64,000 nt of DNA from a virus (IMGVR_UViG_3300046734_000671:6438-70437); one strand, 5' to 3'; numbered from the stretch's first letter, positions 1 to 64,000 are shown. Notes: generated by a model not told the origin, from the letters alone. Program-made: numbers and translations.

Positions 1-1
1 A

Positions 2-331
2 AAAGAGTGGTATGGTTTCTATGATGGATGCCTCCCATTCGATATGAAGTTTACACCTCCTGGTGCATTGCCACTCCCTATGGATAGAGGTGTTGTCTGC
101 ATAACCGGAAAGCTTAAGAGTTTTAAGACTAAGGCTCAAGCAGGCACAGCACTTGTTAATGTTGGCTATGTAGTAAAGTCAAGCCTAACAAAAGATGTAA
201 CGATTCTCGTAAATGAAAGCGGTATTGAATCGGCAAAAACTAAACAGGCCAGAGAATCTGGCATTGAAATAATTACGGATTTACAATCCTATTTGGAGAA
301 AAAATATGGCACTTCCCAAGTGGACAGATGA
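2..331 (+). CDS. ligB: NAD-dependent DNA ligase C-terminus with BRCT domain (T5 ligase subunit B-like), 5'-truncated by the window edge
   Basis: Frame is open from position 2. BRCT motif VCITGKL...SSLTKDVTILVNESG..SAKTKQA...GIEII. Lies immediately upstream of D5 as in T5. Confidence 0.8.
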   Translation, partial: KEWYGFYDGCLPFDMKFTPPGALPLPMDRGVVCITGKLKSFKTKAQAGTALVNVGYVVKSSLTKDVTILVNESGIESAKTKQARESGIEIITDLQSYLEKKYGTSQVDR

Positions 332-1025
332 GCGTACTGAAGCGCTCACTACCTTTGTCGGGGGCGAAAGCCCCGTATCTCAAGCTACTGTTGCAGAAGC
401 AGCAGACCAGCTTGAAACCTCTACTCGTTCTATCTCTAGCAAGCTGCGAAAGATGGGTTACGAGGTAGAGCTTGCTTCTGCTGCTTCTGGTAAGTCTTTT
501 ACCGAAGCGCAAGAAGCTACCCTCCGCGCCTTTGTTACTGACAATTCTGGTCAGTACACTTATGCTCAAATCGCTGAGCATTTCGAAGGCGGCTCTTTCT
601 CACCTAAGTCTATTCAGGGTAAGATCCTGAGTATGGAGCTGACTGACCATGTCAAGCCTGCCCCTAAGGTAGAAAGCGTACGTACCTACACTCCTGAAGA
701 AGAAACAACTTTTGTTTCTATGGTTAACGACGGTGCCTTTGTAGAGGCTATCGCTGACGCTCTTGGCCGTTCGGTCAACAGCATTCGTGGCAAGGCCCTG
801 AGCCTTCTGCGTTCTGGCGATATCGACGCTATCCCTCGCCAGGAGAGCACTAAAGGTGCTTCAAATGCAGATCCTCTCGCAGACGTAGACGTTTCGTCTA
901 TGACTGTAGAAGCTATTGCAGAAAGCATTGGCAAGACTGCTCGTGGCGTTAAGACTATGCTTACTCGTCGCGGTCTAACTGCAGCCGACTATGATGGTGC
1001 CGCTAAGGCAGCTAAGGCTCAGTAA
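306..1025 (+). CDS. D5: T5 D5-like DNA-binding transcription regulator with repeated HTH-like units
   Basis: Repeated units (STRSISSKLRKMGY / SPKSIQGKILSMEL / SVNSIRGKALSLLR / TARGVKTMLTRRG). Position between ligB and D6. Confidence 0.85.
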   Translation: MALPKWTDERTEALTTFVGGESPVSQATVAEAADQLETSTRSISSKLRKMGYEVELASAASGKSFTEAQEATLRAFVTDNSGQYTYAQIAEHFEGGSFSPKSIQGKILSMELTDHVKPAPKVESVRTYTPEEETTFVSMVNDGAFVEAIADALGRSVNSIRGKALSLLRSGDIDAIPRQESTKGASNADPLADVDVSSMTVEAIAESIGKTARGVKTMLTRRGLTAADYDGAAKAAKAQ

Positions 1026-1041
1026 AATTTTTGATGTGGGC

Positions 1042-1070
1042 GGCTGACTCCTTCGGGAGTCGGCCTTTTT
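1042..1070 (+). terminator. Rho-independent terminator after D5
   Basis: GGCTGACTCC-TTCG-GGAGTCGGCC stem with C(UUCG)G tetraloop followed by TTTTT. Confidence 0.9.
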
Positions 1071-1086
1071 CTGTTCGGGGGAACGA

Positions 1087-2436
1087 TTGAATATTTCCAG
1101 TGCTTTAATAAAGCAATGTGTTGCTGTGGGCGACTTTGAGACGTGGACTTACCTGCGTAAAGAGTACTTGCCTGCAGAATATCATTTGCTTTATGATCAC
1201 ATTGACAAGCACTGTGAAAAACATCATGACTTCCCTTCGTTCGACGATCTTAAATTAAGTATTCGCCACGGTTTAACCCGAGATAAAGTATTTGCAATAG
1301 AAAATATCTCAGTAGATATTGATGCAGTTACTTTATTAGAATATCTCAAGAATGAATATGCACAGAGAGAGATATTAAACTCTCTTGACAAGTACATTGA
1401 TAACTCAGTATTGTTCGCAGACGCACAAGAGTCTGTAAATGAACTGCATCAGATTGTCCTTGACGTAGAAGAAAAGGTTGATCTCGAACCTCCACAAGAG
1501 AGTATGCAACATATTGAGTTGTTCGAGAATGAAGAAGATATTGCAAAGTATCTTCCACTTGGTCTTAACCGTGCGTATGATAGTGAGATTACTTTCAGCC
1601 CAAGAGATTTGGTTCTCATTGGCGGAAAGCGGGGTCAAGGCAAGTCCTTAACTTGTGCTAATATTGCAAACAATGTTGTCGAATCTGGCCGTTCAGCTAT
1701 CTATTTTACCATTGAAATGGACAGTCGTGCAATACTGCAACGGTGTTGTGGGATCGCTACTGACATACCTCAAAATCGTTTACGTTCAAAGAACTTGACC
1801 GTAGATGAGTGGGAACGAGTAAGCGCATGGTGGGCTGCTCGATATGATAGAGGCCTGGAAAGGTTGGAAGAATACAAAGAACATCGTAATTTTAGCGACT
1901 TACACCATAAGCTACGTACCGAGCATGAGCTTCTCCCGACTCAACAGCTCGACGTAGTTTATGATCCAGGTCTAACTCTTGCCCGTATTCGTGCAGAGTT
2001 GGATAAGAAAGTTGGTAAAATTAATGCCGGTGTAATCATTGTAGACTATATCAACCAAGTACGTAGGTCACATCTTCCTTCGCGAGGTGGGCAGTACGAC
2101 TGGACGGAACAGATCGAAGTGAGTAAAGCACTCAAATCTATGGCACAAGAGTATGATTGTACAGTAGTATCCCCCTATCAAACTGATGCTACTGGAGAGG
2201 CAAGATTCGCAAAAGGCATTCTCGATGCAGCAGATGCTGCTTTTGCTCTTGAAAGCTGGGAACAAGAAGATAACTGTTTAACATTTAATTGTGTTAAAAT
2301 GAGATCTGCCAGTATGGAGAGTTTTACTTCTACTATGAATTGGGAGACTCTGAAGATAGGGCCTGAGTCAGAGTTGACTCCTAAAGAACGAGATGCAGCT
2401 TCCGAGAAAAGCGACGAAGACATTCACGACCTCTGA
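1087..2436 (+). CDS. D6: DnaB-like replicative helicase (T5 D6-like)
   Basis: Walker A GGKRGQGKS, FTIEM, IIVDYIN Walker B, KMR arginine finger; synteny. Confidence 0.9.
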   Translation: MNISSALIKQCVAVGDFETWTYLRKEYLPAEYHLLYDHIDKHCEKHHDFPSFDDLKLSIRHGLTRDKVFAIENISVDIDAVTLLEYLKNEYAQREILNSLDKYIDNSVLFADAQESVNELHQIVLDVEEKVDLEPPQESMQHIELFENEEDIAKYLPLGLNRAYDSEITFSPRDLVLIGGKRGQGKSLTCANIANNVVESGRSAIYFTIEMDSRAILQRCCGIATDIPQNRLRSKNLTVDEWERVSAWWAARYDRGLERLEEYKEHRNFSDLHHKLRTEHELLPTQQLDVVYDPGLTLARIRAELDKKVGKINAGVIIVDYINQVRRSHLPSRGGQYDWTEQIEVSKALKSMAQEYDCTVVSPYQTDATGEARFAKGILDAADAAFALESWEQEDNCLTFNCVKMRSASMESFTSTMNWETLKIGPESELTPKERDAASEKSDEDIHDL

Positions 2437-2437
2437 T

Positions 2438-2477
2438 AAAAATATTACTTGACACTCCCGTTATTTTCATGTATAAT
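2438..2477 (+). promoter_or_regulatory. Consensus sigma70 promoter with AT-rich UP element
   Basis: TTGACA (2449-2454), 17 bp, TATAAT (2472-2477), preceded by AAAAATATTAC. Confidence 0.9.
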
Positions 2478-2507
2478 ATATCTTGAAATTGATGGGAGTT
2501 TTTATTT

Positions 2508-2804
2508 ATGGGGATTTTATATGGATCGTTACGCCATGATGTCACGGGAAGAAAGAAGCGTAATTATGCGCGAAAAACTAAGATTAGCACGAGAGGGAGT
2601 ATTCATGACTCTCAACGAGTTAATTACCGCAGGTGTATGCCTGAGTACCCCTCAGCTCCCGACACAGCTGGAGTTGCCGCTAGGGTGGAGAGCCCACGTT
2701 ATACGGGAACCCTCGTTAAGGGTATCGGAACCATGCATAAATCCAATGCGATACCAATTATCAACGAAGAAGAAATGAAAGATATTGCCAGAATGAGAAG
2801 ATAG
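2508..2804 (+). CDS. Small basic hypothetical phage protein
   Basis: GGAG RBS at 2495-2498. C-terminal YTGTLVKGIGTMHKSNAIPI motif that I recall from other aquatic phage proteins. Lies directly downstream of a promoter. Confidence 0.65.
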   Translation: MGILYGSLRHDVTGRKKRNYARKTKISTRGSIHDSQRVNYRRCMPEYPSAPDTAGVAARVESPRYTGTLVKGIGTMHKSNAIPIINEEEMKDIARMRR

Positions 2805-3088
2805 TGCTTGAGTATGTACTATGGCACTTATTTGGATGGGAGAAGCCGGATATGCACGACGCACTTATGGAACATTGGAATACTCGCGATACTTGCCCTA
2901 ACTGTGGAGAAACTTTAGAAGGGGACGGATATAGTAATGGGAATCCTGTACGATGCCCCAATGCACACGAAGAAGATTGGTGGTACTCTGAGCCTGACAG
3001 TGGGCCTTGGCTGTGTAGTATTGATGAAGATAACTATGATGAGCCTACCGAAATGGATGAGTGGGCATCTTTTGATCCGGACTGTTAA
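2804..3088 (+). CDS. Acidic hypothetical protein with Zn-ribbon-like Cys motifs
   Basis: CPNC...CPNAH...WLC and D/E-rich C-terminus. Abuts both neighbours; start could be 2851. Confidence 0.6.
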   Translation: MLEYVLWHLFGWEKPDMHDALMEHWNTRDTCPNCGETLEGDGYSNGNPVRCPNAHEEDWWYSEPDSGPWLCSIDEDNYDEPTEMDEWASFDPDC

Positions 3089-3921
3089 TGAACGTAGAAG
3101 ATTTACTTAGCACTAAAGATATTCCTTTCATACCAAAGGGAAAAGATTTTGTTGTTCGTTGTTTGAACCCTGAACACGATGATCGCAATCCTAGTATGAG
3201 AGTAGATCAAATCACAGGCATTTTTAACTGTTTTTCCTGCGGCTATAAAGGTAGCATCTTTAAGCACTTCGGAGAAAAAGCAGATAAAATGGAATTACGG
3301 CGGCAGCTTTTGAAAAAGAAGATACAAGAAAAAAGATTAGAAGGAGTAGGACTCTCTATGCCAGAGGGTTACGCTCCGTATGTAGGTAACTGGCGAAACA
3401 TTCGTCCAGAAACTTATAAAGATTTCGAAGCCTTTATACATTCAGGTAAAGACTTCAACGGTAGAATCTGTTTCCCGATACGAGACAGATCTGGTAGAGT
3501 TATTGCATTTCAATCAAGAACAACAACAGATCAAACACCAAAATATTTATTCAGCCCTCCCGGAGTAAAGTTGCCCCTGTTCCCCGTAGTAGAACCAATA
3601 CACGATACTATTATACTGGTAGAGGGAATCTTTGACGTTATAAATTTACACGACAAGGGATTGATAAATGCTGTATGCTGTTTTGGAGTAAAAAATATAA
3701 CTACAGAAAAGTTACAAGTATTATCTGTACAAGGTATACAAAGAATAGATGTATTTTTAGATAATGATGAAGCAGGACAGAAAGGTTCAGAAGCAATAAG
3801 AAAGTTATGTGAAGAAGCAGACATAAGTACAAGAAACATTGCTTTTGGTGATAAGTATACAGATGCAGGATCATTGTCACAAACACAAATTGATAAACTA
3901 AGGAATAAACTATATGGCTAA
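3088..3921 (+). CDS. DNA primase (CHC2 Zn finger plus TOPRIM)
   Basis: CLNPEH...CFSC, ILVEGIFD, FLDNDEAG. Confidence 0.92.
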   Translation: MNVEDLLSTKDIPFIPKGKDFVVRCLNPEHDDRNPSMRVDQITGIFNCFSCGYKGSIFKHFGEKADKMELRRQLLKKKIQEKRLEGVGLSMPEGYAPYVGNWRNIRPETYKDFEAFIHSGKDFNGRICFPIRDRSGRVIAFQSRTTTDQTPKYLFSPPGVKLPLFPVVEPIHDTIILVEGIFDVINLHDKGLINAVCCFGVKNITTEKLQVLSVQGIQRIDVFLDNDEAGQKGSEAIRKLCEEADISTRNIAFGDKYTDAGSLSQTQIDKLRNKLYG

Positions 3922-6181
3922 GGTAGCTATTGTTGAGAAACAACCTAGCAAAATTAAGTATGGACAGTACTTTGATTTTGACTTTGACCAATATCAGTTG
4001 TGTTCAGACCCGACAATTAAAAGAATCTTAAAGCGGGATACTGATATTGAAATAGATATAGATTCTTATGACTGGCTAGTCCTCGTTGGCTCTGAGCCAG
4101 TAAAACATTTTACTACTGTAAATTCAGTTCAAGAATACTCAGGTAAAAAGGTAGATAAGAAATTTCTGCCTGTTATTAGTCCTGCTATGCTTGCATTTAA
4201 ACCCGAAGCAAAGAAAGCGTGGGACGAAAGTGTAGAAAGTATTCACGGATATATCTCAGGCGAATTAGAGGATGCAGTTATTGACGATAGTATCGCCTTT
4301 GGTATTCAAGATACGGAGGAGGCAAATGAATTTATTCGTCGTGCCATCAAAGATCCATGCGGATACGTTGCTCTCGACTCTGAGACTACTGGGTTATACC
4401 CTAGAGATGGCTATATGTTGGGCATTAGTCTTAGTTATAATGGCAAGTGCGGGGCTTATATTGATACCGACTGCTTTGATGACAGCACTGAGTCACTTTT
4501 ACAAACTTTATTTAATCAAAAAACCGTAGTATTTCACAATGCCAAGTTTGATATGGCATTCTTTGAGTATCACTTTCACTTTAAGTTTCCTCAGTTTGAA
4601 GATACTATGTTACTACACTATCTTGTGGATGAAAACCCAGGTGGTCACGGTCTAAAGCAGCTCGCAATCAAGCATACTAAGTACGGAGACTATGAGAAGC
4701 CAATGTATGATTGGATTGCTCAGTACAGAAAAGAGCATGGAGTTCTCAAGGATCAATTTACTTGGGATAGTATACCTTTTGAAGTTATGAAAACTTATGC
4801 AGCTATGGATGCTGTAGTTACTTTCTTGCTGTATGAAAAGTTGCTCGTTGTAAAAACTAATAAAAAACTAAAGAGTGTATATGATAATATCTTAATTCCT
4901 GGAACTCGATTTTTAATTGATACTCAGGATAATGGTGTTCCATTTGATAGAACTAGACTGTTGTTTGCCCAAGAAGCAATGCAGACAGACATTGATAATG
5001 CTATCTCTACGCTTTATGAGAATGATAAAATACGGAGGTTTGAAGAATTAAATGGAAAATCTTTTAATCCTAACTCTACCGTTCAGCTTCGTGGTCTTAT
5101 GTTTGATTATTTGGGCCTCAAACCGACTGGAAAAAAGACTGGCACGGGCGCAGACTCTACTGACGCGGAAGTGCTCAAGGAACTCAGCTTTCAATCACCT
5201 GTACCGCAACTTATCTTGGACATACGACAAAAATCTAAAATCAAGAATACTTATCTTGACAAGATCATACCTCAATTGGATAGAGATTCTCACCTTCGCA
5301 CAGGCTTTAATCTGCATGGTACTACTAGTGGTCGTCTCAGTTCTTCTGGTAAGTTAAATATGCAGCAGTTGCCTAGGGATAATCCTACGGTTAAAGGGTG
5401 TATCAAAGCATCCGCAGGCCATAAAATCGTTGCCATGGATTTGACTACGGCTGAAGTATACGTGGCCGCAGTGTTAGCAAAGGATGAAGCTCTAATGGAT
5501 GTCTTTCGTAGCGGAGGAAACTTCCATAGTACAATTGCACATAAAGTATTTAGACTGCCCTGCGCTGTAGAAGAAGTAGCAGAACTATATGCAGATCGAA
5601 GACAAGCAGCAAAGGCTGTTACCTTTGGTATTATGTATGGTGCAGGGCCCGCCAAGATTAGCGAACAAGTCACAAAAGATAGCGGAAAATTTTTCTCCAA
5701 GAACGAAGCAGCAGAAGTTATTAATGATTACTTTGCTGCGTTTCATAAGCTAAAAGCATGGATAGAAAAAAATCAAAAATTTATTTTAACAAATGGCTTC
5801 ACTTACAGCCACTTTGGACGCAAGAGGAGATTACCAAATGTTAAAAGTACCGATCAAGGCATACGAGGTCATAGCGTTAGGTCTGGTCTCAATTTCTTGG
5901 TTCAGTCTGCTGCTAGCGATATTAACTTACTCGGGGCTATTGATATGGGAGAGTTTATAAAAGGGCAAAAAATGAAGTCTAAAATCTTTGCTTTAGTCCA
6001 TGACTCGATTCTTGCGGAAGTGCCAGAAGATGAAGTTGATTTCTACTCAGAACATCTTCGTAGATTTGTTCAAATGGACAGGGGTGTCTATATCTCTGGA
6101 GCTCCTGTAGGATGTGATTTTGATATAGGTGATGACTATTCTATGGGAAAATTTAGTAAACTTTATGGCGATCACGTATAA
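3914..6181 (+). CDS. pol: DNA polymerase family A, T5 type, with 3'-5' exonuclease
   Basis: Exo motifs LDSETTG, FHNAKFD, YAAMDA. Polymerase motifs TTSGRLSSS, DLTTAEV (T5-type motif A), KAVTFGIMYG, VHDS. Confidence 0.95.
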   Translation: MAKVAIVEKQPSKIKYGQYFDFDFDQYQLCSDPTIKRILKRDTDIEIDIDSYDWLVLVGSEPVKHFTTVNSVQEYSGKKVDKKFLPVISPAMLAFKPEAKKAWDESVESIHGYISGELEDAVIDDSIAFGIQDTEEANEFIRRAIKDPCGYVALDSETTGLYPRDGYMLGISLSYNGKCGAYIDTDCFDDSTESLLQTLFNQKTVVFHNAKFDMAFFEYHFHFKFPQFEDTMLLHYLVDENPGGHGLKQLAIKHTKYGDYEKPMYDWIAQYRKEHGVLKDQFTWDSIPFEVMKTYAAMDAVVTFLLYEKLLVVKTNKKLKSVYDNILIPGTRFLIDTQDNGVPFDRTRLLFAQEAMQTDIDNAISTLYENDKIRRFEELNGKSFNPNSTVQLRGLMFDYLGLKPTGKKTGTGADSTDAEVLKELSFQSPVPQLILDIRQKSKIKNTYLDKIIPQLDRDSHLRTGFNLHGTTSGRLSSSGKLNMQQLPRDNPTVKGCIKASAGHKIVAMDLTTAEVYVAAVLAKDEALMDVFRSGGNFHSTIAHKVFRLPCAVEEVAELYADRRQAAKAVTFGIMYGAGPAKISEQVTKDSGKFFSKNEAAEVINDYFAAFHKLKAWIEKNQKFILTNGFTYSHFGRKRRLPNVKSTDQGIRGHSVRSGLNFLVQSAASDINLLGAIDMGEFIKGQKMKSKIFALVHDSILAEVPEDEVDFYSEHLRRFVQMDRGVYISGAPVGCDFDIGDDYSMGKFSKLYGDHV

Positions 6182-6659
6182 AGATATACGTTTAGTTACT
6201 TTTCCTGTCTATGCTCTGCCTTCAGGTAATTGGCATGGTCAGGATGGATTATTGTTCTTGGATGATAAAATATTGGATGATAAAAATATGAAAGGAGCTA
6301 GCTTAGGCATAAGAAGATTACAAACTCCTCATACAAATTTATTTCCTATAAAATACAAAATAACAGATTTAACTGGTATAATAAAGTCAAGTAAGAAGCA
6401 TTTTATAGATAGTATGGGAGCTATTTTTGAATACGAAAAAACTAACTTCTTAAAGCTATCTTACTACAAAATAGAAAGAATAGAAACCTTAACAAAAGTG
6501 TCAAGACTACACTTACATAGAATTAAAAAACCTTTTATTGTACCCCGGCCTCCTCCTTCAGAAATACAGTATGCAGGAGTTTTGCATAACGGAGCCAGGC
6601 CTTGGCTTCTATATGATTATTCAGAAACTAAACTAGAAGATACAAGAAGAAAAGTATGA
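6165..6659 (+). CDS. Conserved T5-like hypothetical protein downstream of pol
   Basis: LDDKNMKG.SLGIRRLQ motif and synteny. ATG at 6165 preferred over 6129. Confidence 0.7.
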   Translation: MAITYKDIRLVTFPVYALPSGNWHGQDGLLFLDDKILDDKNMKGASLGIRRLQTPHTNLFPIKYKITDLTGIIKSSKKHFIDSMGAIFEYEKTNFLKLSYYKIERIETLTKVSRLHLHRIKKPFIVPRPPPSEIQYAGVLHNGARPWLLYDYSETKLEDTRRKV

Positions 6660-6886
6660 AACTTAGTCAAAGACTAGACATAATAGTATTAGTATTATTA
6701 ATACTTTATGTTCTTACAGGATGCACGATTACAACAGATCCTGATGATTTAGGTGCGTGCCTACAATGGTCAGATGTTCAAGTAACTGAAAAAGAATGCA
6801 CAATGCCTCTGTATGGAGGAGAAAGAATATGTGCATATACGCCCTATATAACTTCAGTTTGTATTGCTCGTGAAAGCAGTACTTAG
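6656..6886 (+). CDS. Small Cys-rich lipoprotein
   Basis: Basic N-terminus, hydrophobic IIVLVLLILYV, lipobox LTG-C, four further Cys; ATGA overlap with the upstream stop. Confidence 0.7.
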   Translation: MKLSQRLDIIVLVLLILYVLTGCTITTDPDDLGACLQWSDVQVTEKECTMPLYGGERICAYTPYITSVCIARESST

Positions 6887-8174
6887 TAATCGTATCTACA
6901 TGGACGCAAACTTGGAACTTCGAGAGAAGTTATCCAAGGAATTGACGTACAAAATTGCACCTCAGAACCCTAATGATCCTCCGATCATTATTAAGAATCT
7001 GCAGCGGGTGCGCGAAAATCTGGTATCCATACCAATCGGACGAGGAGATCTAATACCAAATGCGTATGAAATGGTGGACAAGAGGGTTATGGTTCCTGTT
7101 AATTTTCCTGAGTTTCAGTTTGTACTCCGCGAATCTCAACAAGCCGTCTATGACGAACTCGACGATAGCAGTATCATCAATGCGTGGGTAAGTTGGGGAA
7201 AAACATTTACAGGTCTTGCAATAGCAGGAAAGCTAAGACAAAAAACATTAGTTATTACACATACAGTACCACTAAGAAATCAGTGGGCAAAAGAGGTAGA
7301 AAAAGTATATGGAATTACTCCAGGGATTATTGGTAGTGGTAGTTGGAACACCGATCCTTGTATTGTGGTTGGTAATACCCAAACACTCTACAGAAACATC
7401 GATCGAATTCGAAAAATGTTTGGAACAATTATCTTGGACGAAATGCATCACGTATCTTCGCCAACGTTTTCAAAAATTATCGATAGTAGTCACGCACGAT
7501 ACAAAATCGGACTGAGTGGCACAATCGAGCGAAAAGACGGAAAGCATGTAGTCTTTCGTGACTACTTTGGTAGCAAACTGTTTCAACCTCCGAAAGAAAA
7601 TTTTATGACTCCGAGCATTAATATTTATCGCTCGGAAGTACGCTTTATGGATGGTGCAAATATTCCATGGGCAAATCGGGTAAATAACCTGGCAAACAAT
7701 GAGGAATATGTTCATAGTGTCTCGTTACTTGCATCCTACTATGCAGCACGAGGGCATAAGGTACTTGTAGTATCAGATCGCGTGCACTTTCTTAAGACTT
7801 GTGCACAATTAGTAGGAGAAAAAGCAATTTGTGTAACAGGGGAAGTGCCCCACGAAGAGCGCGAAAGCCTCATTGATGAGATAAATTATGGAAATAAAGA
7901 AATACTTTTTGGTACTCAAGCGATCTTTAGTGAAGGGATTTCAGTCAATTCCCTCTCTGTCCTTATACTCGGTACCCCTATCAACAACGAACCGCTCCTC
8001 ACCCAGCTCATCGGAAGAGTTATACGAGAGCAAGAGGGAAAACGAGACCCTGTAATTGTTGATATTCATCTTAAAGGAAAAACTGCAACTCGTCAAGCCT
8101 CTAATCGTATGGGATACTATATGAAACAAGGGTATTCTATTAAAGAGCTTGGAGCCACGAAAAATAGTTCTTGA
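6870..8174 (+). CDS. D10: SF2 helicase (T5 D10-like)
   Basis: WGKT Walker A, LDEMHH, GLSGT, QLIGRVIR. GTG start at 6870 (MKAVLSNRIY) is likely. Confidence 0.9.
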   Translation: MKAVLSNRIYMDANLELREKLSKELTYKIAPQNPNDPPIIIKNLQRVRENLVSIPIGRGDLIPNAYEMVDKRVMVPVNFPEFQFVLRESQQAVYDELDDSSIINAWVSWGKTFTGLAIAGKLRQKTLVITHTVPLRNQWAKEVEKVYGITPGIIGSGSWNTDPCIVVGNTQTLYRNIDRIRKMFGTIILDEMHHVSSPTFSKIIDSSHARYKIGLSGTIERKDGKHVVFRDYFGSKLFQPPKENFMTPSINIYRSEVRFMDGANIPWANRVNNLANNEEYVHSVSLLASYYAARGHKVLVVSDRVHFLKTCAQLVGEKAICVTGEVPHEERESLIDEINYGNKEILFGTQAIFSEGISVNSLSVLILGTPINNEPLLTQLIGRVIREQEGKRDPVIVDIHLKGKTATRQASNRMGYYMKQGYSIKELGATKNSS

Positions 8175-8199
8175 CATTTACTTCAAATGTGTGTATAAT
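8160..8199 (+). promoter_or_regulatory. Consensus sigma70 promoter overlapping the D10 stop codon
   Basis: AAAAATAGTTC, TTGACA (8171-8176), 17 bp, TATAAT (8194-8199). Confidence 0.88.
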
Positions 8200-8601
8200 A
8201 TGTTGTTATATGATTGGAATAAAATCTTCGAAGTAGCCGATGGCAATACTTTTACTATATTTATTATTTTTAAAATGATTACTGCAAAGTTAGTGCCTGA
8301 AAACAAATACGACCCTATCTTCGAATTAAGTAAAAAATCTTTTAACGGGGAATCTTTTATGCTTCACCCGGACATTCTTTTATTCAATGCATATAAACAC
8401 GAGTACCGAGAGATAGCCCAGTATATCGCGTTGTGCTCTTTACGTCCAATTTCGGACTATTCAGCAACTGGGAAAATAGATCTGGATACATATCTTGTGG
8501 ATCTAGATTACGAACTTTTTAAAGATAACAGTCTACTTCGTATAGAAGATGATACAATTCACTTTATATATGAAGAAGTCCCAAAGGAGAAATTACACTA
8601 A
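8200..8601 (+). CDS. Conserved hypothetical protein between D10 and D11
   Basis: ORF from MLLYDWNKIF; T5-like synteny; TAATG coupling to D11. Confidence 0.65.
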   Translation: MLLYDWNKIFEVADGNTFTIFIIFKMITAKLVPENKYDPIFELSKKSFNGESFMLHPDILLFNAYKHEYREIAQYIALCSLRPISDYSATGKIDLDTYLVDLDYELFKDNSLLRIEDDTIHFIYEEVPKEKLH

Positions 8602-9224
8602 TGGCACTATCATTTAACAAAGCCGCTGGCGGCGCAAAGAAGTCTAGCATTACATCTTACTCATATCGTGACGGAGACAACGAAGTTCGTCTCGTAGGTG
8701 ACGTACTTGCACGATATGTTTATTGGCTAGAAGGTAAGAATGGAAAGAACATCCCTTTTGAGTGTCTTTCTTTTGATCGTAACGAAGAGCGATTCAACAA
8801 CATGGAAAAAGATTGGGTACGTGAGTACTACCCCGATCTAAAGTGTGGCTGGAGCTACGCTATGCAGTGTCTTGACCAAGGAGAAGTCAAGATTATCAAT
8901 CTTAAGAAGAAGCTCTTTGAAGCTATTCTTACAGCAGCAGAAGACCTGGGCGATCCTACAGATCCCGAAAGCGGATGGGATGTTAAGTTCAAGCGAGTAA
9001 AGACTGGACCTCTGCCCTACAATGTAGAGTACCAACTCCAGGTCTTGAAGTGCAAGCAGCGAGCTCTTGGCGAAGATGAGATGACAGCTATCTCTGAGTT
9101 GAAGTCAATGGATGATGTTATGCCTCGTCCTACCCCTGATGCACAAAAGAAGTTGCTCGATGAAATTCGAGAAGAGGCAGCAGATGTTGACGAAGAACTA
9201 GGTGAAGAGTTTGACTTGACATGA
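8601..9224 (+). CDS. D11: Single-stranded DNA-binding protein (T5 D11-like)
   Basis: VRLVGDVLARYVYW, FKRVKTGP..YNVEY, acidic C-terminal tail. Confidence 0.85.
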   Translation: MALSFNKAAGGAKKSSITSYSYRDGDNEVRLVGDVLARYVYWLEGKNGKNIPFECLSFDRNEERFNNMEKDWVREYYPDLKCGWSYAMQCLDQGEVKIINLKKKLFEAILTAAEDLGDPTDPESGWDVKFKRVKTGPLPYNVEYQLQVLKCKQRALGEDEMTAISELKSMDDVMPRPTPDAQKKLLDEIREEAADVDEELGEEFDLT

Positions 9225-10180
9225 TTTTATTTACGGCAGACTGGCACATAAAGCTAGGTCAGAAGAACGTGCCCAAAGAGTGGGCACTTAACCGTTATGG
9301 ATTATTTTTCGAGCAAATACATAGTCTCGAAAAGCAGTGCGAAATGCACATTATTGGTGGTGATCTTTTTGACCGTCTGCCGAACATGGAGGAACTGGAA
9401 CTCTACTTCTCGTTTATTCGGGAAGTAGGGATTCCAACTCTTATCTATGACGGTAATCATGAAGCAACAAAGAAAAACAAAACGTTCTTTACTCAACTTA
9501 AGCAAGTGACTAGAGATATAAACCCACTTGTAAAAATAGCGGATATTTCATACTATGATTCCGATCTTGGTTTTAGTATTCTTCCTTACGCCGATCTCCA
9601 CAGAGAAGGAAGCATTGAAAAATTTATATCAACAGCACCACTCTTTACTCATGTACGAGGAGAAATACCTCCACACGTCAAGCCAGAGGTGGACTTAGAC
9701 AGATTTGAGGACTTTCCCGTTGTATTTGCAGGAGATCTACACGCACACAGCAACACTCAAAGAAATATTGTGTACCCAGGGTCTCCTATGACAACATCGT
9801 TTCATAGAACAGAAGTTAAAACAGGATATTTGCTTATAAATCCAAACGATTGGTCTTGGATATGGGAGCCTTTTGACCTTCCACAATTGATACGAAAAAC
9901 TGTATCAGATCCAAGTGAAATGGTTTCTACCAACTATCACCATACGATTTATGAGATTGAAGGGGATATGCAAGAGCTTGCGAATGTAAAAAATAATGAT
10001 CTCTTAGACAAAAAAGTAGTAAAGAGAAATACAGAAGCAACTTTAATTATAGATAATGAAATGACTCTTGAAGAAGAGTTAGTTGAATATTTAACATATA
10101 TACTAGAAATCTCAGAAGCGCAAATACCAAACATAATAGGTGTATTTAATGATTACTCTGCAAAAATTACGATGGAGTAA
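9221..10180 (+). CDS. D12: Mre11/SbcD-like recombination nuclease (D12)
   Basis: Metallophosphoesterase motifs DWH, GDLFD, GNHE, GDLH, YPGSP. Confidence 0.9.
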   Translation: MILFTADWHIKLGQKNVPKEWALNRYGLFFEQIHSLEKQCEMHIIGGDLFDRLPNMEELELYFSFIREVGIPTLIYDGNHEATKKNKTFFTQLKQVTRDINPLVKIADISYYDSDLGFSILPYADLHREGSIEKFISTAPLFTHVRGEIPPHVKPEVDLDRFEDFPVVFAGDLHAHSNTQRNIVYPGSPMTTSFHRTEVKTGYLLINPNDWSWIWEPFDLPQLIRKTVSDPSEMVSTNYHHTIYEIEGDMQELANVKNNDLLDKKVVKRNTEATLIIDNEMTLEEELVEYLTYILEISEAQIPNIIGVFNDYSAKITME

Positions 10181-11942
10181 CTGCTTTAGCTATGGAGAAA
10201 CCAATGAGTTAGATTTAAGCAGTAATACTGTTACTCAACTTGTTGGTACTAACGGGATGGGGAAGTCCTCCATCCCGTTAATTATAGAGGAAGCTCTCTA
10301 TAATAAGAATTCCAAAGGCATCAAAAAAGCAGACATACCAAATCGATATGTTAATCAAGGTTATAGTATACACTTAACCTTTACTAAGGATACCAAACAC
10401 TATGAGGTTCTCATCGACCGAAAGTCCAGTATTAAACTTCGACTCCTCGAAAATGGCGAGGATATATCCTCACATACCGCAACCAATACCTATAAGACAC
10501 TGCAAGATATTATCGGTATTGATTTCAAAACATTCACCCAATTGGTATATCAAAACACTAGCAGCAGCTTACAATTTCTCACAGCGACCGATACGAATAG
10601 AAAAAAATTCTTAATTGATTTGTTACACTTAGAGCACTATGTTAGATTATTTGAGTTGTTTAAAGAAGAGTCTAGGAAGCAGACTGTTAATCTTGCAAGC
10701 GTAGAATCAAAGATAGCAACAATAGAAAAATGGTTGCAAGATAATAAATTGACCGATACAACCATACTGCCACTGAAAGAAATTTTAATCGACACATCAA
10801 AAGATGAAAAGGAATACGCTGAACTCTCATTAGAAATTAAAAATATTTCTGAAAAAAATAAAAAAATTAATCAGAATAATACGTATAAAGAAATGCTAAG
10901 CGAGATTGATCTACAAAAAGCACAATCTTGTACTGTAGCAGAAAAACAATCATATGATAGATTGCAATCAGATTTAGGTAATCTTCGCGGGGTCGTAGCG
11001 GGGTCAAAGAAACTACTGGCAAAGCTAGAGAAACTGGGGGATCATTGCCCTACTTGTGAGCAAGAAGTAGATCCTGGATTCAAACAAAAACTCATTGATG
11101 AAGAAAGTAGAAAGATTGCAGAAAATAGAAGGGAAGAATATGAAATTGAAGGAAGAATATCAGAAATTAAGCGAGACAATGCCGAGTATGACAATGCCAG
11201 AAAAATTGAAAGAGAGTGGCAAGAAATTTATCGAAGTATTGACCGAACTTTACCAGTGGCCCTCTTGGACAAAGGAGAGCTTGAAAGCCGCTTGGGAAGA
11301 ATACGAGCTGACTTGGTTCAAGCACAAGAGTCTTTGGAGAAGATCACAAGAAGTAACGAAAAGATCACAAGACATAACACAAGAATTCAAGTAATTCAAG
11401 AACAGACAGACAACTTCTTAGCCCAGCTTGAAGAGCAACAAGCACAGTTTGAAGTCTACAAAGAAACTGCAAATAATTTAGAAGTTCTAAAGAAAGCATT
11501 TAGTACAAATGGATTGATTGCATATAAAATTGAAAATCTTGTAAAAGACTTAGAAGAGCTTACAAATCATTATTTGGCGGAATTATCAGATGGAAGATTC
11601 ACACTCGAATTTGTTGTTAGCAATGATAAGCTTAACGTGCAGATTACTGATAATGGGAATATCGTTGACATACTTGCTTTATCTAGTGGCGAGCTTGCTA
11701 GGGTAAATACAGCTACTCTTATTGCTATTCGCAAATTGATGAGTAGTATATCCAAATCCAAAATAAATATATTATTTTTGGACGAAGTCATTGCAGTTTT
11801 AGATGATGCAGGACGAGAAAAATTAGTAGAAGTATTGTTAGAAGAGGATCTAAATACTTATGTTGTTAGTCACGGATGGACACATCCTCTACTTGAAAAA
11901 GTAGAAGTTGTTAAATCAGGAAATATATCGAGGTTAGAATGA
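10149..11942 (+). CDS. D13: Rad50/SbcC-like ATPase (D13)
   Basis: GTNGMGKS Walker A, CPTC zinc hook, LSSGE signature, FLDE Walker B, VSH. Confidence 0.92.
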   Translation: MITLQKLRWSNCFSYGETNELDLSSNTVTQLVGTNGMGKSSIPLIIEEALYNKNSKGIKKADIPNRYVNQGYSIHLTFTKDTKHYEVLIDRKSSIKLRLLENGEDISSHTATNTYKTLQDIIGIDFKTFTQLVYQNTSSSLQFLTATDTNRKKFLIDLLHLEHYVRLFELFKEESRKQTVNLASVESKIATIEKWLQDNKLTDTTILPLKEILIDTSKDEKEYAELSLEIKNISEKNKKINQNNTYKEMLSEIDLQKAQSCTVAEKQSYDRLQSDLGNLRGVVAGSKKLLAKLEKLGDHCPTCEQEVDPGFKQKLIDEESRKIAENRREEYEIEGRISEIKRDNAEYDNARKIEREWQEIYRSIDRTLPVALLDKGELESRLGRIRADLVQAQESLEKITRSNEKITRHNTRIQVIQEQTDNFLAQLEEQQAQFEVYKETANNLEVLKKAFSTNGLIAYKIENLVKDLEELTNHYLAELSDGRFTLEFVVSNDKLNVQITDNGNIVDILALSSGELARVNTATLIAIRKLMSSISKSKINILFLDEVIAVLDDAGREKLVEVLLEEDLNTYVVSHGWTHPLLEKVEVVKSGNISRLE

Positions 11943-12175
11943 CAGATGAAGGAATGACACTTACTACGGGGCATCTTATGATAGAAAATATGAAGGAGTA
12001 TTTGCTTGGTAAGTGTAAATACCACGAAACAAATGTTAAAGTTTACTTTTTAAATCCTGTTGGTATCGGAGAACATCCAGATATTCTTGGAGCTATCGAG
12101 ACAGAGCTAGAAAAGCTCGCAGAGTATAAAGAAAAATTAGATGTACTTCGACAGATAGAGAGGAGCTTGTGGTAG
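11939..12175 (+). CDS. Small helical hypothetical protein
   Basis: NPVGIGEHPDI motif; overlaps both neighbours. Confidence 0.65.
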   Translation: MTDEGMTLTTGHLMIENMKEYLLGKCKYHETNVKVYFLNPVGIGEHPDILGAIETELEKLAEYKEKLDVLRQIERSLW

Positions 12176-12615
12176 ACAGCAGAGCAAAGGGCGCTCGAGG
12201 AGAGTATCTAGTAAGAGATTTATTAAGAGAACATACCGGCCTTCAGTTTGAAAGAGTCCCGAGTTCCGGGGCTCTTGAGTATTTGAAGGGAGATTTGTAT
12301 GTTCCGCATGAAAAAAATAAATATTGTATAGAAGTAAAAAACTATTCTGAGTCTCCTCTTACTGATAAAATTTTTACTGCGCCTAGAACAAATAATCTCA
12401 TTCGGTGGTGGAATAAAGTAGTACAACAAGCGCACCGAGGTAATCAAGAACCGTTGTTGTTTTTTAAATATAATCGCTCTCCTATATTTGTAGTAGCAAA
12501 AGATAAGCCAGAAAATTTCTCTCTCTGGATAGATATAAATTTTTTGGGGTGTCATGTTATGGTTGCAGATGAGTGGTTAAAAAACGAAAAGCCGGAGTTT
12601 TTAAATGGCATTTAA
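12169..12615 (+). CDS. D14: PD-(D/E)XK nuclease, Holliday-junction-resolvase-like (D14)
   Basis: SRAKGARGE, GDL, IEVK; synteny. Confidence 0.85.
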   Translation: MVDSRAKGARGEYLVRDLLREHTGLQFERVPSSGALEYLKGDLYVPHEKNKYCIEVKNYSESPLTDKIFTAPRTNNLIRWWNKVVQQAHRGNQEPLLFFKYNRSPIFVVAKDKPENFSLWIDINFLGCHVMVADEWLKNEKPEFLNGI

Positions 12616-13444
12616 TTTTGAGCATAGAATATCAGATACAAGAACAACACTGATAGTAGATGCACTAAATCTTGCATTTCGATGGAAACATCAAGGCAGA
12701 ACAGATTTTAGGTATGACTATCAAAAAACAGTACAGTCTCTTGCTTCTTCATATGGATGTAGCGAAGTAATTATAGCAGCAGATTGGGGATCTTCTTCAT
12801 ACAGAAAAGAACTGTATCCCGACTACAAACAGAATAGAAAAGAGAAGTTTGCAGAACAAAGTGAGGAAGAAAGAATTGCTTTTGAAGAGTTCTTTGAGGA
12901 GTTTGAAGCAACACTTGAAGTCCTTGCAGAAGATTATATACTACTTCGATACAAAGGTGTAGAAGCAGATGATGTTGCTGCACATCTAGTAAAGCATAAA
13001 AATGTTTATGATTTAGAGAATATATGGCTAGTATCAAGTGACCGAGACTGGGACTTACTTATTCAAGATACTGTAAGTAGATTTTCTTATGTGACGAGGA
13101 AGGAAGTCACGCTAGAAAATTGGCCAACTCATTATGATGTAAAACCCGAAGAATATATTTCTCTAAAATGTTTAACGGGAGATAAAGGTGATAATGTACC
13201 AGGAATTCCTGGAATTGGACCGAAACGAGCACAACAACTAATAGAACAATACGGAAATGCTTTTAGTATTTATGAAGCAATACCTATTAATAGTAAGTAT
13301 AAATATATACAAACTCTTAATGAAAATGCGGATCAAATCTTAGCAAACTATGAACTTATGGATTTAATAACTTTTTGCGATGATGCAATAGGTAAGGCTA
13401 ATATAGTAGATATTGAGAGTAAAATAAATGAATATAGAAATTGA
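12605..13444 (+). CDS. D15: Flap endonuclease / 5'-3' exonuclease (D15)
   Basis: IVDALNLAFR, YKQNR, GVEADD, SSDRDWD, GDKGDNVPGIPGIGPKRA. Confidence 0.93.
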   Translation: MAFNFEHRISDTRTTLIVDALNLAFRWKHQGRTDFRYDYQKTVQSLASSYGCSEVIIAADWGSSSYRKELYPDYKQNRKEKFAEQSEEERIAFEEFFEEFEATLEVLAEDYILLRYKGVEADDVAAHLVKHKNVYDLENIWLVSSDRDWDLLIQDTVSRFSYVTRKEVTLENWPTHYDVKPEEYISLKCLTGDKGDNVPGIPGIGPKRAQQLIEQYGNAFSIYEAIPINSKYKYIQTLNENADQILANYELMDLITFCDDAIGKANIVDIESKINEYRN

Positions 13445-15203
13445 TTTTCGTAGAGATCGTTATCTCTCCCAATTTAGTATAAGAACACTACAAGATAGAT
13501 ACCTAGTTGATGGAGAAGGCTCTCCACAGCAGGCATTTGCACGAGCAGCGGAGGCATTTGCAGATGATGAAGGACATGCCCAGCGATTGTATGATTACGC
13601 TAGTAAGCTTTGGTTCATGTTCTCTACTCCCATCCTTAGCAATGGAGGTACTAAGCGGGGCCTTCCTATTTCTTGCTTTCTTAATTATGTGGATGATAGT
13701 AGAACTGGTATCACCGACCACTATACAGAAAATGCGTTTCTCAGTTCAGTCGGTGGTGGTATTGGTGGTTATTGGGGGGATATACGTTCAGTGGGTTCGA
13801 AAACCAGTAATGGATCTGAGTCTACAGGCGTTATACCATTTCTTAAAGTCGTAGATGCAGAAATGCTTGCATTCTCACAAGGAGTAACAAGACGTGGAAG
13901 CTATGCTTCGTACTTACCGATGTCTCATCCAGAAGTCGAAGAATACTTGGATATGCGTAAACCTACTGGAGGCGATATTAATCGTAAGTCTACTAACTTG
14001 CACCACGGTATTATTATTCCTGACGATTTCATGCAGCTTATAGAAGGAGCTACAAAAGAAGAAGGATTCGATGATAGTTGGCCTTTGATTGATCCAAATA
14101 GCGGTATTACAACAAAAGTAGTATCTGCAAAAACATTATGGGTAAAACTTATTCAGAATCGAGTAGAGACTGGAGAGCCTTACATTATGTTTGGAGATAC
14201 AGTACAAGAAGCACTTCCAGAGTGCCAAAAAGATCTTGGTCTGAAAGTAAACCAGTCAAATCTTTGTAGTGAAATTACACTTCCTACAGACGAAAATCGT
14301 ACCGCAGTATGTTGTCTCTCAAGTGTAAACTTGGAAGAATACGATGAGTGGAGTAACGATCCTCAGTTTATTCCTGATCTTGTTCGTATGCTAGATAATG
14401 TACTCACTTATTTTATCGAAAATGCACCTAATGAACTAGCAAAAGCTAAGTATAGTGCAGAACGAGAAAGAAGCATTGGCTTAGGAGCAATGGGATTTCA
14501 TGCCTATTTACAAAGACATAGTATACCTTTCGAATCATTCCAAGCAAAAAACAGAAACATGGCAATGTTCTGGCACATCAAATCCTGTGCAGAAGCAGCA
14601 AGCGAAAAGCTTGCTCAAGAGCGCGGCGAAGCTCCTGATGCTATCGGGACTGGTCGTCGTAATGTACATCTTCTTGCCATTGCTCCTAACGCTAGTAGTT
14701 CTATTATCTGTGGTAATACTAGTCCTAGTATTGAGCCATATCGAGCTAATGCGTTTACTCAAAAAACTAAAAGCGGATCTAGCTTACAAAAAAATGAGTA
14801 TCTACAAGCTATACTACAAGAAATAGAAATGGATACAGAAGAAGTATGGAAAGATATTGTAACAAATGGAGGTTCTGTTCAACATCTAGAATTTTTAGAT
14901 GAATGGACAAAATATGTATTTAAAACCGCTGTAGAAATAGATCAGAGGTGGGTAGTAGATATGGCGGCAGACCGACAAAAACAAATTTGTCAAAGTCAAT
15001 CTCTAAATATATTCTTTCCTTCGGATGTATCAAAACAAGAGCTGCACTCAATACATATGATGGCATGGAAGAAAAAAGTAAAAACACTTTACTACTTACG
15101 TAGTGAGGCCCATAAAAGAGCAGAAAATGTATCAGATGAAGTTCTACGACAAAGAATATTTGAGTCGATGGACGAAGACGCTTGTGTAGCGTGTGAAGGG
15201 TGA
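13428..15203 (+). CDS. nrdA: Ribonucleotide reductase class I alpha subunit, short form without ATP cone
   Basis: PISCF, SNLCSEI (catalytic N/C/E), IAPNASSS, TLYY, C-terminal CVAC. Confidence 0.95.
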   Translation: MNIEIDFRRDRYLSQFSIRTLQDRYLVDGEGSPQQAFARAAEAFADDEGHAQRLYDYASKLWFMFSTPILSNGGTKRGLPISCFLNYVDDSRTGITDHYTENAFLSSVGGGIGGYWGDIRSVGSKTSNGSESTGVIPFLKVVDAEMLAFSQGVTRRGSYASYLPMSHPEVEEYLDMRKPTGGDINRKSTNLHHGIIIPDDFMQLIEGATKEEGFDDSWPLIDPNSGITTKVVSAKTLWVKLIQNRVETGEPYIMFGDTVQEALPECQKDLGLKVNQSNLCSEITLPTDENRTAVCCLSSVNLEEYDEWSNDPQFIPDLVRMLDNVLTYFIENAPNELAKAKYSAERERSIGLGAMGFHAYLQRHSIPFESFQAKNRNMAMFWHIKSCAEAASEKLAQERGEAPDAIGTGRRNVHLLAIAPNASSSIICGNTSPSIEPYRANAFTQKTKSGSSLQKNEYLQAILQEIEMDTEEVWKDIVTNGGSVQHLEFLDEWTKYVFKTAVEIDQRWVVDMAADRQKQICQSQSLNIFFPSDVSKQELHSIHMMAWKKKVKTLYYLRSEAHKRAENVSDEVLRQRIFESMDEDACVACEG

Positions 15204-16165
15204 ATATGAATTTATTAGCAGAAAGAGAGTATTACAAGCCTTTTAACTATCCTTGGGCTTATGAGCATTACAAAAATCAACAGCACATGCATTGGCTTCC
15301 TGATGAAGTCAATCTTGCTGACGATTTAAAGGATTATCGGGAGAAACTAACGCCGGGAAATAAGAAACTGATTAATCAAATCTTTCGTTTCTTTACTCAG
15401 GCAGACGTAGATGTTTGCTGTGGATATGCTACGCATTATCTACCTACGTTTAAACAGCCTGAAGTAAGAATGATGCTTTCTGCATTTGCTGCAATGGAGG
15501 CAGTACATCAAGAAGCGTATTCTTTACTTTTAGAAACTTTAGGGTTTGGAGACGACGAGTACCAAAAATTTATGGAGCATAAAGCCATGATGGATAAGCA
15601 TGAACATTTATCTAACTTTGGTATGGATACTCCAATGAATATTGCAAAGACTATGGCTATCTATTCTGGATTTACAGAAGGAGTACAGCTATTTAGTTCT
15701 TTTGCAATTCTACTGAACTTTCCTCGTCACAATCTTATGAAAGGTATGGGACAGATTGTAACTTGGAGTATTCGAGATGAGAGTTTGCATGTAGAAGGAA
15801 TGTCTCAACTATTCCGAACCTTCATTGCAGAAAATCCAGAACTTTGGAATGACGATCTAAAGTATGAAATTTATTGTGCAGCAGAGCGTACAGTAGAACT
15901 AGAGGATGCTTTTATTGATCTCTGTTTTGAAGGTGCTGATGTTCCTGATCTTACAGCAGAAGAAGTCAAAGAATATATTCGATATATTGCAGATCGAAGA
16001 TTGCTTGGTCTTGGTATGAAAAAGATTTTTCATAGTGAAGATAATCCTTTGCCGTGGTTAGACTATATGCTGAATGCAGTAGAACATACAAACTTTTTTG
16101 AAAATCGTGCTACCGAATATGCTCGAGCTAGCACTACAGGTAACTGGCAAGACATATTTAAATAG
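15200..16165 (+). CDS. nrdB: Ribonucleotide reductase class Ia beta subunit
   Basis: Diiron ligands QAD, EAVH, TEG, DESLH; radical Tyr in HQEAY; NFFENRATEY. Confidence 0.95.
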   Translation: MNMNLLAEREYYKPFNYPWAYEHYKNQQHMHWLPDEVNLADDLKDYREKLTPGNKKLINQIFRFFTQADVDVCCGYATHYLPTFKQPEVRMMLSAFAAMEAVHQEAYSLLLETLGFGDDEYQKFMEHKAMMDKHEHLSNFGMDTPMNIAKTMAIYSGFTEGVQLFSSFAILLNFPRHNLMKGMGQIVTWSIRDESLHVEGMSQLFRTFIAENPELWNDDLKYEIYCAAERTVELEDAFIDLCFEGADVPDLTAEEVKEYIRYIADRRLLGLGMKKIFHSEDNPLPWLDYMLNAVEHTNFFENRATEYARASTTGNWQDIFK

Positions 16166-16173
16166 GAGAACAG

Positions 16174-16443
16174 ATGAAAATTATAAACGAAGACAATCCC
16201 ACGCTTGTTCTCGGGGGAGAAGAGCATGAGATTGAAAAACTTAATGAGACCTCAAAGTATTATATTGATCAGGTACAGGATCTTAATACACAAATGCTAC
16301 AAATTAAAGCAAAACTACACCAATGTGAAGTAGCTCGAGCAGGATTTGTAAGTCTATTGGCATCAGAGATTGAAGCACAAAATAAAGTGTTTAAGGACGG
16401 AGAAAATGAAGAAGGAACTGGAGACGAAGTCAGCAGCGACTGA
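16174..16443 (+). CDS. Small coiled-coil protein (DUF6447-like)
   Basis: AGGAG RBS; TLVLGGEEHEIEKL...QVQDL...EVARAGF pattern. Confidence 0.7.
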   Translation: MKIINEDNPTLVLGGEEHEIEKLNETSKYYIDQVQDLNTQMLQIKAKLHQCEVARAGFVSLLASEIEAQNKVFKDGENEEGTGDEVSSD

Positions 16444-16669
16444 TTCTATAGAGCTTCGTCCGGAGTCGGAGTGGGAAAATGAGGGAGAGGGAGCTACCGA
16501 GCCTGCTCCTGCTCCTGCTCCTGACTTATCAGATAGAGCTATCTCATATCTTGCTCAGATTCAAGATTTACAAGAACAATTAGAGCAAGAGAAGTTAAAA
16601 GTTGAACGACTTGAAATGGCAATACGTGGATTCACAATGGCACTTCAAGAAGAAATAAAGGGGCTCTAA
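16406..16669 (+). CDS. Small coiled-coil protein, paralogue of 16174-16443, with PAPAPAP linker
   Basis: GGAG before ATG 16406; LSD...YLAQIQDL...EMAIRGF aligns with the upstream gene. Confidence 0.65.
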   Translation: MKKELETKSAATDSIELRPESEWENEGEGATEPAPAPAPDLSDRAISYLAQIQDLQEQLEQEKLKVERLEMAIRGFTMALQEEIKGL

Positions 16670-16680
16670 GCCCCTTTTTT
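16657..16680. terminator. Probable bidirectional terminator at the convergence of the replication and structural arms
   Basis: AAAGGGGCT-CTA-AGCCCCTTTTTT between convergent stop codons. Confidence 0.85.
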
Positions 16681-16681
16681 A

Positions 16682-18025
16682 TTAGAAAGTTATACTACCG
16701 CTTGCAGTAAATTTATATACATTAAAAGATCCGTCAGTAGTTACAGTTGGAGATCCAGTGCTTGATGCAGCTGTCGAAGTAGTTCTAATAATAACAACTC
16801 CGGAACCTCCTGCGCCTCCAGTATTATTGTGCTCTGCACCAGCACCTCCACCTCCCCCAGTATTTGCTGTGCCCGGGTAACCGTTACCACTATTTGTTGA
16901 TGAGTTAACTCCAGCAGCACCACCGCCTTGGCCCCCATCAGCAGGAGATTGACTTGCGGGGTGGTGAGCACCAGCACCCCCACCAGCATAATAAGTAGCT
17001 GTGCCTGTTATGCTTGATTGTAGACCATCACCGCCATGTCCTGGCCCGTCAGTGTTTCCGGCTTCTCCAGCACCACCACCGCCACCACCAAAATCAGTAG
17101 CACTACCATTATCTACTCCGCCCGCAGCGCCGGCATTTCCTTGGCCCGATGTTCCTGTGCCCGCAGCGCCGCTATTTACAGCACCGCCTCCACCGGAACC
17201 TCCATTGCCTCCTGAACCGCCATTATATATTCCTCCTTTACCTCCTCCAATCGCTGTAAGAGTAGTAAATCCACTACCAGATACTACACTATTTCCACCG
17301 TCTGAAGCGGCCCCAGGACCTGTTGCAGAACCATTGCCTCCAGCCCCGACCGTAACTGTGTAGGTTGTTCCAATAGCAAGAGTACTAGTTCCAGTAAGAA
17401 GCCCTCCAGCACCACCTCCACCACCGGACTGGGTACCGCCTCCACCACCACCAGCTACAATTAAGTATGTAATATCTGGATTAAAAGAAAGACTAAAGTC
17501 AACAAAACGAGTAGCACTTGAAATCCCATCAGAAGCACTTAGTCTTGCTTTAAAACTTCCTGCGTGGCCAGCAGTTGTAGAGGGGTCAAAAGTAAACACT
17601 CCTGTACTTTGATTTATAGTTGTATCTGCAGTAAGTTGAGTGGGTCTTGCATTTGTAGCATTTGCATACGCTATAGCGTAAGTGATAGCAGTTCCTTCAG
17701 GATCTACTGCCTGCATTTGTACTGTACTAGTACTACCATCCTTATTTAAAGTATGAGTAGTAGGAGGCTCAGTATAAACAATCGGAGATTGCCCATCCCC
17801 TGCAGCTACACTAGCAAACTCCACTGCATTTGCAGCAGAATTTACTTTTAATGTTTTTCCGCCCTGCCCGCTAAAGGAAGAAGGAGTATCTGTTAATGCT
17901 GCAAAAGTAGTTGTTCCTGAAGCAGGAGCTGTCCACACACCTTTTGTAGAATTATAAGTATAAGTAGTCCCTCCAAACGTATGTGTGGCGCCGTTCGACG
18001 GACTATCTGGAAAGTTAGTTGCCAT
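16682..18025 (-). CDS. Modular fibre/adhesin: NFPxSP N-terminal module, cadherin/Ig-like domain, Gly-rich C-terminal domain
   Basis: MATNFPDSPSNGAT, AVDPEG...HAGSFKARLSASDG, YLIVAGGGGGG...GGSGVVIIR...SITF. Confidence 0.75.
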   Translation of the reverse strand: MATNFPDSPSNGATHTFGGTTYTYNSTKGVWTAPASGTTTFAALTDTPSSFSGQGGKTLKVNSAANAVEFASVAAGDGQSPIVYTEPPTTHTLNKDGSTSTVQMQAVDPEGTAITYAIAYANATNARPTQLTADTTINQSTGVFTFDPSTTAGHAGSFKARLSASDGISSATRFVDFSLSFNPDITYLIVAGGGGGGTQSGGGGGAGGLLTGTSTLAIGTTYTVTVGAGGNGSATGPGAASDGGNSVVSGSGFTTLTAIGGGKGGIYNGGSGGNGGSGGGGAVNSGAAGTGTSGQGNAGAAGGVDNGSATDFGGGGGGAGEAGNTDGPGHGGDGLQSSITGTATYYAGGGAGAHHPASQSPADGGQGGGAAGVNSSTNSGNGYPGTANTGGGGGAGAEHNNTGGAGGSGVVIIRTTSTAASSTGSPTVTTDGSFNVYKFTASGSITF

Positions 18026-18029
18026 TATT

Positions 18030-20693
18030 TTATCCTTGTAAAGCCGCTGTCGGCGCTGTGAAATTACTTGTGTATCTTGCTAGACCTTTTGTAATACGAA
18101 CATCGCTTTGATATCCATTAAAGACTTCCCCGCCTGTAGCACTTGCTCCAATCCTAAATAACTGAGAAGTATATGTTCTAGCACTTGTAGAGGAGCTGCC
18201 TGTTTGAGTGCCGTTCAAAAATAACTTGTGAGTGCCGCTTGCCCGCGTATAAGCCCAGTGATGCCAATTGTTTGCAGTGACTGCGCTTGACGCTCCTGTA
18301 ATCAGAAATCCGCCGCTGTATATATAGAGCGCTCCAGCAGTACTGACCGCTACAGACCATCCGCCAGCATCAGTAAGACTACTCAGTCGGCCATCAACTA
18401 CCGTGTATAATGCGGAGTTATTTGGTATCCAAAGCCAGCCCTCTATAGTAAAATCTTCAGTACCAAAATTTCCTATATCTTGATCATCCGCTTCGATATA
18501 ATCTCCAGTCCCATCAAAGTACATAGCAGAGCTTAAAAATTTATATTGAGTTGTAGATGATTTTGTATTTCCTACAAGTTTTACTTTCTTTGAACTTTGA
18601 GATTTGTCAATAATACCTGCATCTGTACTCTGTACAAGTAGTTTTGTATTTGTAATTGCTGTAAGTGGAGTAGTTGGAGGAGTAAAATTACTTGTATAAA
18701 CTGCTGTGCCTTTCACAAAACGAAGATCTGCTAAAGTTCCTGCAAGTGTGCCGTTAGAGTTATTCCATCGCATTATGTGTAAAGGATTTGTGCTATCAAA
18801 ACCAGCATCAGCAGCATTAGTAACAGTAGCATCTGACTTACCATTTAGATAAATAGCCCACGCATTTCCATTTCGGACTACTGCCCAATGAGTCCAAGTA
18901 TTAAGTGCAATATCAGTTGCAGCAGTAATTATATATGCGCTTGCTGGAGACGAATAAAATTGCAATTTGCCAGAATTGATTTGAACAATACTTGAAAAAT
19001 AAGTTTGTCCTACAAGAAAGTTTGCATTACCATATGCAGTGGGGTATACCCACCCTTCTATAGTAAAGTCAGAGGTTCCTAAATCAAAATCAGAGCTTGC
19101 TGCAACTGCCAAGTAATCTCCTGTACCATCAGAATGTAGAGAGCCTCCATGACTTGCTGCTGAATATTCTTGGGCATCGTATGGAGAAATGGGTTCTATA
19201 GTTGGGTCACCCGCCACAGTTATAGCGTGACCGTCTGTAGAGCCATCAGCTATATAAGGTAAATGACAAGTAAGTAACTTAGTATTTGTTACTGCTGTTA
19301 AAGGCTCTGTAGGTGCGGTAAACGCAGAAGTATATACAGCGGTGCCTTTTACAAATCTAACATCTCTTATATAGCCATTTAAATTATTACCGTATTGATG
19401 TGACCCAATTCTAATTCTATTATTAGCATAATTAGTACTATTTGACGCACTATATTTTAAAGCCCCATCAATATATAAATATATAGTAGAGGCATCCCTA
19501 ACAAGGGCTAAATGATACCACTTATTTAAATCAATAATATCGTGATTGGTACCACTTCCTACATTTCCTGTTAACCAATCTGAGTCGACTATACCAATAC
19601 TATCATTTGTGTGGTAATAAAAAATATTCATTACATTAGTTGAACCGCTCATAAGAGCAAGAAGAGTATACTGTGTATCTGTGTTAACTTTAAACCAGCA
19701 TTCTAAAGTAAACTGTCCAGTACCGACTTGAAATGCTGAAGTATCTGTAGGAGTTTCTAAATAGTCCCCGGTACCATCAAAATAAGTAGAATAGCCACCA
19801 TGTCGATAAGGACTAAATGTAGTTTGATGTGCATCTCCATTTGCTGTAATTGTATGGTTCGAAGTAGATTTATCGTCAAAAGAAGTATTTACTGCATTGT
19901 TTGCTCCTACTGAAGTGATAAGAGCTGTAGTATAATGACTATTTGGTACTGTAAATTGCAATGTAAATGAAGATGCTGCAGTTGCAATATTTACTCCATC
20001 ACTTGCACGAAATGTAAGCGAGAAAGTTCCTGCGTAAGCTGTATTTGTTGATGGTGTAATCGTCCATACATTTGTACTTGCTCCTGTACCTTGAGCCACC
20101 GTTGCTATATTCCCCGAAGTATCGCTAGCAATACTGTACGTAATTGGTATTCCTTCCGGATCTGTAGCAACAATAGTTACAGTAGTTGCTGTACCATCAA
20201 TTGCAAGATCATAGGTAGCATTTGCACCAGATATAGAAGGATTCGTATTTATAAGTGCAATTTTATACCATCCGCTACCATTGTAGAAGTATAAAGTATT
20301 TGTTGCAGTTACAAATGCTTGATCTCCTGCAGCAGGAGATGACAGGGCCAGAAGCGCAGTTACATTTGCTACAACTGTGGCACTTCCGTCTGCTCCAGCC
20401 GCTCCAGCCGCTCCAGCGGATCCTTGTTGTCCAACAACTTCTACCCATTGATTGGAAGAGCCATCAGCATAGTATACAAACATACCTCCATCATCAGTAT
20501 CATACCATAAATCGCCGTCTGAAGGACTAGAAGGAGCACTATCGCTTGTACTTACAGATGCACCTCCACCGCTACCACTGGAACCTGCAGAACTTGTCCA
20601 GTATGCTTTTGTAGAATTGTAAGTATAAGTAATTCCATTTATAGTCACCGTATCTGCATTACTTGGACTATCTGGAAAATTATATAAAGCCAT
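18030..20693 (-). CDS. Modular fibre/adhesin with three LamG/ConA-like lectin domains
   Basis: Three FDGTGDY..FTxExW..WxHxAxVR..LYxxG..DxRxxKG units; N-terminal NFPDSPSN, PSSPSDGDLW and cadherin-like modules. Confidence 0.8.
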   Translation of the reverse strand: MALYNFPDSPSNADTVTINGITYTYNSTKAYWTSSAGSSGSGGGASVSTSDSAPSSPSDGDLWYDTDDGGMFVYYADGSSNQWVEVVGQQGSAGAAGAAGADGSATVVANVTALLALSSPAAGDQAFVTATNTLYFYNGSGWYKIALINTNPSISGANATYDLAIDGTATTVTIVATDPEGIPITYSIASDTSGNIATVAQGTGASTNVWTITPSTNTAYAGTFSLTFRASDGVNIATAASSFTLQFTVPNSHYTTALITSVGANNAVNTSFDDKSTSNHTITANGDAHQTTFSPYRHGGYSTYFDGTGDYLETPTDTSAFQVGTGQFTLECWFKVNTDTQYTLLALMSGSTNVMNIFYYHTNDSIGIVDSDWLTGNVGSGTNHDIIDLNKWYHLALVRDASTIYLYIDGALKYSASNSTNYANNRIRIGSHQYGNNLNGYIRDVRFVKGTAVYTSAFTAPTEPLTAVTNTKLLTCHLPYIADGSTDGHAITVAGDPTIEPISPYDAQEYSAASHGGSLHSDGTGDYLAVAASSDFDLGTSDFTIEGWVYPTAYGNANFLVGQTYFSSIVQINSGKLQFYSSPASAYIITAATDIALNTWTHWAVVRNGNAWAIYLNGKSDATVTNAADAGFDSTNPLHIMRWNNSNGTLAGTLADLRFVKGTAVYTSNFTPPTTPLTAITNTKLLVQSTDAGIIDKSQSSKKVKLVGNTKSSTTQYKFLSSAMYFDGTGDYIEADDQDIGNFGTEDFTIEGWLWIPNNSALYTVVDGRLSSLTDAGGWSVAVSTAGALYIYSGGFLITGASSAVTANNWHHWAYTRASGTHKLFLNGTQTGSSSTSARTYTSQLFRIGASATGGEVFNGYQSDVRITKGLARYTSNFTAPTAALQG

Positions 20694-20696
20694 TGT

Positions 20697-23348
20697 TTAC
20701 CCCTTTAAAGCCGCTGTCGGCGCTGTGAAATTACTTGTGTATCTTGCTAGACCTTTGGTTATACGAACATCGCTTTGGTATCCTGTAAAGAATTCAGATG
20801 CATCGTGTTTAGCTGCTATTGTAAAATTATTATCTGTGTAGTTTCGGACGGTTGTATAAGTAGTTCCTGTTTGAGTTCCATTTAAAAATACTTTTTGATT
20901 TGTGCCGCTTCTTGTAAAAGCCCAGTGGTACCATGTATTTGAAGAAATAGCACTTCCTTTTGCTCCGATAAATGCTCCGGAATAAACATAAAAGTCTCCT
21001 GCACTTATTGCCATAACCCAGCCAGTTGTAGACCCTCCACTAGTTCGTGTTTCTGCGATAGTAATATAATTTGAAGGAGATGCTGTTAGATAAAACCATC
21101 CTTCTGCTGTAAAATCTGCACTACCAAAATTTCCTATATCTTGATCATCCGCTTCGATATAATCTCCAGTACCATCAAAATACATAGAGCTTGAAAGAAA
21201 CTTTGTTTGAGTTGTAGACGACTTTGTATTTCCTAAAAGTTTAACAAATCGGGGAGTTTGAGCTTTGTCAATAATACCTGCATCTGTACTCTGCACAAGT
21301 AGTTTTGTATTTGTAACTGCTGTGAGAGGCGAAGTAGTAGGAGTGAAATTAGAAGTATAAACTGCAGTGCCATTTACTACACGAACATCTGATATATTTC
21401 CGGTAAATGCTCGTGCTGCTATTGCAGGGTACTGTCCAATTTGTATAAATGTGGGTTGAGTTACAGTTCCTGTTTTTGTAACTGTTGTTGCATCTGCTAC
21501 ACCATTTATATATAATTTACAGTTTCCTGAGCTACTTCCATTTCTAACTAAGGCTAAATGAGTCCATTGATTTAAAGGTAAAGACCCGGTCGCATCAGTA
21601 TAAGTCATTCCTACATTAAAATGTAATTTTCCATTTGACCTAACAAGAATATTCCATCCTGTGCTTTGTCCATCGTGAGAAAAGGCCAATATCCCAGAAT
21701 AATCATTTGTATGTGCAGTACAATAAACCCAACACTCTGCAGTAAAATCCCCTGTGAATGTAAAGTCAGATCCTCCAGTAATTTCTATACTATCTCCTGT
21801 GCCATCACAATTTAACGAGCCTCCATGACTTGCTGCTGCATATTCTATTTCATCAAAAGGAGCCCAAGGGGCTATAGTTGGATCACCACTAACAGTTAGT
21901 GCATGTCCTGTTTCTCCTTCATCTTTTAAATACGGCTTATTAAATATAAGTAGTTTTGTGTTTGTAACTGCGGTAAGAGTTTCTGTAGGAGCAGTAAAAT
22001 TACTAGTATATAAACAAGTTCCTTTTATGATTCTAAAGTCTTTTAAATTAGCGGGGCCTAAAGTTTCTCCTGCACCCCAGCCAGATCTACCAATTCTTGC
22101 TCCCACCGTATTTCCGTACGTAAAGTCAAAAGCATTTGTATCTGTATTAGTAGCTACAAGAGTTCCTCCTTGAAACAATCTACACACATTACTACTATCT
22201 CGTGTCAGTGCACAGTGTGTCCAAGTATTTAATGGAATCAATGTAGCAGTTCCAGTAGCAGAAGTGCCAGTTTGATTGGCATGCATTTGAGGATTTCCTG
22301 CACCAACTGCTCTAGTTGCACAAAGAACTCCTGCCATTGCAGGACCTCCAGTAATCCCTGTATCATTACCAATAGAAATATAAGGTGCAGTGCTATATCC
22401 ACTACTATTTGGAGCTATCACTCTTTGAACAGTTCTTGCATAAGAATTTGGAATATAAACCCAAAACTCAATAGTAAATTCGCCATCTAAATCAAAATCT
22501 GCATGATTTGGAGTATCTATCCAATCGCCTGTGCCATCGAACTCCATTGAGTAGCCACCATGTCGATAAGGACTGAATGTAGTTTGATGAGCATCTCCAT
22601 TTGCTGTGATTGTATGATTGCTGCTTGATTTATCATCGAATGTAGTATTTACAGCATTATTTGCACCTACAGATGTTATAAGAGCTGTAGTATATTTTTG
22701 ATTTACAACTTTAAATTGTAGAGTAAATGATGCTGCTGAAGAAGCAATATTTACACCATCAGAAGCACGGAAAGTAAGTGAGAAAGTTCCTGCGTGTGCC
22801 GTATTTGTTGAAGGAGTAATTGTGAATACGTTTGTGCTTGAACCTGTTCCTTGTGCTACTGTCGCAGTATTTCCAGAAGTATCAGAAACAATACTATATG
22901 TAATTGGCAGTCCTTCGGGATCTGTAGCAGTTATTGTTACAGTCGTAGCAGTACCATCAATCGCTAAAGCATAACTTGAACTTACACCAGAAATAGTAGG
23001 ATTGTTATTAATTAATGCAATATTGTACCATCCAGTGCCTGTCCAAATATATAAACGATTTGTAGCAGTTACATACGCCATATCGCCAGCAGTGCCGCTT
23101 GTAGGCAATGCTGCAATGTTTGCGTATACTGCGGTTCTTGCTGCGGATTCGCCAGCACCTATAAGAGTTCTAACCTCTGCTCCGGTAATACCAGATACTA
23201 GACTAGGAGTAGAGCCATCTGTTGTAATTGCTGGATTTCCCGTTGCAGTAGGATTCCACACTCCCGCAGTGCCGTCATATGTAAATGTCTGGCCTGCTGC
23301 TGTATGAGTTGCCCCGTTTGATGGGCTATTTGGAAAATTTATTGCCAT
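20697..23348 (-). CDS. Modular fibre/adhesin with three LamG/ConA-like domains, paralogue of 18030-20693
   Basis: Same architecture, with near-identical DNA blocks. Confidence 0.8.
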   Translation of the reverse strand: MAINFPNSPSNGATHTAAGQTFTYDGTAGVWNPTATGNPAITTDGSTPSLVSGITGAEVRTLIGAGESAARTAVYANIAALPTSGTAGDMAYVTATNRLYIWTGTGWYNIALINNNPTISGVSSSYALAIDGTATTVTITATDPEGLPITYSIVSDTSGNTATVAQGTGSSTNVFTITPSTNTAHAGTFSLTFRASDGVNIASSAASFTLQFKVVNQKYTTALITSVGANNAVNTTFDDKSSSNHTITANGDAHQTTFSPYRHGGYSMEFDGTGDWIDTPNHADFDLDGEFTIEFWVYIPNSYARTVQRVIAPNSSGYSTAPYISIGNDTGITGGPAMAGVLCATRAVGAGNPQMHANQTGTSATGTATLIPLNTWTHCALTRDSSNVCRLFQGGTLVATNTDTNAFDFTYGNTVGARIGRSGWGAGETLGPANLKDFRIIKGTCLYTSNFTAPTETLTAVTNTKLLIFNKPYLKDEGETGHALTVSGDPTIAPWAPFDEIEYAAASHGGSLNCDGTGDSIEITGGSDFTFTGDFTAECWVYCTAHTNDYSGILAFSHDGQSTGWNILVRSNGKLHFNVGMTYTDATGSLPLNQWTHLALVRNGSSSGNCKLYINGVADATTVTKTGTVTQPTFIQIGQYPAIAARAFTGNISDVRVVNGTAVYTSNFTPTTSPLTAVTNTKLLVQSTDAGIIDKAQTPRFVKLLGNTKSSTTQTKFLSSSMYFDGTGDYIEADDQDIGNFGSADFTAEGWFYLTASPSNYITIAETRTSGGSTTGWVMAISAGDFYVYSGAFIGAKGSAISSNTWYHWAFTRSGTNQKVFLNGTQTGTTYTTVRNYTDNNFTIAAKHDASEFFTGYQSDVRITKGLARYTSNFTAPTAALKG

Positions 23349-23358
23349 TCTTTACTCC

Positions 23359-24981
23359 TTAGAAAGTTATGGTACCGTTTGCATTAAATTGGTATACATA
23401 GTCACTGCCTACTGTTGTTGCTGTAGGAGAGCCCGTAGTTGATGTTGCCTGTGTAGAGCTACGAATAATAACTACACCGCTACCTCCAGCAGCACCTGTA
23501 ACATTTTGACTTCCAGTAATACCTCCGGCACCACCACCGCCTCCAGTGTTTGCAGTACCTGCAGTACCATTTCCTGGAGAAGTTGCAGCTGCACCACCGC
23601 CTCCACTAGCTGTACCTGCGGAAGCACCACCGCCACCACCAGCTCTTTCAACAGAAGATCCAGTGATTGTAGAAGCTACACCGGCACCACCATTACCCCC
23701 GCTATAAGAATTAACGTGAGCATTCTGTCCTACAGCACCGGCTCCACCACCACCGCCTCCTCCATAGGGCGCACCACCTGCAGTACCTCCGGCATAGCCT
23801 TGATTTGCAGTTCCAGTTCCTGCTGTGCCTTGATAATGGTTACCACCACCTCCGGAACCTCCATTACCTCCTGCACTTCCACTAGCAAAACCACCTTTAC
23901 CGCCTCCCACTGATGTAATTGTGGTCATTGACGCTCCAGTAGTTCTTGCTAAAGAACTGTCTGCTCCATCTGTTCCTACAGCACTAGCAGTTGCTCCAGT
24001 ACCTCCTGCTCCTACTGTAATTGTATATACATTACCTGGAGAACCTACTATTGCTGCCTCTGCGGAGCCTCCTCCACCAGAAGCCTCATTGTTCCAAGAA
24101 GCACGATAGCCTCCTGCACCTCCACCACCACCATTTGCATAGGCAGGAAGTGAAGAACCGCCTCCGCCTCCACCAGCAATTACAAGCCAATGTAATGTAT
24201 GAGTGAATGCCAAACTAAAATCTACGAAACGAGTAGCATGAGTAATTCCATCTGAAGCACTTAGCCGTGCTTTGAAACTTCCTGCATGAGCGTTATTTGT
24301 AGAAGGATCAAAAGTAAAAGTACCCGTACTTTGATTTATCGTTGTATCTGCTGCGAGTTGATTTGGTCGTGCATTTGTAGCATTTGCATATGCAATTGCG
24401 TAAGTAATTGATGTTCCTTCCGGATCCACTGCTTGCATTTGTACTGTACTAGTACTACCATCGTTATTCAAAGCATGAGCTGTAGGCGGCTCAGTGTAAA
24501 CAATTGGAACTTGTCCATATCCAGTAGCAGCAGCTCCTGCGGCCCCCGCAGCCCCAGTAGCTCCAGCAGGTCCAGATATACCAACCCATTGACTTGAGTC
24601 TCCATCATTATAGTATACATATAATGCACTTGTATCTGACCTATACCATAAGTCTCCTGCACTTGGAGAGGAGGGAGCAGTATCCGATGCTGTTACAGAT
24701 GCTCCCCCACTACCACCACTACCAGAAGGATTTGTTTGAACCCACTGATTTGAAGAACCATCTTGATAGTATAAAAATGTTTTTAGTACACTTGGGTCAA
24801 ACCATAAATCTCCAGCAGAAGGACTAGTGGGAGCTGTTTCTGATACAGTTACAGATGCTCCGCCACCCGACCCTCCGGCCGGACCGGTCCATGCCCCCAT
24901 TGTAGAGTTATACGTATAAGTATTTCCTCCAAAAGTATGAGTTGCTCCGTTGGCGGGGCTATTTGGAAAATCTGTTGCCAT
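23359..24981 (-). CDS. Modular fibre/adhesin: NFPxSP module, two PSAGDLW modules, cadherin-like domain, Gly-rich domain
   Basis: Shared modules visible in the translation. Confidence 0.75.
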   Translation of the reverse strand: MATDFPNSPANGATHTFGGNTYTYNSTMGAWTGPAGGSGGGASVTVSETAPTSPSAGDLWFDPSVLKTFLYYQDGSSNQWVQTNPSGSGGSGGASVTASDTAPSSPSAGDLWYRSDTSALYVYYNDGDSSQWVGISGPAGATGAAGAAGAAATGYGQVPIVYTEPPTAHALNNDGSTSTVQMQAVDPEGTSITYAIAYANATNARPNQLAADTTINQSTGTFTFDPSTNNAHAGSFKARLSASDGITHATRFVDFSLAFTHTLHWLVIAGGGGGGSSLPAYANGGGGGAGGYRASWNNEASGGGGSAEAAIVGSPGNVYTITVGAGGTGATASAVGTDGADSSLARTTGASMTTITSVGGGKGGFASGSAGGNGGSGGGGNHYQGTAGTGTANQGYAGGTAGGAPYGGGGGGGAGAVGQNAHVNSYSGGNGGAGVASTITGSSVERAGGGGGASAGTASGGGGAAATSPGNGTAGTANTGGGGGAGGITGSQNVTGAAGGSGVVIIRSSTQATSTTGSPTATTVGSDYVYQFNANGTITF

Positions 24982-24991
24982 TCTTTACTCC

Positions 24992-27832
24992 TTAAAAAGT
25001 TATGCTACCAGTGCCTGCTGTAAATGTATAAACATGCCATCCGGATCTGCCGCTAGTATCTACACTGTAAGTTCCTGATACAGAAGATGCTGCTTGTTGT
25101 GCTGCAATAATTACTACACCAGAACCACCGGCTTGACCAGCAACACTACTACCATTACCACCTCCGCCTCCGCCAGTATTTGCGGTGCCTGCTGATGCAG
25201 AAGCTCCGCCATTACCACCTCCGCCTGCGCCACCATTAGTGTACGTTTGGGAATTCCAAGTAGCACCACCTCCGCCCCCTGCGCGAGTTACAGAAGTACC
25301 AGTTATAGAGGAAGCTAAACCAGCACCTCCTGAACCTGCCGCTGTAGTGCCTGTACCGCCATCTGTACCAGCAGCGCCTGCACCACCACCACCACCTGAA
25401 CCTCTAGCACCGCCATTTGTAGACGCACCGCCCGCATTCCCTTGTCCAGAAGTACCTGCACCACCAGTACCCCCATAACGACCACCACCACCTGAGCCAC
25501 CTACTAATCCATTTCCAGCGTACGAAGCACTCGCAGGGCCTGTACCGGCTCCACCACCTCCACCTACAGCTGTTATACTTCCAAATACAGAGTCGCTTCC
25601 ATTCGTTCCATTATTATTATCAGGACTTGTACTGCCTGCGCCTCCCGCCCCTACAGTAATTGAGTAGGCCGTGCCGGGCTGTAACGTAAATCCTGTAGCA
25701 GTACGGTAACCACCAGCTCCACCACCACCTCCAGCAGCTGATCCGGCTCCACTACCCCCGCCACCGCCGATAACTAAGTATTCTACTAATACGGTGAAAG
25801 CTAAACTAAAGTCCACTAGACGAGTTGTAGTTCTTGCTCCATCAGAGGCGCTTAAGCGAGCTCGAAAGTTGCCTGCATGAGCTGAATTACTACTAGGAGT
25901 AAAAGTGTATACTCCTGTACTTTGATTAATAGAAGGAGCGGAAGCAAGCTGAGAAGGTAAAGCATTATTTGCTGTTTTATATGCAATACCATAATTAATA
26001 GCAAATCCTTCGGGATCTTGAGCTGTCATTGTAACTGTGCTAGTACTTCCTGAGTTTGAAAGTGCTTGTGTACTTGTAGGGGGTTCAGTAGTAATTACAG
26101 GACTTTCGTCATTTCCAGAGGCTACTACTTCCCAAGATGTGCCATTATATAAGTATAAAGTATTCGTATCATTTGCATAAGCCAAATCAGCGGCAGTTGG
26201 ACTTCCTGGAAAACCTGCAACATTAGCATAACGAGTTATTGCAGCACTAGACCCATCAGCACCAGCAGCACCAGCAGCACCTGTAGCTCCTGTAGCTCCT
26301 GTAGCTCCTGTAGCTCCTGTTTTACCTACAATTTCTACCCATTGAGAAGAATTTGCATCAGTATAGTATACAAACAAACCACCAGCATTTGTATTGTACC
26401 ATAAGTCTCCTGCACTGGGACTACTTGGTGCAGCATCTGACGTAGTTACAGATGCTCCCCCACCTCCTCCAGACTGTGCCACCCAGTCATAGTCACTGCC
26501 GTTCCAAGATAATACCTCTCCAGAGGACGCTGTGCTTCTATTTAAATGAGTATCTACAGATGCATCATTATAGCTTCCACCTGCTGTAACTGCTGCCTGA
26601 ACAAATGCAGTTGTTGCAATCTGTGTAGTATTTGTGCCACTAGAGGCTGTTGGAGCTGCTGGCGTACCGGTAAGTGTTGGACTTGCTAAAGGTGCTTTTG
26701 CAGCTAAACTATTTGTAACTGTTGTAGAAAAACTTGCATCATCATTTAGTGCTGCTGCAAGTTCATTTAATGTATCTAAAGTTGCAGGAGCAGAATCTAC
26801 AAGAGCAGAAACTTGAGTATCTACATAACTTTTGTTTGAGAGTTCTATCCAGTTTCCGCCATGTGCAAAGTATGCCGCTCCAGTTGCGTGAACGTGTGCA
26901 AACATACCATGATAAGTTGTAGCGCTAGGTAAATCAGAAAGCGCTGAATACATATTTGCGAATAAAACTTTACCTGTTGTAATAAAATCATTGCTACCAA
27001 TATCAATATCTGCATTTTTATGTGCTATAGTAGTAGGTACCCCCGTTAAAGAGCTATAAGCGCCATTAAATAAAGCAGTATTTCCTGCAAGTGCAGTTGT
27101 AGCCGAAGTTCCTAATGTAAGTGCATCAGTAATACCATACCCTGCTATAGTAGTAGGCTTACCTGTAAGAGCACTAAATGCTCCGCTAAATAAAGCGGTG
27201 TTGCCAGCAAGTGCAGTTGTGGCCGAAGTTCCTAATGTGAGAGCATCAGTAATACCATACCCTGCTATAGTTGTTGGTTTGCTAGAAAGAGAAGCAAAAA
27301 CTCCATCAAATGCATCTGTAATTCCGTATCCTGATATAGTTGTTGGCTTACCGCTGAGATCACTAAATGCGCCACTAAAGGCGGCAGTATTTCCAATCTG
27401 TAAAGTATTATTTGTACCACCACTAAGAGTTACTTGATTATTTCCACTACCAATTTTTAATTGACCTACAATTATATTACTACTATCCGCGGAGATAGTT
27501 TGGTTGCCAAGATTTATACTTGTACCACTTAAGTGTAGATCTTTAAATTTATTTGTACTTGAGCCCAAGTCTCGAGTTTCATTTCCATCTGGAATTAAAT
27601 CTCCTGCAATAGAGCTTATATCTACATTACTTATTCCAGCTCCAATAAGAGTTCTCATTTCTGCTGCAGTAATACCAGTACCAAGACTAGGAACAGTTCC
27701 ATTGCTAAGTATAGCAGGACTTAAACCAGTGCCCGTTTTCCAAGCATTGTCTGCTGAAATATAAGTATAGACAACACCGTTTACTGTAACGGTATCTCCA
27801 TTACTCGGACTATTTGGAAAATTATATGCCAT
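24992..27832 (-). CDS. Long modular fibre: KPTT..GYGITDA repeats, LDTLNELAAAL block, collagen GXY stretch, cadherin-like domain, Gly-rich domain
   Basis: Typical tail-fibre shaft repeats plus shared modules. Confidence 0.8.
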   Translation of the reverse strand: MAYNFPNSPSNGDTVTVNGVVYTYISADNAWKTGTGLSPAILSNGTVPSLGTGITAAEMRTLIGAGISNVDISSIAGDLIPDGNETRDLGSSTNKFKDLHLSGTSINLGNQTISADSSNIIVGQLKIGSGNNQVTLSGGTNNTLQIGNTAAFSGAFSDLSGKPTTISGYGITDAFDGVFASLSSKPTTIAGYGITDALTLGTSATTALAGNTALFSGAFSALTGKPTTIAGYGITDALTLGTSATTALAGNTALFNGAYSSLTGVPTTIAHKNADIDIGSNDFITTGKVLFANMYSALSDLPSATTYHGMFAHVHATGAAYFAHGGNWIELSNKSYVDTQVSALVDSAPATLDTLNELAAALNDDASFSTTVTNSLAAKAPLASPTLTGTPAAPTASSGTNTTQIATTAFVQAAVTAGGSYNDASVDTHLNRSTASSGEVLSWNGSDYDWVAQSGGGGGASVTTSDAAPSSPSAGDLWYNTNAGGLFVYYTDANSSQWVEIVGKTGATGATGATGATGAAGAAGADGSSAAITRYANVAGFPGSPTAADLAYANDTNTLYLYNGTSWEVVASGNDESPVITTEPPTSTQALSNSGSTSTVTMTAQDPEGFAINYGIAYKTANNALPSQLASAPSINQSTGVYTFTPSSNSAHAGNFRARLSASDGARTTTRLVDFSLAFTVLVEYLVIGGGGGSGAGSAAGGGGGAGGYRTATGFTLQPGTAYSITVGAGGAGSTSPDNNNGTNGSDSVFGSITAVGGGGGAGTGPASASYAGNGLVGGSGGGGRYGGTGGAGTSGQGNAGGASTNGGARGSGGGGGAGAAGTDGGTGTTAAGSGGAGLASSITGTSVTRAGGGGGATWNSQTYTNGGAGGGGNGGASASAGTANTGGGGGGNGSSVAGQAGGSGVVIIAAQQAASSVSGTYSVDTSGRSGWHVYTFTAGTGSITF
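26259..26320 (-). repeat. Collagen-like 9-bp repeats (GAT)4(GAA)2
   Basis: CCTGTAGCT x4 and CCAGCAGCA x2. Confidence 0.85.
27070..27280 (-). repeat. 120-bp-period tandem duplication (40 aa) in the fibre shaft
   Basis: GTGCAGTTGTxGCCGAAGTTCCTAATGT at 27091 and 27211. Confidence 0.85.
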
Positions 27833-27846
27833 TGGTTACTCCTACT

Positions 27847-29289
27847 TTAAAACGTAATGCTGCCATTGCCTGTGAAAGTATATACATAATATCCAGACCT
27901 ACTACTAGTACTTAGACTATATGTACCTGTAATTGTATTTGCGGCCTGTTGAGCAGCAATAATTACAATTCCATTGTTTCCTGCGGATGAAACCAAACTA
28001 CCGTTATTCCAGATTCCCCCCTTGCCTCCATTACCTACTACACTAGCGCCTCCTCCTGTTCCATAAGAGCCCATACTCACATCATAGCCTCCTCCAGCAC
28101 CGCCTCCTGCATAGTATGTTGCAACTCCAGTAATTGAAGATTGTTTTGCAGCTCCACCATTACCACCTAAAGCAGCGGTGCCATCTGTACCTGCTCCGCC
28201 GGCTCCGCCGCCCCCTCCAGCACCTTCATTCGAATAATCATCTCCACCGTTATTACCAAAACCTTTTCCACTATATGAAGCCTGTAATCCTAACCCTGGG
28301 CCGTCTGAAGCTCGACCAGCGCCGCCGCCGGAGCCTCCATTTAAAGCAGTTGATAAATCACTGCCAGTAAAGTTACCTACACCACCGCCACCACCGCCTC
28401 CCGTAGCAACATAAATATCAGACCCTCCAGTAGCAAAAGTACTATTACCACCTCTTGACCCAAGTGTATCCTGTGCTGTTGCAACTGCTCCTCCTGTTCC
28501 TACTGTAATATTATATGTAGTGCCCAAAGAAAATGCATATGAAGCATCTTCAACATATCCACCACCACCACCAGCACCGCCAGCAGAATGATTACCTCCT
28601 CCTCCGCCTGCAACCAGTAAAATTCCTGCAGTAACATCAAAGGTTAAACCAAAATCTACAAATCGAGTTGTAGTATTTGCTCCATCAGATGCACTTAATC
28701 TAGCTTTAAAGCTTCCAGCATGTGCTTGGTTATTACTTGCTGTAAAAGTATAAACTCCAGTACTTTGATTAATAGTAGTATCCGCCGATAATTGAGTAGG
28801 CCGTACATTACTTGCAGTTTTATATGCAATTCCGTATTGAATATCAAAACCTTCTGGATCTTGAGCTACCATTGTAACTGTGCTAGTACTGCCGCCGGTT
28901 AGTGTTTGCTGAGAAGTCGGAGGCTCTGTTAAAATTACTGGAGATTCATCTCCGCTATCAATTCTATCCCATGAAGAGCCCTTTCGCACATACAAAGCAT
29001 CTGTATCGTTTGCGTATGCTAAGTCTCCTTCGCTAGGGCTACCAGGAAATGCAGCAAAGTTTGCGTATACAGTTACTCCTGCACCTGACCCGCTACCAGA
29101 CCCGCTACCAGAAGGATTTGTTTGCACCCACTGATTTGAAGAACCATCTTGATAATATACAAAAGTTTTTAATACGCTAGGATCAAACCATAAATCACCC
29201 GCACTAGGACTAGTAGGTGCTGTTTCTGATACAGTTACAGATGCTCCACCACTACCTGAAACATATCTTATACTTGAATAAGTTGCCAT
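27847..29289 (-). CDS. Modular fibre/adhesin: PSAGDLW module, cadherin-like domain, Gly-rich domain
   Basis: Shared modules; unique N-terminus MATYSSIRY. Confidence 0.75.
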   Translation of the reverse strand: MATYSSIRYVSGSGGASVTVSETAPTSPSAGDLWFDPSVLKTFVYYQDGSSNQWVQTNPSGSGSGSGSGAGVTVYANFAAFPGSPSEGDLAYANDTDALYVRKGSSWDRIDSGDESPVILTEPPTSQQTLTGGSTSTVTMVAQDPEGFDIQYGIAYKTASNVRPTQLSADTTINQSTGVYTFTASNNQAHAGSFKARLSASDGANTTTRFVDFGLTFDVTAGILLVAGGGGGNHSAGGAGGGGGYVEDASYAFSLGTTYNITVGTGGAVATAQDTLGSRGGNSTFATGGSDIYVATGGGGGGGVGNFTGSDLSTALNGGSGGGAGRASDGPGLGLQASYSGKGFGNNGGDDYSNEGAGGGGGAGGAGTDGTAALGGNGGAAKQSSITGVATYYAGGGAGGGYDVSMGSYGTGGGASVVGNGGKGGIWNNGSLVSSAGNNGIVIIAAQQAANTITGTYSLSTSSRSGYYVYTFTGNGSITF

Positions 29290-32156
29290 TATCGCTCCGT
29301 TAATAACCAGCCTTGGGCTGCGTTATAGTATACCAATCCAAATGCAGCTCTAGCAGTAGATACTGTTAAGTCCTGCGTTGCTCCTTGAATTTTATGTCCG
29401 TTTCTTGCTATTGTAATACTATTTGTTCCGGCATTTCCTGTGCCATCTATAATTCTTACCTCGTCGCCTAATGTTGCACTTGTAGGTAAGGTTATAGTAA
29501 CTGCACTAGAAGTATCTACTATTAGATTATTTCCTGCCACTGCTGTATAAGAACTAGTTTTTTCTGTCCAGGTTGCAGCAGCTCCACTATTTGATACCCA
29601 ATCATAGTCACTACCGTTCCAGCTTAGTACTTCTCCAGTTGCCGCAGTACTTTTATTTAAGTGAGTATCTACATTTGCATTATTATACCCTCCTGCTGAA
29701 GATACTTCTTGTTGTACAAATGCTGTAGTTGCAAGCTGAGTAGTATTTGTTCCACTGCTTGCTGTAGGAGCAACTGGTGTTCCTGAAAATGTAGGAGAGT
29801 TTGCCGTTGCTGCATCTGTTATACCATAACCAGAAAGTGTTGTAGGTTTTCCTGATAAACTACTAAAAGCTCCATCAAAACCACTTTGGTCTATAGAACT
29901 TGGATTAGTTTGTACCCATTGATTAGAGCTGCCATCAGCATAATATACATATAACACAAGAGCATCATCATCAAACCATAAATCCCCTGCAGAAGGACTG
30001 CTAGGAGCGCTACCAGATACAGATACATTTGCTCCAGCACTAAATCCTGATATTGCTGATTGAACAAAAGCTGTTGTTGCAAACTGAGTTGTGTTTGTAC
30101 CGCTAGTAGCTGTGGGTCCTGAAGGAGTTCCTGTAAAAGTCGGACTAGCTAAAGATGCAGCATCTGTAATACCGTATCCTGTTAGTGTAGTGGGCTTACC
30201 TGTAAGGGAGCTAAATGTGCCACTAAATACTTCTGATTGATTTGCTAGCCGTACCCAATTACCTCCATGAGCAAAATAAGCAGCACCTGTAGCATGTACA
30301 TGAGCAAACATACCATGATATGTAGTAGCACTAGGAAGATTTGCAACCTGTGAAAACATATTTGCAAAATAAACTTTGCCTGTAGTAATAAAATCATTAC
30401 TGCCAATATCTGCATCTGCACCTGTAGTAAGTGCATCAGTAATACCATACCCTGCTACAGTAGTGGGTTTACCTGTAAGATTTGCAAAATTTACGCTTGC
30501 AGGGGGAGTATACGAAAATACACCCGTAGAATTATTATAGCTTAAAGCTCCTGTTCCGGAAGATGAGTTTTGTGTAACACTTAAATCAGTTAATTCAATT
30601 TTATTATTTACAAAAGCAGTTGTTGCAATTTGAGTACTATTTGTACCTGCTGTTGCTGTAGGGGCTGTTGGTGTTCCTGTGAGTGCTGGAGATGTTAGAG
30701 GTGCTTTTAAAGAAAGATTATTAGTAACTGTTGAAGCAAAACTAGCATCATCATTTATTGCTGCGGCTAATTCATTTAGAGTATCGAGAGCTCCGGGAGC
30801 AGAGTCAATTATTGCATCTATTTTTGCTTGTACATGAGACTCTTGTATTTGCCACTCAGGAACACCAGAAACAGTCAAAGTAATATGAGAAGTAGCAGAA
30901 TTAGAAGTTCCTGTAGAAGTATAAGTAAAACTTTTTACTTTTTTATCAAAAGCATTACCACTTGAACGAGTAAAAGAACTTTGGTTCATTACTTGAGTAG
31001 TATTATCGTGGTAAGTAACTACTCCAATTGTTGGGACATTTACTCCTGTACTACTAAATGCTTCTAAAAATAAAGGAGGGTCTATATCTACAGTGCCCGT
31101 TGGCAGTCCTGTCGAAAGAACTAGTCTGGTATCTGAAGCTCCTTGAGCAGGAATTGTAATACTACTAGAAGAATTTGAAACAAATCTACTGTCTAAGGGA
31201 GCTATTGTTGTTCCTGCTACCTGTTTGTATAATGCCCCGGAATTAGTATCTATCCAAATTTCATCAAATGCGGAGAAAGTAGTAGGAGCATTATCTTGAA
31301 AATATATTTTTTGAGACGTTCCTACTGCTTCTTGTACTTTACTAGTTACAAATGCTGTAGTTGCAAGCTGAGTAGTATTTGTTGCAAGTGCTGGAGTAGG
31401 CGCTGCAGCAACTCCTGTAAAACTAGGGGAAGCAATAGGAGCAGCATCAGTAATACCGTATCCTGCTAGTGTAGTCGGCTTACCTGTTAAAGCAGCAAAA
31501 GCACCACTAAAAGCATCCGTAATCCCATATCCTGCAACAGTATTAGGTTTATTTGTTACTTGTGCGAAAGATACGCTTGTTAGTGCATCGGTGATGCCGT
31601 ATCCAGATACTGTTGTAGGTTTATTTGTTAAATCAGCAAAAACACCACTAAAAGCATCCGTAATTCCATATCCTGCAATAGTAGTTGGTTTGCCAGTAAG
31701 AGCACTAAAGATTCCGTTAAAAGCATCCGTAATGCCATACCCAGATATAGTAGTAGGCTTACCTGTTAAAGCAATGAAAGAACCATTAAAAGCATCCGTA
31801 ATCCCATACCCAGATAAAGTACTAGGTTTATTTGTTACCTGAGCAAAAGATACAGTCGTTAAAGCATCTGTAATACCATAGCCTGCTAGAGTAGTGGGTT
31901 TACCTGTTAAATCTCCAAAGGAACCACTAAATGCATCAGTAATACCATAGCCAGCTATGGTTGTTGGTCTACTAAGTATATCTGAAAAAGAGGGAGTATA
32001 AATTACATACCCTAAATTATTCCAAGTAGTTGCTCCATCACCTATTTTAAACTTATCAGTATTAGTTTCATACCCTAGCTCACCTTGGCTCAAAGTAGGG
32101 TTAGTACTAGTCCAGTCTGCTGAAGTGTCCCGTCTTATTTGTATTCGTGCTACCAT
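29289..32156 (-). CDS. Tail fibre with Mtd/hyaluronidase-type N-terminal domain, 11 GYGITDA repeats and C-terminal T4 gp9/gp10-like domain
   Basis: RIQIRRDT..DW...NPTL..GELGYETNTDKFKIGDG..W; TITLPTSATLGDEVRIID...TNSITIARNG...LVY...GW. Confidence 0.8.
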   Translation of the reverse strand: MVARIQIRRDTSADWTSTNPTLSQGELGYETNTDKFKIGDGATTWNNLGYVIYTPSFSDILSRPTTIAGYGITDAFSGSFGDLTGKPTTLAGYGITDALTTVSFAQVTNKPSTLSGYGITDAFNGSFIALTGKPTTISGYGITDAFNGIFSALTGKPTTIAGYGITDAFSGVFADLTNKPTTVSGYGITDALTSVSFAQVTNKPNTVAGYGITDAFSGAFAALTGKPTTLAGYGITDAAPIASPSFTGVAAAPTPALATNTTQLATTAFVTSKVQEAVGTSQKIYFQDNAPTTFSAFDEIWIDTNSGALYKQVAGTTIAPLDSRFVSNSSSSITIPAQGASDTRLVLSTGLPTGTVDIDPPLFLEAFSSTGVNVPTIGVVTYHDNTTQVMNQSSFTRSSGNAFDKKVKSFTYTSTGTSNSATSHITLTVSGVPEWQIQESHVQAKIDAIIDSAPGALDTLNELAAAINDDASFASTVTNNLSLKAPLTSPALTGTPTAPTATAGTNSTQIATTAFVNNKIELTDLSVTQNSSSGTGALSYNNSTGVFSYTPPASVNFANLTGKPTTVAGYGITDALTTGADADIGSNDFITTGKVYFANMFSQVANLPSATTYHGMFAHVHATGAAYFAHGGNWVRLANQSEVFSGTFSSLTGKPTTLTGYGITDAASLASPTFTGTPSGPTATSGTNTTQFATTAFVQSAISGFSAGANVSVSGSAPSSPSAGDLWFDDDALVLYVYYADGSSNQWVQTNPSSIDQSGFDGAFSSLSGKPTTLSGYGITDAATANSPTFSGTPVAPTASSGTNTTQLATTAFVQQEVSSAGGYNNANVDTHLNKSTAATGEVLSWNGSDYDWVSNSGAAATWTEKTSSYTAVAGNNLIVDTSSAVTITLPTSATLGDEVRIIDGTGNAGTNSITIARNGHKIQGATQDLTVSTARAAFGLVYYNAAQGWLLTER
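31440..31975 (-). repeat. Eight tandem ~66-bp coding repeats (KPTTxxGYGITDA)
   Basis: Repeated GCATCxGTAATxCCxTA on the + strand. Confidence 0.9.
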
Positions 32157-34012
32157 TATGCAGAGCCCCCATCAAGAAATATTATCACATCACTAGATAC
32201 GCTTGTAGCAGTACCCCCATCAACTACAAAATTTACAGTACCTCCAGTACCGCCAACTCCTGATTGATTTACGTTACGAAAAGCGTTAGTAGAACTATCA
32301 TATGCGATTACTTGATTTTGCTGTGGACTAGTTATTGTTACATCTGTTAGTCCGCCTAAAGTTTGAGAACCTGCTTGCTGTTTAACAAACGCAGTTGTTG
32401 CTACTGTAGTATCATTACTTGTTGTAGCAGGGGTAGGTGCAGTGGGGGCCCCTGTAAAAGCAGGGTTAGACAAAGGAGCCTTCAATACCAAACTTTGAGT
32501 TATAGAACTTGCAAAATTTTCATTATCATTAAGTGCAGCTGCTAGCTCATTTAAAGTATCTAAAGTTCCTGGAGCTCCATCTACTAAAGTATTTATTTGA
32601 TTATTAACAAAAGTTTGAGTAGCAAAAGTGCTCAAGTCAGGAAATGTCATAGAGAAAACGCCACTGAGACTATTATAGCTTAGAACGCCATCTCCTGAGG
32701 GGGTTGAGTTAATAACAGATAAATCTGATCTATCTATTTTTAACTCGTTTAATACATAAGTATCTATAGAAGAGCTACTAAATAAAAATATTTCAGTAGT
32801 AGAAGTTGCTACACCTATTTTTATGGTTGTACTACTTTTTGTTTGAGTAACTCCACCAGAATTATTTAAGTATACAAGACTGCCAGACGTAAGATTTGAA
32901 AAACCATTAATAAGTCCGTGTATAGTTACTGGAACACTGTTAGGAGCAGTTCCTCCTGCCGCAGCAAATCCTACAAAACCTTCAGTTCCGTTTGTAGCAT
33001 TTACAATTCCTACTGTTCCATTTGAAAATAATTTTACGGGGTCCAAGAAAGAAACTTGCCCAGATACTTGGAAATTTTTTCTTAAAACCTCTGTAGCATT
33101 TTCAGCAAATCTTTCCTCTATAAGAGTGTTAGCAAAGTTTGCAGGAATTTCATTATCTTCTGTTCCTACGGAACTATTTAAGGGTAAAAGAACTCCGCCC
33201 CCAGAAGTTGAAGATAAAGAAGCTTCTCCAATTGTGATTGTACTACCAGAAAATACTGCATCTTTTACAAATAATTTATCAAATGCTTGATTTTGGCTTC
33301 CAAGATTTGCTGGGCGAACACTAATTGTATTGCCATTATCGTCCGTAAAAGTGCTGCTTATATTCCCTACAGGAAGAATATCACCTTTAATATGTAAATT
33401 ATTCCAAGCGTTGGAACTACTTCCTAAATTTTTTGTGAGCCCAGTGCGCGGAGCTAAGTCTACACTCAGACTTTGTAGTTCTGTTTGTACCCAGTTACTA
33501 TGTATAAAATACTGACTATTATCCCCTAAAGGGATAGATACGGCACCGCTTAACTGTATAGGACCTAAAAAAGTACCCCCCGATATTGACATTTTACTAG
33601 CAACTGCACTATTTGCTGTAGTGCCAGCAGCATTTGCAGCTCCTTGAGCATTTCCTATCTTTACATCTAAGTCGTGTGTAAAATATTTTAGTTCTTTTTC
33701 AAGACCTACAAGACCTTTCTTAAGAGAAGTAAAATTTGTATCAATTTCAGGTATTGTAAGCAGTTCTTCGTTCGGTTTATGAGGAACTGTTGTAGTTTGA
33801 TTATTTTCATGCTCGTACGACTGGTCAGTAACTTTTGTAACAACAGTTACATTTTTACTAACTTGTGCCTCCCACTCGCCCGTACCAAATGCCCCGCCCT
33901 GTTTATCATAGATATACTGAATTCCATTCCGGAGGACCGGAATGGAGTATTGATCAGCAGGATCTGCGTATGCAGGTACCGGCAATAAGGGAGATGTACG
34001 AGAATGAGCCAT
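32156..34012 (-). CDS. Proximal tail fibre / virion structural protein
   Basis: LTIPEIDTNF, LGS.S.AWNNLH repeats, APGTLDTLNELAAAL, LGGLTDVTITSP, terminal DGG-ending motifs. Confidence 0.7.
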   Translation of the reverse strand: MAHSRTSPLLPVPAYADPADQYSIPVLRNGIQYIYDKQGGAFGTGEWEAQVSKNVTVVTKVTDQSYEHENNQTTTVPHKPNEELLTIPEIDTNFTSLKKGLVGLEKELKYFTHDLDVKIGNAQGAANAAGTTANSAVASKMSISGGTFLGPIQLSGAVSIPLGDNSQYFIHSNWVQTELQSLSVDLAPRTGLTKNLGSSSNAWNNLHIKGDILPVGNISSTFTDDNGNTISVRPANLGSQNQAFDKLFVKDAVFSGSTITIGEASLSSTSGGGVLLPLNSSVGTEDNEIPANFANTLIEERFAENATEVLRKNFQVSGQVSFLDPVKLFSNGTVGIVNATNGTEGFVGFAAAGGTAPNSVPVTIHGLINGFSNLTSGSLVYLNNSGGVTQTKSSTTIKIGVATSTTEIFLFSSSSIDTYVLNELKIDRSDLSVINSTPSGDGVLSYNSLSGVFSMTFPDLSTFATQTFVNNQINTLVDGAPGTLDTLNELAAALNDNENFASSITQSLVLKAPLSNPAFTGAPTAPTPATTSNDTTVATTAFVKQQAGSQTLGGLTDVTITSPQQNQVIAYDSSTNAFRNVNQSGVGGTGGTVNFVVDGGTATSVSSDVIIFLDGGSA

Positions 34013-34017
34013 CTAAA

Positions 34018-36066
34018 TTATATAGTACTGTCCTGTAGCTGTACAGACCAAGTAATTTGCAGAGTATCTGCTGTTGCTTTGTTTACGGGGTCAAAAGTTG
34101 TACGGCAAAGCATAGTTTGCGAAATAGGCCCTTGAGTAAAACCGTACGCGTGTGCTGAAATGCTTTTACCTTGAGAAGTCAAAACTCCATCTACAGGACC
34201 AATATTAGTATCTCCATTTGCAGTAAGAGTAAGTTGAGTTCCACTAGTAGGAGCTACTAATCCAGTTCGAGAATCAATATGAGCCAGTTCATTTACAACT
34301 GAATCAGTTGGAGTAGTGTACGCGCGGTCGGCAACATCAAAAATACCTAGGTCTGCTCTATGCTTATTAAAGATTCCCGCTTCAGTAATCGGATAAACTC
34401 GATTTTGAGGAGCTCTCGTTACATCATTCGAAGTTTGATGAATCTTTTTATAGTCTACTTCTGGGCGAGGGTTATTCTCTTTAAAAGTAGCAACATATAC
34501 AATTCTGTCGCCATTTTTCTTTGCGCCCGCGACCGCATTTGGAGCATAAGAAGCTGCAGGATTATACTTTACAAAATCTTTAACTGCAGTGTTATATCGA
34601 GCAATAGCTTCACCCCCTGTTCCAGTTACTGTCAGCCCTCCGATTTGACCATAATCATTTTCTTCTTCGGGGTACCCTTCTGGCAGTGTGTTTTTGCCGT
34701 CTGCAATAATGCTAGAACCTATTAAGGCTCCTTGGAAGATACCATCTACTGCTGTTCCAAATTGAACGAATTCTGTTCCTCGTGTAGTTGGATTATTTGC
34801 TGTAGATCCTGCTGCAATAACTCCGGTCGTTCCTGAAGGCTTGTCCTCTTCAGCTCCTAAGAAAGGAAATCTTGCTATAGAAGTTGAGTCAGCTGAAGTA
34901 GTTCCATCTAAAACTGCAAAGGCTGCTTCATCTACAGTAGTCACGATACCAGAAGTTCCAAAACCAGTAGTTAGTGGGAGTCCGTTAGTATCTGTATTAA
35001 GTAATTCGATATTATACTCGATTTCTCTTTCATAAAAAGCACCAATCTGACCGCGAGTAATACCAAGCAATCCTTTTCCATTTTCTTTATAAGGATTTGT
35101 TGAGGTAAAAGTATTACCTCGTGCTTGAGCTGCCCCGAAAGGCCCCATAATACCAGGATTGGTTGTAGTAGCAGTTCCATTAGGCTGAAAAACTGACTTG
35201 ACACTCTCAGTTGTGGGATGATTTGGCATCAAAGAATTGGTACTGTAAGTAGTCAAAGAAATACGATCTACATAGTCTATATCAACATTAACTTTTGTGG
35301 AGTTACTTGCAGGAGTATGACTTCCTGGAAGTGCACCACTTAAAGTAATTTTACTAGCAGAAGAACTTTCTGTAATACCTGTTTCAATTGCTTCAATTTT
35401 TAATGGGCTAGCGAGCTGAGCACTCGTAGCATTAGAGTTAGGAGTAGACCCATCACTTGTAGCAGCAATACCACTAATTTGTAGACCTACACGAAGCTTA
35501 CTTAAAGTACTTGGGTTTCCTCCGCTTCCTGTTTCGAATCGAATAACACTTTTTCCGTTTTCTGTTGCATGCATAGGAACTGCGGCACTATTTGCATCAG
35601 TTGCTTGTGCTAGTGCTTGATTTTGTAAAGTAGCATAATCAGTGGCAAGAGTAGTGTCTTTCATTAGCTGAACTCGAAACCCTCTTTCATCTTGAAGCAT
35701 TTTATCATAAGATGCGGGAATCGCTGCCCTCTTTCTAGAAGACACTGTAGGAGCAGTACCAACATTGAAACCAGTATCTGTTACTCCGGGAATATTGTTC
35801 GGCAAAGAATCAAAATCTAATGCTTCGTAAGTATTTTGATCGTTTCGTGCGGCGGCTCCGATTCCGATTGCCATGTGGCTCATCATTCGGGGCATCTTAT
35901 GTAAACCTCCACGATCTTGCCCATCATCAATCATTCGACCGATAATATGAGCGATACCTGCACGAGTTACTTTATTTCGTATAGTTTTATGTTGCTTTAC
36001 CTTTCCGTCTGCATCACGAAGGACTAGGTTCACAACACCTTTTAATCGACAATCGTCTAAATACAT
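34018..36066 (-). CDS. Tail collar/baseplate-type structural protein with large insertions
   Basis: Motifs KGVVNLVL..N.VT.AG, MSHMAIG.G, YVATF, ITEAGIFN, MLCRT.F..VNK...DTLQITW of a compact phage fibre-anchor domain. Confidence 0.6.
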   Translation of the reverse strand: MYLDDCRLKGVVNLVLRDADGKVKQHKTIRNKVTRAGIAHIIGRMIDDGQDRGGLHKMPRMMSHMAIGIGAAARNDQNTYEALDFDSLPNNIPGVTDTGFNVGTAPTVSSRKRAAIPASYDKMLQDERGFRVQLMKDTTLATDYATLQNQALAQATDANSAAVPMHATENGKSVIRFETGSGGNPSTLSKLRVGLQISGIAATSDGSTPNSNATSAQLASPLKIEAIETGITESSSASKITLSGALPGSHTPASNSTKVNVDIDYVDRISLTTYSTNSLMPNHPTTESVKSVFQPNGTATTTNPGIMGPFGAAQARGNTFTSTNPYKENGKGLLGITRGQIGAFYEREIEYNIELLNTDTNGLPLTTGFGTSGIVTTVDEAAFAVLDGTTSADSTSIARFPFLGAEEDKPSGTTGVIAAGSTANNPTTRGTEFVQFGTAVDGIFQGALIGSSIIADGKNTLPEGYPEEENDYGQIGGLTVTGTGGEAIARYNTAVKDFVKYNPAASYAPNAVAGAKKNGDRIVYVATFKENNPRPEVDYKKIHQTSNDVTRAPQNRVYPITEAGIFNKHRADLGIFDVADRAYTTPTDSVVNELAHIDSRTGLVAPTSGTQLTLTANGDTNIGPVDGVLTSQGKSISAHAYGFTQGPISQTMLCRTTFDPVNKATADTLQITWSVQLQDSTI

Positions 36067-36078
36067 TTAATTTCTCCT

Positions 36079-38946
36079 TTAAAATTGGCGTGACCTGCCA
36101 GGGGGTATTGCGGCAACATACGGTTGTAAAAAATATGGGCCTTTTGTATATTCTTCATCTCTAATAAAGGCGACTCCTTTTTCAGAGGATTGAAGAACGT
36201 TATCAATACTTCTTCTTGGGAGGTATTTTTTTCGCACTAAATCTTGTGCGGTCAAATCTAGTTCATGTATAATTTTATTCATGACCCAAGGGTTAAAATC
36301 ATCATTTGTTGTAAAAGTAGACCTTTTTATAGCAATGCTTGCAGGAGCAGTTAAAAAGAAATCTTTTAAATCTCCAATTGTTTTTAAAGGCTTTTCTAAA
36401 TCTTTTATAACTTCTTCATCATCTACGGCTATTTTATCGTTTTTAATACCTTTTCCCATTTTAAATGCAAAAATAATATCATCTACAAATGCTTTATTTC
36501 CTATAATTTTTGCTCTTGCTCTTTGCATTAAAACTTCTTTTGTTGCGGCAGAATCTATTGATAAAGGTTTAGTTACATCTTTTACAACTTTTTCATCGTC
36601 TACATCTATTTTGTCTTTTCTAAAAGCGGGCTTAAAAGTAAAAAATACATCGCCACTTCCTCCCGCGTCTCTATCTCTGCTTATTATACCCAGTACTTCT
36701 CCATGAATTAAAGAGTTTGCAGTTACTAATGTTATATCCTGTGTACTACTTTTTGATGCATGATGTATAATTTTTTCAATATCTTTATTAAGTCTGCGAG
36801 CATCAAAATCTGCCTTGTCTAGCAGTTCAAACTGTCTAATTATATCTGTAAAACTTTTTAATAAAACTTTATCGCTTTCTACTCGTGCTTTTGTAGGGTT
36901 TACAGTATTTATTCTAAAGGCTCCGTTATCAGTAAATAAAGATTTTATTGAATCAAAAGTTTCTCTATGAGAAAGATCTACACCCTCAGATAAAGGTTTA
37001 GTTACATCTTTTGCTTCTGTACTTTGTAACAGTACTCTATCTGATTCTACCCTAGATTTAGCTGGAGTAAGTACAGGATCTTTTAAATCAAATATTTCAA
37101 ATAAAGCCCTATTCATATTGAAAAATTCTATGTCAGAAAGATCAATACCCTCACGCAGAGGTTTTACAACTTTCTTTTGTTTTTCTGTGCTAGTCGATAC
37201 TCGCTCACCTTTAATAATTGTTTCTGCAGGAGAATCAATAAGATGACTAAAGCTTTCAATATTTTCAGACCTTTTTCCTACTCCTATACCTTTACTATGC
37301 TTGTCTAAAAGTTTTACTTTTTGATTCGATAGTGCAGTAGTTATTTTCAATTTTTGCCTGTCAGAACTAAAGAATTTTGTAAGTAAAAAAATTACTTTTG
37401 GGGTAAGTACGTGTTCTTTTTGTACTAGTAGTTCTAATAGCCCTTTTCCTATTTTATCAGGGTGCTTTTCATCATCTACTTTAAATGTTTGGGGGCTTAA
37501 TGTTATAGACTGGGCAAAAGTTATTACTTCTTCGAAGTCTACTTTTTCTGTTGGTAGAAATTTTCCTTTTGGAATAAGAGCCTCTGACAAAACATTTAAT
37601 AATTCTTTGGGCCTTTGGAAAGACCGTTTCTTTATTTCTTTTATTTCAGAAACTATTTTTACTAGTGCTCCTTTAAAATCTTCTGTTTTTGCATTTTCTA
37701 TATTTGCTAAAACCGGAGTATTTTCTGCTGTCAGCTCTCGCAAAAAATTTGCTAAATTTACTTGGAAACCAAATCCGCCACTTTGTATAGTACTTCCAGC
37801 ACTCTTAGGCAAGTTAAAATTGCCAGTATCAAAAATTTCAGCAAATCTTATTGTGCCTATATTTAAGTGCTCTAGTGGAGTTCCTGTATCTTTGCTGTAC
37901 TCTAAAGGACTTGCTGCAAATATTGAAGGTCCGCTCCAAGTTTGATTTCCTACTACAATAATTGGGGCAAATGCTCTATAATACCCCGGCATCCACCAAT
38001 AAACATAAGAACCTGTTATACCGAGCTGGCCGCTAGGGTAAAAATTTTCAAGCTGGTACTTTAATTCTGGCATGTATTTATCCCAGTCATACCAGTCGTT
38101 TGTAAAAAAAGACCATCTTGGTGTCAGCGAAGCCCCTTGAGCACTAATAGGTACAAATGCAGGAGCGTTTGATGGAATAAAATACGGACTTAATGTATAG
38201 TAGTTGTTTCCATATGGGCCGCTTGAGCTAAAAATTCCATTACCTCTATACTGATATTCCCAGTAATTCCATTTTGCATCATTTAAAGGCCAAGTATTCG
38301 CTGTATATCCAGTACCAAAATCACCTCTTGGTTTCAATCCTTGTTGTAAATTATTTGCGCCTCCCTGAGTTACTGGGTGAGACATTGCAATTGCTATGTC
38401 TGCTAAGGGATATCGTACGATTCCCCCTATCCCTCTATGCATAATTAACTTTTGTTCTTTAGCAACATGGTTAATTGCATTTATAATTTCTTTAAAGTTT
38501 CTATTTTGCAAATATATAACATCATCTACATTATCACTAATTTTAAATATATCTGCTATTGCTTTTTCTTGTTCGATTATAAACCTTGAAATAGCCTCTA
38601 TTGATTCTTGTTTAAGGGTGGAAAGCTTTGTATCCAATAAGTCTTTTATACTTACAAAATTTACTAATTTCTTTGAGTGTAATGTACTTACAACATCTGC
38701 TAGAGTTACGGTATTTGCAATTTCCTCTTGAAGAATTATAAAGATATCTATTGCAATATCAAATAAACTTGGAGTATTTGATTGTACATTAAACAAAAGA
38801 GGCGCATTGCCTCCATCTACTCCTGAAACAATCGGGTCATTTGATAGGGCTGTAGATCCCATTCGTAACCCATTTGTAGTAATGTTTTGAAATCTAGGAT
38901 CATCTTTTGCTTGGGCCAACAACACTTTTATATCAAAATCAGCCAT
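36079..38946 (-). CDS. Repeat-rich virion-associated protein, 955 aa
   Basis: Degenerate KDVTKPLSE/D repeats; inside the fibre operon; AAGGAG RBS for the next gene follows. Confidence 0.6.
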   Translation of the reverse strand: MADFDIKVLLAQAKDDPRFQNITTNGLRMGSTALSNDPIVSGVDGGNAPLLFNVQSNTPSLFDIAIDIFIILQEEIANTVTLADVVSTLHSKKLVNFVSIKDLLDTKLSTLKQESIEAISRFIIEQEKAIADIFKISDNVDDVIYLQNRNFKEIINAINHVAKEQKLIMHRGIGGIVRYPLADIAIAMSHPVTQGGANNLQQGLKPRGDFGTGYTANTWPLNDAKWNYWEYQYRGNGIFSSSGPYGNNYYTLSPYFIPSNAPAFVPISAQGASLTPRWSFFTNDWYDWDKYMPELKYQLENFYPSGQLGITGSYVYWWMPGYYRAFAPIIVVGNQTWSGPSIFAASPLEYSKDTGTPLEHLNIGTIRFAEIFDTGNFNLPKSAGSTIQSGGFGFQVNLANFLRELTAENTPVLANIENAKTEDFKGALVKIVSEIKEIKKRSFQRPKELLNVLSEALIPKGKFLPTEKVDFEEVITFAQSITLSPQTFKVDDEKHPDKIGKGLLELLVQKEHVLTPKVIFLLTKFFSSDRQKLKITTALSNQKVKLLDKHSKGIGVGKRSENIESFSHLIDSPAETIIKGERVSTSTEKQKKVVKPLREGIDLSDIEFFNMNRALFEIFDLKDPVLTPAKSRVESDRVLLQSTEAKDVTKPLSEGVDLSHRETFDSIKSLFTDNGAFRINTVNPTKARVESDKVLLKSFTDIIRQFELLDKADFDARRLNKDIEKIIHHASKSSTQDITLVTANSLIHGEVLGIISRDRDAGGSGDVFFTFKPAFRKDKIDVDDEKVVKDVTKPLSIDSAATKEVLMQRARAKIIGNKAFVDDIIFAFKMGKGIKNDKIAVDDEEVIKDLEKPLKTIGDLKDFFLTAPASIAIKRSTFTTNDDFNPWVMNKIIHELDLTAQDLVRKKYLPRRSIDNVLQSSEKGVAFIRDEEYTKGPYFLQPYVAAIPPGRSRQF

Positions 38947-39129
38947 TTAGATCACTATATTTATTTGATTGGACCCCACCTCTTTTAGTTTAGGAGAATC
39001 TTCTATCAAAGAAAAGAATACCGCAGTATTAGTTTTTCGAGTTGCTAAGTCCGGAGTTGTTAAAGTTGTTTTTTTCAGTACAGGAGTATTTCCTGCATTT
39101 GCTCCAAACAGTATTAAATTCTTTTTCAC
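38947..39129 (-). CDS. Small hypothetical protein, 60 aa
   Basis: Fills the gap exactly, with GTGA overlap upstream and abutting ATG downstream. Confidence 0.55.
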   Translation of the reverse strand: MKKNLILFGANAGNTPVLKKTTLTTPDLATRKTNTAVFFSLIEDSPKLKEVGSNQINIVI

Positions 39130-39473
39130 GATCCAAAATCGTCTCTGACTTTTATATCAATTAACTCAAAAACACTCATTACCTCTCCATTTGCAAGAGT
39201 AAATTCAATTTCTGCTTCATAAAACCCTTCTTCTGGCCCCGTGCCGCTTGAAGGCGCCAAGAAACTAGAAAGAGGAAAGACTAAGAGTCCTGCTGCTAGA
39301 TTAGAGGTAACGGTGTCTAAAGGAATAGTTGCTAGTATTGTGGTCGTAGCTTTTTTACGAATACGTAAATTTATAGTGCCAGACCCTACAAAAGCCTCTC
39401 CAGTATCTGAGCGAGTCACAGTCGCTTTTAGCTGTGGTCCTGTGTCTCCTTTTACTACTTGAATTATATCCAT
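39126..39473 (-). CDS. BppU-like / T5 p132-like Ig-fold fibre-anchoring collar protein
   Basis: VKGDTGPQLKATVT...GFYEAEIEFT..NG...SV...IKVRDDF pattern; first gene after the tip protein. Confidence 0.65.
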   Translation of the reverse strand: MDIIQVVKGDTGPQLKATVTRSDTGEAFVGSGTINLRIRKKATTTILATIPLDTVTSNLAAGLLVFPLSSFLAPSSGTGPEEGFYEAEIEFTLANGEVMSVFELIDIKVRDDFGS

Positions 39474-39520
39474 TTACTTTAACGTACTCCTAGAGGAGGC
39501 TTTTATTACAAGTTAAAATG

Positions 39521-39560
39521 ATTATATCAATCCTCACATGAAATGTCAAGAGTTATTTTT
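39521..39560 (-). promoter_or_regulatory. Consensus sigma70 promoter driving the lateral-fibre operon
   Basis: Minus strand AAAAATAACTC, TTGACA (39549-39544), 17 bp, TATAAT (39526-39521). Confidence 0.88.
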
Positions 39561-39575
39561 TAGAGGGTAATTATT

Positions 39576-42500
39576 TTAGTTTAACCTACCAAGTTTTACA
39601 CGAAGGTTAGTTCCGTCGCGTATTTCTATAACTGGACCGGTATTTGCGCTACCATCCATAAATATTCCTTCGTTGCCACTACCACTATTAGAAATTTGTA
39701 ATTCCGTTGCAGTAATACTTCCATCGACAATCGTATCCCCTGTAATAAATAGAGCGGCCGAAACCCAGCTACTGCCGTTATATCTATGGGCGGATGAAGT
39801 TTCAGAGCCTGATGCACCCTGAACAACAATTAATATATCGTTAGCTATAGCAGATCTGCTTGCCTCTGCTGCAAAAGCTGTGTTAAGAGCGGATTGGCTC
39901 GATGTATTTAAGCTGCCCGAAGTAACGTGAGTAATAAAAGAAGACCCCGGGGTGCCGGTTCCCTCAACTTCTACATATGTTAATCCATTAGGAATTTGAC
40001 TATCGCTAGTAAGTTTATTGCCTCCGGTATACTCATAAAAATTTACAAAAGTTCTGGTGCTTTGAGTAAGACTTGCATTTGTACCCGAAGAACTTGTTGC
40101 ATAAATTGGCTGTACTCCGCCCCCGTCATCACCGTCATCACCTGTAAGTTTTATAAAAGTTTGCCCTGAAACTGGAAGCTGCGGCGTAGTTGCAGTTGTG
40201 TATTCAAAGAAGGTTACAAATTCTCTAGTGCTTTGAGTGTAGCTTTGATTAGCTCCATTCGAACTTGTTGCATATATCGCTACTACTTTTGTTCTGGCAG
40301 CTCCTCCTGTAACTGTAATTGTCTGCGCGGGGGTTTGATCAGTAGTAAGTATTAACGTGCCGCTAGAATCAAAGGATGCGCTTGCAATTCCAACGCCTGG
40401 GTCTCCTTGAATTGTGGCATTACCTCCCATTGAAAAACCAGCATTAGCTCCGGTTCCGGGAGTAAATCTTATAAAATTACTGTTGTTTCCTACTACAAAG
40501 TTACCGGATCCATCTAAGTAGAAACCGTCATTACTATTAGCAAAACTGCTTTTCAGTCTACTATGAATTTTTCCGTCTGCTTCACTTCCTGACGTTCCGA
40601 CTGTTAATCTTTCTCCAACGTTAATATCCTTAGAAATAGTTGTATTTGCTGCAAGAGTCTCGGCAGATACAGTTCCATTTACAAGCAAGCTTCCGTCAAT
40701 TTCTTCAGTTACGACTGTACTCCAACTTGATGCAGACACATTACTTGTTTGATTTGTTCGAGAGCCTACATAAATTCGAGTTGCTACAGTTGTTCCTTGA
40801 ATAAAAGTGACTCTATCATTTGGAGCAAGATGACCATCTGGAGAAGCTCCTGTTGATGTTTGCACACCACTTGAATTAATTACACCAATAACTCTAGAAG
40901 CCGCTTCTCTTGCAGTGGTATCTGTCAGCGAAGAGCTTGCCCAGTTATTGGCGGTAGAGGTTCCCACACCTGAGAATGAGAAACCTCCTCCAGATCGTAA
41001 AACTGAATTTACTTTCTCAAATCTTATTGTATAAAGGGTGATGGTAGAGTTTCCGTCTCCTCTATCTTGAATTACTGCATCAAAAGAAGCACTAGTAACA
41101 GCTCCGCTTGTAAATATATTTGAATTCGAGTCTAGAACTATTTGTCCCGTGGTTGAATTTACACTTGCAGAACAATTAGTCTCATTTTGAATAAGTATAC
41201 CGTAAGTTTCAGCCGTAGTACCGCTGCTGGCAAAGTTAAAAGTTGTGTCTCCTTTCTTTACTACAAATCCAGTACTAAAGGCACTTTGTTCAGCAGCAGA
41301 AACTATACCACTTGTATTTGCAACAAATAAGTGATAAGTCTGGCCCCCAGATACTGTAAACCCGTCGGCGCCGCTGTCTCCTGTTACTGAAAGACCCGTC
41401 GGCCCAGGTTTGTTTTTGAACAAAGATTGTTGAACGTTAGTAGTGAGAGTCGTTGAAGAAGAATCCGCGCCGGTTATAGTCCAAGTGATTGTTTCGGAAT
41501 TATTGAGACTTCCTTGAGTATTAAAACTAGCATCAGCAATAGTAATAATTTGATTACCATTTGCTCCTCCACTATATGTAATTACTCCTGCAGTTAAATC
41601 GGCATCAGAGGATTGTACGTCCGAAATATACCACTCACCAGGACTTAAATTAATAGCATTATCTTTATTTGCTGTGCCATTATTTGTACCTACATACTTT
41701 CCTACTTGGTTTCCTATGAATACTTCCATAGCTCCACCGGAGCCGGAAAGAGTAGAGGTTGAAATAGTCCCGTCACTTGCAGAGTCGATTGGGTAAGTAT
41801 TATTTGGAAAGTTTACATTTAGCCCAGTTGAATTATCTGTTATGTAAAGAATAGGAGTACTATCAGTTGCGGATGCAACTTTAGGCGTTACATTTAAGGA
41901 CGCTTCTGCTTCTATAGATTTTGGTCGATTATCAGGACTGGGCCGTGCGTTTGCATAGTCTGAAACTGAAGATGCATCTAAAGTATAAGTTGCTTCGCCA
42001 TTTGAATCAACTTGTGAATAAGCTTGTAAAACAGTTCCTGTATGATCTTTAAACTGTATAAATGCATCAGTTGGAAAATTAAATGCTTTAGCTGTAAATA
42101 CTATTGAACTAGGATTTGGATTAGCATTTGTATCATCATAAACTACTGAACTGTCATTTCCAAGTACAGATACAGTTCTGCCTTCTGTGCCAGAAGCTCC
42201 ATCCTTTACACCAAAAATTTTAATTGTTTGAGTTACTTGCTTCGCCGTATTATCAGGATCAAATTTTTCACGAACAATTACTGAAAATTCTAAAGGGAGA
42301 GAAGAAAATGCGGGTACTTCATTTGAATTTGAAGAAGCACCTGCTATTTGTTTCGTAAATTGTCCGGTGGCAAAATTAGTAACATCAGCAAATGCAGTAT
42401 CTTCACTATACGCTGAATTTGGTAAAAAGTTCCCTGTTACTTTAAATTGAGGGGCTTCAAAACCAATTGCTACGCCAGTTAAAGTAAGATCTGTGTAAGG

Positions 42501-45500
42501 ACTTTGCAATTCATTGGTTATAGTCCCTCCGCTAGCTCCTACAGTATTATAGTTAAGAGTAGAAAAATTAGAATCAAGAACAACTGCTCTTGGCCTGCCA
42601 ATATCCGGGTCTAAAGTACAGTAATTAGTAAATGTTCCTGTACTAGTAATTCTTCCTATTAAAAAATCTCGAGAATAATCTACACTTAGTTCATCCTTAA
42701 AGTGGTTTGAACGAACAGCATCGTTTCCAGTTTTTCCATTTCCAATAGCAGTAGTTGCGTTAGCGCCTGTATTTACTGCTGAAGATCCAGTAAGAGACTG
42801 GTTATTAGAACCAAGTCGTGGACCCGTTTCAAAGTAGCCATTAGTTGTTAAACTTCCTGCATCATTATATTGGTTATACTGTACTGCAACGATTTTAAAC
42901 TTTGAATGATGAGTTGTCTGATTTGAGTTAAAATCAGAGGTACTCATACCTTCAATGGTTACATAATCTCCTACAACAAAATCATGTCCCGGTGCTGTAT
43001 ACTTAACATTTCCGACATTTCCACTTGTTAGAACCTGCGCAGCAGTTATTGAATGAGTTTTAAAAGTAAATACTCTATCAATATATAGGCATGTATCATC
43101 TTCTACATAGGCTACTTTTGCGGCCATGCCATCATTGAATTTTATTACATTTGTGGGAGAGTATTGAGACAAGAAAGCAGTGGTTGCTCCTGTAACTTTA
43201 GGAGACCCGCTTTCTAGTGTGACTTGCCCATTTTGCTGATCCCATATATTAGGATTATTAGGAAAATGATTAAAAACTTCATTATCGTTATAACGTTTTT
43301 GGGTAGCTAAAGATTGATCATACCAATAATCTAGTCCTAAGACACTGTCTTGCACATAATTTATTAGTCGAAGATTAGGTGTTGTTTTATAATTACGTAG
43401 AAATACATACGCTTCAGTTTTATCAATCTGCTCTTCGCCAAACCAAGGGGAGCCGGCAAAATCTCCTAATATACTATAGTCAAGTCCAGTACCCCCTAGT
43501 AGACTAAGTTCTTTTCCTACAGTAGAAGTGTCATTATTGGAAAGAATATATAAAGGATCTTGTTCAAATCTAAATCTTAAATTTTTGGGAGTTGATGTCG
43601 GATCATTAGTAACTACCGAGGGTGCGCTAACCTTTCCCCCTTTTAAAACGTACTTATATCTTTCTGCTGTTCCTCCGTATACATCATATACAAAAAAAGT
43701 AATTGAAATAGGTCGAGATTTTTTGCCTGTTGTAGAATACGCTTGTATAGAAACAGTATATTTTCCATCAGGAACTTTACTAAATTCTTTATAGGTTTCT
43801 GCTGTGGTTTCTTCTTCTAATATTCCTGGAATGTTACAAGAGATAGAATATCCTGATACAGTTTCTGCATACTCCCCCACAGGGGGCTCCCATTTTATAA
43901 CTAGCTCTTCTCCTGGGTCTGCAGCTCGAGGAGAACGAAATACTCGAAGGCCTGTAGGCACGGGCAAGACGCTACCAGGATCTTCGACTGGGAATAAAGG
44001 ATCAGGAAGTGCGGTAGTAAAGTTTGTTTCAATTATATCAAACTTTGCCTCAAAATATTCAACTGCTGTAATTGCGTAGTTATTGTCATCTTCATGAACA
44101 ATATTTAAAACTTTATAAGTTTTATAAGAGGCTACTGTTTCGTTTTCATCTTTAAGAGCCCAAATACCCCCTTCAACAACTCTGTTTGCTTCTGCTTGAC
44201 TTCCAAATACAGGAACACTAGCAGGATTTTGTATTGTTAAAACATTACCATTTGGATCATCTGCTGTACAAGTTACCTCTTGTATTCTGTGAGCATCTGC
44301 GTATTCTAAATGTAAAGGAACTGGCTGGTCATTGTTAGGAGTATTACTAATAGTGGTGGGAGCAGACCAAGCATCTGCCGTATGTTGCTCAAATTCATCA
44401 TTGCTCCAACCAGTCGGGCTATCAACCTCTTTTTGAGTAGTACCATTCCACCACTTAGTTACAACATCTCCTTTCTTGAAGTTTTTATATGCTGCTGGAT
44501 TAGTACTAGTATCCCAAATTTTACAGTCTTTTGCTGCAATAACTTTTCTTTCTGCTACCAAAAGTGCAAGAGTATAAGTTCCGGCATTTCCTATATTTGT
44601 ATCAGTTCCAGTTTCAGGATCTACAGAAATATCTCGATCAAGAGTTAAAGTAGTATTTCCCCCTGAAAAACTTGCATTTGAAACTCTACCCCCAAAAGAA
44701 AATCCATAATCATGATTATCTTGAATATTTACAATATCACCCGGAGAAATAAAAGCAGCATTTATTGCAGTATTAAAAGAAACTACCTCTGTTTGATTTA
44801 GAGCAGTCCATAACTTCCATCTTCCATATCTAATCGCCTGCCCTTCAGAAGTGCATCCGAAAGCCACGGACTCAGACTTTACAACTTGTCCTGTTTTAAC
44901 AATGTTTTCTCTATCTTCTACAAATAAAGGTTCAAGCTTATAATCATTTTCTGGATTATTCCACTGTACTACAACTTGATTTGTTCGTGTTTTACTGCCT
45001 GTTTGCTCATAGCTGAAAGCACCATCTATTATATTAGCTCTATTAAAGGTATAGGTAGGAGCTTTCGCCTCGTCAATTACAGGAGTAAGTTGACCGTCCA
45101 TCCAGTAAAGCATGCCTCTAAAAATAGTAGCCATGTCTTTTATTACTTTATATACATCTGTAGCTTTTTGAAGATATAAATTTGCTCTAAATCGTGGTTC
45201 TACTCCTCCTTTTCCGTCGGGTACGAGCTCGTCACAATATCTTGCAATTTTATATAAAGAGTAAATATCAATATCAGAAACTTGTACATACTCTCCTACA
45301 CCATATCTATTATTTGTAAGAATATCAAAAAATACCCATGCAGGATTATCCGTCCATACTTTTTCTTCTCGAAATTGTCCTGTAAAAAGTCCGCTATATA
45401 ATCTATGGGGGGAAGGTAAACCTCCATTTTCTTCTAAAGTTCCTGCGGCAGGAGTACCTACAGCCCCTACTTCTTCTCTCGTGGTATAGTTTGAGGGCAC

Positions 45501-47249
45501 ACGTACAAGCATGCCATAGCATTCATACATTCGAGTAGGAACACTATCAAACTGTTTACTACTAAAAGTTACATTTGCTAAAGCAGTATAAGGAAAATTA
45601 AGTTTTTCTTTTATAATTCCAAAAGCACCGCTAATTCCGCCTGCTTGAATAGCTTGCCATTTATCTACATCGCTTCCTCTATAGCCAAGTTTAGTTCTTT
45701 GATCTCTATTTCCCCAAGTATGTGCCCGTCCAAAGGCATTATCAGTGGTATTTTGGCTTGCAGTAATTCTACATACTTTAAGTCTAAATCCGCTATAAGG
45801 CTGAAATTCTTCTAAGTTAATAGTATGAGTAAAAGATACTGGACCAATATGCTTTCCTCCATGACCAAAAATAGGAGTTCCTTCTACTAATACATCTGTG
45901 TTAGGGCCGCTCGGCCCATCAAATTTTATTTGTTCTAAATTTACAGGGGAGCCTGAGTCTCCTCCGCTAACTCCATCATATCCATTTTTTAATTGATTTC
46001 GTAGACTATAGGCTCCTGTGGTCATTTCCATATTACCTTGAAGGAATCCTTGATCTTCCCAAGTAATAGTTCCACCAGAAATACCAGTTTGAATTTCTAG
46101 CTTAATTACATAGCCTGCACCTGCAGCTTCTTTATCTCCACTTTCGGTATTTATTGTATATAAACCGTTATTGTACCGAAAAAGAAGCTGCATTTCATCA
46201 ATTTCCCCTGCTTGAGCTCCAGTATGAGTTATAGTTTCAACCACTCCTAACTCAAGCTGAGGAAGTGCCGGCAAAGCAACAGTACTAGAGCCGGGAGTTC
46301 CTGCTAAAGTTTTTAAAGGAGCTTGATCTTTTATTCCAGGGGCAAATTGATAAGTAGAAGATCTTATTTTTCTATTATAAGAATTTGAAGAAGAGCCATC
46401 CTCATATTGAGGCTTTGTGAGACTAAATCTTTTATTTGCAAAAATTCCAACTTGAGTATCTAGTGTGATAATATTCCCACTAATTGATTGAATGCTTTTA
46501 AAAATAGAAAGTTTTATTTTTATATTGTTACTTACATTTCCGTTTGAATGTGTAGTTGTTTCACTAATCCAAGGATGGTTATCCAAATTTGAAAGAAGCA
46601 CTTTTACAGTTAGCTTATTTTTATTGGTATTAATCGCTACAGGAAATCCTGTTAATTTTCTATCGGAAGATCGATCGTGCAAAGTTACAAGACCATCGCT
46701 ATCCGTAATATTTTGTAGTGTAAAGTTTCTTAGATCTACTACAGCTGCGTTAGGAAATAGAGAAAAGTCCCCATCAATTACTATATTAAATCCGGCAGGC
46801 TGTGCATATCCGCCTATAGGTCCGCTTTCTGTCGCATTAAATGTATACTCATCGTTAGTATTGGAAACTCCTCCTTCTGGCTCTGAAAACTCTCTATGAT
46901 TATGAATACAAATAAATCTTTTTGACGTTCTTAGTTCTTCTTGGGCAGGAGAAAAATCAAAAGTCTTTTTATCAAAATCATTTATACGTATATTATGACC
47001 GCTTCCGGTAGTGTGAATAGAGCTAGTAGTTAATCCAACGGTGGATGCAAATATAGTCTCTTCATCAGTAAATAAAGAGTCATTATTTAAGAAAATACTG
47101 CCCCCTCCCTTTACTAAGCCTGCGATTGGCCCTTCTGAGATTATATCAGTAATACCTATAACTTGTTCTGTACTAGAGGCTCCTTGAGTACTACCGGGCT
47201 GCACCCAAAGAGGCAGCCCGTTCCATCTTCCTATCCCACCGAATGACAC
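39576..47249 (-). CDS. Lambda gpJ-like central tail tip / host specificity protein, 2557 aa
   Basis: DIISEGPIAGL, YPYTA-like NFPYTAL, WTDNPAWVFFDILTNNRYG, YCDELVPDG.GG.EPRF, AFGCTSEGQA.RYGRW, FN3 domain, C-terminal LRVKLGRL. Confidence 0.9.
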   Translation of the reverse strand: MSFGGIGRWNGLPLWVQPGSTQGASSTEQVIGITDIISEGPIAGLVKGGGSIFLNNDSLFTDEETIFASTVGLTTSSIHTTGSGHNIRINDFDKKTFDFSPAQEELRTSKRFICIHNHREFSEPEGGVSNTNDEYTFNATESGPIGGYAQPAGFNIVIDGDFSLFPNAAVVDLRNFTLQNITDSDGLVTLHDRSSDRKLTGFPVAINTNKNKLTVKVLLSNLDNHPWISETTTHSNGNVSNNIKIKLSIFKSIQSISGNIITLDTQVGIFANKRFSLTKPQYEDGSSSNSYNRKIRSSTYQFAPGIKDQAPLKTLAGTPGSSTVALPALPQLELGVVETITHTGAQAGEIDEMQLLFRYNNGLYTINTESGDKEAAGAGYVIKLEIQTGISGGTITWEDQGFLQGNMEMTTGAYSLRNQLKNGYDGVSGGDSGSPVNLEQIKFDGPSGPNTDVLVEGTPIFGHGGKHIGPVSFTHTINLEEFQPYSGFRLKVCRITASQNTTDNAFGRAHTWGNRDQRTKLGYRGSDVDKWQAIQAGGISGAFGIIKEKLNFPYTALANVTFSSKQFDSVPTRMYECYGMLVRVPSNYTTREEVGAVGTPAAGTLEENGGLPSPHRLYSGLFTGQFREEKVWTDNPAWVFFDILTNNRYGVGEYVQVSDIDIYSLYKIARYCDELVPDGKGGVEPRFRANLYLQKATDVYKVIKDMATIFRGMLYWMDGQLTPVIDEAKAPTYTFNRANIIDGAFSYEQTGSKTRTNQVVVQWNNPENDYKLEPLFVEDRENIVKTGQVVKSESVAFGCTSEGQAIRYGRWKLWTALNQTEVVSFNTAINAAFISPGDIVNIQDNHDYGFSFGGRVSNASFSGGNTTLTLDRDISVDPETGTDTNIGNAGTYTLALLVAERKVIAAKDCKIWDTSTNPAAYKNFKKGDVVTKWWNGTTQKEVDSPTGWSNDEFEQHTADAWSAPTTISNTPNNDQPVPLHLEYADAHRIQEVTCTADDPNGNVLTIQNPASVPVFGSQAEANRVVEGGIWALKDENETVASYKTYKVLNIVHEDDNNYAITAVEYFEAKFDIIETNFTTALPDPLFPVEDPGSVLPVPTGLRVFRSPRAADPGEELVIKWEPPVGEYAETVSGYSISCNIPGILEEETTAETYKEFSKVPDGKYTVSIQAYSTTGKKSRPISITFFVYDVYGGTAERYKYVLKGGKVSAPSVVTNDPTSTPKNLRFRFEQDPLYILSNNDTSTVGKELSLLGGTGLDYSILGDFAGSPWFGEEQIDKTEAYVFLRNYKTTPNLRLINYVQDSVLGLDYWYDQSLATQKRYNDNEVFNHFPNNPNIWDQQNGQVTLESGSPKVTGATTAFLSQYSPTNVIKFNDGMAAKVAYVEDDTCLYIDRVFTFKTHSITAAQVLTSGNVGNVKYTAPGHDFVVGDYVTIEGMSTSDFNSNQTTHHSKFKIVAVQYNQYNDAGSLTTNGYFETGPRLGSNNQSLTGSSAVNTGANATTAIGNGKTGNDAVRSNHFKDELSVDYSRDFLIGRITSTGTFTNYCTLDPDIGRPRAVVLDSNFSTLNYNTVGASGGTITNELQSPYTDLTLTGVAIGFEAPQFKVTGNFLPNSAYSEDTAFADVTNFATGQFTKQIAGASSNSNEVPAFSSLPLEFSVIVREKFDPDNTAKQVTQTIKIFGVKDGASGTEGRTVSVLGNDSSVVYDDTNANPNPSSIVFTAKAFNFPTDAFIQFKDHTGTVLQAYSQVDSNGEATYTLDASSVSDYANARPSPDNRPKSIEAEASLNVTPKVASATDSTPILYITDNSTGLNVNFPNNTYPIDSASDGTISTSTLSGSGGAMEVFIGNQVGKYVGTNNGTANKDNAINLSPGEWYISDVQSSDADLTAGVITYSGGANGNQIITIADASFNTQGSLNNSETITWTITGADSSSTTLTTNVQQSLFKNKPGPTGLSVTGDSGADGFTVSGGQTYHLFVANTSGIVSAAEQSAFSTGFVVKKGDTTFNFASSGTTAETYGILIQNETNCSASVNSTTGQIVLDSNSNIFTSGAVTSASFDAVIQDRGDGNSTITLYTIRFEKVNSVLRSGGGFSFSGVGTSTANNWASSSLTDTTAREAASRVIGVINSSGVQTSTGASPDGHLAPNDRVTFIQGTTVATRIYVGSRTNQTSNVSASSWSTVVTEEIDGSLLVNGTVSAETLAANTTISKDINVGERLTVGTSGSEADGKIHSRLKSSFANSNDGFYLDGSGNFVVGNNSNFIRFTPGTGANAGFSMGGNATIQGDPGVGIASASFDSSGTLILTTDQTPAQTITVTGGAARTKVVAIYATSSNGANQSYTQSTREFVTFFEYTTATTPQLPVSGQTFIKLTGDDGDDGGGVQPIYATSSSGTNASLTQSTRTFVNFYEYTGGNKLTSDSQIPNGLTYVEVEGTGTPGSSFITHVTSGSLNTSSQSALNTAFAAEASRSAIANDILIVVQGASGSETSSAHRYNGSSWVSAALFITGDTIVDGSITATELQISNSGSGNEGIFMDGSANTGPVIEIRDGTNLRVKLGRLN

Positions 47250-47265
47250 TAATTATCTCCTATGC

Positions 47266-47982
47266 TTATGCTGACTTTGAAAACTCAAAATCTTTAGAGG
47301 TGCTTAAAACACTGTAAGAAGATCCGCCTACGCTTTCTCCATCTAACCCCATGATTCCGAATCCTTGAGTTGCTGTCTCCCCTATTATTTCAAAACTTAT
47401 AGGTTGTCCCGGAACTTTTAGTCTACCATACAGCACTGGAACTGGATCTCCTGATTCAATATTTTGTTGGGCACCATTAAATAAGTAAGCCTCATCGTTT
47501 GCTTGTGTATCTACAGAAGGGTCTGGTGCCATCATTTCTTGTACGCCCGCTATTGCTAAATTGGCCGCAAAACCTATAGCTATTTTGCCCATTACGGTAG
47601 ACGCCGAAGCTCCTAGTGCAGTTCCAAAAGAGATGGCAGAATTACCAAAAAATACAAATCCTCCCATTTTAGCCATAATTACAACTATAGCAATAGCTGC
47701 TATAATTTTTCCTATACCCTTGGATCCTGCTGGAACAGGAGTTATAATTATATCTCCCTCTTTTATATCCATTAATAGTTCTTCTGCGTATTCTAACTCT
47801 ACTCCTGCTACCTCTATGTGATATCCTACTCCTTCATCTGCTTTTTGAGTAAAGTACTGTGTAAAATCTGGATAGTTTGCGCTTAGACATTTGAATACAT
47901 CTGCAGGAGTATCGCAATCAATTTGAAAATGAGGAACAAATTTATCCCCAAGCTCTCCATGTAAGTAAGCGTTACGCAACAT
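47266..47982 (-). CDS. Lambda gpI-like tail assembly protein
   Basis: YLHGELG, IIITPVPAGS, hydrophobic segment, YLFNGAQ...GDPVPVLYG. Confidence 0.88.
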   Translation of the reverse strand: MLRNAYLHGELGDKFVPHFQIDCDTPADVFKCLSANYPDFTQYFTQKADEGVGYHIEVAGVELEYAEELLMDIKEGDIIITPVPAGSKGIGKIIAAIAIVVIMAKMGGFVFFGNSAISFGTALGASASTVMGKIAIGFAANLAIAGVQEMMAPDPSVDTQANDEAYLFNGAQQNIESGDPVPVLYGRLKVPGQPISFEIIGETATQGFGIMGLDGESVGGSSYSVLSTSKDFEFSKSA

Positions 47983-48676
47983 ATCTATATGCTCTATCTA
48001 AATACTTTATCCAAAAAGGATATAAATTTTCTCTACAAGAAAGACGTTCTACTGCATGATGATAAAAAGAGTCTGCCCCTAAATACACTCCGCAGTGATT
48101 TGCAACATTTGATTGAACACAAAAAGTAAGAACATCGTTTTTTTGTATTTTATCTAAAGAAATTTCTTGGCCTCCCCATTCTTTTATTACATCAGGGCAA
48201 AAATAATCTAAGTCTTTATTAAACCAGTTGTCTTCAAAAGGTATTCTAGGAGGAATTTCAATATTTTGTGTAATTAGGTAATCCCTCATTGCTTCAAAAC
48301 AATCTGCAACTCCAAAAGAATATTCTCTACCATACAGTTCTGTTACATTTCTTTCTGGAGTGAGAATACTAAGTTCCATATCCGGGTAAGAAAATATATA
48401 GTAAGGTATACCTAGTGCATTGCAATTTTTAATATCATAGTCACTTGGCTCTGAACTTGCATCTGGGTGATTATGTATAATTCCTATAATATCTGAAGTT
48501 AAAGAAATTTTAAGATACTCTTTTGAGTCAAATAAAAAATCATCATCGTCTTGAGCTATATTTGTACAAGGAATCCACTTAGCTTTTCCTTTTTGTACTG
48601 CTAAGACTCCGCAAGCTTCTTTTGGGTATTCTCTAAAAAAATGGGGTTCTATTTCATGTATAAAGTCTTGAATCAT
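47972..48676 (-). CDS. Lambda gpK-like tail assembly protein (JAB/MPN plus NlpC/P60)
   Basis: YPKEACG, HNHP...PSDYD, GREY.FGV.DC, NHCGVYLG...HH. Confidence 0.9.
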   Translation of the reverse strand: MIQDFIHEIEPHFFREYPKEACGVLAVQKGKAKWIPCTNIAQDDDDFLFDSKEYLKISLTSDIIGIIHNHPDASSEPSDYDIKNCNALGIPYYIFSYPDMELSILTPERNVTELYGREYSFGVADCFEAMRDYLITQNIEIPPRIPFEDNWFNKDLDYFCPDVIKEWGGQEISLDKIQKNDVLTFCVQSNVANHCGVYLGADSFYHHAVERLSCRENLYPFWIKYLDRAYRYVA

Positions 48677-49863
48677 CTAAAGCTTCGAGTTCCAGGGAAC
48701 CCTCCAAAAGGTAAAGTTATTGCTGTATTAAATTTTGCTGTAGCCATTCCGTGTTTTATAGTGCCTACTTGTTCGAAGTCTAAAATATTTCCTCCACTGG
48801 AAATATTTGTAGCTTGGTAACGAGCTTTACAAGAAGACAATAGCTTTCCACAAACATCTGCTTGTACCCAGAATCCTGGGTTTTGTGAAGGCTGTTTATT
48901 GGTATGGTCTCTTACACATCGAAAAACAACAGGAGCTCCATTTATTAATTCTACTGCATAATCACTTTTTCTTCCATCTATAGAATTTGTTTGATAAGCA
49001 GTTGCAATATTATAAGTTCTATATGTTCTTACAATTCTCCAGTGTGGGCTGTGTTCATTTGGAGTATTACCTGTATTGTCATCAGAAAAAGACTGCCATT
49101 TAAGATTATCATGAGTAATAACTGAATCTAATGAGTATGTGGTCCCTGCACTCCAATTAGGAGCAGCAGTGATTATATCTTCATGTACCAAAGGTTCATC
49201 ATCTATTGTAAAAAATAAATGTACATCTTTTACTTCGTTGCCGTTCGTATCCAGCCCACTTACTTTTGAAGTCCAATGGCAAGCACTTTTTACATCAACA
49301 TTTCCAGTTGTCCATCCTTTATATATCCAAGGACAGTATTTTCCAGTTACAACCCTGCTAGGAACTTTAACATTCTGTAGTTCAAAGGGGCTTGCTAATT
49401 CTACTGTTAAAGAAATAGAAGTTTTTTGTGCAATTCTATCAATTACGTATTCAGCCTTCGGAAATTCAAAAGGGCTTTGATTTGTATTTGTACCTTCACT
49501 AACATACTTAGAAAGTGTTTTTCTAATTGTTACTCTTTTTCCTAATAAGTCATCTGCCAAAAAAGAATTTTGGTTTGGTACTCCATCTGTATCAAATTTT
49601 GATCCTGATTTAAATAAACTTTCAACATTTGGCATCATTAATGTAGGTCGAGCAGACGCTCCATCTGCGTGTTTTTCAATACCTTCTATAAGCATAGGAA
49701 AAGCTTCATACGCATTTCCATTCCAATAAATATCTGCTTGAGTATTTTCTGAATGAAAGTACAAGGGAGTACCAAATCCAGAAAACTCAAATAAAGTTAC
49801 AAGAGCTTCGTCAGAAGCAAGTTGCAGTGCTTGTGCTTCTTTTGCAATTATATTCTGACTCAT
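48673..49863 (-). CDS. Lambda gpL-like minor tail protein with inserted CBM5/12-like repeats
   Basis: WNG..Y..FP, RPTL, ELASPFEL, CPWIYKG..C...DVCGK.LSSC..R, LPFGGFPG. Confidence 0.88.
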   Translation of the reverse strand: MSQNIIAKEAQALQLASDEALVTLFEFSGFGTPLYFHSENTQADIYWNGNAYEAFPMLIEGIEKHADGASARPTLMMPNVESLFKSGSKFDTDGVPNQNSFLADDLLGKRVTIRKTLSKYVSEGTNTNQSPFEFPKAEYVIDRIAQKTSISLTVELASPFELQNVKVPSRVVTGKYCPWIYKGWTTGNVDVKSACHWTSKVSGLDTNGNEVKDVHLFFTIDDEPLVHEDIITAAPNWSAGTTYSLDSVITHDNLKWQSFSDDNTGNTPNEHSPHWRIVRTYRTYNIATAYQTNSIDGRKSDYAVELINGAPVVFRCVRDHTNKQPSQNPGFWVQADVCGKLLSSCKARYQATNISSGGNILDFEQVGTIKHGMATAKFNTAITLPFGGFPGTRSFR

Positions 49864-50351
49864 ATTTCATATACTCTTGAAAGTTCTGCACTAATTGACT
49901 GTACATCATCGTGGCCAACCATTACAGAGTAGGTATCAACTACAACTCTAAAGTTTTCTCTTTCCATATTTATTTGAAAGCTTTGAGGATGAACTACATC
50001 AAAAAATGAAGAAATTAATGCAATTTCTTGCCAAATTCTATTTGATAAAGTTACACTGAACTTATCTATTTTTGTATTTATGCCATCTCTAACTCTTTGC
50101 TGATAGCCATCTCCAAAACTTGCAGTAAGAACTCTATGACTTGATTCTCTTGAAAATCCTCGATCAAAAGTAATTTCCCTATTTGTTGCTGCTCCGGGAA
50201 ATAGCTTAGTTATCATATTTAAGTAGCCATCTTCATCAGTATAGGAATAATCAGATTGAGGATACTTAGTTTGTAAATCACTAAGAATTTTTCCTCGAAT
50301 TCCTACAGTTCCTAAAGGCCTCTCTATATTAAATCCGAATGCTCTTGACAT
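49860..50351 (-). CDS. Lambda gpM-like distal tail protein
   Basis: ASFGDGYQQR..DGIN motif; follows the tape measure gene. Confidence 0.85.
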   Translation of the reverse strand: MSRAFGFNIERPLGTVGIRGKILSDLQTKYPQSDYSYTDEDGYLNMITKLFPGAATNREITFDRGFSRESSHRVLTASFGDGYQQRVRDGINTKIDKFSVTLSNRIWQEIALISSFFDVVHPQSFQINMERENFRVVVDTYSVMVGHDDVQSISAELSRVYEI

Positions 50352-53300
50352 TATGCTACTCCGTGCGGATTAAGTATTCCGCCCGATCTTTTTTGATTTT
50401 GTAGTTCTTTCTGGACTGCCGCTGCTACAAGATTACCAACGTTAGTTGCATCTTGACTATCCGATGCAGTACTAGATTGCGCATTTCCTTGATTATCAAT
50501 ACTTACATTTACAGTCACATTATTTTGTTGACCGCCACCACCCTGCATACGTACAGGAATTGTTTTTCCATCAGGCAAAGGAACTACAGCTTCATTTCCA
50601 TGCAACACTGCAGGGTATCCTGATTTTGGTCCTCGTGCAATGCCTCCTGTATTGTAAGCCTCGCTTACCATACCACCTTTTCTGAACCCTCCAATACCTA
50701 AGAAACTTTTGGCAGCATCCATTGCTAGTTTTATAGCAAGTTCTTTTAAGAAACCAGAGCCCCACTGATCAAGGCCTCCAACGATTCCTTTTCCTTCTTT
50801 TCCAAACTTACCTGAAATACTCTCTGCTACAATACCACCTACATCTCCAAATTTTTCGGATATTTCAGTACCGGCATCTGTTATTGAATCAAATAAAGAG
50901 GGTCCTTCTTCTGATCCTACATCTTTTTTCTCTGCGGTTACGGTTACAGGCTCTAAAATACCTGAAGTTAAACTGTCCAATACTTGTTTGGTTGCAGGAC
51001 TCTCTTGGGGAGAGCCATCAGGATTAGTGCCTTCAGGTCGTGCAATATAAGGAAAAGAGCGAGTAAAGGCAGAGTCTCCGTCAGTTGCTCCTCCAGGGGC
51101 CGTAATTGGTAATGGGTTAGGAGTAACACTAATATCTGCATTAGCTAAAACTTCTTTTATTCTATCAGCTAAACTATCTCCGCCCTCTTTAATTGCCATT
51201 CCAAGATCTTCGGCTTTTTTCTGCATATCTGCTGCAGTAAGTTCTTGGATTCCTTCTGCTGCAGATACAACGCCTTCATCAACTGCAGTTTTTAGTGCAG
51301 TTGCTCCAACCATATGAGCATCCTGCATTTTTGCTGCAGGGTCTTTTTTCTTTCCTGGAATTAGATCCAATAAAGGATCTACAATTAGTCTTTGAGTTAC
51401 TTCTTTTTGAATAGTGCTTAATACACCTTTGAACGCATCTTTTAGTGCTTGTGATGCAGTTTTACTACCATCTACAAGAGCATCAAAGACTCCGTTGATT
51501 GCATCTCCAAGTCCTGTACGAATGGCTTCGGCAGATTTATCAAATACTTGCTCTATAGGATCTAGCTCGTCTACAATTCTTTGGGCGTCACGAACTCCTC
51601 GATCCATATCAAGTAGTTTTGCCCCAAGAGTTGCTTCATTTAACTTAAGTGCTGCTTCTTTTGCAGGACCGTAATCAATAGTATCAAGTGCATTTGCAGC
51701 ATTTGCAATATCTGCTGCTTCTCCAAAACGATTTTCGCGCATGAGCTGGCCTTGCAGCAATCTCATGTCTGCAATAGTTTGTTTTCTTTTTGCGTCTAAA
51801 AGCTTGAACTCAATATCTATCTGAGACTTTTTAAAGTTAGCTTCTCTGATTGCTTCACTTTTTCTTGCATTTAATGTTTTTTGCTCGAACTCAAGTCTAG
51901 CTTTTGCTCTTGCTCGCTCCATGTCTCTAAATGGATTATTTGCAGCCATATTATCAAGATTTTCAGTCATTGCCTTTTGTTCTTGATCTCTCTGTATTCG
52001 CGCAAGTTCTATTTGAGCCCTTACCATTTTTTCTCGTATGCCTAGCTGCTCTTTTAGCATATTTGTAATTTGATTTTCAGTTTGTAGCTCTGCTATATTT
52101 TTTCTAAACTCCAGCATTCTTTCTTCAAATTCTGTTTTACGTCGAGCAATTTCAAGCTCTTGCTGAGCAAGTGCTATATTTGCCGCAAGCTGTGTAGCAG
52201 TATTTTCATTTATGCTGCCTTGTTGTTTCATTTCAGCATTTTTTAAAGCCATCATTTCTTCTTCAAGCTTTAATTGCTTTGATCTTTCATCAAATGCTGC
52301 TTTATTTAAATCTCTTTCAAAGCTAGCTTGAGTTTCAGTAATTTTATTTTGGTCAAATTTTAATTGTTTTTTTCTTGTCTCAAGACCCATTGCTTCTTTT
52401 AAGAGTTTTAATTCTTCTCTGTGTATAACTAAAGCTAATTGATCTAAAGTTAATTGTTCGAGTTTAGCTGTAACCGTCCTTTCACTCCCGTCTGCTAAAG
52501 TTTCGGTAATTGTGACCATGCCGTCTTGAACATCGCTTGATTTTTCAAGAACTTTAAATAAAGATTCGAATTGAGCTTGTGTAACAGAAGCTTGTCCATC
52601 TGTTTTTAAAAGTTTTTTGATTGGTTCATCTTTTGCTGATAGAGCCAAAGTCTTAATATTTAGCCTTATCTTTTTAAAAGCATCAAAAACAGGTTGAAAC
52701 TTACTATCTTTTGGCAGATATACATCAGTAGCAGTACCAAACTCTGTAACCCCATCAGCAAGTCCTTTAAAAGCCTGTTGTTGAGCCATAGATTGTGTAG
52801 CTATATTTCTAGCTTCTTTTGTTACCTCTCTGCTAGCTCTTATAAGACTTTCAAAAGTCTTTATTAAACCATCAATATTTTCTTGTGTACCCGGTGCGTC
52901 TAGTCCTGCTTCGAGGGCGGCTATTGCTTTTTTAACTGCTGATTGACCTTTGACAAAATCAGCAGTATCAAGTCCTGTTTCTGCTGCTATTTCTGCTTGC
53001 AGTTGCATAGAATTTAAACCTGATCGAACACTATCTACATAAGCCAGTGCTTCTGTTGCAAACTCTCCAAATTGATCTCGTACAGTTACCATTCCTGCAT
53101 CTTCTGCAACTTTTTTTAAGCTATTTAAATTATCTTTTGCTTCTTGCAACTCTTCATTTAAAAGCGCAATCTCCATCTTATCACGAATATTTCCCTCTTG
53201 ACCTGCTTGTTTTTGTGCTGTTTGTAATAAACTTACTTCTTCGCTTGCAGCTCGTATTGCGACGGTAAGATCTTCATACGATTCTATTCCTTCTCTAGCT

Positions 53301-55018
53301 AAACTATGAACTCTGCTATCATTGGCCATCGTTGAGTCGGCATCCACCATATTCGGGACTGCAATTTGAGGAAGATTTATTGCTCCTGAAAGAGAATCAA
53401 TACCTTGGCCTTCTAGAGCTTTTGCTGCTCTTTCGGCGGTTTGTGCAAGCTCATGCACAGCAGCATTTATTTTTGAATAGTTAAAATTAGTTAATAATCC
53501 AAATTGTTGCTGTAAAGCTTCCATTTCATTTGCTGCAGGAACAAGTTCACTTCTAAGACTGCGAATTTCTTCTACTTGTTCATTCATGGCTTTTGTAATA
53601 TCATCAAAAGCATCTAAAGCGTCTCTTAAATTTTTTGGTAAAAATGCTCTTTTTATTTCTTTGCCAATTTCAAAAATAAGAGCAGCAATTCCAATACCTG
53701 AAATTACTTTTAATATTTTATTTAGTCCTGAAGAAACTGCTGCTGTTGCTGCTTTAATTCGACCCATTCCTTTACCATATTCAAGCTCAAATCGTGCAAG
53801 ATCTGCTTTCATATTTAAAAACATCTTTTTAAAAGAAGTAGCATTTTCAGCAGCAGTTCGAGCATTGTCTGCACGAATAATTGCAAGACTTCTTTTTATT
53901 TCTGCTTCTTCGACTTTGTGAAGATTTACTACTTTACTTGTTTTTTGTTTAAATGCTCTTTCTACAGCTTTTAAGTTAGCTTCCGTCATTTTTCCAGCAC
54001 GTATCTCAGCTGCAATGCCTTTCTTTGTGCCTTGAATTACGCCATCAGTTATATTTTTACGGGCTCTTTTAGCAGTAGCTTCTAAATCTATAGTAGAAGT
54101 CATCGCAGGAGCAAAACTTTTTACAACACTTAATCCCAGTAACCCCATTACTGCGCCAACTGCAATAATACTATCTTTTAATGCTCCAGAAATAAAGTTT
54201 GCTACAGCTGCAATAGGCTCTGATAATTCTTTAAATGTGTCTTGAAAGGCGGCGCCAAACTGAGCTACTTGATTTACCGAGTTACCAACGTCTTGAAATT
54301 TTTGCTCGCCTTGTTCCAAAACTGCATTAACAACAGCTTGGCTTTTTTCAAACTGTGTTAAATCTTTTGCGTTTTTGCCAATGGTTCTTGCATAGTTTTG
54401 TGCGGCATCGTCAATTCGAACAATAATACCCAATTCATCCAAAAGTTCTGGCTCTGCTTTGATAGCACCTCGAGTCAGTCGATTGAATGAATCAGTAACA
54501 TCTCTACCTAGTATAGTACCGGCATTTTTTGCTACAGAGCCAAGCCTCTCTAATTGATCGGCAGTAAGACCTGCAGCTTGTCCAATCGCAACAGCTTGCG
54601 CCGCTTCTTTAAATGCTACTAATCCTCCTGTTGCTTCTTGAACATTTGAGGTCATCAGTTTCATTGATACCCCTGTTCTTTGTGCAAACAGTTCTTGACC
54701 CTGTGTTAATGCAGCAAGATCAGCAGCGGTTTTAAAGAATTGAAACGCAGCAGAAAGAGCAAATACGCTAGCAGCTACAGTTGCGTATGCACCTACCAGG
54801 CCTCCCATGCCTTGAGCCATCTTAGAAAATTCTTTTGTACTATTTGAAGTCGTTCTAGCCGCGCCTTTCATATTACGGTCTTGAGTGCGTGCAGACTTTC
54901 CAACTTTATCTTGGGCTTGGTCTACCTCGTCTAAAGCACCACGAAGTTTTTTAACAGAAACTGTTGCTTTCTGCATCTTGCCATTAACTTCGATATCAAG
55001 TGTAATTTTTTTAGCCAT
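50351..55018 (-). CDS. Tape measure protein (T5 pb2-like N-terminus)
   Basis: 1555 aa helical/coiled coil; GLVGAYATVAA, RLTRGAIKAEPELLDELGI; C-terminal GGIARGP...LHGNEAVVPL. Confidence 0.9.
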   Translation of the reverse strand: MAKKITLDIEVNGKMQKATVSVKKLRGALDEVDQAQDKVGKSARTQDRNMKGAARTTSNSTKEFSKMAQGMGGLVGAYATVAASVFALSAAFQFFKTAADLAALTQGQELFAQRTGVSMKLMTSNVQEATGGLVAFKEAAQAVAIGQAAGLTADQLERLGSVAKNAGTILGRDVTDSFNRLTRGAIKAEPELLDELGIIVRIDDAAQNYARTIGKNAKDLTQFEKSQAVVNAVLEQGEQKFQDVGNSVNQVAQFGAAFQDTFKELSEPIAAVANFISGALKDSIIAVGAVMGLLGLSVVKSFAPAMTSTIDLEATAKRARKNITDGVIQGTKKGIAAEIRAGKMTEANLKAVERAFKQKTSKVVNLHKVEEAEIKRSLAIIRADNARTAAENATSFKKMFLNMKADLARFELEYGKGMGRIKAATAAVSSGLNKILKVISGIGIAALIFEIGKEIKRAFLPKNLRDALDAFDDITKAMNEQVEEIRSLRSELVPAANEMEALQQQFGLLTNFNYSKINAAVHELAQTAERAAKALEGQGIDSLSGAINLPQIAVPNMVDADSTMANDSRVHSLAREGIESYEDLTVAIRAASEEVSLLQTAQKQAGQEGNIRDKMEIALLNEELQEAKDNLNSLKKVAEDAGMVTVRDQFGEFATEALAYVDSVRSGLNSMQLQAEIAAETGLDTADFVKGQSAVKKAIAALEAGLDAPGTQENIDGLIKTFESLIRASREVTKEARNIATQSMAQQQAFKGLADGVTEFGTATDVYLPKDSKFQPVFDAFKKIRLNIKTLALSAKDEPIKKLLKTDGQASVTQAQFESLFKVLEKSSDVQDGMVTITETLADGSERTVTAKLEQLTLDQLALVIHREELKLLKEAMGLETRKKQLKFDQNKITETQASFERDLNKAAFDERSKQLKLEEEMMALKNAEMKQQGSINENTATQLAANIALAQQELEIARRKTEFEERMLEFRKNIAELQTENQITNMLKEQLGIREKMVRAQIELARIQRDQEQKAMTENLDNMAANNPFRDMERARAKARLEFEQKTLNARKSEAIREANFKKSQIDIEFKLLDAKRKQTIADMRLLQGQLMRENRFGEAADIANAANALDTIDYGPAKEAALKLNEATLGAKLLDMDRGVRDAQRIVDELDPIEQVFDKSAEAIRTGLGDAINGVFDALVDGSKTASQALKDAFKGVLSTIQKEVTQRLIVDPLLDLIPGKKKDPAAKMQDAHMVGATALKTAVDEGVVSAAEGIQELTAADMQKKAEDLGMAIKEGGDSLADRIKEVLANADISVTPNPLPITAPGGATDGDSAFTRSFPYIARPEGTNPDGSPQESPATKQVLDSLTSGILEPVTVTAEKKDVGSEEGPSLFDSITDAGTEISEKFGDVGGIVAESISGKFGKEGKGIVGGLDQWGSGFLKELAIKLAMDAAKSFLGIGGFRKGGMVSEAYNTGGIARGPKSGYPAVLHGNEAVVPLPDGKTIPVRMQGGGGQQNNVTVNVSIDNQGNAQSSTASDSQDATNVGNLVAAAVQKELQNQKRSGGILNPHGVA

Positions 55019-55452
55019 TAGCCTTTAACATTATGGGTGTACTGTTTTCCACCGCTTTTAGCTTTACGTTTCTCAGCATCTCTCTTTCGTGACTCTTTTT
55101 CTGCTCTATAAGAAACTAGCTTATTTTCATACAATTTCATTAAATGTAAAATTGTTTTTCTATCTTGCACTTCATACAGTTTAAAATAATATTCTATACC
55201 GTCCCAGTATTTGCCCATGTATGTTCCGCTCATTCCTTCCCAATGATCTGGAAGAAGGCTAAACATAAAAAATGCCACTTGAACTTCTTCGGGAAAGTCC
55301 GAAGGCTCGAGCGGCATTTTGGCGGGATCGGGTTCTTGACCAAGTTGTTCACAGACAAGCAGATACTTTTCTGTATCAAACTTAGAGTCTGCCTCTTGAA
55401 TAAGTCTTATGAATAAAGACTCTATTCTGGCGATTTGCTCCCAGTAAAATTT
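55018..55452 (-). CDS. Tail assembly chaperone, gpT-like part (T5 p138-like), expressed as a -1 frameshift extension
   Basis: The -1 frame is open from the slippery site through MPLEPSDFP...WEGMSGTYMGK. Confidence 0.75.
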   Translation of the reverse strand, partial: KFYWEQIARIESLFIRLIQEADSKFDTEKYLLVCEQLGQEPDPAKMPLEPSDFPEEVQVAFFMFSLLPDHWEGMSGTYMGKYWDGIEYYFKLYEVQDRKTILHLMKLYENKLVSYRAEKESRKRDAEKRKAKSGGKQYTHNVKG

Positions 55453-55853
55453 TCGAGATCACCGACCGACTCTGTAACCCAAGTGTCAAAACCATTTGAG
55501 TTTTTCATGAGCAGCTCAGCATTCTCCTGGGTGTAGGGGAGTACATCATCAGGGTCAAGGTTTGATATATCTACCAAAAGAAGCTCTTCTAGGTAACGAT
55601 ACTTTAAACCTGACCATCCTTTGATGACAGCTTTGCAGTATTCAACAATAAATTTTTCTTCGTCTAGAGTTTCTTCGGGCTGGCGTGTTTTTTTATCAAA
55701 CTTTGTAATTACACATCGTTTACGAAGTTTAAGTAGTTCTTCTCTTGCAAGATAGCAAAGAGAAACTGCCATTCCAGAGTACCCCGGAAAATCAATAGCA
55801 ACAGTTTTGCTTGCAGTCATAAGACTTGCAAGTGAAATGGGTGTATCAGACAT
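55422..55853 (-). CDS. Tail assembly chaperone, gpG-like (T5 p139-like)
   Basis: Between tail tube and tape measure; IKGWSGL, F..WVTE...DLENF. Confidence 0.8.
   Translation of the reverse strand: MSDTPISLASLMTASKTVAIDFPGYSGMAVSLCYLAREELLKLRKRCVITKFDKKTRQPEETLDEEKFIVEYCKAVIKGWSGLKYRYLEELLLVDISNLDPDDVLPYTQENAELLMKNSNGFDTWVTESVGDLENFTGSKSPE
55446..55452 (-). other. Programmed -1 ribosomal frameshift site A-AAU-UUU
   Basis: X-XXY-YYZ heptamer in frame at ...LENF of the chaperone; the -1 frame joins the downstream ORF. Confidence 0.75.
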
Positions 55854-55891
55854 CTTTGGTTCCTTTTATTAAATGAAATTTATATTTTGTA

Positions 55892-55932
55892 ATTATAAGG
55901 GAGAAGAGGTAAAAAGTCAAGAACTTTTTTTG
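55892..55932 (-). promoter_or_regulatory. sigma70 promoter for chaperone / tape measure / tip genes
   Basis: Minus strand AAAAAAAGTTC, TTGACT (55920-55915), 17 bp, TATAAT (55897-55892). Confidence 0.85.
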
Positions 55933-55939
55933 AGAGGAG

Positions 55940-55968
55940 AAAAGAAAAACCCGCCGAAGCGGGTTTTT
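55940..55968 (-). terminator. Terminator after the major tail protein gene
   Basis: AAAAACCCGC-TTCG-GCGGGTTTTTCTTTT. Confidence 0.9.
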
Positions 55969-55987
55969 GTGTAAAGTATAAAAGTAA

Positions 55988-57625
55988 TTATACTCCGAAA
56001 TACTCAAGTTGAACTTCGTTTGCAACGTTAAAGTCTGTTGTATATGCTGCAAAGTTAGTTTCAAGAGAAATAACATCCTCTACTGAGTGAGTTGGTACGT
56101 CAATGTGACACTTGGGAATTAAAACGTTAAGTCGAGGAGTATTGACAACTGCACCACCAATTTGGAAAGTTACATTAAAGTCGTTTACAACTTTATCCAA
56201 GCCTCCCCCTGAGGTAGTCATATCATTAAATAGTTCTACTGAAGTACCGTTATTGCCGGTCGCAGTATCAAGAGTCAAGTAACAAGTAAAGTTTCCATTT
56301 ACTGTTCGTCCACCTGTTACGTGCTCAATTGGAACGTTTACAGAACCAAGTTCTTCTGGCACCAGATAAGAAATATTGTTTGAAATAGTAATATTTCCAC
56401 CTGTCAATGTCAGGTTATAGGAGCCCGAGGGGAATGCACTAGTATCACTACTATTGTCAGATACGAGAAGCTGAGTCAAACGATTTCGAATAAAGGTATT
56501 TGTATTATTTACTGCATCATCCTTTGCAAAGTCTGCCGCACTTACACTTGCTGCGACGGTGGCGATACCCATTTTAAATCCATCTGAGTTATCAAGCATA
56601 ATGTTACCATCTGCTAGAGCTGACTGTGCAGGACTTTGAGTTGCAAGAGTTCCGGTTTTATTAGTTGTAACTCTTACACTACCAGCTGACTGCAAGTCTT
56701 TGACCTGCTTAGCAAAACCAGACCAGTTGATTGTAGCAATACCGTCTACTTCAAAATCAATAGAAGCTTCGTTAAATGCAGCAGCCTCTAGCTTATAGAC
56801 CATAGGGTTAGTAGAACTTGTTTCCATTACAAAGTAAAGGTTACAGACTCCGAGTACCGCTCGGTTAGATTGTGCAAAGTTAATTGATTGCTTTGAAGTG
56901 CTTGGAGTTGCAACAGCGGGGCCAAAAGGCGAGTTCTTATCTGCGTCTGTGCCACGATAGAAGTTTGCACCTTGCTTTTCCAAATCAGAAGCTCCACTTC
57001 CGATTGTTAAAGTTACATTACCTCCACCACCAACGGCAGCACTTGGAACAATAATTGTTTTTCCGCCTGTAAATCCAGCACCTGCGGACACTACTGTAGC
57101 TGAAGTAATTGCTCCAGTAGCCATTACAATATCGACTTCCCAGCCGTCTGCATGTGCACTTGCACTTCGGCCGCTGCCACCTACATGTTCTCCGGTACCT
57201 GTGAGGCCTGCCGTTTCATTGTTAATTGTGTATGTACCCGCAGTGGCGCTACTAATACTACCACTTTCAGTAATCCCTGAAGTTTTCAAACCGCCACCAT
57301 CAGTAGAGTCTTGATACTTATCTGCACCTGCCATTACTGCCCAAAGGGCTTCTTCTACTGCATGATGCTCTTTAGGGCTTTGAGCGTCTTGGAAAGGACG
57401 TACATAAGTACTAAAAGACCACTCTGCCGGAGCAAGAGAGTCTGTAAATACTCTGTTACCTCGTCTACTCAAACCGTCTGAACCTTGCATTTCTGAAAGG
57501 GAGATTTCGGACTGGTTAGTAGACTGAGAGAAACTAAAACCGTCAAGCACAGGAACTTCCCATAGCTTACTATCGAATTCGATATACAGTTTCGAGTCTC
57601 TGCTAAAAAATAATTGTTCTGCCAT
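55988..57625 (-). CDS. Major tail tube protein (T5 pb6-like) with an internal inserted domain
   Basis: LDGFSFSQ, LAPAEWSFSTYVRP, NEASIDF.VDGIATINWSG, LTGGNITISNNISYLVPEELG. Confidence 0.88.
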   Translation of the reverse strand: MAEQLFFSRDSKLYIEFDSKLWEVPVLDGFSFSQSTNQSEISLSEMQGSDGLSRRGNRVFTDSLAPAEWSFSTYVRPFQDAQSPKEHHAVEEALWAVMAGADKYQDSTDGGGLKTSGITESGSISSATAGTYTINNETAGLTGTGEHVGGSGRSASAHADGWEVDIVMATGAITSATVVSAGAGFTGGKTIIVPSAAVGGGGNVTLTIGSGASDLEKQGANFYRGTDADKNSPFGPAVATPSTSKQSINFAQSNRAVLGVCNLYFVMETSSTNPMVYKLEAAAFNEASIDFEVDGIATINWSGFAKQVKDLQSAGSVRVTTNKTGTLATQSPAQSALADGNIMLDNSDGFKMGIATVAASVSAADFAKDDAVNNTNTFIRNRLTQLLVSDNSSDTSAFPSGSYNLTLTGGNITISNNISYLVPEELGSVNVPIEHVTGGRTVNGNFTCYLTLDTATGNNGTSVELFNDMTTSGGGLDKVVNDFNVTFQIGGAVVNTPRLNVLIPKCHIDVPTHSVEDVISLETNFAAYTTDFNVANEVQLEYFGV

Positions 57626-57685
57626 AGCATATCTCCTAGAGATTGAAAGGGCTAGGACGTGAGCCTTTGCTCGTGCCTGCCGTTT

Positions 57686-58138
57686 CTAATAGTGAACCTG
57701 AAGTTGCATTTCTCCTACACCAAAAGGTTCAAGAACACCTTCATCAGTTTCAATACTGATTACAAGAATATCTAAAGTAAATTGTTGATTTCCTTGCCTA
57801 TCTCTGTAGGCCAATCTACCATTATTTTCGACTACAGTTTCTACATCTTCGAGTAATTTATCAAGTGCTTCTACTGCGTCGGTTTCTTTTACATAACAGC
57901 GAATAGTAACAGTAAGGTATCTATCTTTATATCCTCCTCCTTGGTACTCTCGCGACTCTGACCCCGCATTTAAATGTATTGCAGGAAACGTATCTACTTC
58001 GTCCCAGAACTTAAGTCGAGGGTGCACATTATCATAAACATCTGATAAAAAAGCGCCTGTTTGATTTATCTTTTTTAGTTCTGTTACTAATGCTTCTACA
58101 ATCGCGGATCTTCTAGTAGTATAAGTTCTGGCTGTCAT
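57686..58138 (-). CDS. Tail tube terminator (T5 p142-like)
   Basis: RLKFWDEV..FPAI, ETDEGVLEP.GVGE; synteny. Confidence 0.82.
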   Translation of the reverse strand: MTARTYTTRRSAIVEALVTELKKINQTGAFLSDVYDNVHPRLKFWDEVDTFPAIHLNAGSESREYQGGGYKDRYLTVTIRCYVKETDAVEALDKLLEDVETVVENNGRLAYRDRQGNQQFTLDILVISIETDEGVLEPFGVGEMQLQVHY

Positions 58139-59565
58139 TATACCCTCCTAGTATAGAATCTTCCTAAAGCAAATTGTAGCGCTATTTCCCGTATCGACAT
58201 ATCAATAACTTTTCGGGGATCTCTATCTGGGGAACCCTGTCTGTAGCCCACTTCGAATGTTTGATAAGGATTTTTTTGATAAGTATATCCAATACTTGGA
58301 AATCCTGACGGAGTTTTTAAAATATCAGTTACTCTTGGAGAACTAGCAAATCTACCGCTTTGGCTCTCTAATCCTGGGAATCCCATATTCTTTTCTACAG
58401 TACTAGGAAGATCCCTATTTAAGGCTCCGATTAGCTGAGGTATTCTTAAGTTAGAAGGCCCGGGTTTAGCTGTAGCACCTTGCCGTTTTTTGCCTCCTCC
58501 ACTTCTTAAACCTTTGCCTACAACTACTGCTTCGCCTCTATATTTTGCGGGCTTTTTCTTTTGTCTTGGCTTAGGGTTACTTTTTCCCTGACTCTTACTA
58601 TTATTTATTTTTTCTTTTTTTATGTTTGTTTTTCTACGCTTTGAAGACCCTGCATCATGAAGCATATTAAGCATTTTCTTCTCTACAACTTCTAAAGGAG
58701 AGTCCGATGCTTTTAAATTAGCTATCTTATCGTTAGATAGCTCTATCTGTGCTAATCTTTTAAGAGCCTTTTCTAGATTACCTGCACGAGCTGCATCTGT
58801 AAATGCTTTTGATTTATTCCCTAAATCTGATTCTAAACTTACTTGTACATTTGCAATTGTATTTTTAGTTCCTGGCCCTTTTGTAACTTTTACAAATAAG
58901 TTTCCAAACTGTTCTTTCATTAGATCTTTTAGATCTTCATCTATAGTTCCAAGCCAGTCTGTATAAATTTTTTGTGCTTTTAATGCTCTTTGTGTTGCAA
59001 CTGCTGTTGCATCAGCATGGCCTACAGCTAGAAACTGCGAACGAACTTGTACATCATAAGTTTCGCCAGTTTTACGTTTTCTAGTTTGTGTCTCTTTTAA
59101 ACTTTCGCCGTATTGTTCTTTTAATACTGCATCTAAAGCATCTAGCAGATTTTTTTGAGCTCGTTGCTTTGCTCTTCTAAAATAAGCGAAAACATTTCTT
59201 GTAGTTCCTGGCTTTGACGCCAAACGAAAAGTAAAACTTTTAGAACTTCCTGTACGTTCCGAAACAAGATATGCTCGTCTGCCTCCTGTTGGAAAGTTTT
59301 TTGGGTCAAAAGCATCATAAAGATTTTTACATAGCTTAGGAACTTCTCTTTTAATTACGTTTTCAATTTCAGGGTCAAGTGCTTTCCTTGTAGGCAATTT
59401 AAGCAATAAGCGTATTTGTTTTCGAGCTTCTTTTTTTATTTCTGTTTCATATATCTTCACTCTATGCGGCATGAAATCAGAAACAATTGCTCTATATTCT
59501 TCTGAATTTTTCTTTAGACTTGTGTCTAGTTTACTCGCTAAATTTCTTAAAGCTGCTTCAGACAT
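58138..59565 (-). CDS. Tail completion protein (T5 p143-like), enlarged and very basic
   Basis: C-terminal SGRFA.S...YTYQKNPYQTFE...RDPR.VI..SIREIA; synteny. Confidence 0.7.
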   Translation of the reverse strand: MSEAALRNLASKLDTSLKKNSEEYRAIVSDFMPHRVKIYETEIKKEARKQIRLLLKLPTRKALDPEIENVIKREVPKLCKNLYDAFDPKNFPTGGRRAYLVSERTGSSKSFTFRLASKPGTTRNVFAYFRRAKQRAQKNLLDALDAVLKEQYGESLKETQTRKRKTGETYDVQVRSQFLAVGHADATAVATQRALKAQKIYTDWLGTIDEDLKDLMKEQFGNLFVKVTKGPGTKNTIANVQVSLESDLGNKSKAFTDAARAGNLEKALKRLAQIELSNDKIANLKASDSPLEVVEKKMLNMLHDAGSSKRRKTNIKKEKINNSKSQGKSNPKPRQKKKPAKYRGEAVVVGKGLRSGGGKKRQGATAKPGPSNLRIPQLIGALNRDLPSTVEKNMGFPGLESQSGRFASSPRVTDILKTPSGFPSIGYTYQKNPYQTFEVGYRQGSPDRDPRKVIDMSIREIALQFALGRFYTRRV

Positions 59566-60137
59566 TAAAAGTTTTTATACATATCCAGAACTCTTTTTAT
59601 ATGATCTGGAAACCCTCGCCCGTCGCCACTTGGAGCATTTTCCATTGTAGCCCCTTGAATTGTTCTGCGAGCTTTATGTTCATCTTTGAAATAGTAGTTA
59701 ATTAAATCAATAACTGCTATTTGTAAATCTAACGGAGTGGAAGAATACCCAGCAGTATATGTAATTTTTACTGATCCAACTCCTCGAGGCCAATTAGAAA
59801 AAGCAGTACCGTTAATAGAAACTACAGAATCTGTTGCTGTTTCTAAGTACCACTTATCAGCGGGCAAAATAGTATATGCAAAAGTTGGTTGATCTCTAGT
59901 TTCTACAGAAACAATAGTATTCACAGGGCTTTCTGTTAATTGAACAATATAACTATCCCAATTCATGCTAAAAACTTCTACTTTATTTGTAGAGTAGAAG
60001 TCTACAAAAGTGTTTGCACAATAAGTTTTTACTAATTCACTCACAGAATCAATAATGCGAGAAATCTTATAGTCATCCTTTGGGCTTTGGATGCCTTCTG
60101 CGTCTTTAAACTGCTTTAAAGTTATAAGATTTGCCAT
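59565..60137 (-). CDS. Head completion / head-tail connector (T5 p144-like)
   Basis: VKITYTAGY...PLDLQIA...FPDHIKRVLDMY. Confidence 0.85.
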   Translation of the reverse strand: MANLITLKQFKDAEGIQSPKDDYKISRIIDSVSELVKTYCANTFVDFYSTNKVEVFSMNWDSYIVQLTESPVNTIVSVETRDQPTFAYTILPADKWYLETATDSVVSINGTAFSNWPRGVGSVKITYTAGYSSTPLDLQIAVIDLINYYFKDEHKARRTIQGATMENAPSGDGRGFPDHIKRVLDMYKNF

Positions 60138-60149
60138 AAGTCAATTAGT

Positions 60150-60177
60150 AAAAACTTGGGGTGGCGAACCACCCCAG
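60150..60177 (-). terminator. Terminator after the capsid gene
   Basis: Minus strand TGGGGTGG-TTCG-CCACCCCA-AGTTTTT. Confidence 0.88.
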
Positions 60178-60193
60178 TTTAATAGCTAAGCTA

Positions 60194-62242
60194 TTAGCTG
60201 TTAGCGTATCGGCACATTGCGACAGGCAGACCGACAGTGGCGGCATCACCTGCGAAGAGCTCTTCGAAGCCAACAGATTGGCTAGCAACGATTGCTGTAC
60301 GCTGGTTACCAACTTGGTACTCGGTTTCCAGGCTTACGCCCTTCATTCGAGGAATAATGTAGTTGGGAACATTTACAAGGATTGCGCAAGGCTCAGTTGC
60401 AGGGTTCACAGTCTTATCGACTGCAAGAGCTGCATCATCAGCTACGACTACTGGAATTGCAAAGATTGAACCTACAACACCAGTTCGCTTGATAGCGAGA
60501 TCGCTGCCAACTTCCGTTACGTCTTGGAAGTTGATGTCTGAGAGCAGATCATTGTATGCAGTGTAAGAAACAACGAGCATAAGATCTGCAGGGTTCAAGC
60601 CATACTTCTTCATAGTTGAACGCATACGAAGAATGTCTTGACCAATCAGTGAGTCTGCACCAGCGCCAGATTGAGTGAGACCAGCAGTAGCAGTACCAGT
60701 AACAAGCAGTGAGTTACTGAAAGTACCAAATGCGCCAATCAAACCAGTACCGGCTTGACCTGCAGCACCTGAGTGACCAGAAATACACATCTTGTCCATA
60801 GCACGAGCGTGAGCACGAACCATGCCCTCACGAATCATAGGCAGAAGGGCAACAAGAGTTGACTCTTCGGTATCATTCGTGATGTATGACGTAGAAGTCA
60901 TACGAGCAGCAGTAATAGTCTTCTGCAGCGCATTGAAAGTAGCTGCACCTTGTGCAGTACCATTTGCGTTACCCTGAAGGGTTGCAGGAGAGTTAGTTTC
61001 GTCTGTCTCAGAACCACTACCGAAGGTAGCTGTTACAGAGTCAGGCATCAAGGGCAGTACAGTTTTAGTGCTATTTACTGCAATTTCACGGAAAGCACTA
61101 GCAACCTTCAACTCAAGAAGAAGCTCCCGCTCAAATTGAGTGGCAGTTTCAATATCAAGAAGAGGAGCAATGTTACTTGCAGAAGCAACACCTACACCAT
61201 ACTTGTTAATTACGCCCTGGGCAAAATCAGTTTCCCAACCCTTACGAGTCAAGTTACCAAGAATTTTTGCTTCAAGGATTTCGCGGCCACCTGCTGAAAG
61301 GTCACCCGGCTGAGAACGATCAGAGAACTGACGCTTGCTGTTATGCATAGCTTCGAGTTCGGTTGACTTTTCTTCCAGCTCAGTTTTGTACTTTTCAAGA
61401 ATTTCTGCGGTATTAGCTTGCTCCGCTTGGAACTCTTTACGCAGATCTTCTGCGAGCTTCTCAGTGCCTGACTCGATGCCAGTACGGATTGAGCTCTCGA
61501 CTTTTTCTTGCTGCTCTACGGCAGCCTTTTCAGCATCTGCTTGATCGGCAGCCTTTTGAGCTTCGGCGTCTGCAGTAGCTTTTGCTTCAGCTTCTACTGA
61601 GGCTTTTTCTTCGGCCTGACGAATTGCAATCTTAGCAGCAGTTTCTTCCGCTACCTTTTTAGCAAAAGCGTCTAGGTCGATTTCGGGAGTTTTTGTTTCT
61701 TCCGACATATCTGTCTCCATTAAAGAGGAATCTTCCTCGCTTTTAAAAGTTTTCTTGAAGTCTTTATAATCCTGCTCAGAATCGAATGACTTCGACAAAG
61801 AAAAAGTAGCTGCTTGATTGCAAGGTACTGTAACAACAGATACTTCAAACAACTCAGCGTCCTTAATCATTAATCCATCGGTTTCCTCAAGGTAATCGGC
61901 ATCCTTGACTTTGAAACCGACAGAAAACGCTCCAAGGACACCGTCTTTGATTAAATTAGCACAGTCAGCATGTTTACTAATTTTTGCTTCCATGTGCAAG
62001 CCGTCCGCTGTGGGAGTAACTTTTGTTGCTCGGCCAATCGGTCGGTTATAATCGTGATTAAATAGTATAATAGGGTTCTTTTCAAAATTACCAAGACCCC
62101 CTTTAGTCCATGCTTCTGAAGAAATTGAGTCTCCAGCACGATCAAACGCATTTGTGCTGGCCATTCCACGAACCATGATAGAGCCGTCTTCTTGTGGCTC
62201 GCTCTTAAAAGTAGATGTTAAGTTAAATGTTTTATTCGTCAT
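60194..62242 (-). CDS. Fused HK97-family prohead protease + scaffold (delta) domain + major capsid protein
   Basis: N-terminal GMAST...DRAGD...NPIILFNH..PIGR...FSVGF...ELFEVSVV.VPCNQ.ATF, then a coiled-coil delta domain and an HK97-fold region, with no stop between them. Confidence 0.88.
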   Translation of the reverse strand: MTNKTFNLTSTFKSEPQEDGSIMVRGMASTNAFDRAGDSISSEAWTKGGLGNFEKNPIILFNHDYNRPIGRATKVTPTADGLHMEAKISKHADCANLIKDGVLGAFSVGFKVKDADYLEETDGLMIKDAELFEVSVVTVPCNQAATFSLSKSFDSEQDYKDFKKTFKSEEDSSLMETDMSEETKTPEIDLDAFAKKVAEETAAKIAIRQAEEKASVEAEAKATADAEAQKAADQADAEKAAVEQQEKVESSIRTGIESGTEKLAEDLRKEFQAEQANTAEILEKYKTELEEKSTELEAMHNSKRQFSDRSQPGDLSAGGREILEAKILGNLTRKGWETDFAQGVINKYGVGVASASNIAPLLDIETATQFERELLLELKVASAFREIAVNSTKTVLPLMPDSVTATFGSGSETDETNSPATLQGNANGTAQGAATFNALQKTITAARMTSTSYITNDTEESTLVALLPMIREGMVRAHARAMDKMCISGHSGAAGQAGTGLIGAFGTFSNSLLVTGTATAGLTQSGAGADSLIGQDILRMRSTMKKYGLNPADLMLVVSYTAYNDLLSDINFQDVTEVGSDLAIKRTGVVGSIFAIPVVVADDAALAVDKTVNPATEPCAILVNVPNYIIPRMKGVSLETEYQVGNQRTAIVASQSVGFEELFAGDAATVGLPVAMCRYANS

Positions 62243-62522
62243 TCTTCTTTACCTTTGCCTTTGGGGCGGGCTTAGGCTTTGGGGCAACCTTTGGTGCAGG
62301 TTTAGCAGCAGATTCAAGATCCACAAAAATTGTGGGATCTACTCTCCTAACCCAATCTAAAGCCATATCGTAACTTTTAAACCATTTCATTAAATAAGTT
62401 ATTGCAATAGGAGCATCAGCTGCACTAAGATACTCTTGAAGAGTAAGCGCTTTGCCTTTAGTTCTAAAGTAAGCAGCGAGCTGACGAGCTCCTAAAACTG
62501 CATGATTCTTTCGTACTCCCAT
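62232..62522 (-). CDS. Small hypothetical protein with a Lys/Pro/Ala-rich tail
   Basis: Between portal and protease; GGAG RBS; AAKPAPKVAPKPKPAPKAKVKK. Confidence 0.7.
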   Translation of the reverse strand: MGVRKNHAVLGARQLAAYFRTKGKALTLQEYLSAADAPIAITYLMKWFKSYDMALDWVRRVDPTIFVDLESAAKPAPKVAPKPKPAPKAKVKKNDE

Positions 62523-62523
62523 A

Positions 62524-63711
62524 TTAGTCTCCTTCTGATTCTGGGGGCCTTCCGCCTTCGTCGGGATTTACTGCGCTACCTGCTATGTTTTGGGGGACTC
62601 GAATCTCGTCTTGTCCTTCTATTATTTCATAGCCTAATTTATCCCGGGCTTCGTTAATTGTTATGATTCCTCCATTTACTAATGCGGTATAGTAAGCTGC
62701 GGCATCTCTCAGTTCGGGCTGCAGTGCAGGAATATCAGTTACATTTTCTGTAATATTAAATCCAAAGTATCGTGACAGTGCAAAATTAAGTTTTCGTACA
62801 ATAGGTAAGATTGTTTCAAGATAGTACAATCTCATGTTTGGACGAAGATTTGCATTATTTCCAGAATCAAGAAGTATTGGAGGCACTCCTAGCGATTTTA
62901 AAATTACTTTCTCATGTTCTAAAATTGCGTTCTGAAAATCTAATTCTTTAAAATTAGTAGTAGAGTAACTATCTATTTCTAATCCACCATCAAGAATTAA
63001 AGGCCGTCTGCCTCCGGAGTCTGGACGATAGCGCAGAGTCCAAGATTGAATCATACGCTCTTTAATTTTTTCTGATAAAGTATTTGGAGATTTTAGTACC
63101 AATCCAGGAACTGCACCATTCCTAAAAAAGTTATCTTGAAAGTCCCTCATATCTCTTACAAGCTGCATAGTTCTCGTCGCGGGCTTAAGTCTAGAAACTC
63201 CTCTATAGATTGAGTGAAAAGAGTTTTCTTTAATATGAATTATTTCGCTTACTTTATAATCAATATCTTGTAGAGTATATTTTTCTACAAAAGTGGAAGG
63301 GTCTGCTTGTACACGTACTTTATCAGCCGGTAGATGGTAAAGGTGAGCACCATCAAAATAAATAAAAATATTTCCGTCAAGAAGATAATCAGTAATTAAG
63401 TTTCTTTTAAAACTGCTAATATCTTGAAAAGGGTTGGGAGTTCGATTTAGTAGTTCTTCTACCTTTCCTCGTTTTACTCCAGTTACGACACCCCTATAGG
63501 CGCCTTGAGTACTAATTGTTGCAGGAATCTCTGCCGTGTCATCAACAATCATATTGACGCCACGATTTACTACTTCGAGCTGCTCGTAAAAGCGCTCATA
63601 TTGAGTAGTAAACTCACGAGAACTTTCTGACTTACCCGTGTCTAGTATTTGACCAGGATTAAGTTTTTCCTCTAGGTTCTCGGGCTGTTTCCAAAAATTA
63701 TACCATGCCAT
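62524..63711 (-). CDS. Portal protein (HK97/T5 pb7-like)
   Basis: PNPFQ, LLDGN.FI, IIHIKENS, FF.NGAVPG, LGVPP, GGIITINEAR. Confidence 0.93.
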   Translation of the reverse strand: MAWYNFWKQPENLEEKLNPGQILDTGKSESSREFTTQYERFYEQLEVVNRGVNMIVDDTAEIPATISTQGAYRGVVTGVKRGKVEELLNRTPNPFQDISSFKRNLITDYLLDGNIFIYFDGAHLYHLPADKVRVQADPSTFVEKYTLQDIDYKVSEIIHIKENSFHSIYRGVSRLKPATRTMQLVRDMRDFQDNFFRNGAVPGLVLKSPNTLSEKIKERMIQSWTLRYRPDSGGRRPLILDGGLEIDSYSTTNFKELDFQNAILEHEKVILKSLGVPPILLDSGNNANLRPNMRLYYLETILPIVRKLNFALSRYFGFNITENVTDIPALQPELRDAAAYYTALVNGGIITINEARDKLGYEIIEGQDEIRVPQNIAGSAVNPDEGGRPPESEGD

Positions 63712-64000
63712 GCTTTTCTCTTTGAATATCTACCCAGCGCATTTGTTTTGTCGCTGTACCAAGTCCTGGATTTCGTCCGTAAATTTTATGCAACTCTCTA
63801 TGGTGTGCATGACATATAGTGACGGTGTGATCGTATAGCTCTGCCCAGTTATCCTCTATAAATTCATCTCTCCAAATAACTATATACTCATTCGTATAGT
63901 GCTCTGGCCTTTCTTGTGTTTTCTTCTTTAGCCATAAACGTAGAAGAGGGGCAAGAGAGTAAAAGTGGTGGAAGTCTAATTCTTTTTCTGTTCCACAGAT
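63698..64000 (-). CDS. HNH nicking endonuclease (T5 Sci-type), partial; missing from the supplied ORF track
   Basis: My translation: ICGTEKELDFHHFYSL...RDEFIE...ELYDHTVTICHAHHRELHKIYGRNP...QMRWV; directly upstream of portal as in T5. Confidence 0.8.
   Translation of the reverse strand: MCGTEKELDFHHFYSLAPLLRLWLKKKTQERPEHYTNEYIVIWRDEFIEDNWAELYDHTVTICHAHHRELHKIYGRNPGLGTATKQMRWVDIQREKHGMV

Follow-up and report, generated by a model that had tools for sequence, protein, structure and literature searches.

A modular array of eight fibre genes in an uncultured T5-like marine siphophage, with a predicted plug-and-socket joint between fibre proteins

The stretch of DNA analysed here (the window) comprises 64 000 nt of IMG/VR contig IMGVR_UViG_3300046734_000671:6438-70437 and derives from an uncultured, distant T5-like marine siphophage, T5-like being used for Demerecviridae in the wide sense, with family rank left aside. 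By PHROG matches, a T5-type replication block adjoins a siphophage structural and fibre block. The T5-like assignment follows from the content of the former (a D5-like regulator, DnaB, primase, Pol I, SbcCD and a flap nuclease), and its DNA polymerase is 44–45 % identical to those of T5-like Vibrio (pVp-1), Klebsiella (Sugarland) and Aeromonas phages; Vibrio pVp-1, Klebsiella Sugarland and their kin we take to be Demerecviridae. In the structural block, portal, protease/capsid, major tail, tape measure and M/L/K/I/J-like genes are followed by eight fibre ORFs (g1–g8), all on the minus strand and separated by gaps of ≤ 14 nt or, at the g8/g7 and g7/g6 junctions, overlapping by 1 nt. Upstream of these lie g9 (34018–36066, minus strand, 682 aa), directly adjacent, and g10 (36079–38946, minus strand, 955 aa), both candidate tail-tip or baseplate parts that are conserved and syntenic beside the fibre genes (17 syntenic relatives). 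Neither gave a Pfam match or, by profile, a PDB match; g9 likewise had no PHROG match and its AF2 model was poor (pLDDT 39), whilst the sole PHROG match of g10 was weak (phrog_13290, function unknown, E 2e-4).

Such an array might be thought to be an artefact in which the repeated fibre genes of several phages were wrongly joined during metagenome assembly, or to serve a function outside the virion, particularly as the 70–86 % nucleotide identity of the repeated modules could mislead assemblers and as many short-sided joints appeared when contigs of other runs were aligned to the stretch. We consider this very improbable, however. The same gene order was found in independent contigs from other samples, and individual junctions were spanned by contigs of other runs: in the independent seawater run X2, one contig covers g7/g6 over 1433 bases with 0 differences and another (1139 bases, 1138 aligned) covers g6/g5 with 1 difference, whilst a contig of run X6 spans g5/g4. 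Furthermore, the genes sit tightly packed inside the tail module, including the two overlapping junctions, and PHROG tail-fibre families were matched.

The original prediction held that eight consecutive proteins reuse the same blocks in different orders, and all eight of its module classes were recovered where it had placed them. Module A was found at the N-terminus of g1–g5, exactly the five starts named; module B in g2, g4 (twice), g5, g6 and g7; module C in g2, g3, g5 and g6 by HMM, a strict regex catching g2 and g3 only; module D (DPEG...ASDG) in six genes, g1–g6; and module G in g3 and g5. The Gly-rich module E was present in g1, g4, g5 and g6 (Pfam Gly_rich_2, PF21722, E 2e-22 to 5.5e-10; 80.7, 40.1, 79.3 and 48.5 bits, respectively, against a gathering score of 24.3), and the triple-LamG module F in g2 and g3, with three Laminin_G_3 stretches each (PF13385, a concanavalin-like lectin fold; E 1e-48; 165.6 and 165.7 bits against a gathering score of 27.6). 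The H blocks are common to the longer fibres, with LDTLNELAAA in g5, g7 and g8, YHGMFAHVH and VDTHLN in g5 and g7, and GYGITDA in 11 copies in g7 and three in g5. An all-versus-all BLASTP comparison showed module sharing beyond chance (E 0 for g2–g3, 8e-160 for g1–g4, 8e-155 for g5–g6 and 2e-51 for g5–g7). The reuse of blocks thus holds for g1–g7, whereas g8 has only H-type blocks in common with the others. At the level of sequence it is strongly supported that all eight products are fibre proteins with real common modules, and likewise supported is the proposal that they serve a T5-like siphophage as tail-fibre or receptor-binding proteins, are composed of shuffled modules and offer six distinct tips.

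Among the A-headed genes, g1 (16682–18025, minus strand, 447 aa; A head at 17924–18025) is the last of the array and encodes an A-D-E fibre (Gly_rich_2 E 2.1e-22). Two genes encode LamG-tipped fibres that are 51 % identical over 925 columns: g2 (18030–20693, minus strand, 887 aa; A head at 20589–20693), with the order A-B-C-D-3xLamG (Laminin_G_3 E 1.1e-48), and g3 (20697–23348, minus strand, 883 aa; A head at 23247–23348), with the order A-G-C-D-3xLamG. The product of g4 (23359–24981, minus strand, 540 aa; A head at 24880–24981) is an A-B-B-D-E fibre for which over 3493 homologues were found in metagenomes (E ≤ 1e-5); its AF2 model (79 sequences, mean pLDDT 85.6, > 90 across most of D and E) had as its best BFVD match a Gly-rich protein of Pelagibacter phage HTVC025P (E 8.8e-29). 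The long A-headed fibre encoded by g5 (24992–27832, minus strand, 946 aa; A head at 27731–27832) follows the order A-G-GYGITDA x3-YHG-LDT-VDT-B-collagen-like GXY-C-D-E. All of these A heads, placed by HMM and alignment, are on the minus strand.

It is strongly supported, by Pfam families and the AF2 model, that the distal parts are globular domains of each chain, a cadherin-like Ig domain (D) followed by either Gly-rich E or three LamG domains (F), and this alternation yields six different tips, of which E forms four and F two. Module D was weakly cadherin-like by profile (PDB 7tni_A, E 0.008) and gave Ig/cadherin-type matches only by Foldseek; module E had no PDB match by Foldseek or by sequence profiles. 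From their families and C-terminal position, we infer that the E and F tips are receptor-binding and engage different host surface structures; as such, one virion or virion population may recognize several receptors or host strains. The fibre proteins were assumed, by analogy, to be trimeric.

The remaining three genes probably encode a single serial fibre. The proximal piece, g8 (32156–34012, minus strand, 618 aa; PHROG tail-fibre families, E down to 1e-21), has a divergent A-like N-terminal head, the LDTLNELAAA block and a conserved C-terminus ending ...DGGSA, and its homologue in contig G002 begins with a match to the A HMM. The middle piece, g7 (29289–32156, minus strand, 955 aa), comprises an Mtd_N head (PF18454, residues 5–43, E 3.8e-14, 52.7 bits against a gathering score of 26.3), its N-terminus also showing weak matches to phage hyaluronidase N-termini; there follow the 11 GYGITDA copies, YHGMFAHVH, LDTLNELAAA, one B knob, VDTHLN and a C-terminal socket domain. 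The distal tip protein, g6 (27847–29289, minus strand, 480 aa; Gly_rich_2 E 1.5e-12), has no A head and by module HMMs reads plug-B-C-D-E. Each of two relatives, L023 and G007, has one protein (1563 and 1581 aa) whose first ∼540 residues align to residues 48–578 of g8 (E 7e-79 and 1e-68) and whose remainder matches g7, socket domain included; it is this fusion of g8 and g7 that makes one three-piece g8–g7–g6 fibre probable. Judged from its sequence, g5 is the covalent counterpart of g7 plus g6, and its equivalent in G003 is itself split into a 595 aa carrier ending in a socket domain and a 439 aa plug-headed tip.

The socket domain of g7 (residues 852–955; 29292–29603, minus strand) is a C-terminal, XD1/gp9-like β-sandwich. 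At the sequence level it belongs to XD1, residues 852–953 matching residues 71–175 of PDB 7REJ/7RFO/7RFV (CBA120 TSP4-N) by phmmer with E 2.2e-8; PMC8825819 describes XD1 as TSP4 residues 80–178, a nine-stranded β-sandwich. Many of its columns are invariant among seven carriers. The plug is the N-terminal peptide of g6 (residues 1–10; 29260–29289, minus strand) with the motif M-x-x-Y-S-x-I/V-R/K, of which M1, Y4, S5, I7 and R8 are invariant in seven tip proteins. In the predicted complex of the two, the interface comprised g6 residues 1–10 only, lying on g7 residues 914–955. This model scored 0.81 (runs 0.80, 0.81 and 0.81) compared with 0.01 for the best of three controls, the runs sharing ≥ 97 % of contacts with a carrier pLDDT of 88 and a partner pLDDT of ≥ 68. 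Of 80 solved complexes, 58 came up to this score mark, as did two of 110 mismatched pairs, counts that hold only roughly here because our own alignments and 3+3 copies fall outside the tool's calibration set-up, and the score is a model confidence rather than a measurement.

Gene neighbourhoods point in the same direction as the model. At 12 of 12 junctions in 11 contigs, the type of the carrier's C-terminus matched the type of the next protein's N-terminus (seven socket/plug pairs and five '...LYLVFTFN'/'MYA[KH]L' pairs; four of 16 rows were typed by eye, the rest by regex), and in three further cases beyond these junctions the socket domain and a plug-headed tip protein again occurred together, as they always did. 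Where present, the socket domain is limited to a single copy per genome, as in G000 and G003, and it is missing from G001 and G002. Moreover, G001 follows the window colinearly, at 93.6 % identity, as far as residue 855 of g7, beyond which the socket domain and the next gene differ; the break falls at the domain border, and socket domain and tip are exchanged together. Socket and plug need not be adjacent, since in L061 the gene after the socket carrier is A-headed and the plug-headed tip is encoded 5 kb downstream, whilst in G007 two plug-headed tips are present for a single socket type. Sequence and model together thus support an end-to-end joint in which the XD1/gp9-like domain of g7 would capture the N-terminal peptide of g6. 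The original prediction of plug-and-socket joining stands with regard to a non-covalent joint, predicted here between the g7 C-terminal domain and the g6 peptide, but is not supported with regard to its parts, A plugging into B.

Module A itself (32–34 aa) is probably the attachment head of g1–g5, its position being strictly N-terminal and its subtypes being kept across genomes as the body and tip that follow are swapped. It began within 45 residues of the N-terminus in 204 of 205 HMM matches, and AF2 rendered it as a three-stranded meander. Mean identity between A heads within a genome is 0.51, with 13 of 35 alignment columns invariant, compared with 0.66–1.0 for the best cross-genome match; the A head of g1 is 100 % identical to that of the last-position gene in G002 and G003. 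The A subtype of g3 tops a LamG-tipped protein in the window but Gly-rich-tipped proteins in G001–G003, and C-D-E or C-D-F bodies occur behind both plug heads and A heads. The docking partner of the head could be the tail tip or a different fibre.

In the latter case, the B (and C) knobs of other fibres would receive the A heads, giving a branching tree on each lateral fibre, as originally proposed. This would accord with A being strictly N-terminal and B and C internal, and with a B-bearing protein lacking A preceding the A-headed genes in most of those loci whose upstream sequence can be seen. In five arrays the number of B modules also comes close to that of A heads (six and five in the window, or six and six with the A-like head of g8; seven and seven in G001; seven and six in G002, or seven and seven with g8; seven and six in G003; seven and seven in G007), although near-equal counts are expected anyway at about one B per fibre. 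In addition, A-headed genes are present in contigs without g9, which a partner on another fibre reconciles more easily than a g9-specific one. We nevertheless find the tree distinctly unlikely. Profile comparison by hhalign shows B to be homologous to C (probability 94.8 %, E 5e-8) and A to be borderline similar to C (48 %, E 1.8e-4); by comparison of strand layouts in the AF2 model, B is a four-stranded unit whose last three strands, behind a PxSPxxG-type lead, run in the same order as those of the A meander. B also occurs without A in 31 phage records, 30 of them cyanophages, in up to six places per record, and all of these matches start at query residue ≥ 48, so that none covers A. Furthermore, contig G004 carries eight B modules and four A heads, and the subtypes of A and of B were not seen to covary, the B of g6 and the first of the two in g4 being nearly identical whilst the A heads form more than seven subtypes. 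We infer instead that B and C, which are often followed by collagen-like GXY runs, are small β-meander knobs of the shaft and not dedicated sockets.

If the heads dock on the tail, each A-headed fibre may do so through its own A subtype at its own tail-tip or collar site, six kinds side by side, a tentative reading that we place clearly short of even odds. It fits the ≥ 7 A subtypes kept across genomes, the divergent A-like N-terminus of g8, the first fibre protein, and the conserved, syntenic position of g9 and g10 just upstream; a precedent is the DT57C lateral fibre, described in PMC10713586 as held in a collar ring by N-terminal strands. Set against this, no LtfC/p132 homologue was detected, neither the small ORFs beside the J-like gene nor the 115 aa ORF giving a Pfam or PHROG match; g9 is missing from four of five other A-bearing contigs (incomplete, at 30–86 %); no model or covariation ties A to any tail protein; and the fused g8–g7 protein of G007 has no A-like N-terminus. 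Candidate docking sites comprise g9, g10, the 2557 aa J-like protein and the 115 aa ORF. Alternatively, A heads might compete for a few equivalent sites, each particle carrying a random subset of the five fibres and the population, not the particle, being polyvalent. The 13 invariant columns and the 79 % identity of the g1 and g4 A heads, which fall in one subtype cluster, could be read in this way, and the two plug-headed tips per socket type in G007 already imply that tips compete or mix there; the way in which different A subtypes keep to set gene positions across genomes fits distinct sites better, however, although synteny alone would also explain it, and we regard competition as rather unlikely.

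Whichever docking applies, we favour, with a probability of roughly 0.7, the reading that the locus is a host-recognition set of one long three-piece fibre plus five further fibres drawn from one module kit. Comparison among related contigs, which the original prediction had proposed, bears out an array of this kind: relatives carry it with six to seven A-headed genes and other module combinations. IMG/VR yielded 251 confirmed A stretches, and 75 loci held 32 A-headed architectures. Recombination breaks fall at module borders (g7:855, g5:679, g4:151–158, g3:70 and g1:75), and sequence comparison strongly supports recombination at such borders as the source of diversity. In relatives, replication genes are almost unchanged (nrdB 97–99 % identical) whereas the g9 gene next to the array is only 40–98 % identical, a contrast that singles out the array as the island of host recognition that evolves fast in this lineage.

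The array is a variant of multi-receptor-binding-protein systems already known. CBA120 TSP1–4 (Ackermannviridae) and G7C (gp66/gp63.1) also have adjacent genes for several receptor-binding proteins, which assemble through dedicated N-terminal adaptor domains, and the XD1 match noted above extends the likeness to the T4 gp9/gp10 XD-series. According to PMC8825819, however, the docking modules of these systems are XD2/XD3 jellyrolls and XD1 is a spacer, whereas here the XD1-like domain forms the carrier's very C-terminus and is the predicted peptide socket. PDB searches at the sequence level, for which g5, g7 and profiles of the g4, g9 and g10 families served as queries, matched the XD1 stretch of TSP4 only and nothing in its residues 180–335, and Pfam gave nothing XD2/XD3-like in the ten proteins g1–g10. 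The present fibres are also those of a siphophage with at least six tips, compared with myophage or podophage enzymatic spikes with two to four. Klebsiella phages RaK2 and phiK64-1 likewise bear many receptor-binding proteins per virion (PMC10253068); they are set apart as jumbo myophages with enzymatic spikes.

Closer in lineage are DT57C and DT571/2 (LtfA/LtfB, collar LtfC), also T5-like, in which the tail module likewise ends with at least two lateral-fibre genes. The contrast originally drawn with the single fibre gene of T5 therefore needs qualification, as DT57C already has a branched two-protein LtfA/LtfB fibre, one protein being carried by the other (PMC4728585 and PMC10713586), compared with eight proteins here. 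No fibre N-terminus gave a Pfam or PHROG match to that of pb1/LtfA, module B alone touching phrog_3304, and the tail tip here has lambda-like M/L/K/I/J genes, unlike the DT57C-type system. The long tail fibre of T4 consists of gp34-gp35-gp36-gp37, with a gp38-type adhesin tip in T2/S16. It is thus also serial and multi-protein with a separate distal receptor-binding piece, but here there is no sequence relation to gp34–37, the joint would be a peptide on a gp9-like sandwich, and five additional fibres are present. Gly-rich domains of S16 gp38, a distal piece like that bearing E here, and of cyanophage Pam3 gp24 have been proposed as receptor-binding distal parts (PMC9608196). Pam3 gp24 and other pelagiphage and cyanophage Gly-rich proteins likewise end in a C-terminal GGGGxGG-type distal tip, a likeness to E by motif and distal position, E having no PDB fold match; Pam3 has, according to PMC9608196, a single fibre type with an α-helical baseplate anchor, in contrast to the multiple fibres here.

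Which of the abundant ocean bacteria fall to a phage depends on its host range, a property that is nearly unreadable from sequence in uncultured marine phages. The array shows a widespread, rule-based build of head, shaft knobs, Ig domain and then a Gly-rich or LamG tip, in which at least two head/socket pairs travel as cassettes and, from the complex model, individual proteins seem to be clipped to one another in at least one fibre via a small plug-and-socket joint. A general connector code of N-terminal heads (A subtypes, the M-x-x-Y-S-x-I/V-R/K peptide and the MYAKL head) and cognate sockets (the XD1-like and ...LYLVFTFN terminal domains, and for A maybe the B/C knobs) in marine phages of several morphotypes is a speculative extension that we would not expect to hold. 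If it did, one recombination event would plug any body or tip into any position, siphophage fibres could be branched with six to eight tips, and tip sets would be re-dealt between close relatives. The role of XD1 in T4 gp9/gp10 and CBA120 TSP4 is described as unclear in PMC8825819. Should the XD1-like domain be a peptide socket, this would suggest a function for the fold in those proteins and, if true, would provide a simple handle for predicting matching fibre pieces and engineering tips in model phages.

The window covers bases 6438–70437 of an IMG/VR virus contig that is 70,437 bases long and is estimated to be 73 % complete. Its plus strand, in the left part of the window, holds a T5-type replication block (D5-like regulator, DnaB, primase, Pol I, helicase, SbcCD, flap nuclease and ribonucleotide reductase), and the minus-strand right part holds a siphophage structural block comprising portal, protease/capsid, major tail protein, a 1555-aa tape measure, lambda-like M, L, K and I, and a J-like protein. 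The polymerase shares 44–45 % identity with those of T5-like Vibrio, Klebsiella and Aeromonas phages, and the stretch occurs, among the matches listed, in 20 public runs of marine or seawater origin belonging to 15 studies. The giant J-like central tail-fibre protein (2557 aa; 39576–47249) has J-family matches confined to residues ~545–890 and a weak fn3/Ig_J match near residues 1115–1186; its remaining ~1400 C-terminal residues show weak BLAST similarity to the fibre proteins g4, g5 and g7. Directly downstream of its gene lies an ORF of 115 aa (39126–39473) with no family match, which by position could specify a collar or decoration protein, whilst a 682-aa ORF at 60194–62242, whose N-terminal ~300 residues match head-maturation-protease and major-head-protein PHROGs, may be a protease-capsid or scaffold-capsid fusion.

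Gene order downstream of the J-like gene is g10 (955 aa), g9 (682 aa) and then eight adjacent minus-strand fibre genes, g8 to g1 (16682–34012). Both g10 (36079–38946) and g9 (34018–36066) are large and conserved, keep their syntenic place after the J-like gene and ahead of the fibre genes, and profile searches found neither Pfam nor PDB relatives for either. For g10, there was one weak PHROG match (E-value 2 × 10−4), and its middle part is variable (678–1010 aa in relatives) and contains a series of repeat units that are rich in K/E and bear a 'KPL' motif. In g9 the two ends are very conserved around a variable middle; its ESM Atlas matches were unnamed viral clusters only, and its AF2 model, built from 16 homologues, had a pLDDT of 39 and was unusable.

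Using Pfam, motif and HMM searches, each module listed in the original prediction was located in the genes named for it: an N-terminal head (A), shaft knobs (B and C), a domain that Foldseek and profile searches class as Ig/cadherin-like (D), a Gly-rich tip (E; Pfam Gly_rich_2), a tip of three Laminin_G_3 domains (F), a PAI...GAG block (G), and the short blocks GYGITDA, LDTLNELAAA, YHGMFAHVH and VDTHLN. The resulting architectures are A-D-E for g1, A-B-C-D-F for g2, A-G-C-D-F for g3, A-B-B-D-E for g4 and B-C-D-E for g6, with g5 reading A-G-(three GYGITDA)-YHGMFAHVH-LDTLNELAAA-VDTHLN-B-C-D-E. In g7 we found Mtd_N, 11 GYGITDA, LDTLNELAAA, YHGMFAHVH, B, VDTHLN and a terminal domain, and in g8 a divergent A-like head followed further on by LDTLNELAAA. 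All-against-all BLASTP bore out the kinship of the array proteins (E-values of 0 for g2–g3, 8 × 10−160 for g1–g4 and 8 × 10−155 for g5–g6), so that the view of eight genes assembled from common blocks holds in general, the exception being g8, whose common part is limited to LDTLNELAAA-type blocks. A reading of g2 as Toxin_R_bind_N was set aside, as its Pfam score (17.8 bits) fell below the cut-off of 23.8 and is taken as general lectin-fold likeness. Mis-assembly of the array is unlikely, since contigs from one independent run cross both the g7/g6 and the g6/g5 border with 0–1 differences, in a reading that took in the covered parts of the stretch and joints with sides of at least 30 letters. 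Contigs of two oligo-dT RNA-Seq libraries from a marine metagenome study contained about 54 % of the words sampled from 23000–32000, in pieces at 0–2 differences; as DNA carry-over is possible in such libraries, we make no claim of transcription. GC content is 0.43–0.48 in parts of the array (16001–30000) compared with about 0.35–0.40 elsewhere, a rise that we tentatively attribute to Gly-rich coding, as the 2-kb bin with the peak value coincides with the Gly-rich part of g5. Two small plus-strand ORFs of 89 and 99 aa (16174–16669), rich in E, K and Q, separate nrdB from the array.

A candidate joint between fibre proteins was found at the very C-terminus of g7, where residues 852–953 match residues 71–175 of CBA120 TSP4-N (E-value 2.2 × 10−8). 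This stretch of TSP4-N is the XD1 domain, the fold of which is common to the T4 gp9 middle domain, and the passages of PMC8825819 that deal with it call its role not fully understood. We tabulated carrier ends against the starts of the proteins that follow them, giving 12 junctions from 11 distinct contigs (16 rows, with three contigs entered twice). At seven junctions a carrier ending in '...GLVYYNxxQGWLLTER' is followed, through a 1-nt overlap, by a protein starting M-[AT]-[TN]-Y-S-[STN]-I-R; at the other five, the carrier ends in '...LYLVFTFN' and a gap of 11 nt separates it from the next protein, which is 416–422 aa long and starts MYA[KH]L. Mixed pairings numbered none among the 12, four rows outside the strict regular expression having been assigned by eye (L016 and L017, MYAH; L018, with a start seven residues inside the ORF; L023, MTTYSNIR). 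In the tip proteins M1, Y4, S5, I7 and R8 are invariant and lead into a Gly-rich linker. Between g9 and g7 residue 855 the window and its relative G001 are colinear (93.6 % identity); past that point the two differ over the terminal domain and the gene after it, which argues that domain and partner were exchanged together.

Modelling of this pair as a complex (three copies of g7 815–955 with three of g6 1–66, a trimeric state being assumed) returned a score of 0.81 (runs of 0.80, 0.81 and 0.81), whereas the best of three controls scored 0.01. The runs coincided in at least 97 % of contacts, partner pLDDT was ≥ 68, and the predicted interface comprised exactly g6 residues 1–10 on g7 residues 914–955. 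Among solved complexes 58 of 80 attain the mark set for the modelling tool, and among mismatched pairs 2 of 110 do, counts that are only a rough guide here given our own alignments and multiple copies. Binding of the g6 N-terminus, as a plug, to a socket formed by the g7 C-terminal domain is supported by this prediction.

From its distribution in sequence, the socket domain appears to be a portable unit. In relative G003 it sits on a 595-aa A-headed carrier that is followed by a plug-headed tip; in G007 the socket occurs with two MANYSD[VI]K tips, and in L073 an XD1-like end occurs with a MANNRYSQVK tip. The MTNYSSIRY tip of L061 lies 5 kb downstream of its socket, behind an inserted A-headed cassette, and adjacency of socket and plug is thus not absolute. 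The window has the XD1-like domain and g6 in place of a second cassette found in L009 (= G001; 13911–18073), L025, L022, L016, L017 and also L111, in which carriers ending '...GENLYLVFTFN' (or ...TFTYS or ...QFTYKKV) precede a 387–422 aa protein with MYA[KH]L near its start; this protein matched no Pfam or PHROG family.

The same region provides a view of how a longer fibre might be put together. A single protein in G007 (1581 aa) and in L023 (1563 aa) matches g8 residues 48–578 (E-values of 1 × 10−68 and 7 × 10−79) and then g7 through the socket domain, and both g8/g7 and g7/g6 overlap by 1 nt, which argues that g8, g7 and g6 would be successive pieces of one three-piece fibre. Past its VDTHLN block g5 runs straight into B-C-D-E, and as such it looks like a covalent version of g7 plus g6 with an A head.

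The original prediction had envisaged joining of a different kind, in which A plugs into B to build a tree. Of this proposal, plug-and-socket joining as such is retained for the g7 terminal domain and g6 N-terminus on the strength of junction pairing, cassette exchange and the complex model, but the A/B pair is not. Matches to B come from 31 phage records (Synechococcus phages in 26 cases, Prochlorococcus phages in four and a marine virus in one), and every match begins at query residue 48 or later and so does not include A. Numbers of A and B are similar in five arrays, but relative G004 carries eight B and four A, so parity is not general. AF2, run on 79 sequences, modelled g4 (mean pLDDT 85.6) with three short strands in A (residues 14–17, 20–25 and 30–32) and four in each B, where a PxSPxxG-type lead precedes the last three, ordered as in A; D and E were modelled with confidence as globular domains. 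Comparison of profiles related B to C (probability 94.8 %, E-value 5 × 10−8), A to C at 48 % (E-value 1.8 × 10−4) and A to B at 13 %, and collagen-like GXY runs often follow B. A itself begins within the first 45 residues in 204 of 205 HMM hits, the one exception being weak and partial, and at least seven subtypes recur from genome to genome in front of bodies that differ; the subtype of the LamG-tipped g3, for instance, heads Gly-rich-tipped proteins in G001–G003. Plug-headed and A-headed proteins have the same kinds of body, and on these grounds together A is taken to be an alternative attachment head at the N-terminus. Regarding a partner for this head, the g7 terminal domain as one of several A sockets was rejected, being present in one copy or none per genome, and no paralogue of the socket domain was found in the genomes searched. 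The case for g9 as a universal A partner was weakened by its absence from four of the five other A-bearing contigs, all incomplete.

To place the array among its relatives, IMG/VR was scanned with g9, yielding 17 loci with the same g10-g9-g8-g7 order, and whole arrays were read in G001 (97 % complete), G002, G003 and then G007 (100 % complete). Each of the four has 6–7 A-headed genes, made of the same modules in other combinations. At the far end nrdB (15200–16165) is 97–99 % identical to the window in G001–G003, whereas g9 is 98 %, 40 % and 57 % identical, and nucleotide comparison placed the breakpoints where modules meet (g7 residue 855; g5 679, between D and E; g4 151–158, between B and D; g3 70, between G and C; g1 75). 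The contrast between nrdB and g9 points to strong mosaicism, with the host-recognition block evolving or recombining far faster than the adjoining replication block. An IMG/VR scan with the A alignment gave 369 stretches, 251 of them confirmed, and the 75 loci retained contain 32 different A-headed architectures, usually as several genes in tandem. More than 3493 metagenomic homologues of g4 were found at E ≤ 1 × 10−5, some with other tip families (PF26696, PF00754 and PF02018). On contigs of 129–136 kb (L061–L063 and L110, from G004 and G005), a 2521–2611 aa fibre with seven B knobs ends in the same XD1-like socket and is accompanied by fibres with A heads and by a LamG tip with a plug head; through these much larger phages the kit is thus common to phage groups without g9.

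LamG domains are lectin-like, and by family and position E and F would both act as receptor binders. For E in the g4 model, neither Foldseek, which returned only Ig/cadherin-type matches, nor sequence profiles gave a PDB match; against viral predicted structures the g4 model had 189 matches at E ≤ 0.001, with cyanophage proteins among them and a Gly-rich protein of Pelagibacter phage HTVC025P as the best. According to PMC9608196, Pam3 gp24 and S16 gp38 each have a distal part made of Gly-rich domains with GGGGxGG motifs, which is proposed to bind the receptor.

The closest functional analogues are the branched spike complexes of Ackermannviridae and G7C, the branched fibre of DT57C and the serial long fibre of T4, which has a separate adhesin. 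Pfam searches of g1–g10 and PDB sequence searches with g5, g7 and profiles of g4, g9 and g10 found none of the XD2/XD3 domains of the first group, and PHROG and Pfam searches found neither the pb1/LtfA head nor the LtfC of T5-like DT57C, the fibre of which is described as two-protein and branched in the pertinent sections of PMC4728585 and PMC10713586. Physical branching would be a hypothesis for our locus. A nucleotide search of 50,697 phage records with the whole array gave no match, no homologue of g9 was encoded in any of these records, and the sole match to g1 was in one uncultured marine virus; among the records searched there was thus no described isolate with such an array. No description of one was found in the openly accessible article texts searched. 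The locus belongs to a general kind already known, in which adaptor domains connect several receptor-binding proteins; a terminal socket for a peptide, the role predicted for its XD1-like domain, would be a previously undescribed addition. What distinguishes it further is a number of tips unusual for a siphophage, together with its wide marine distribution.
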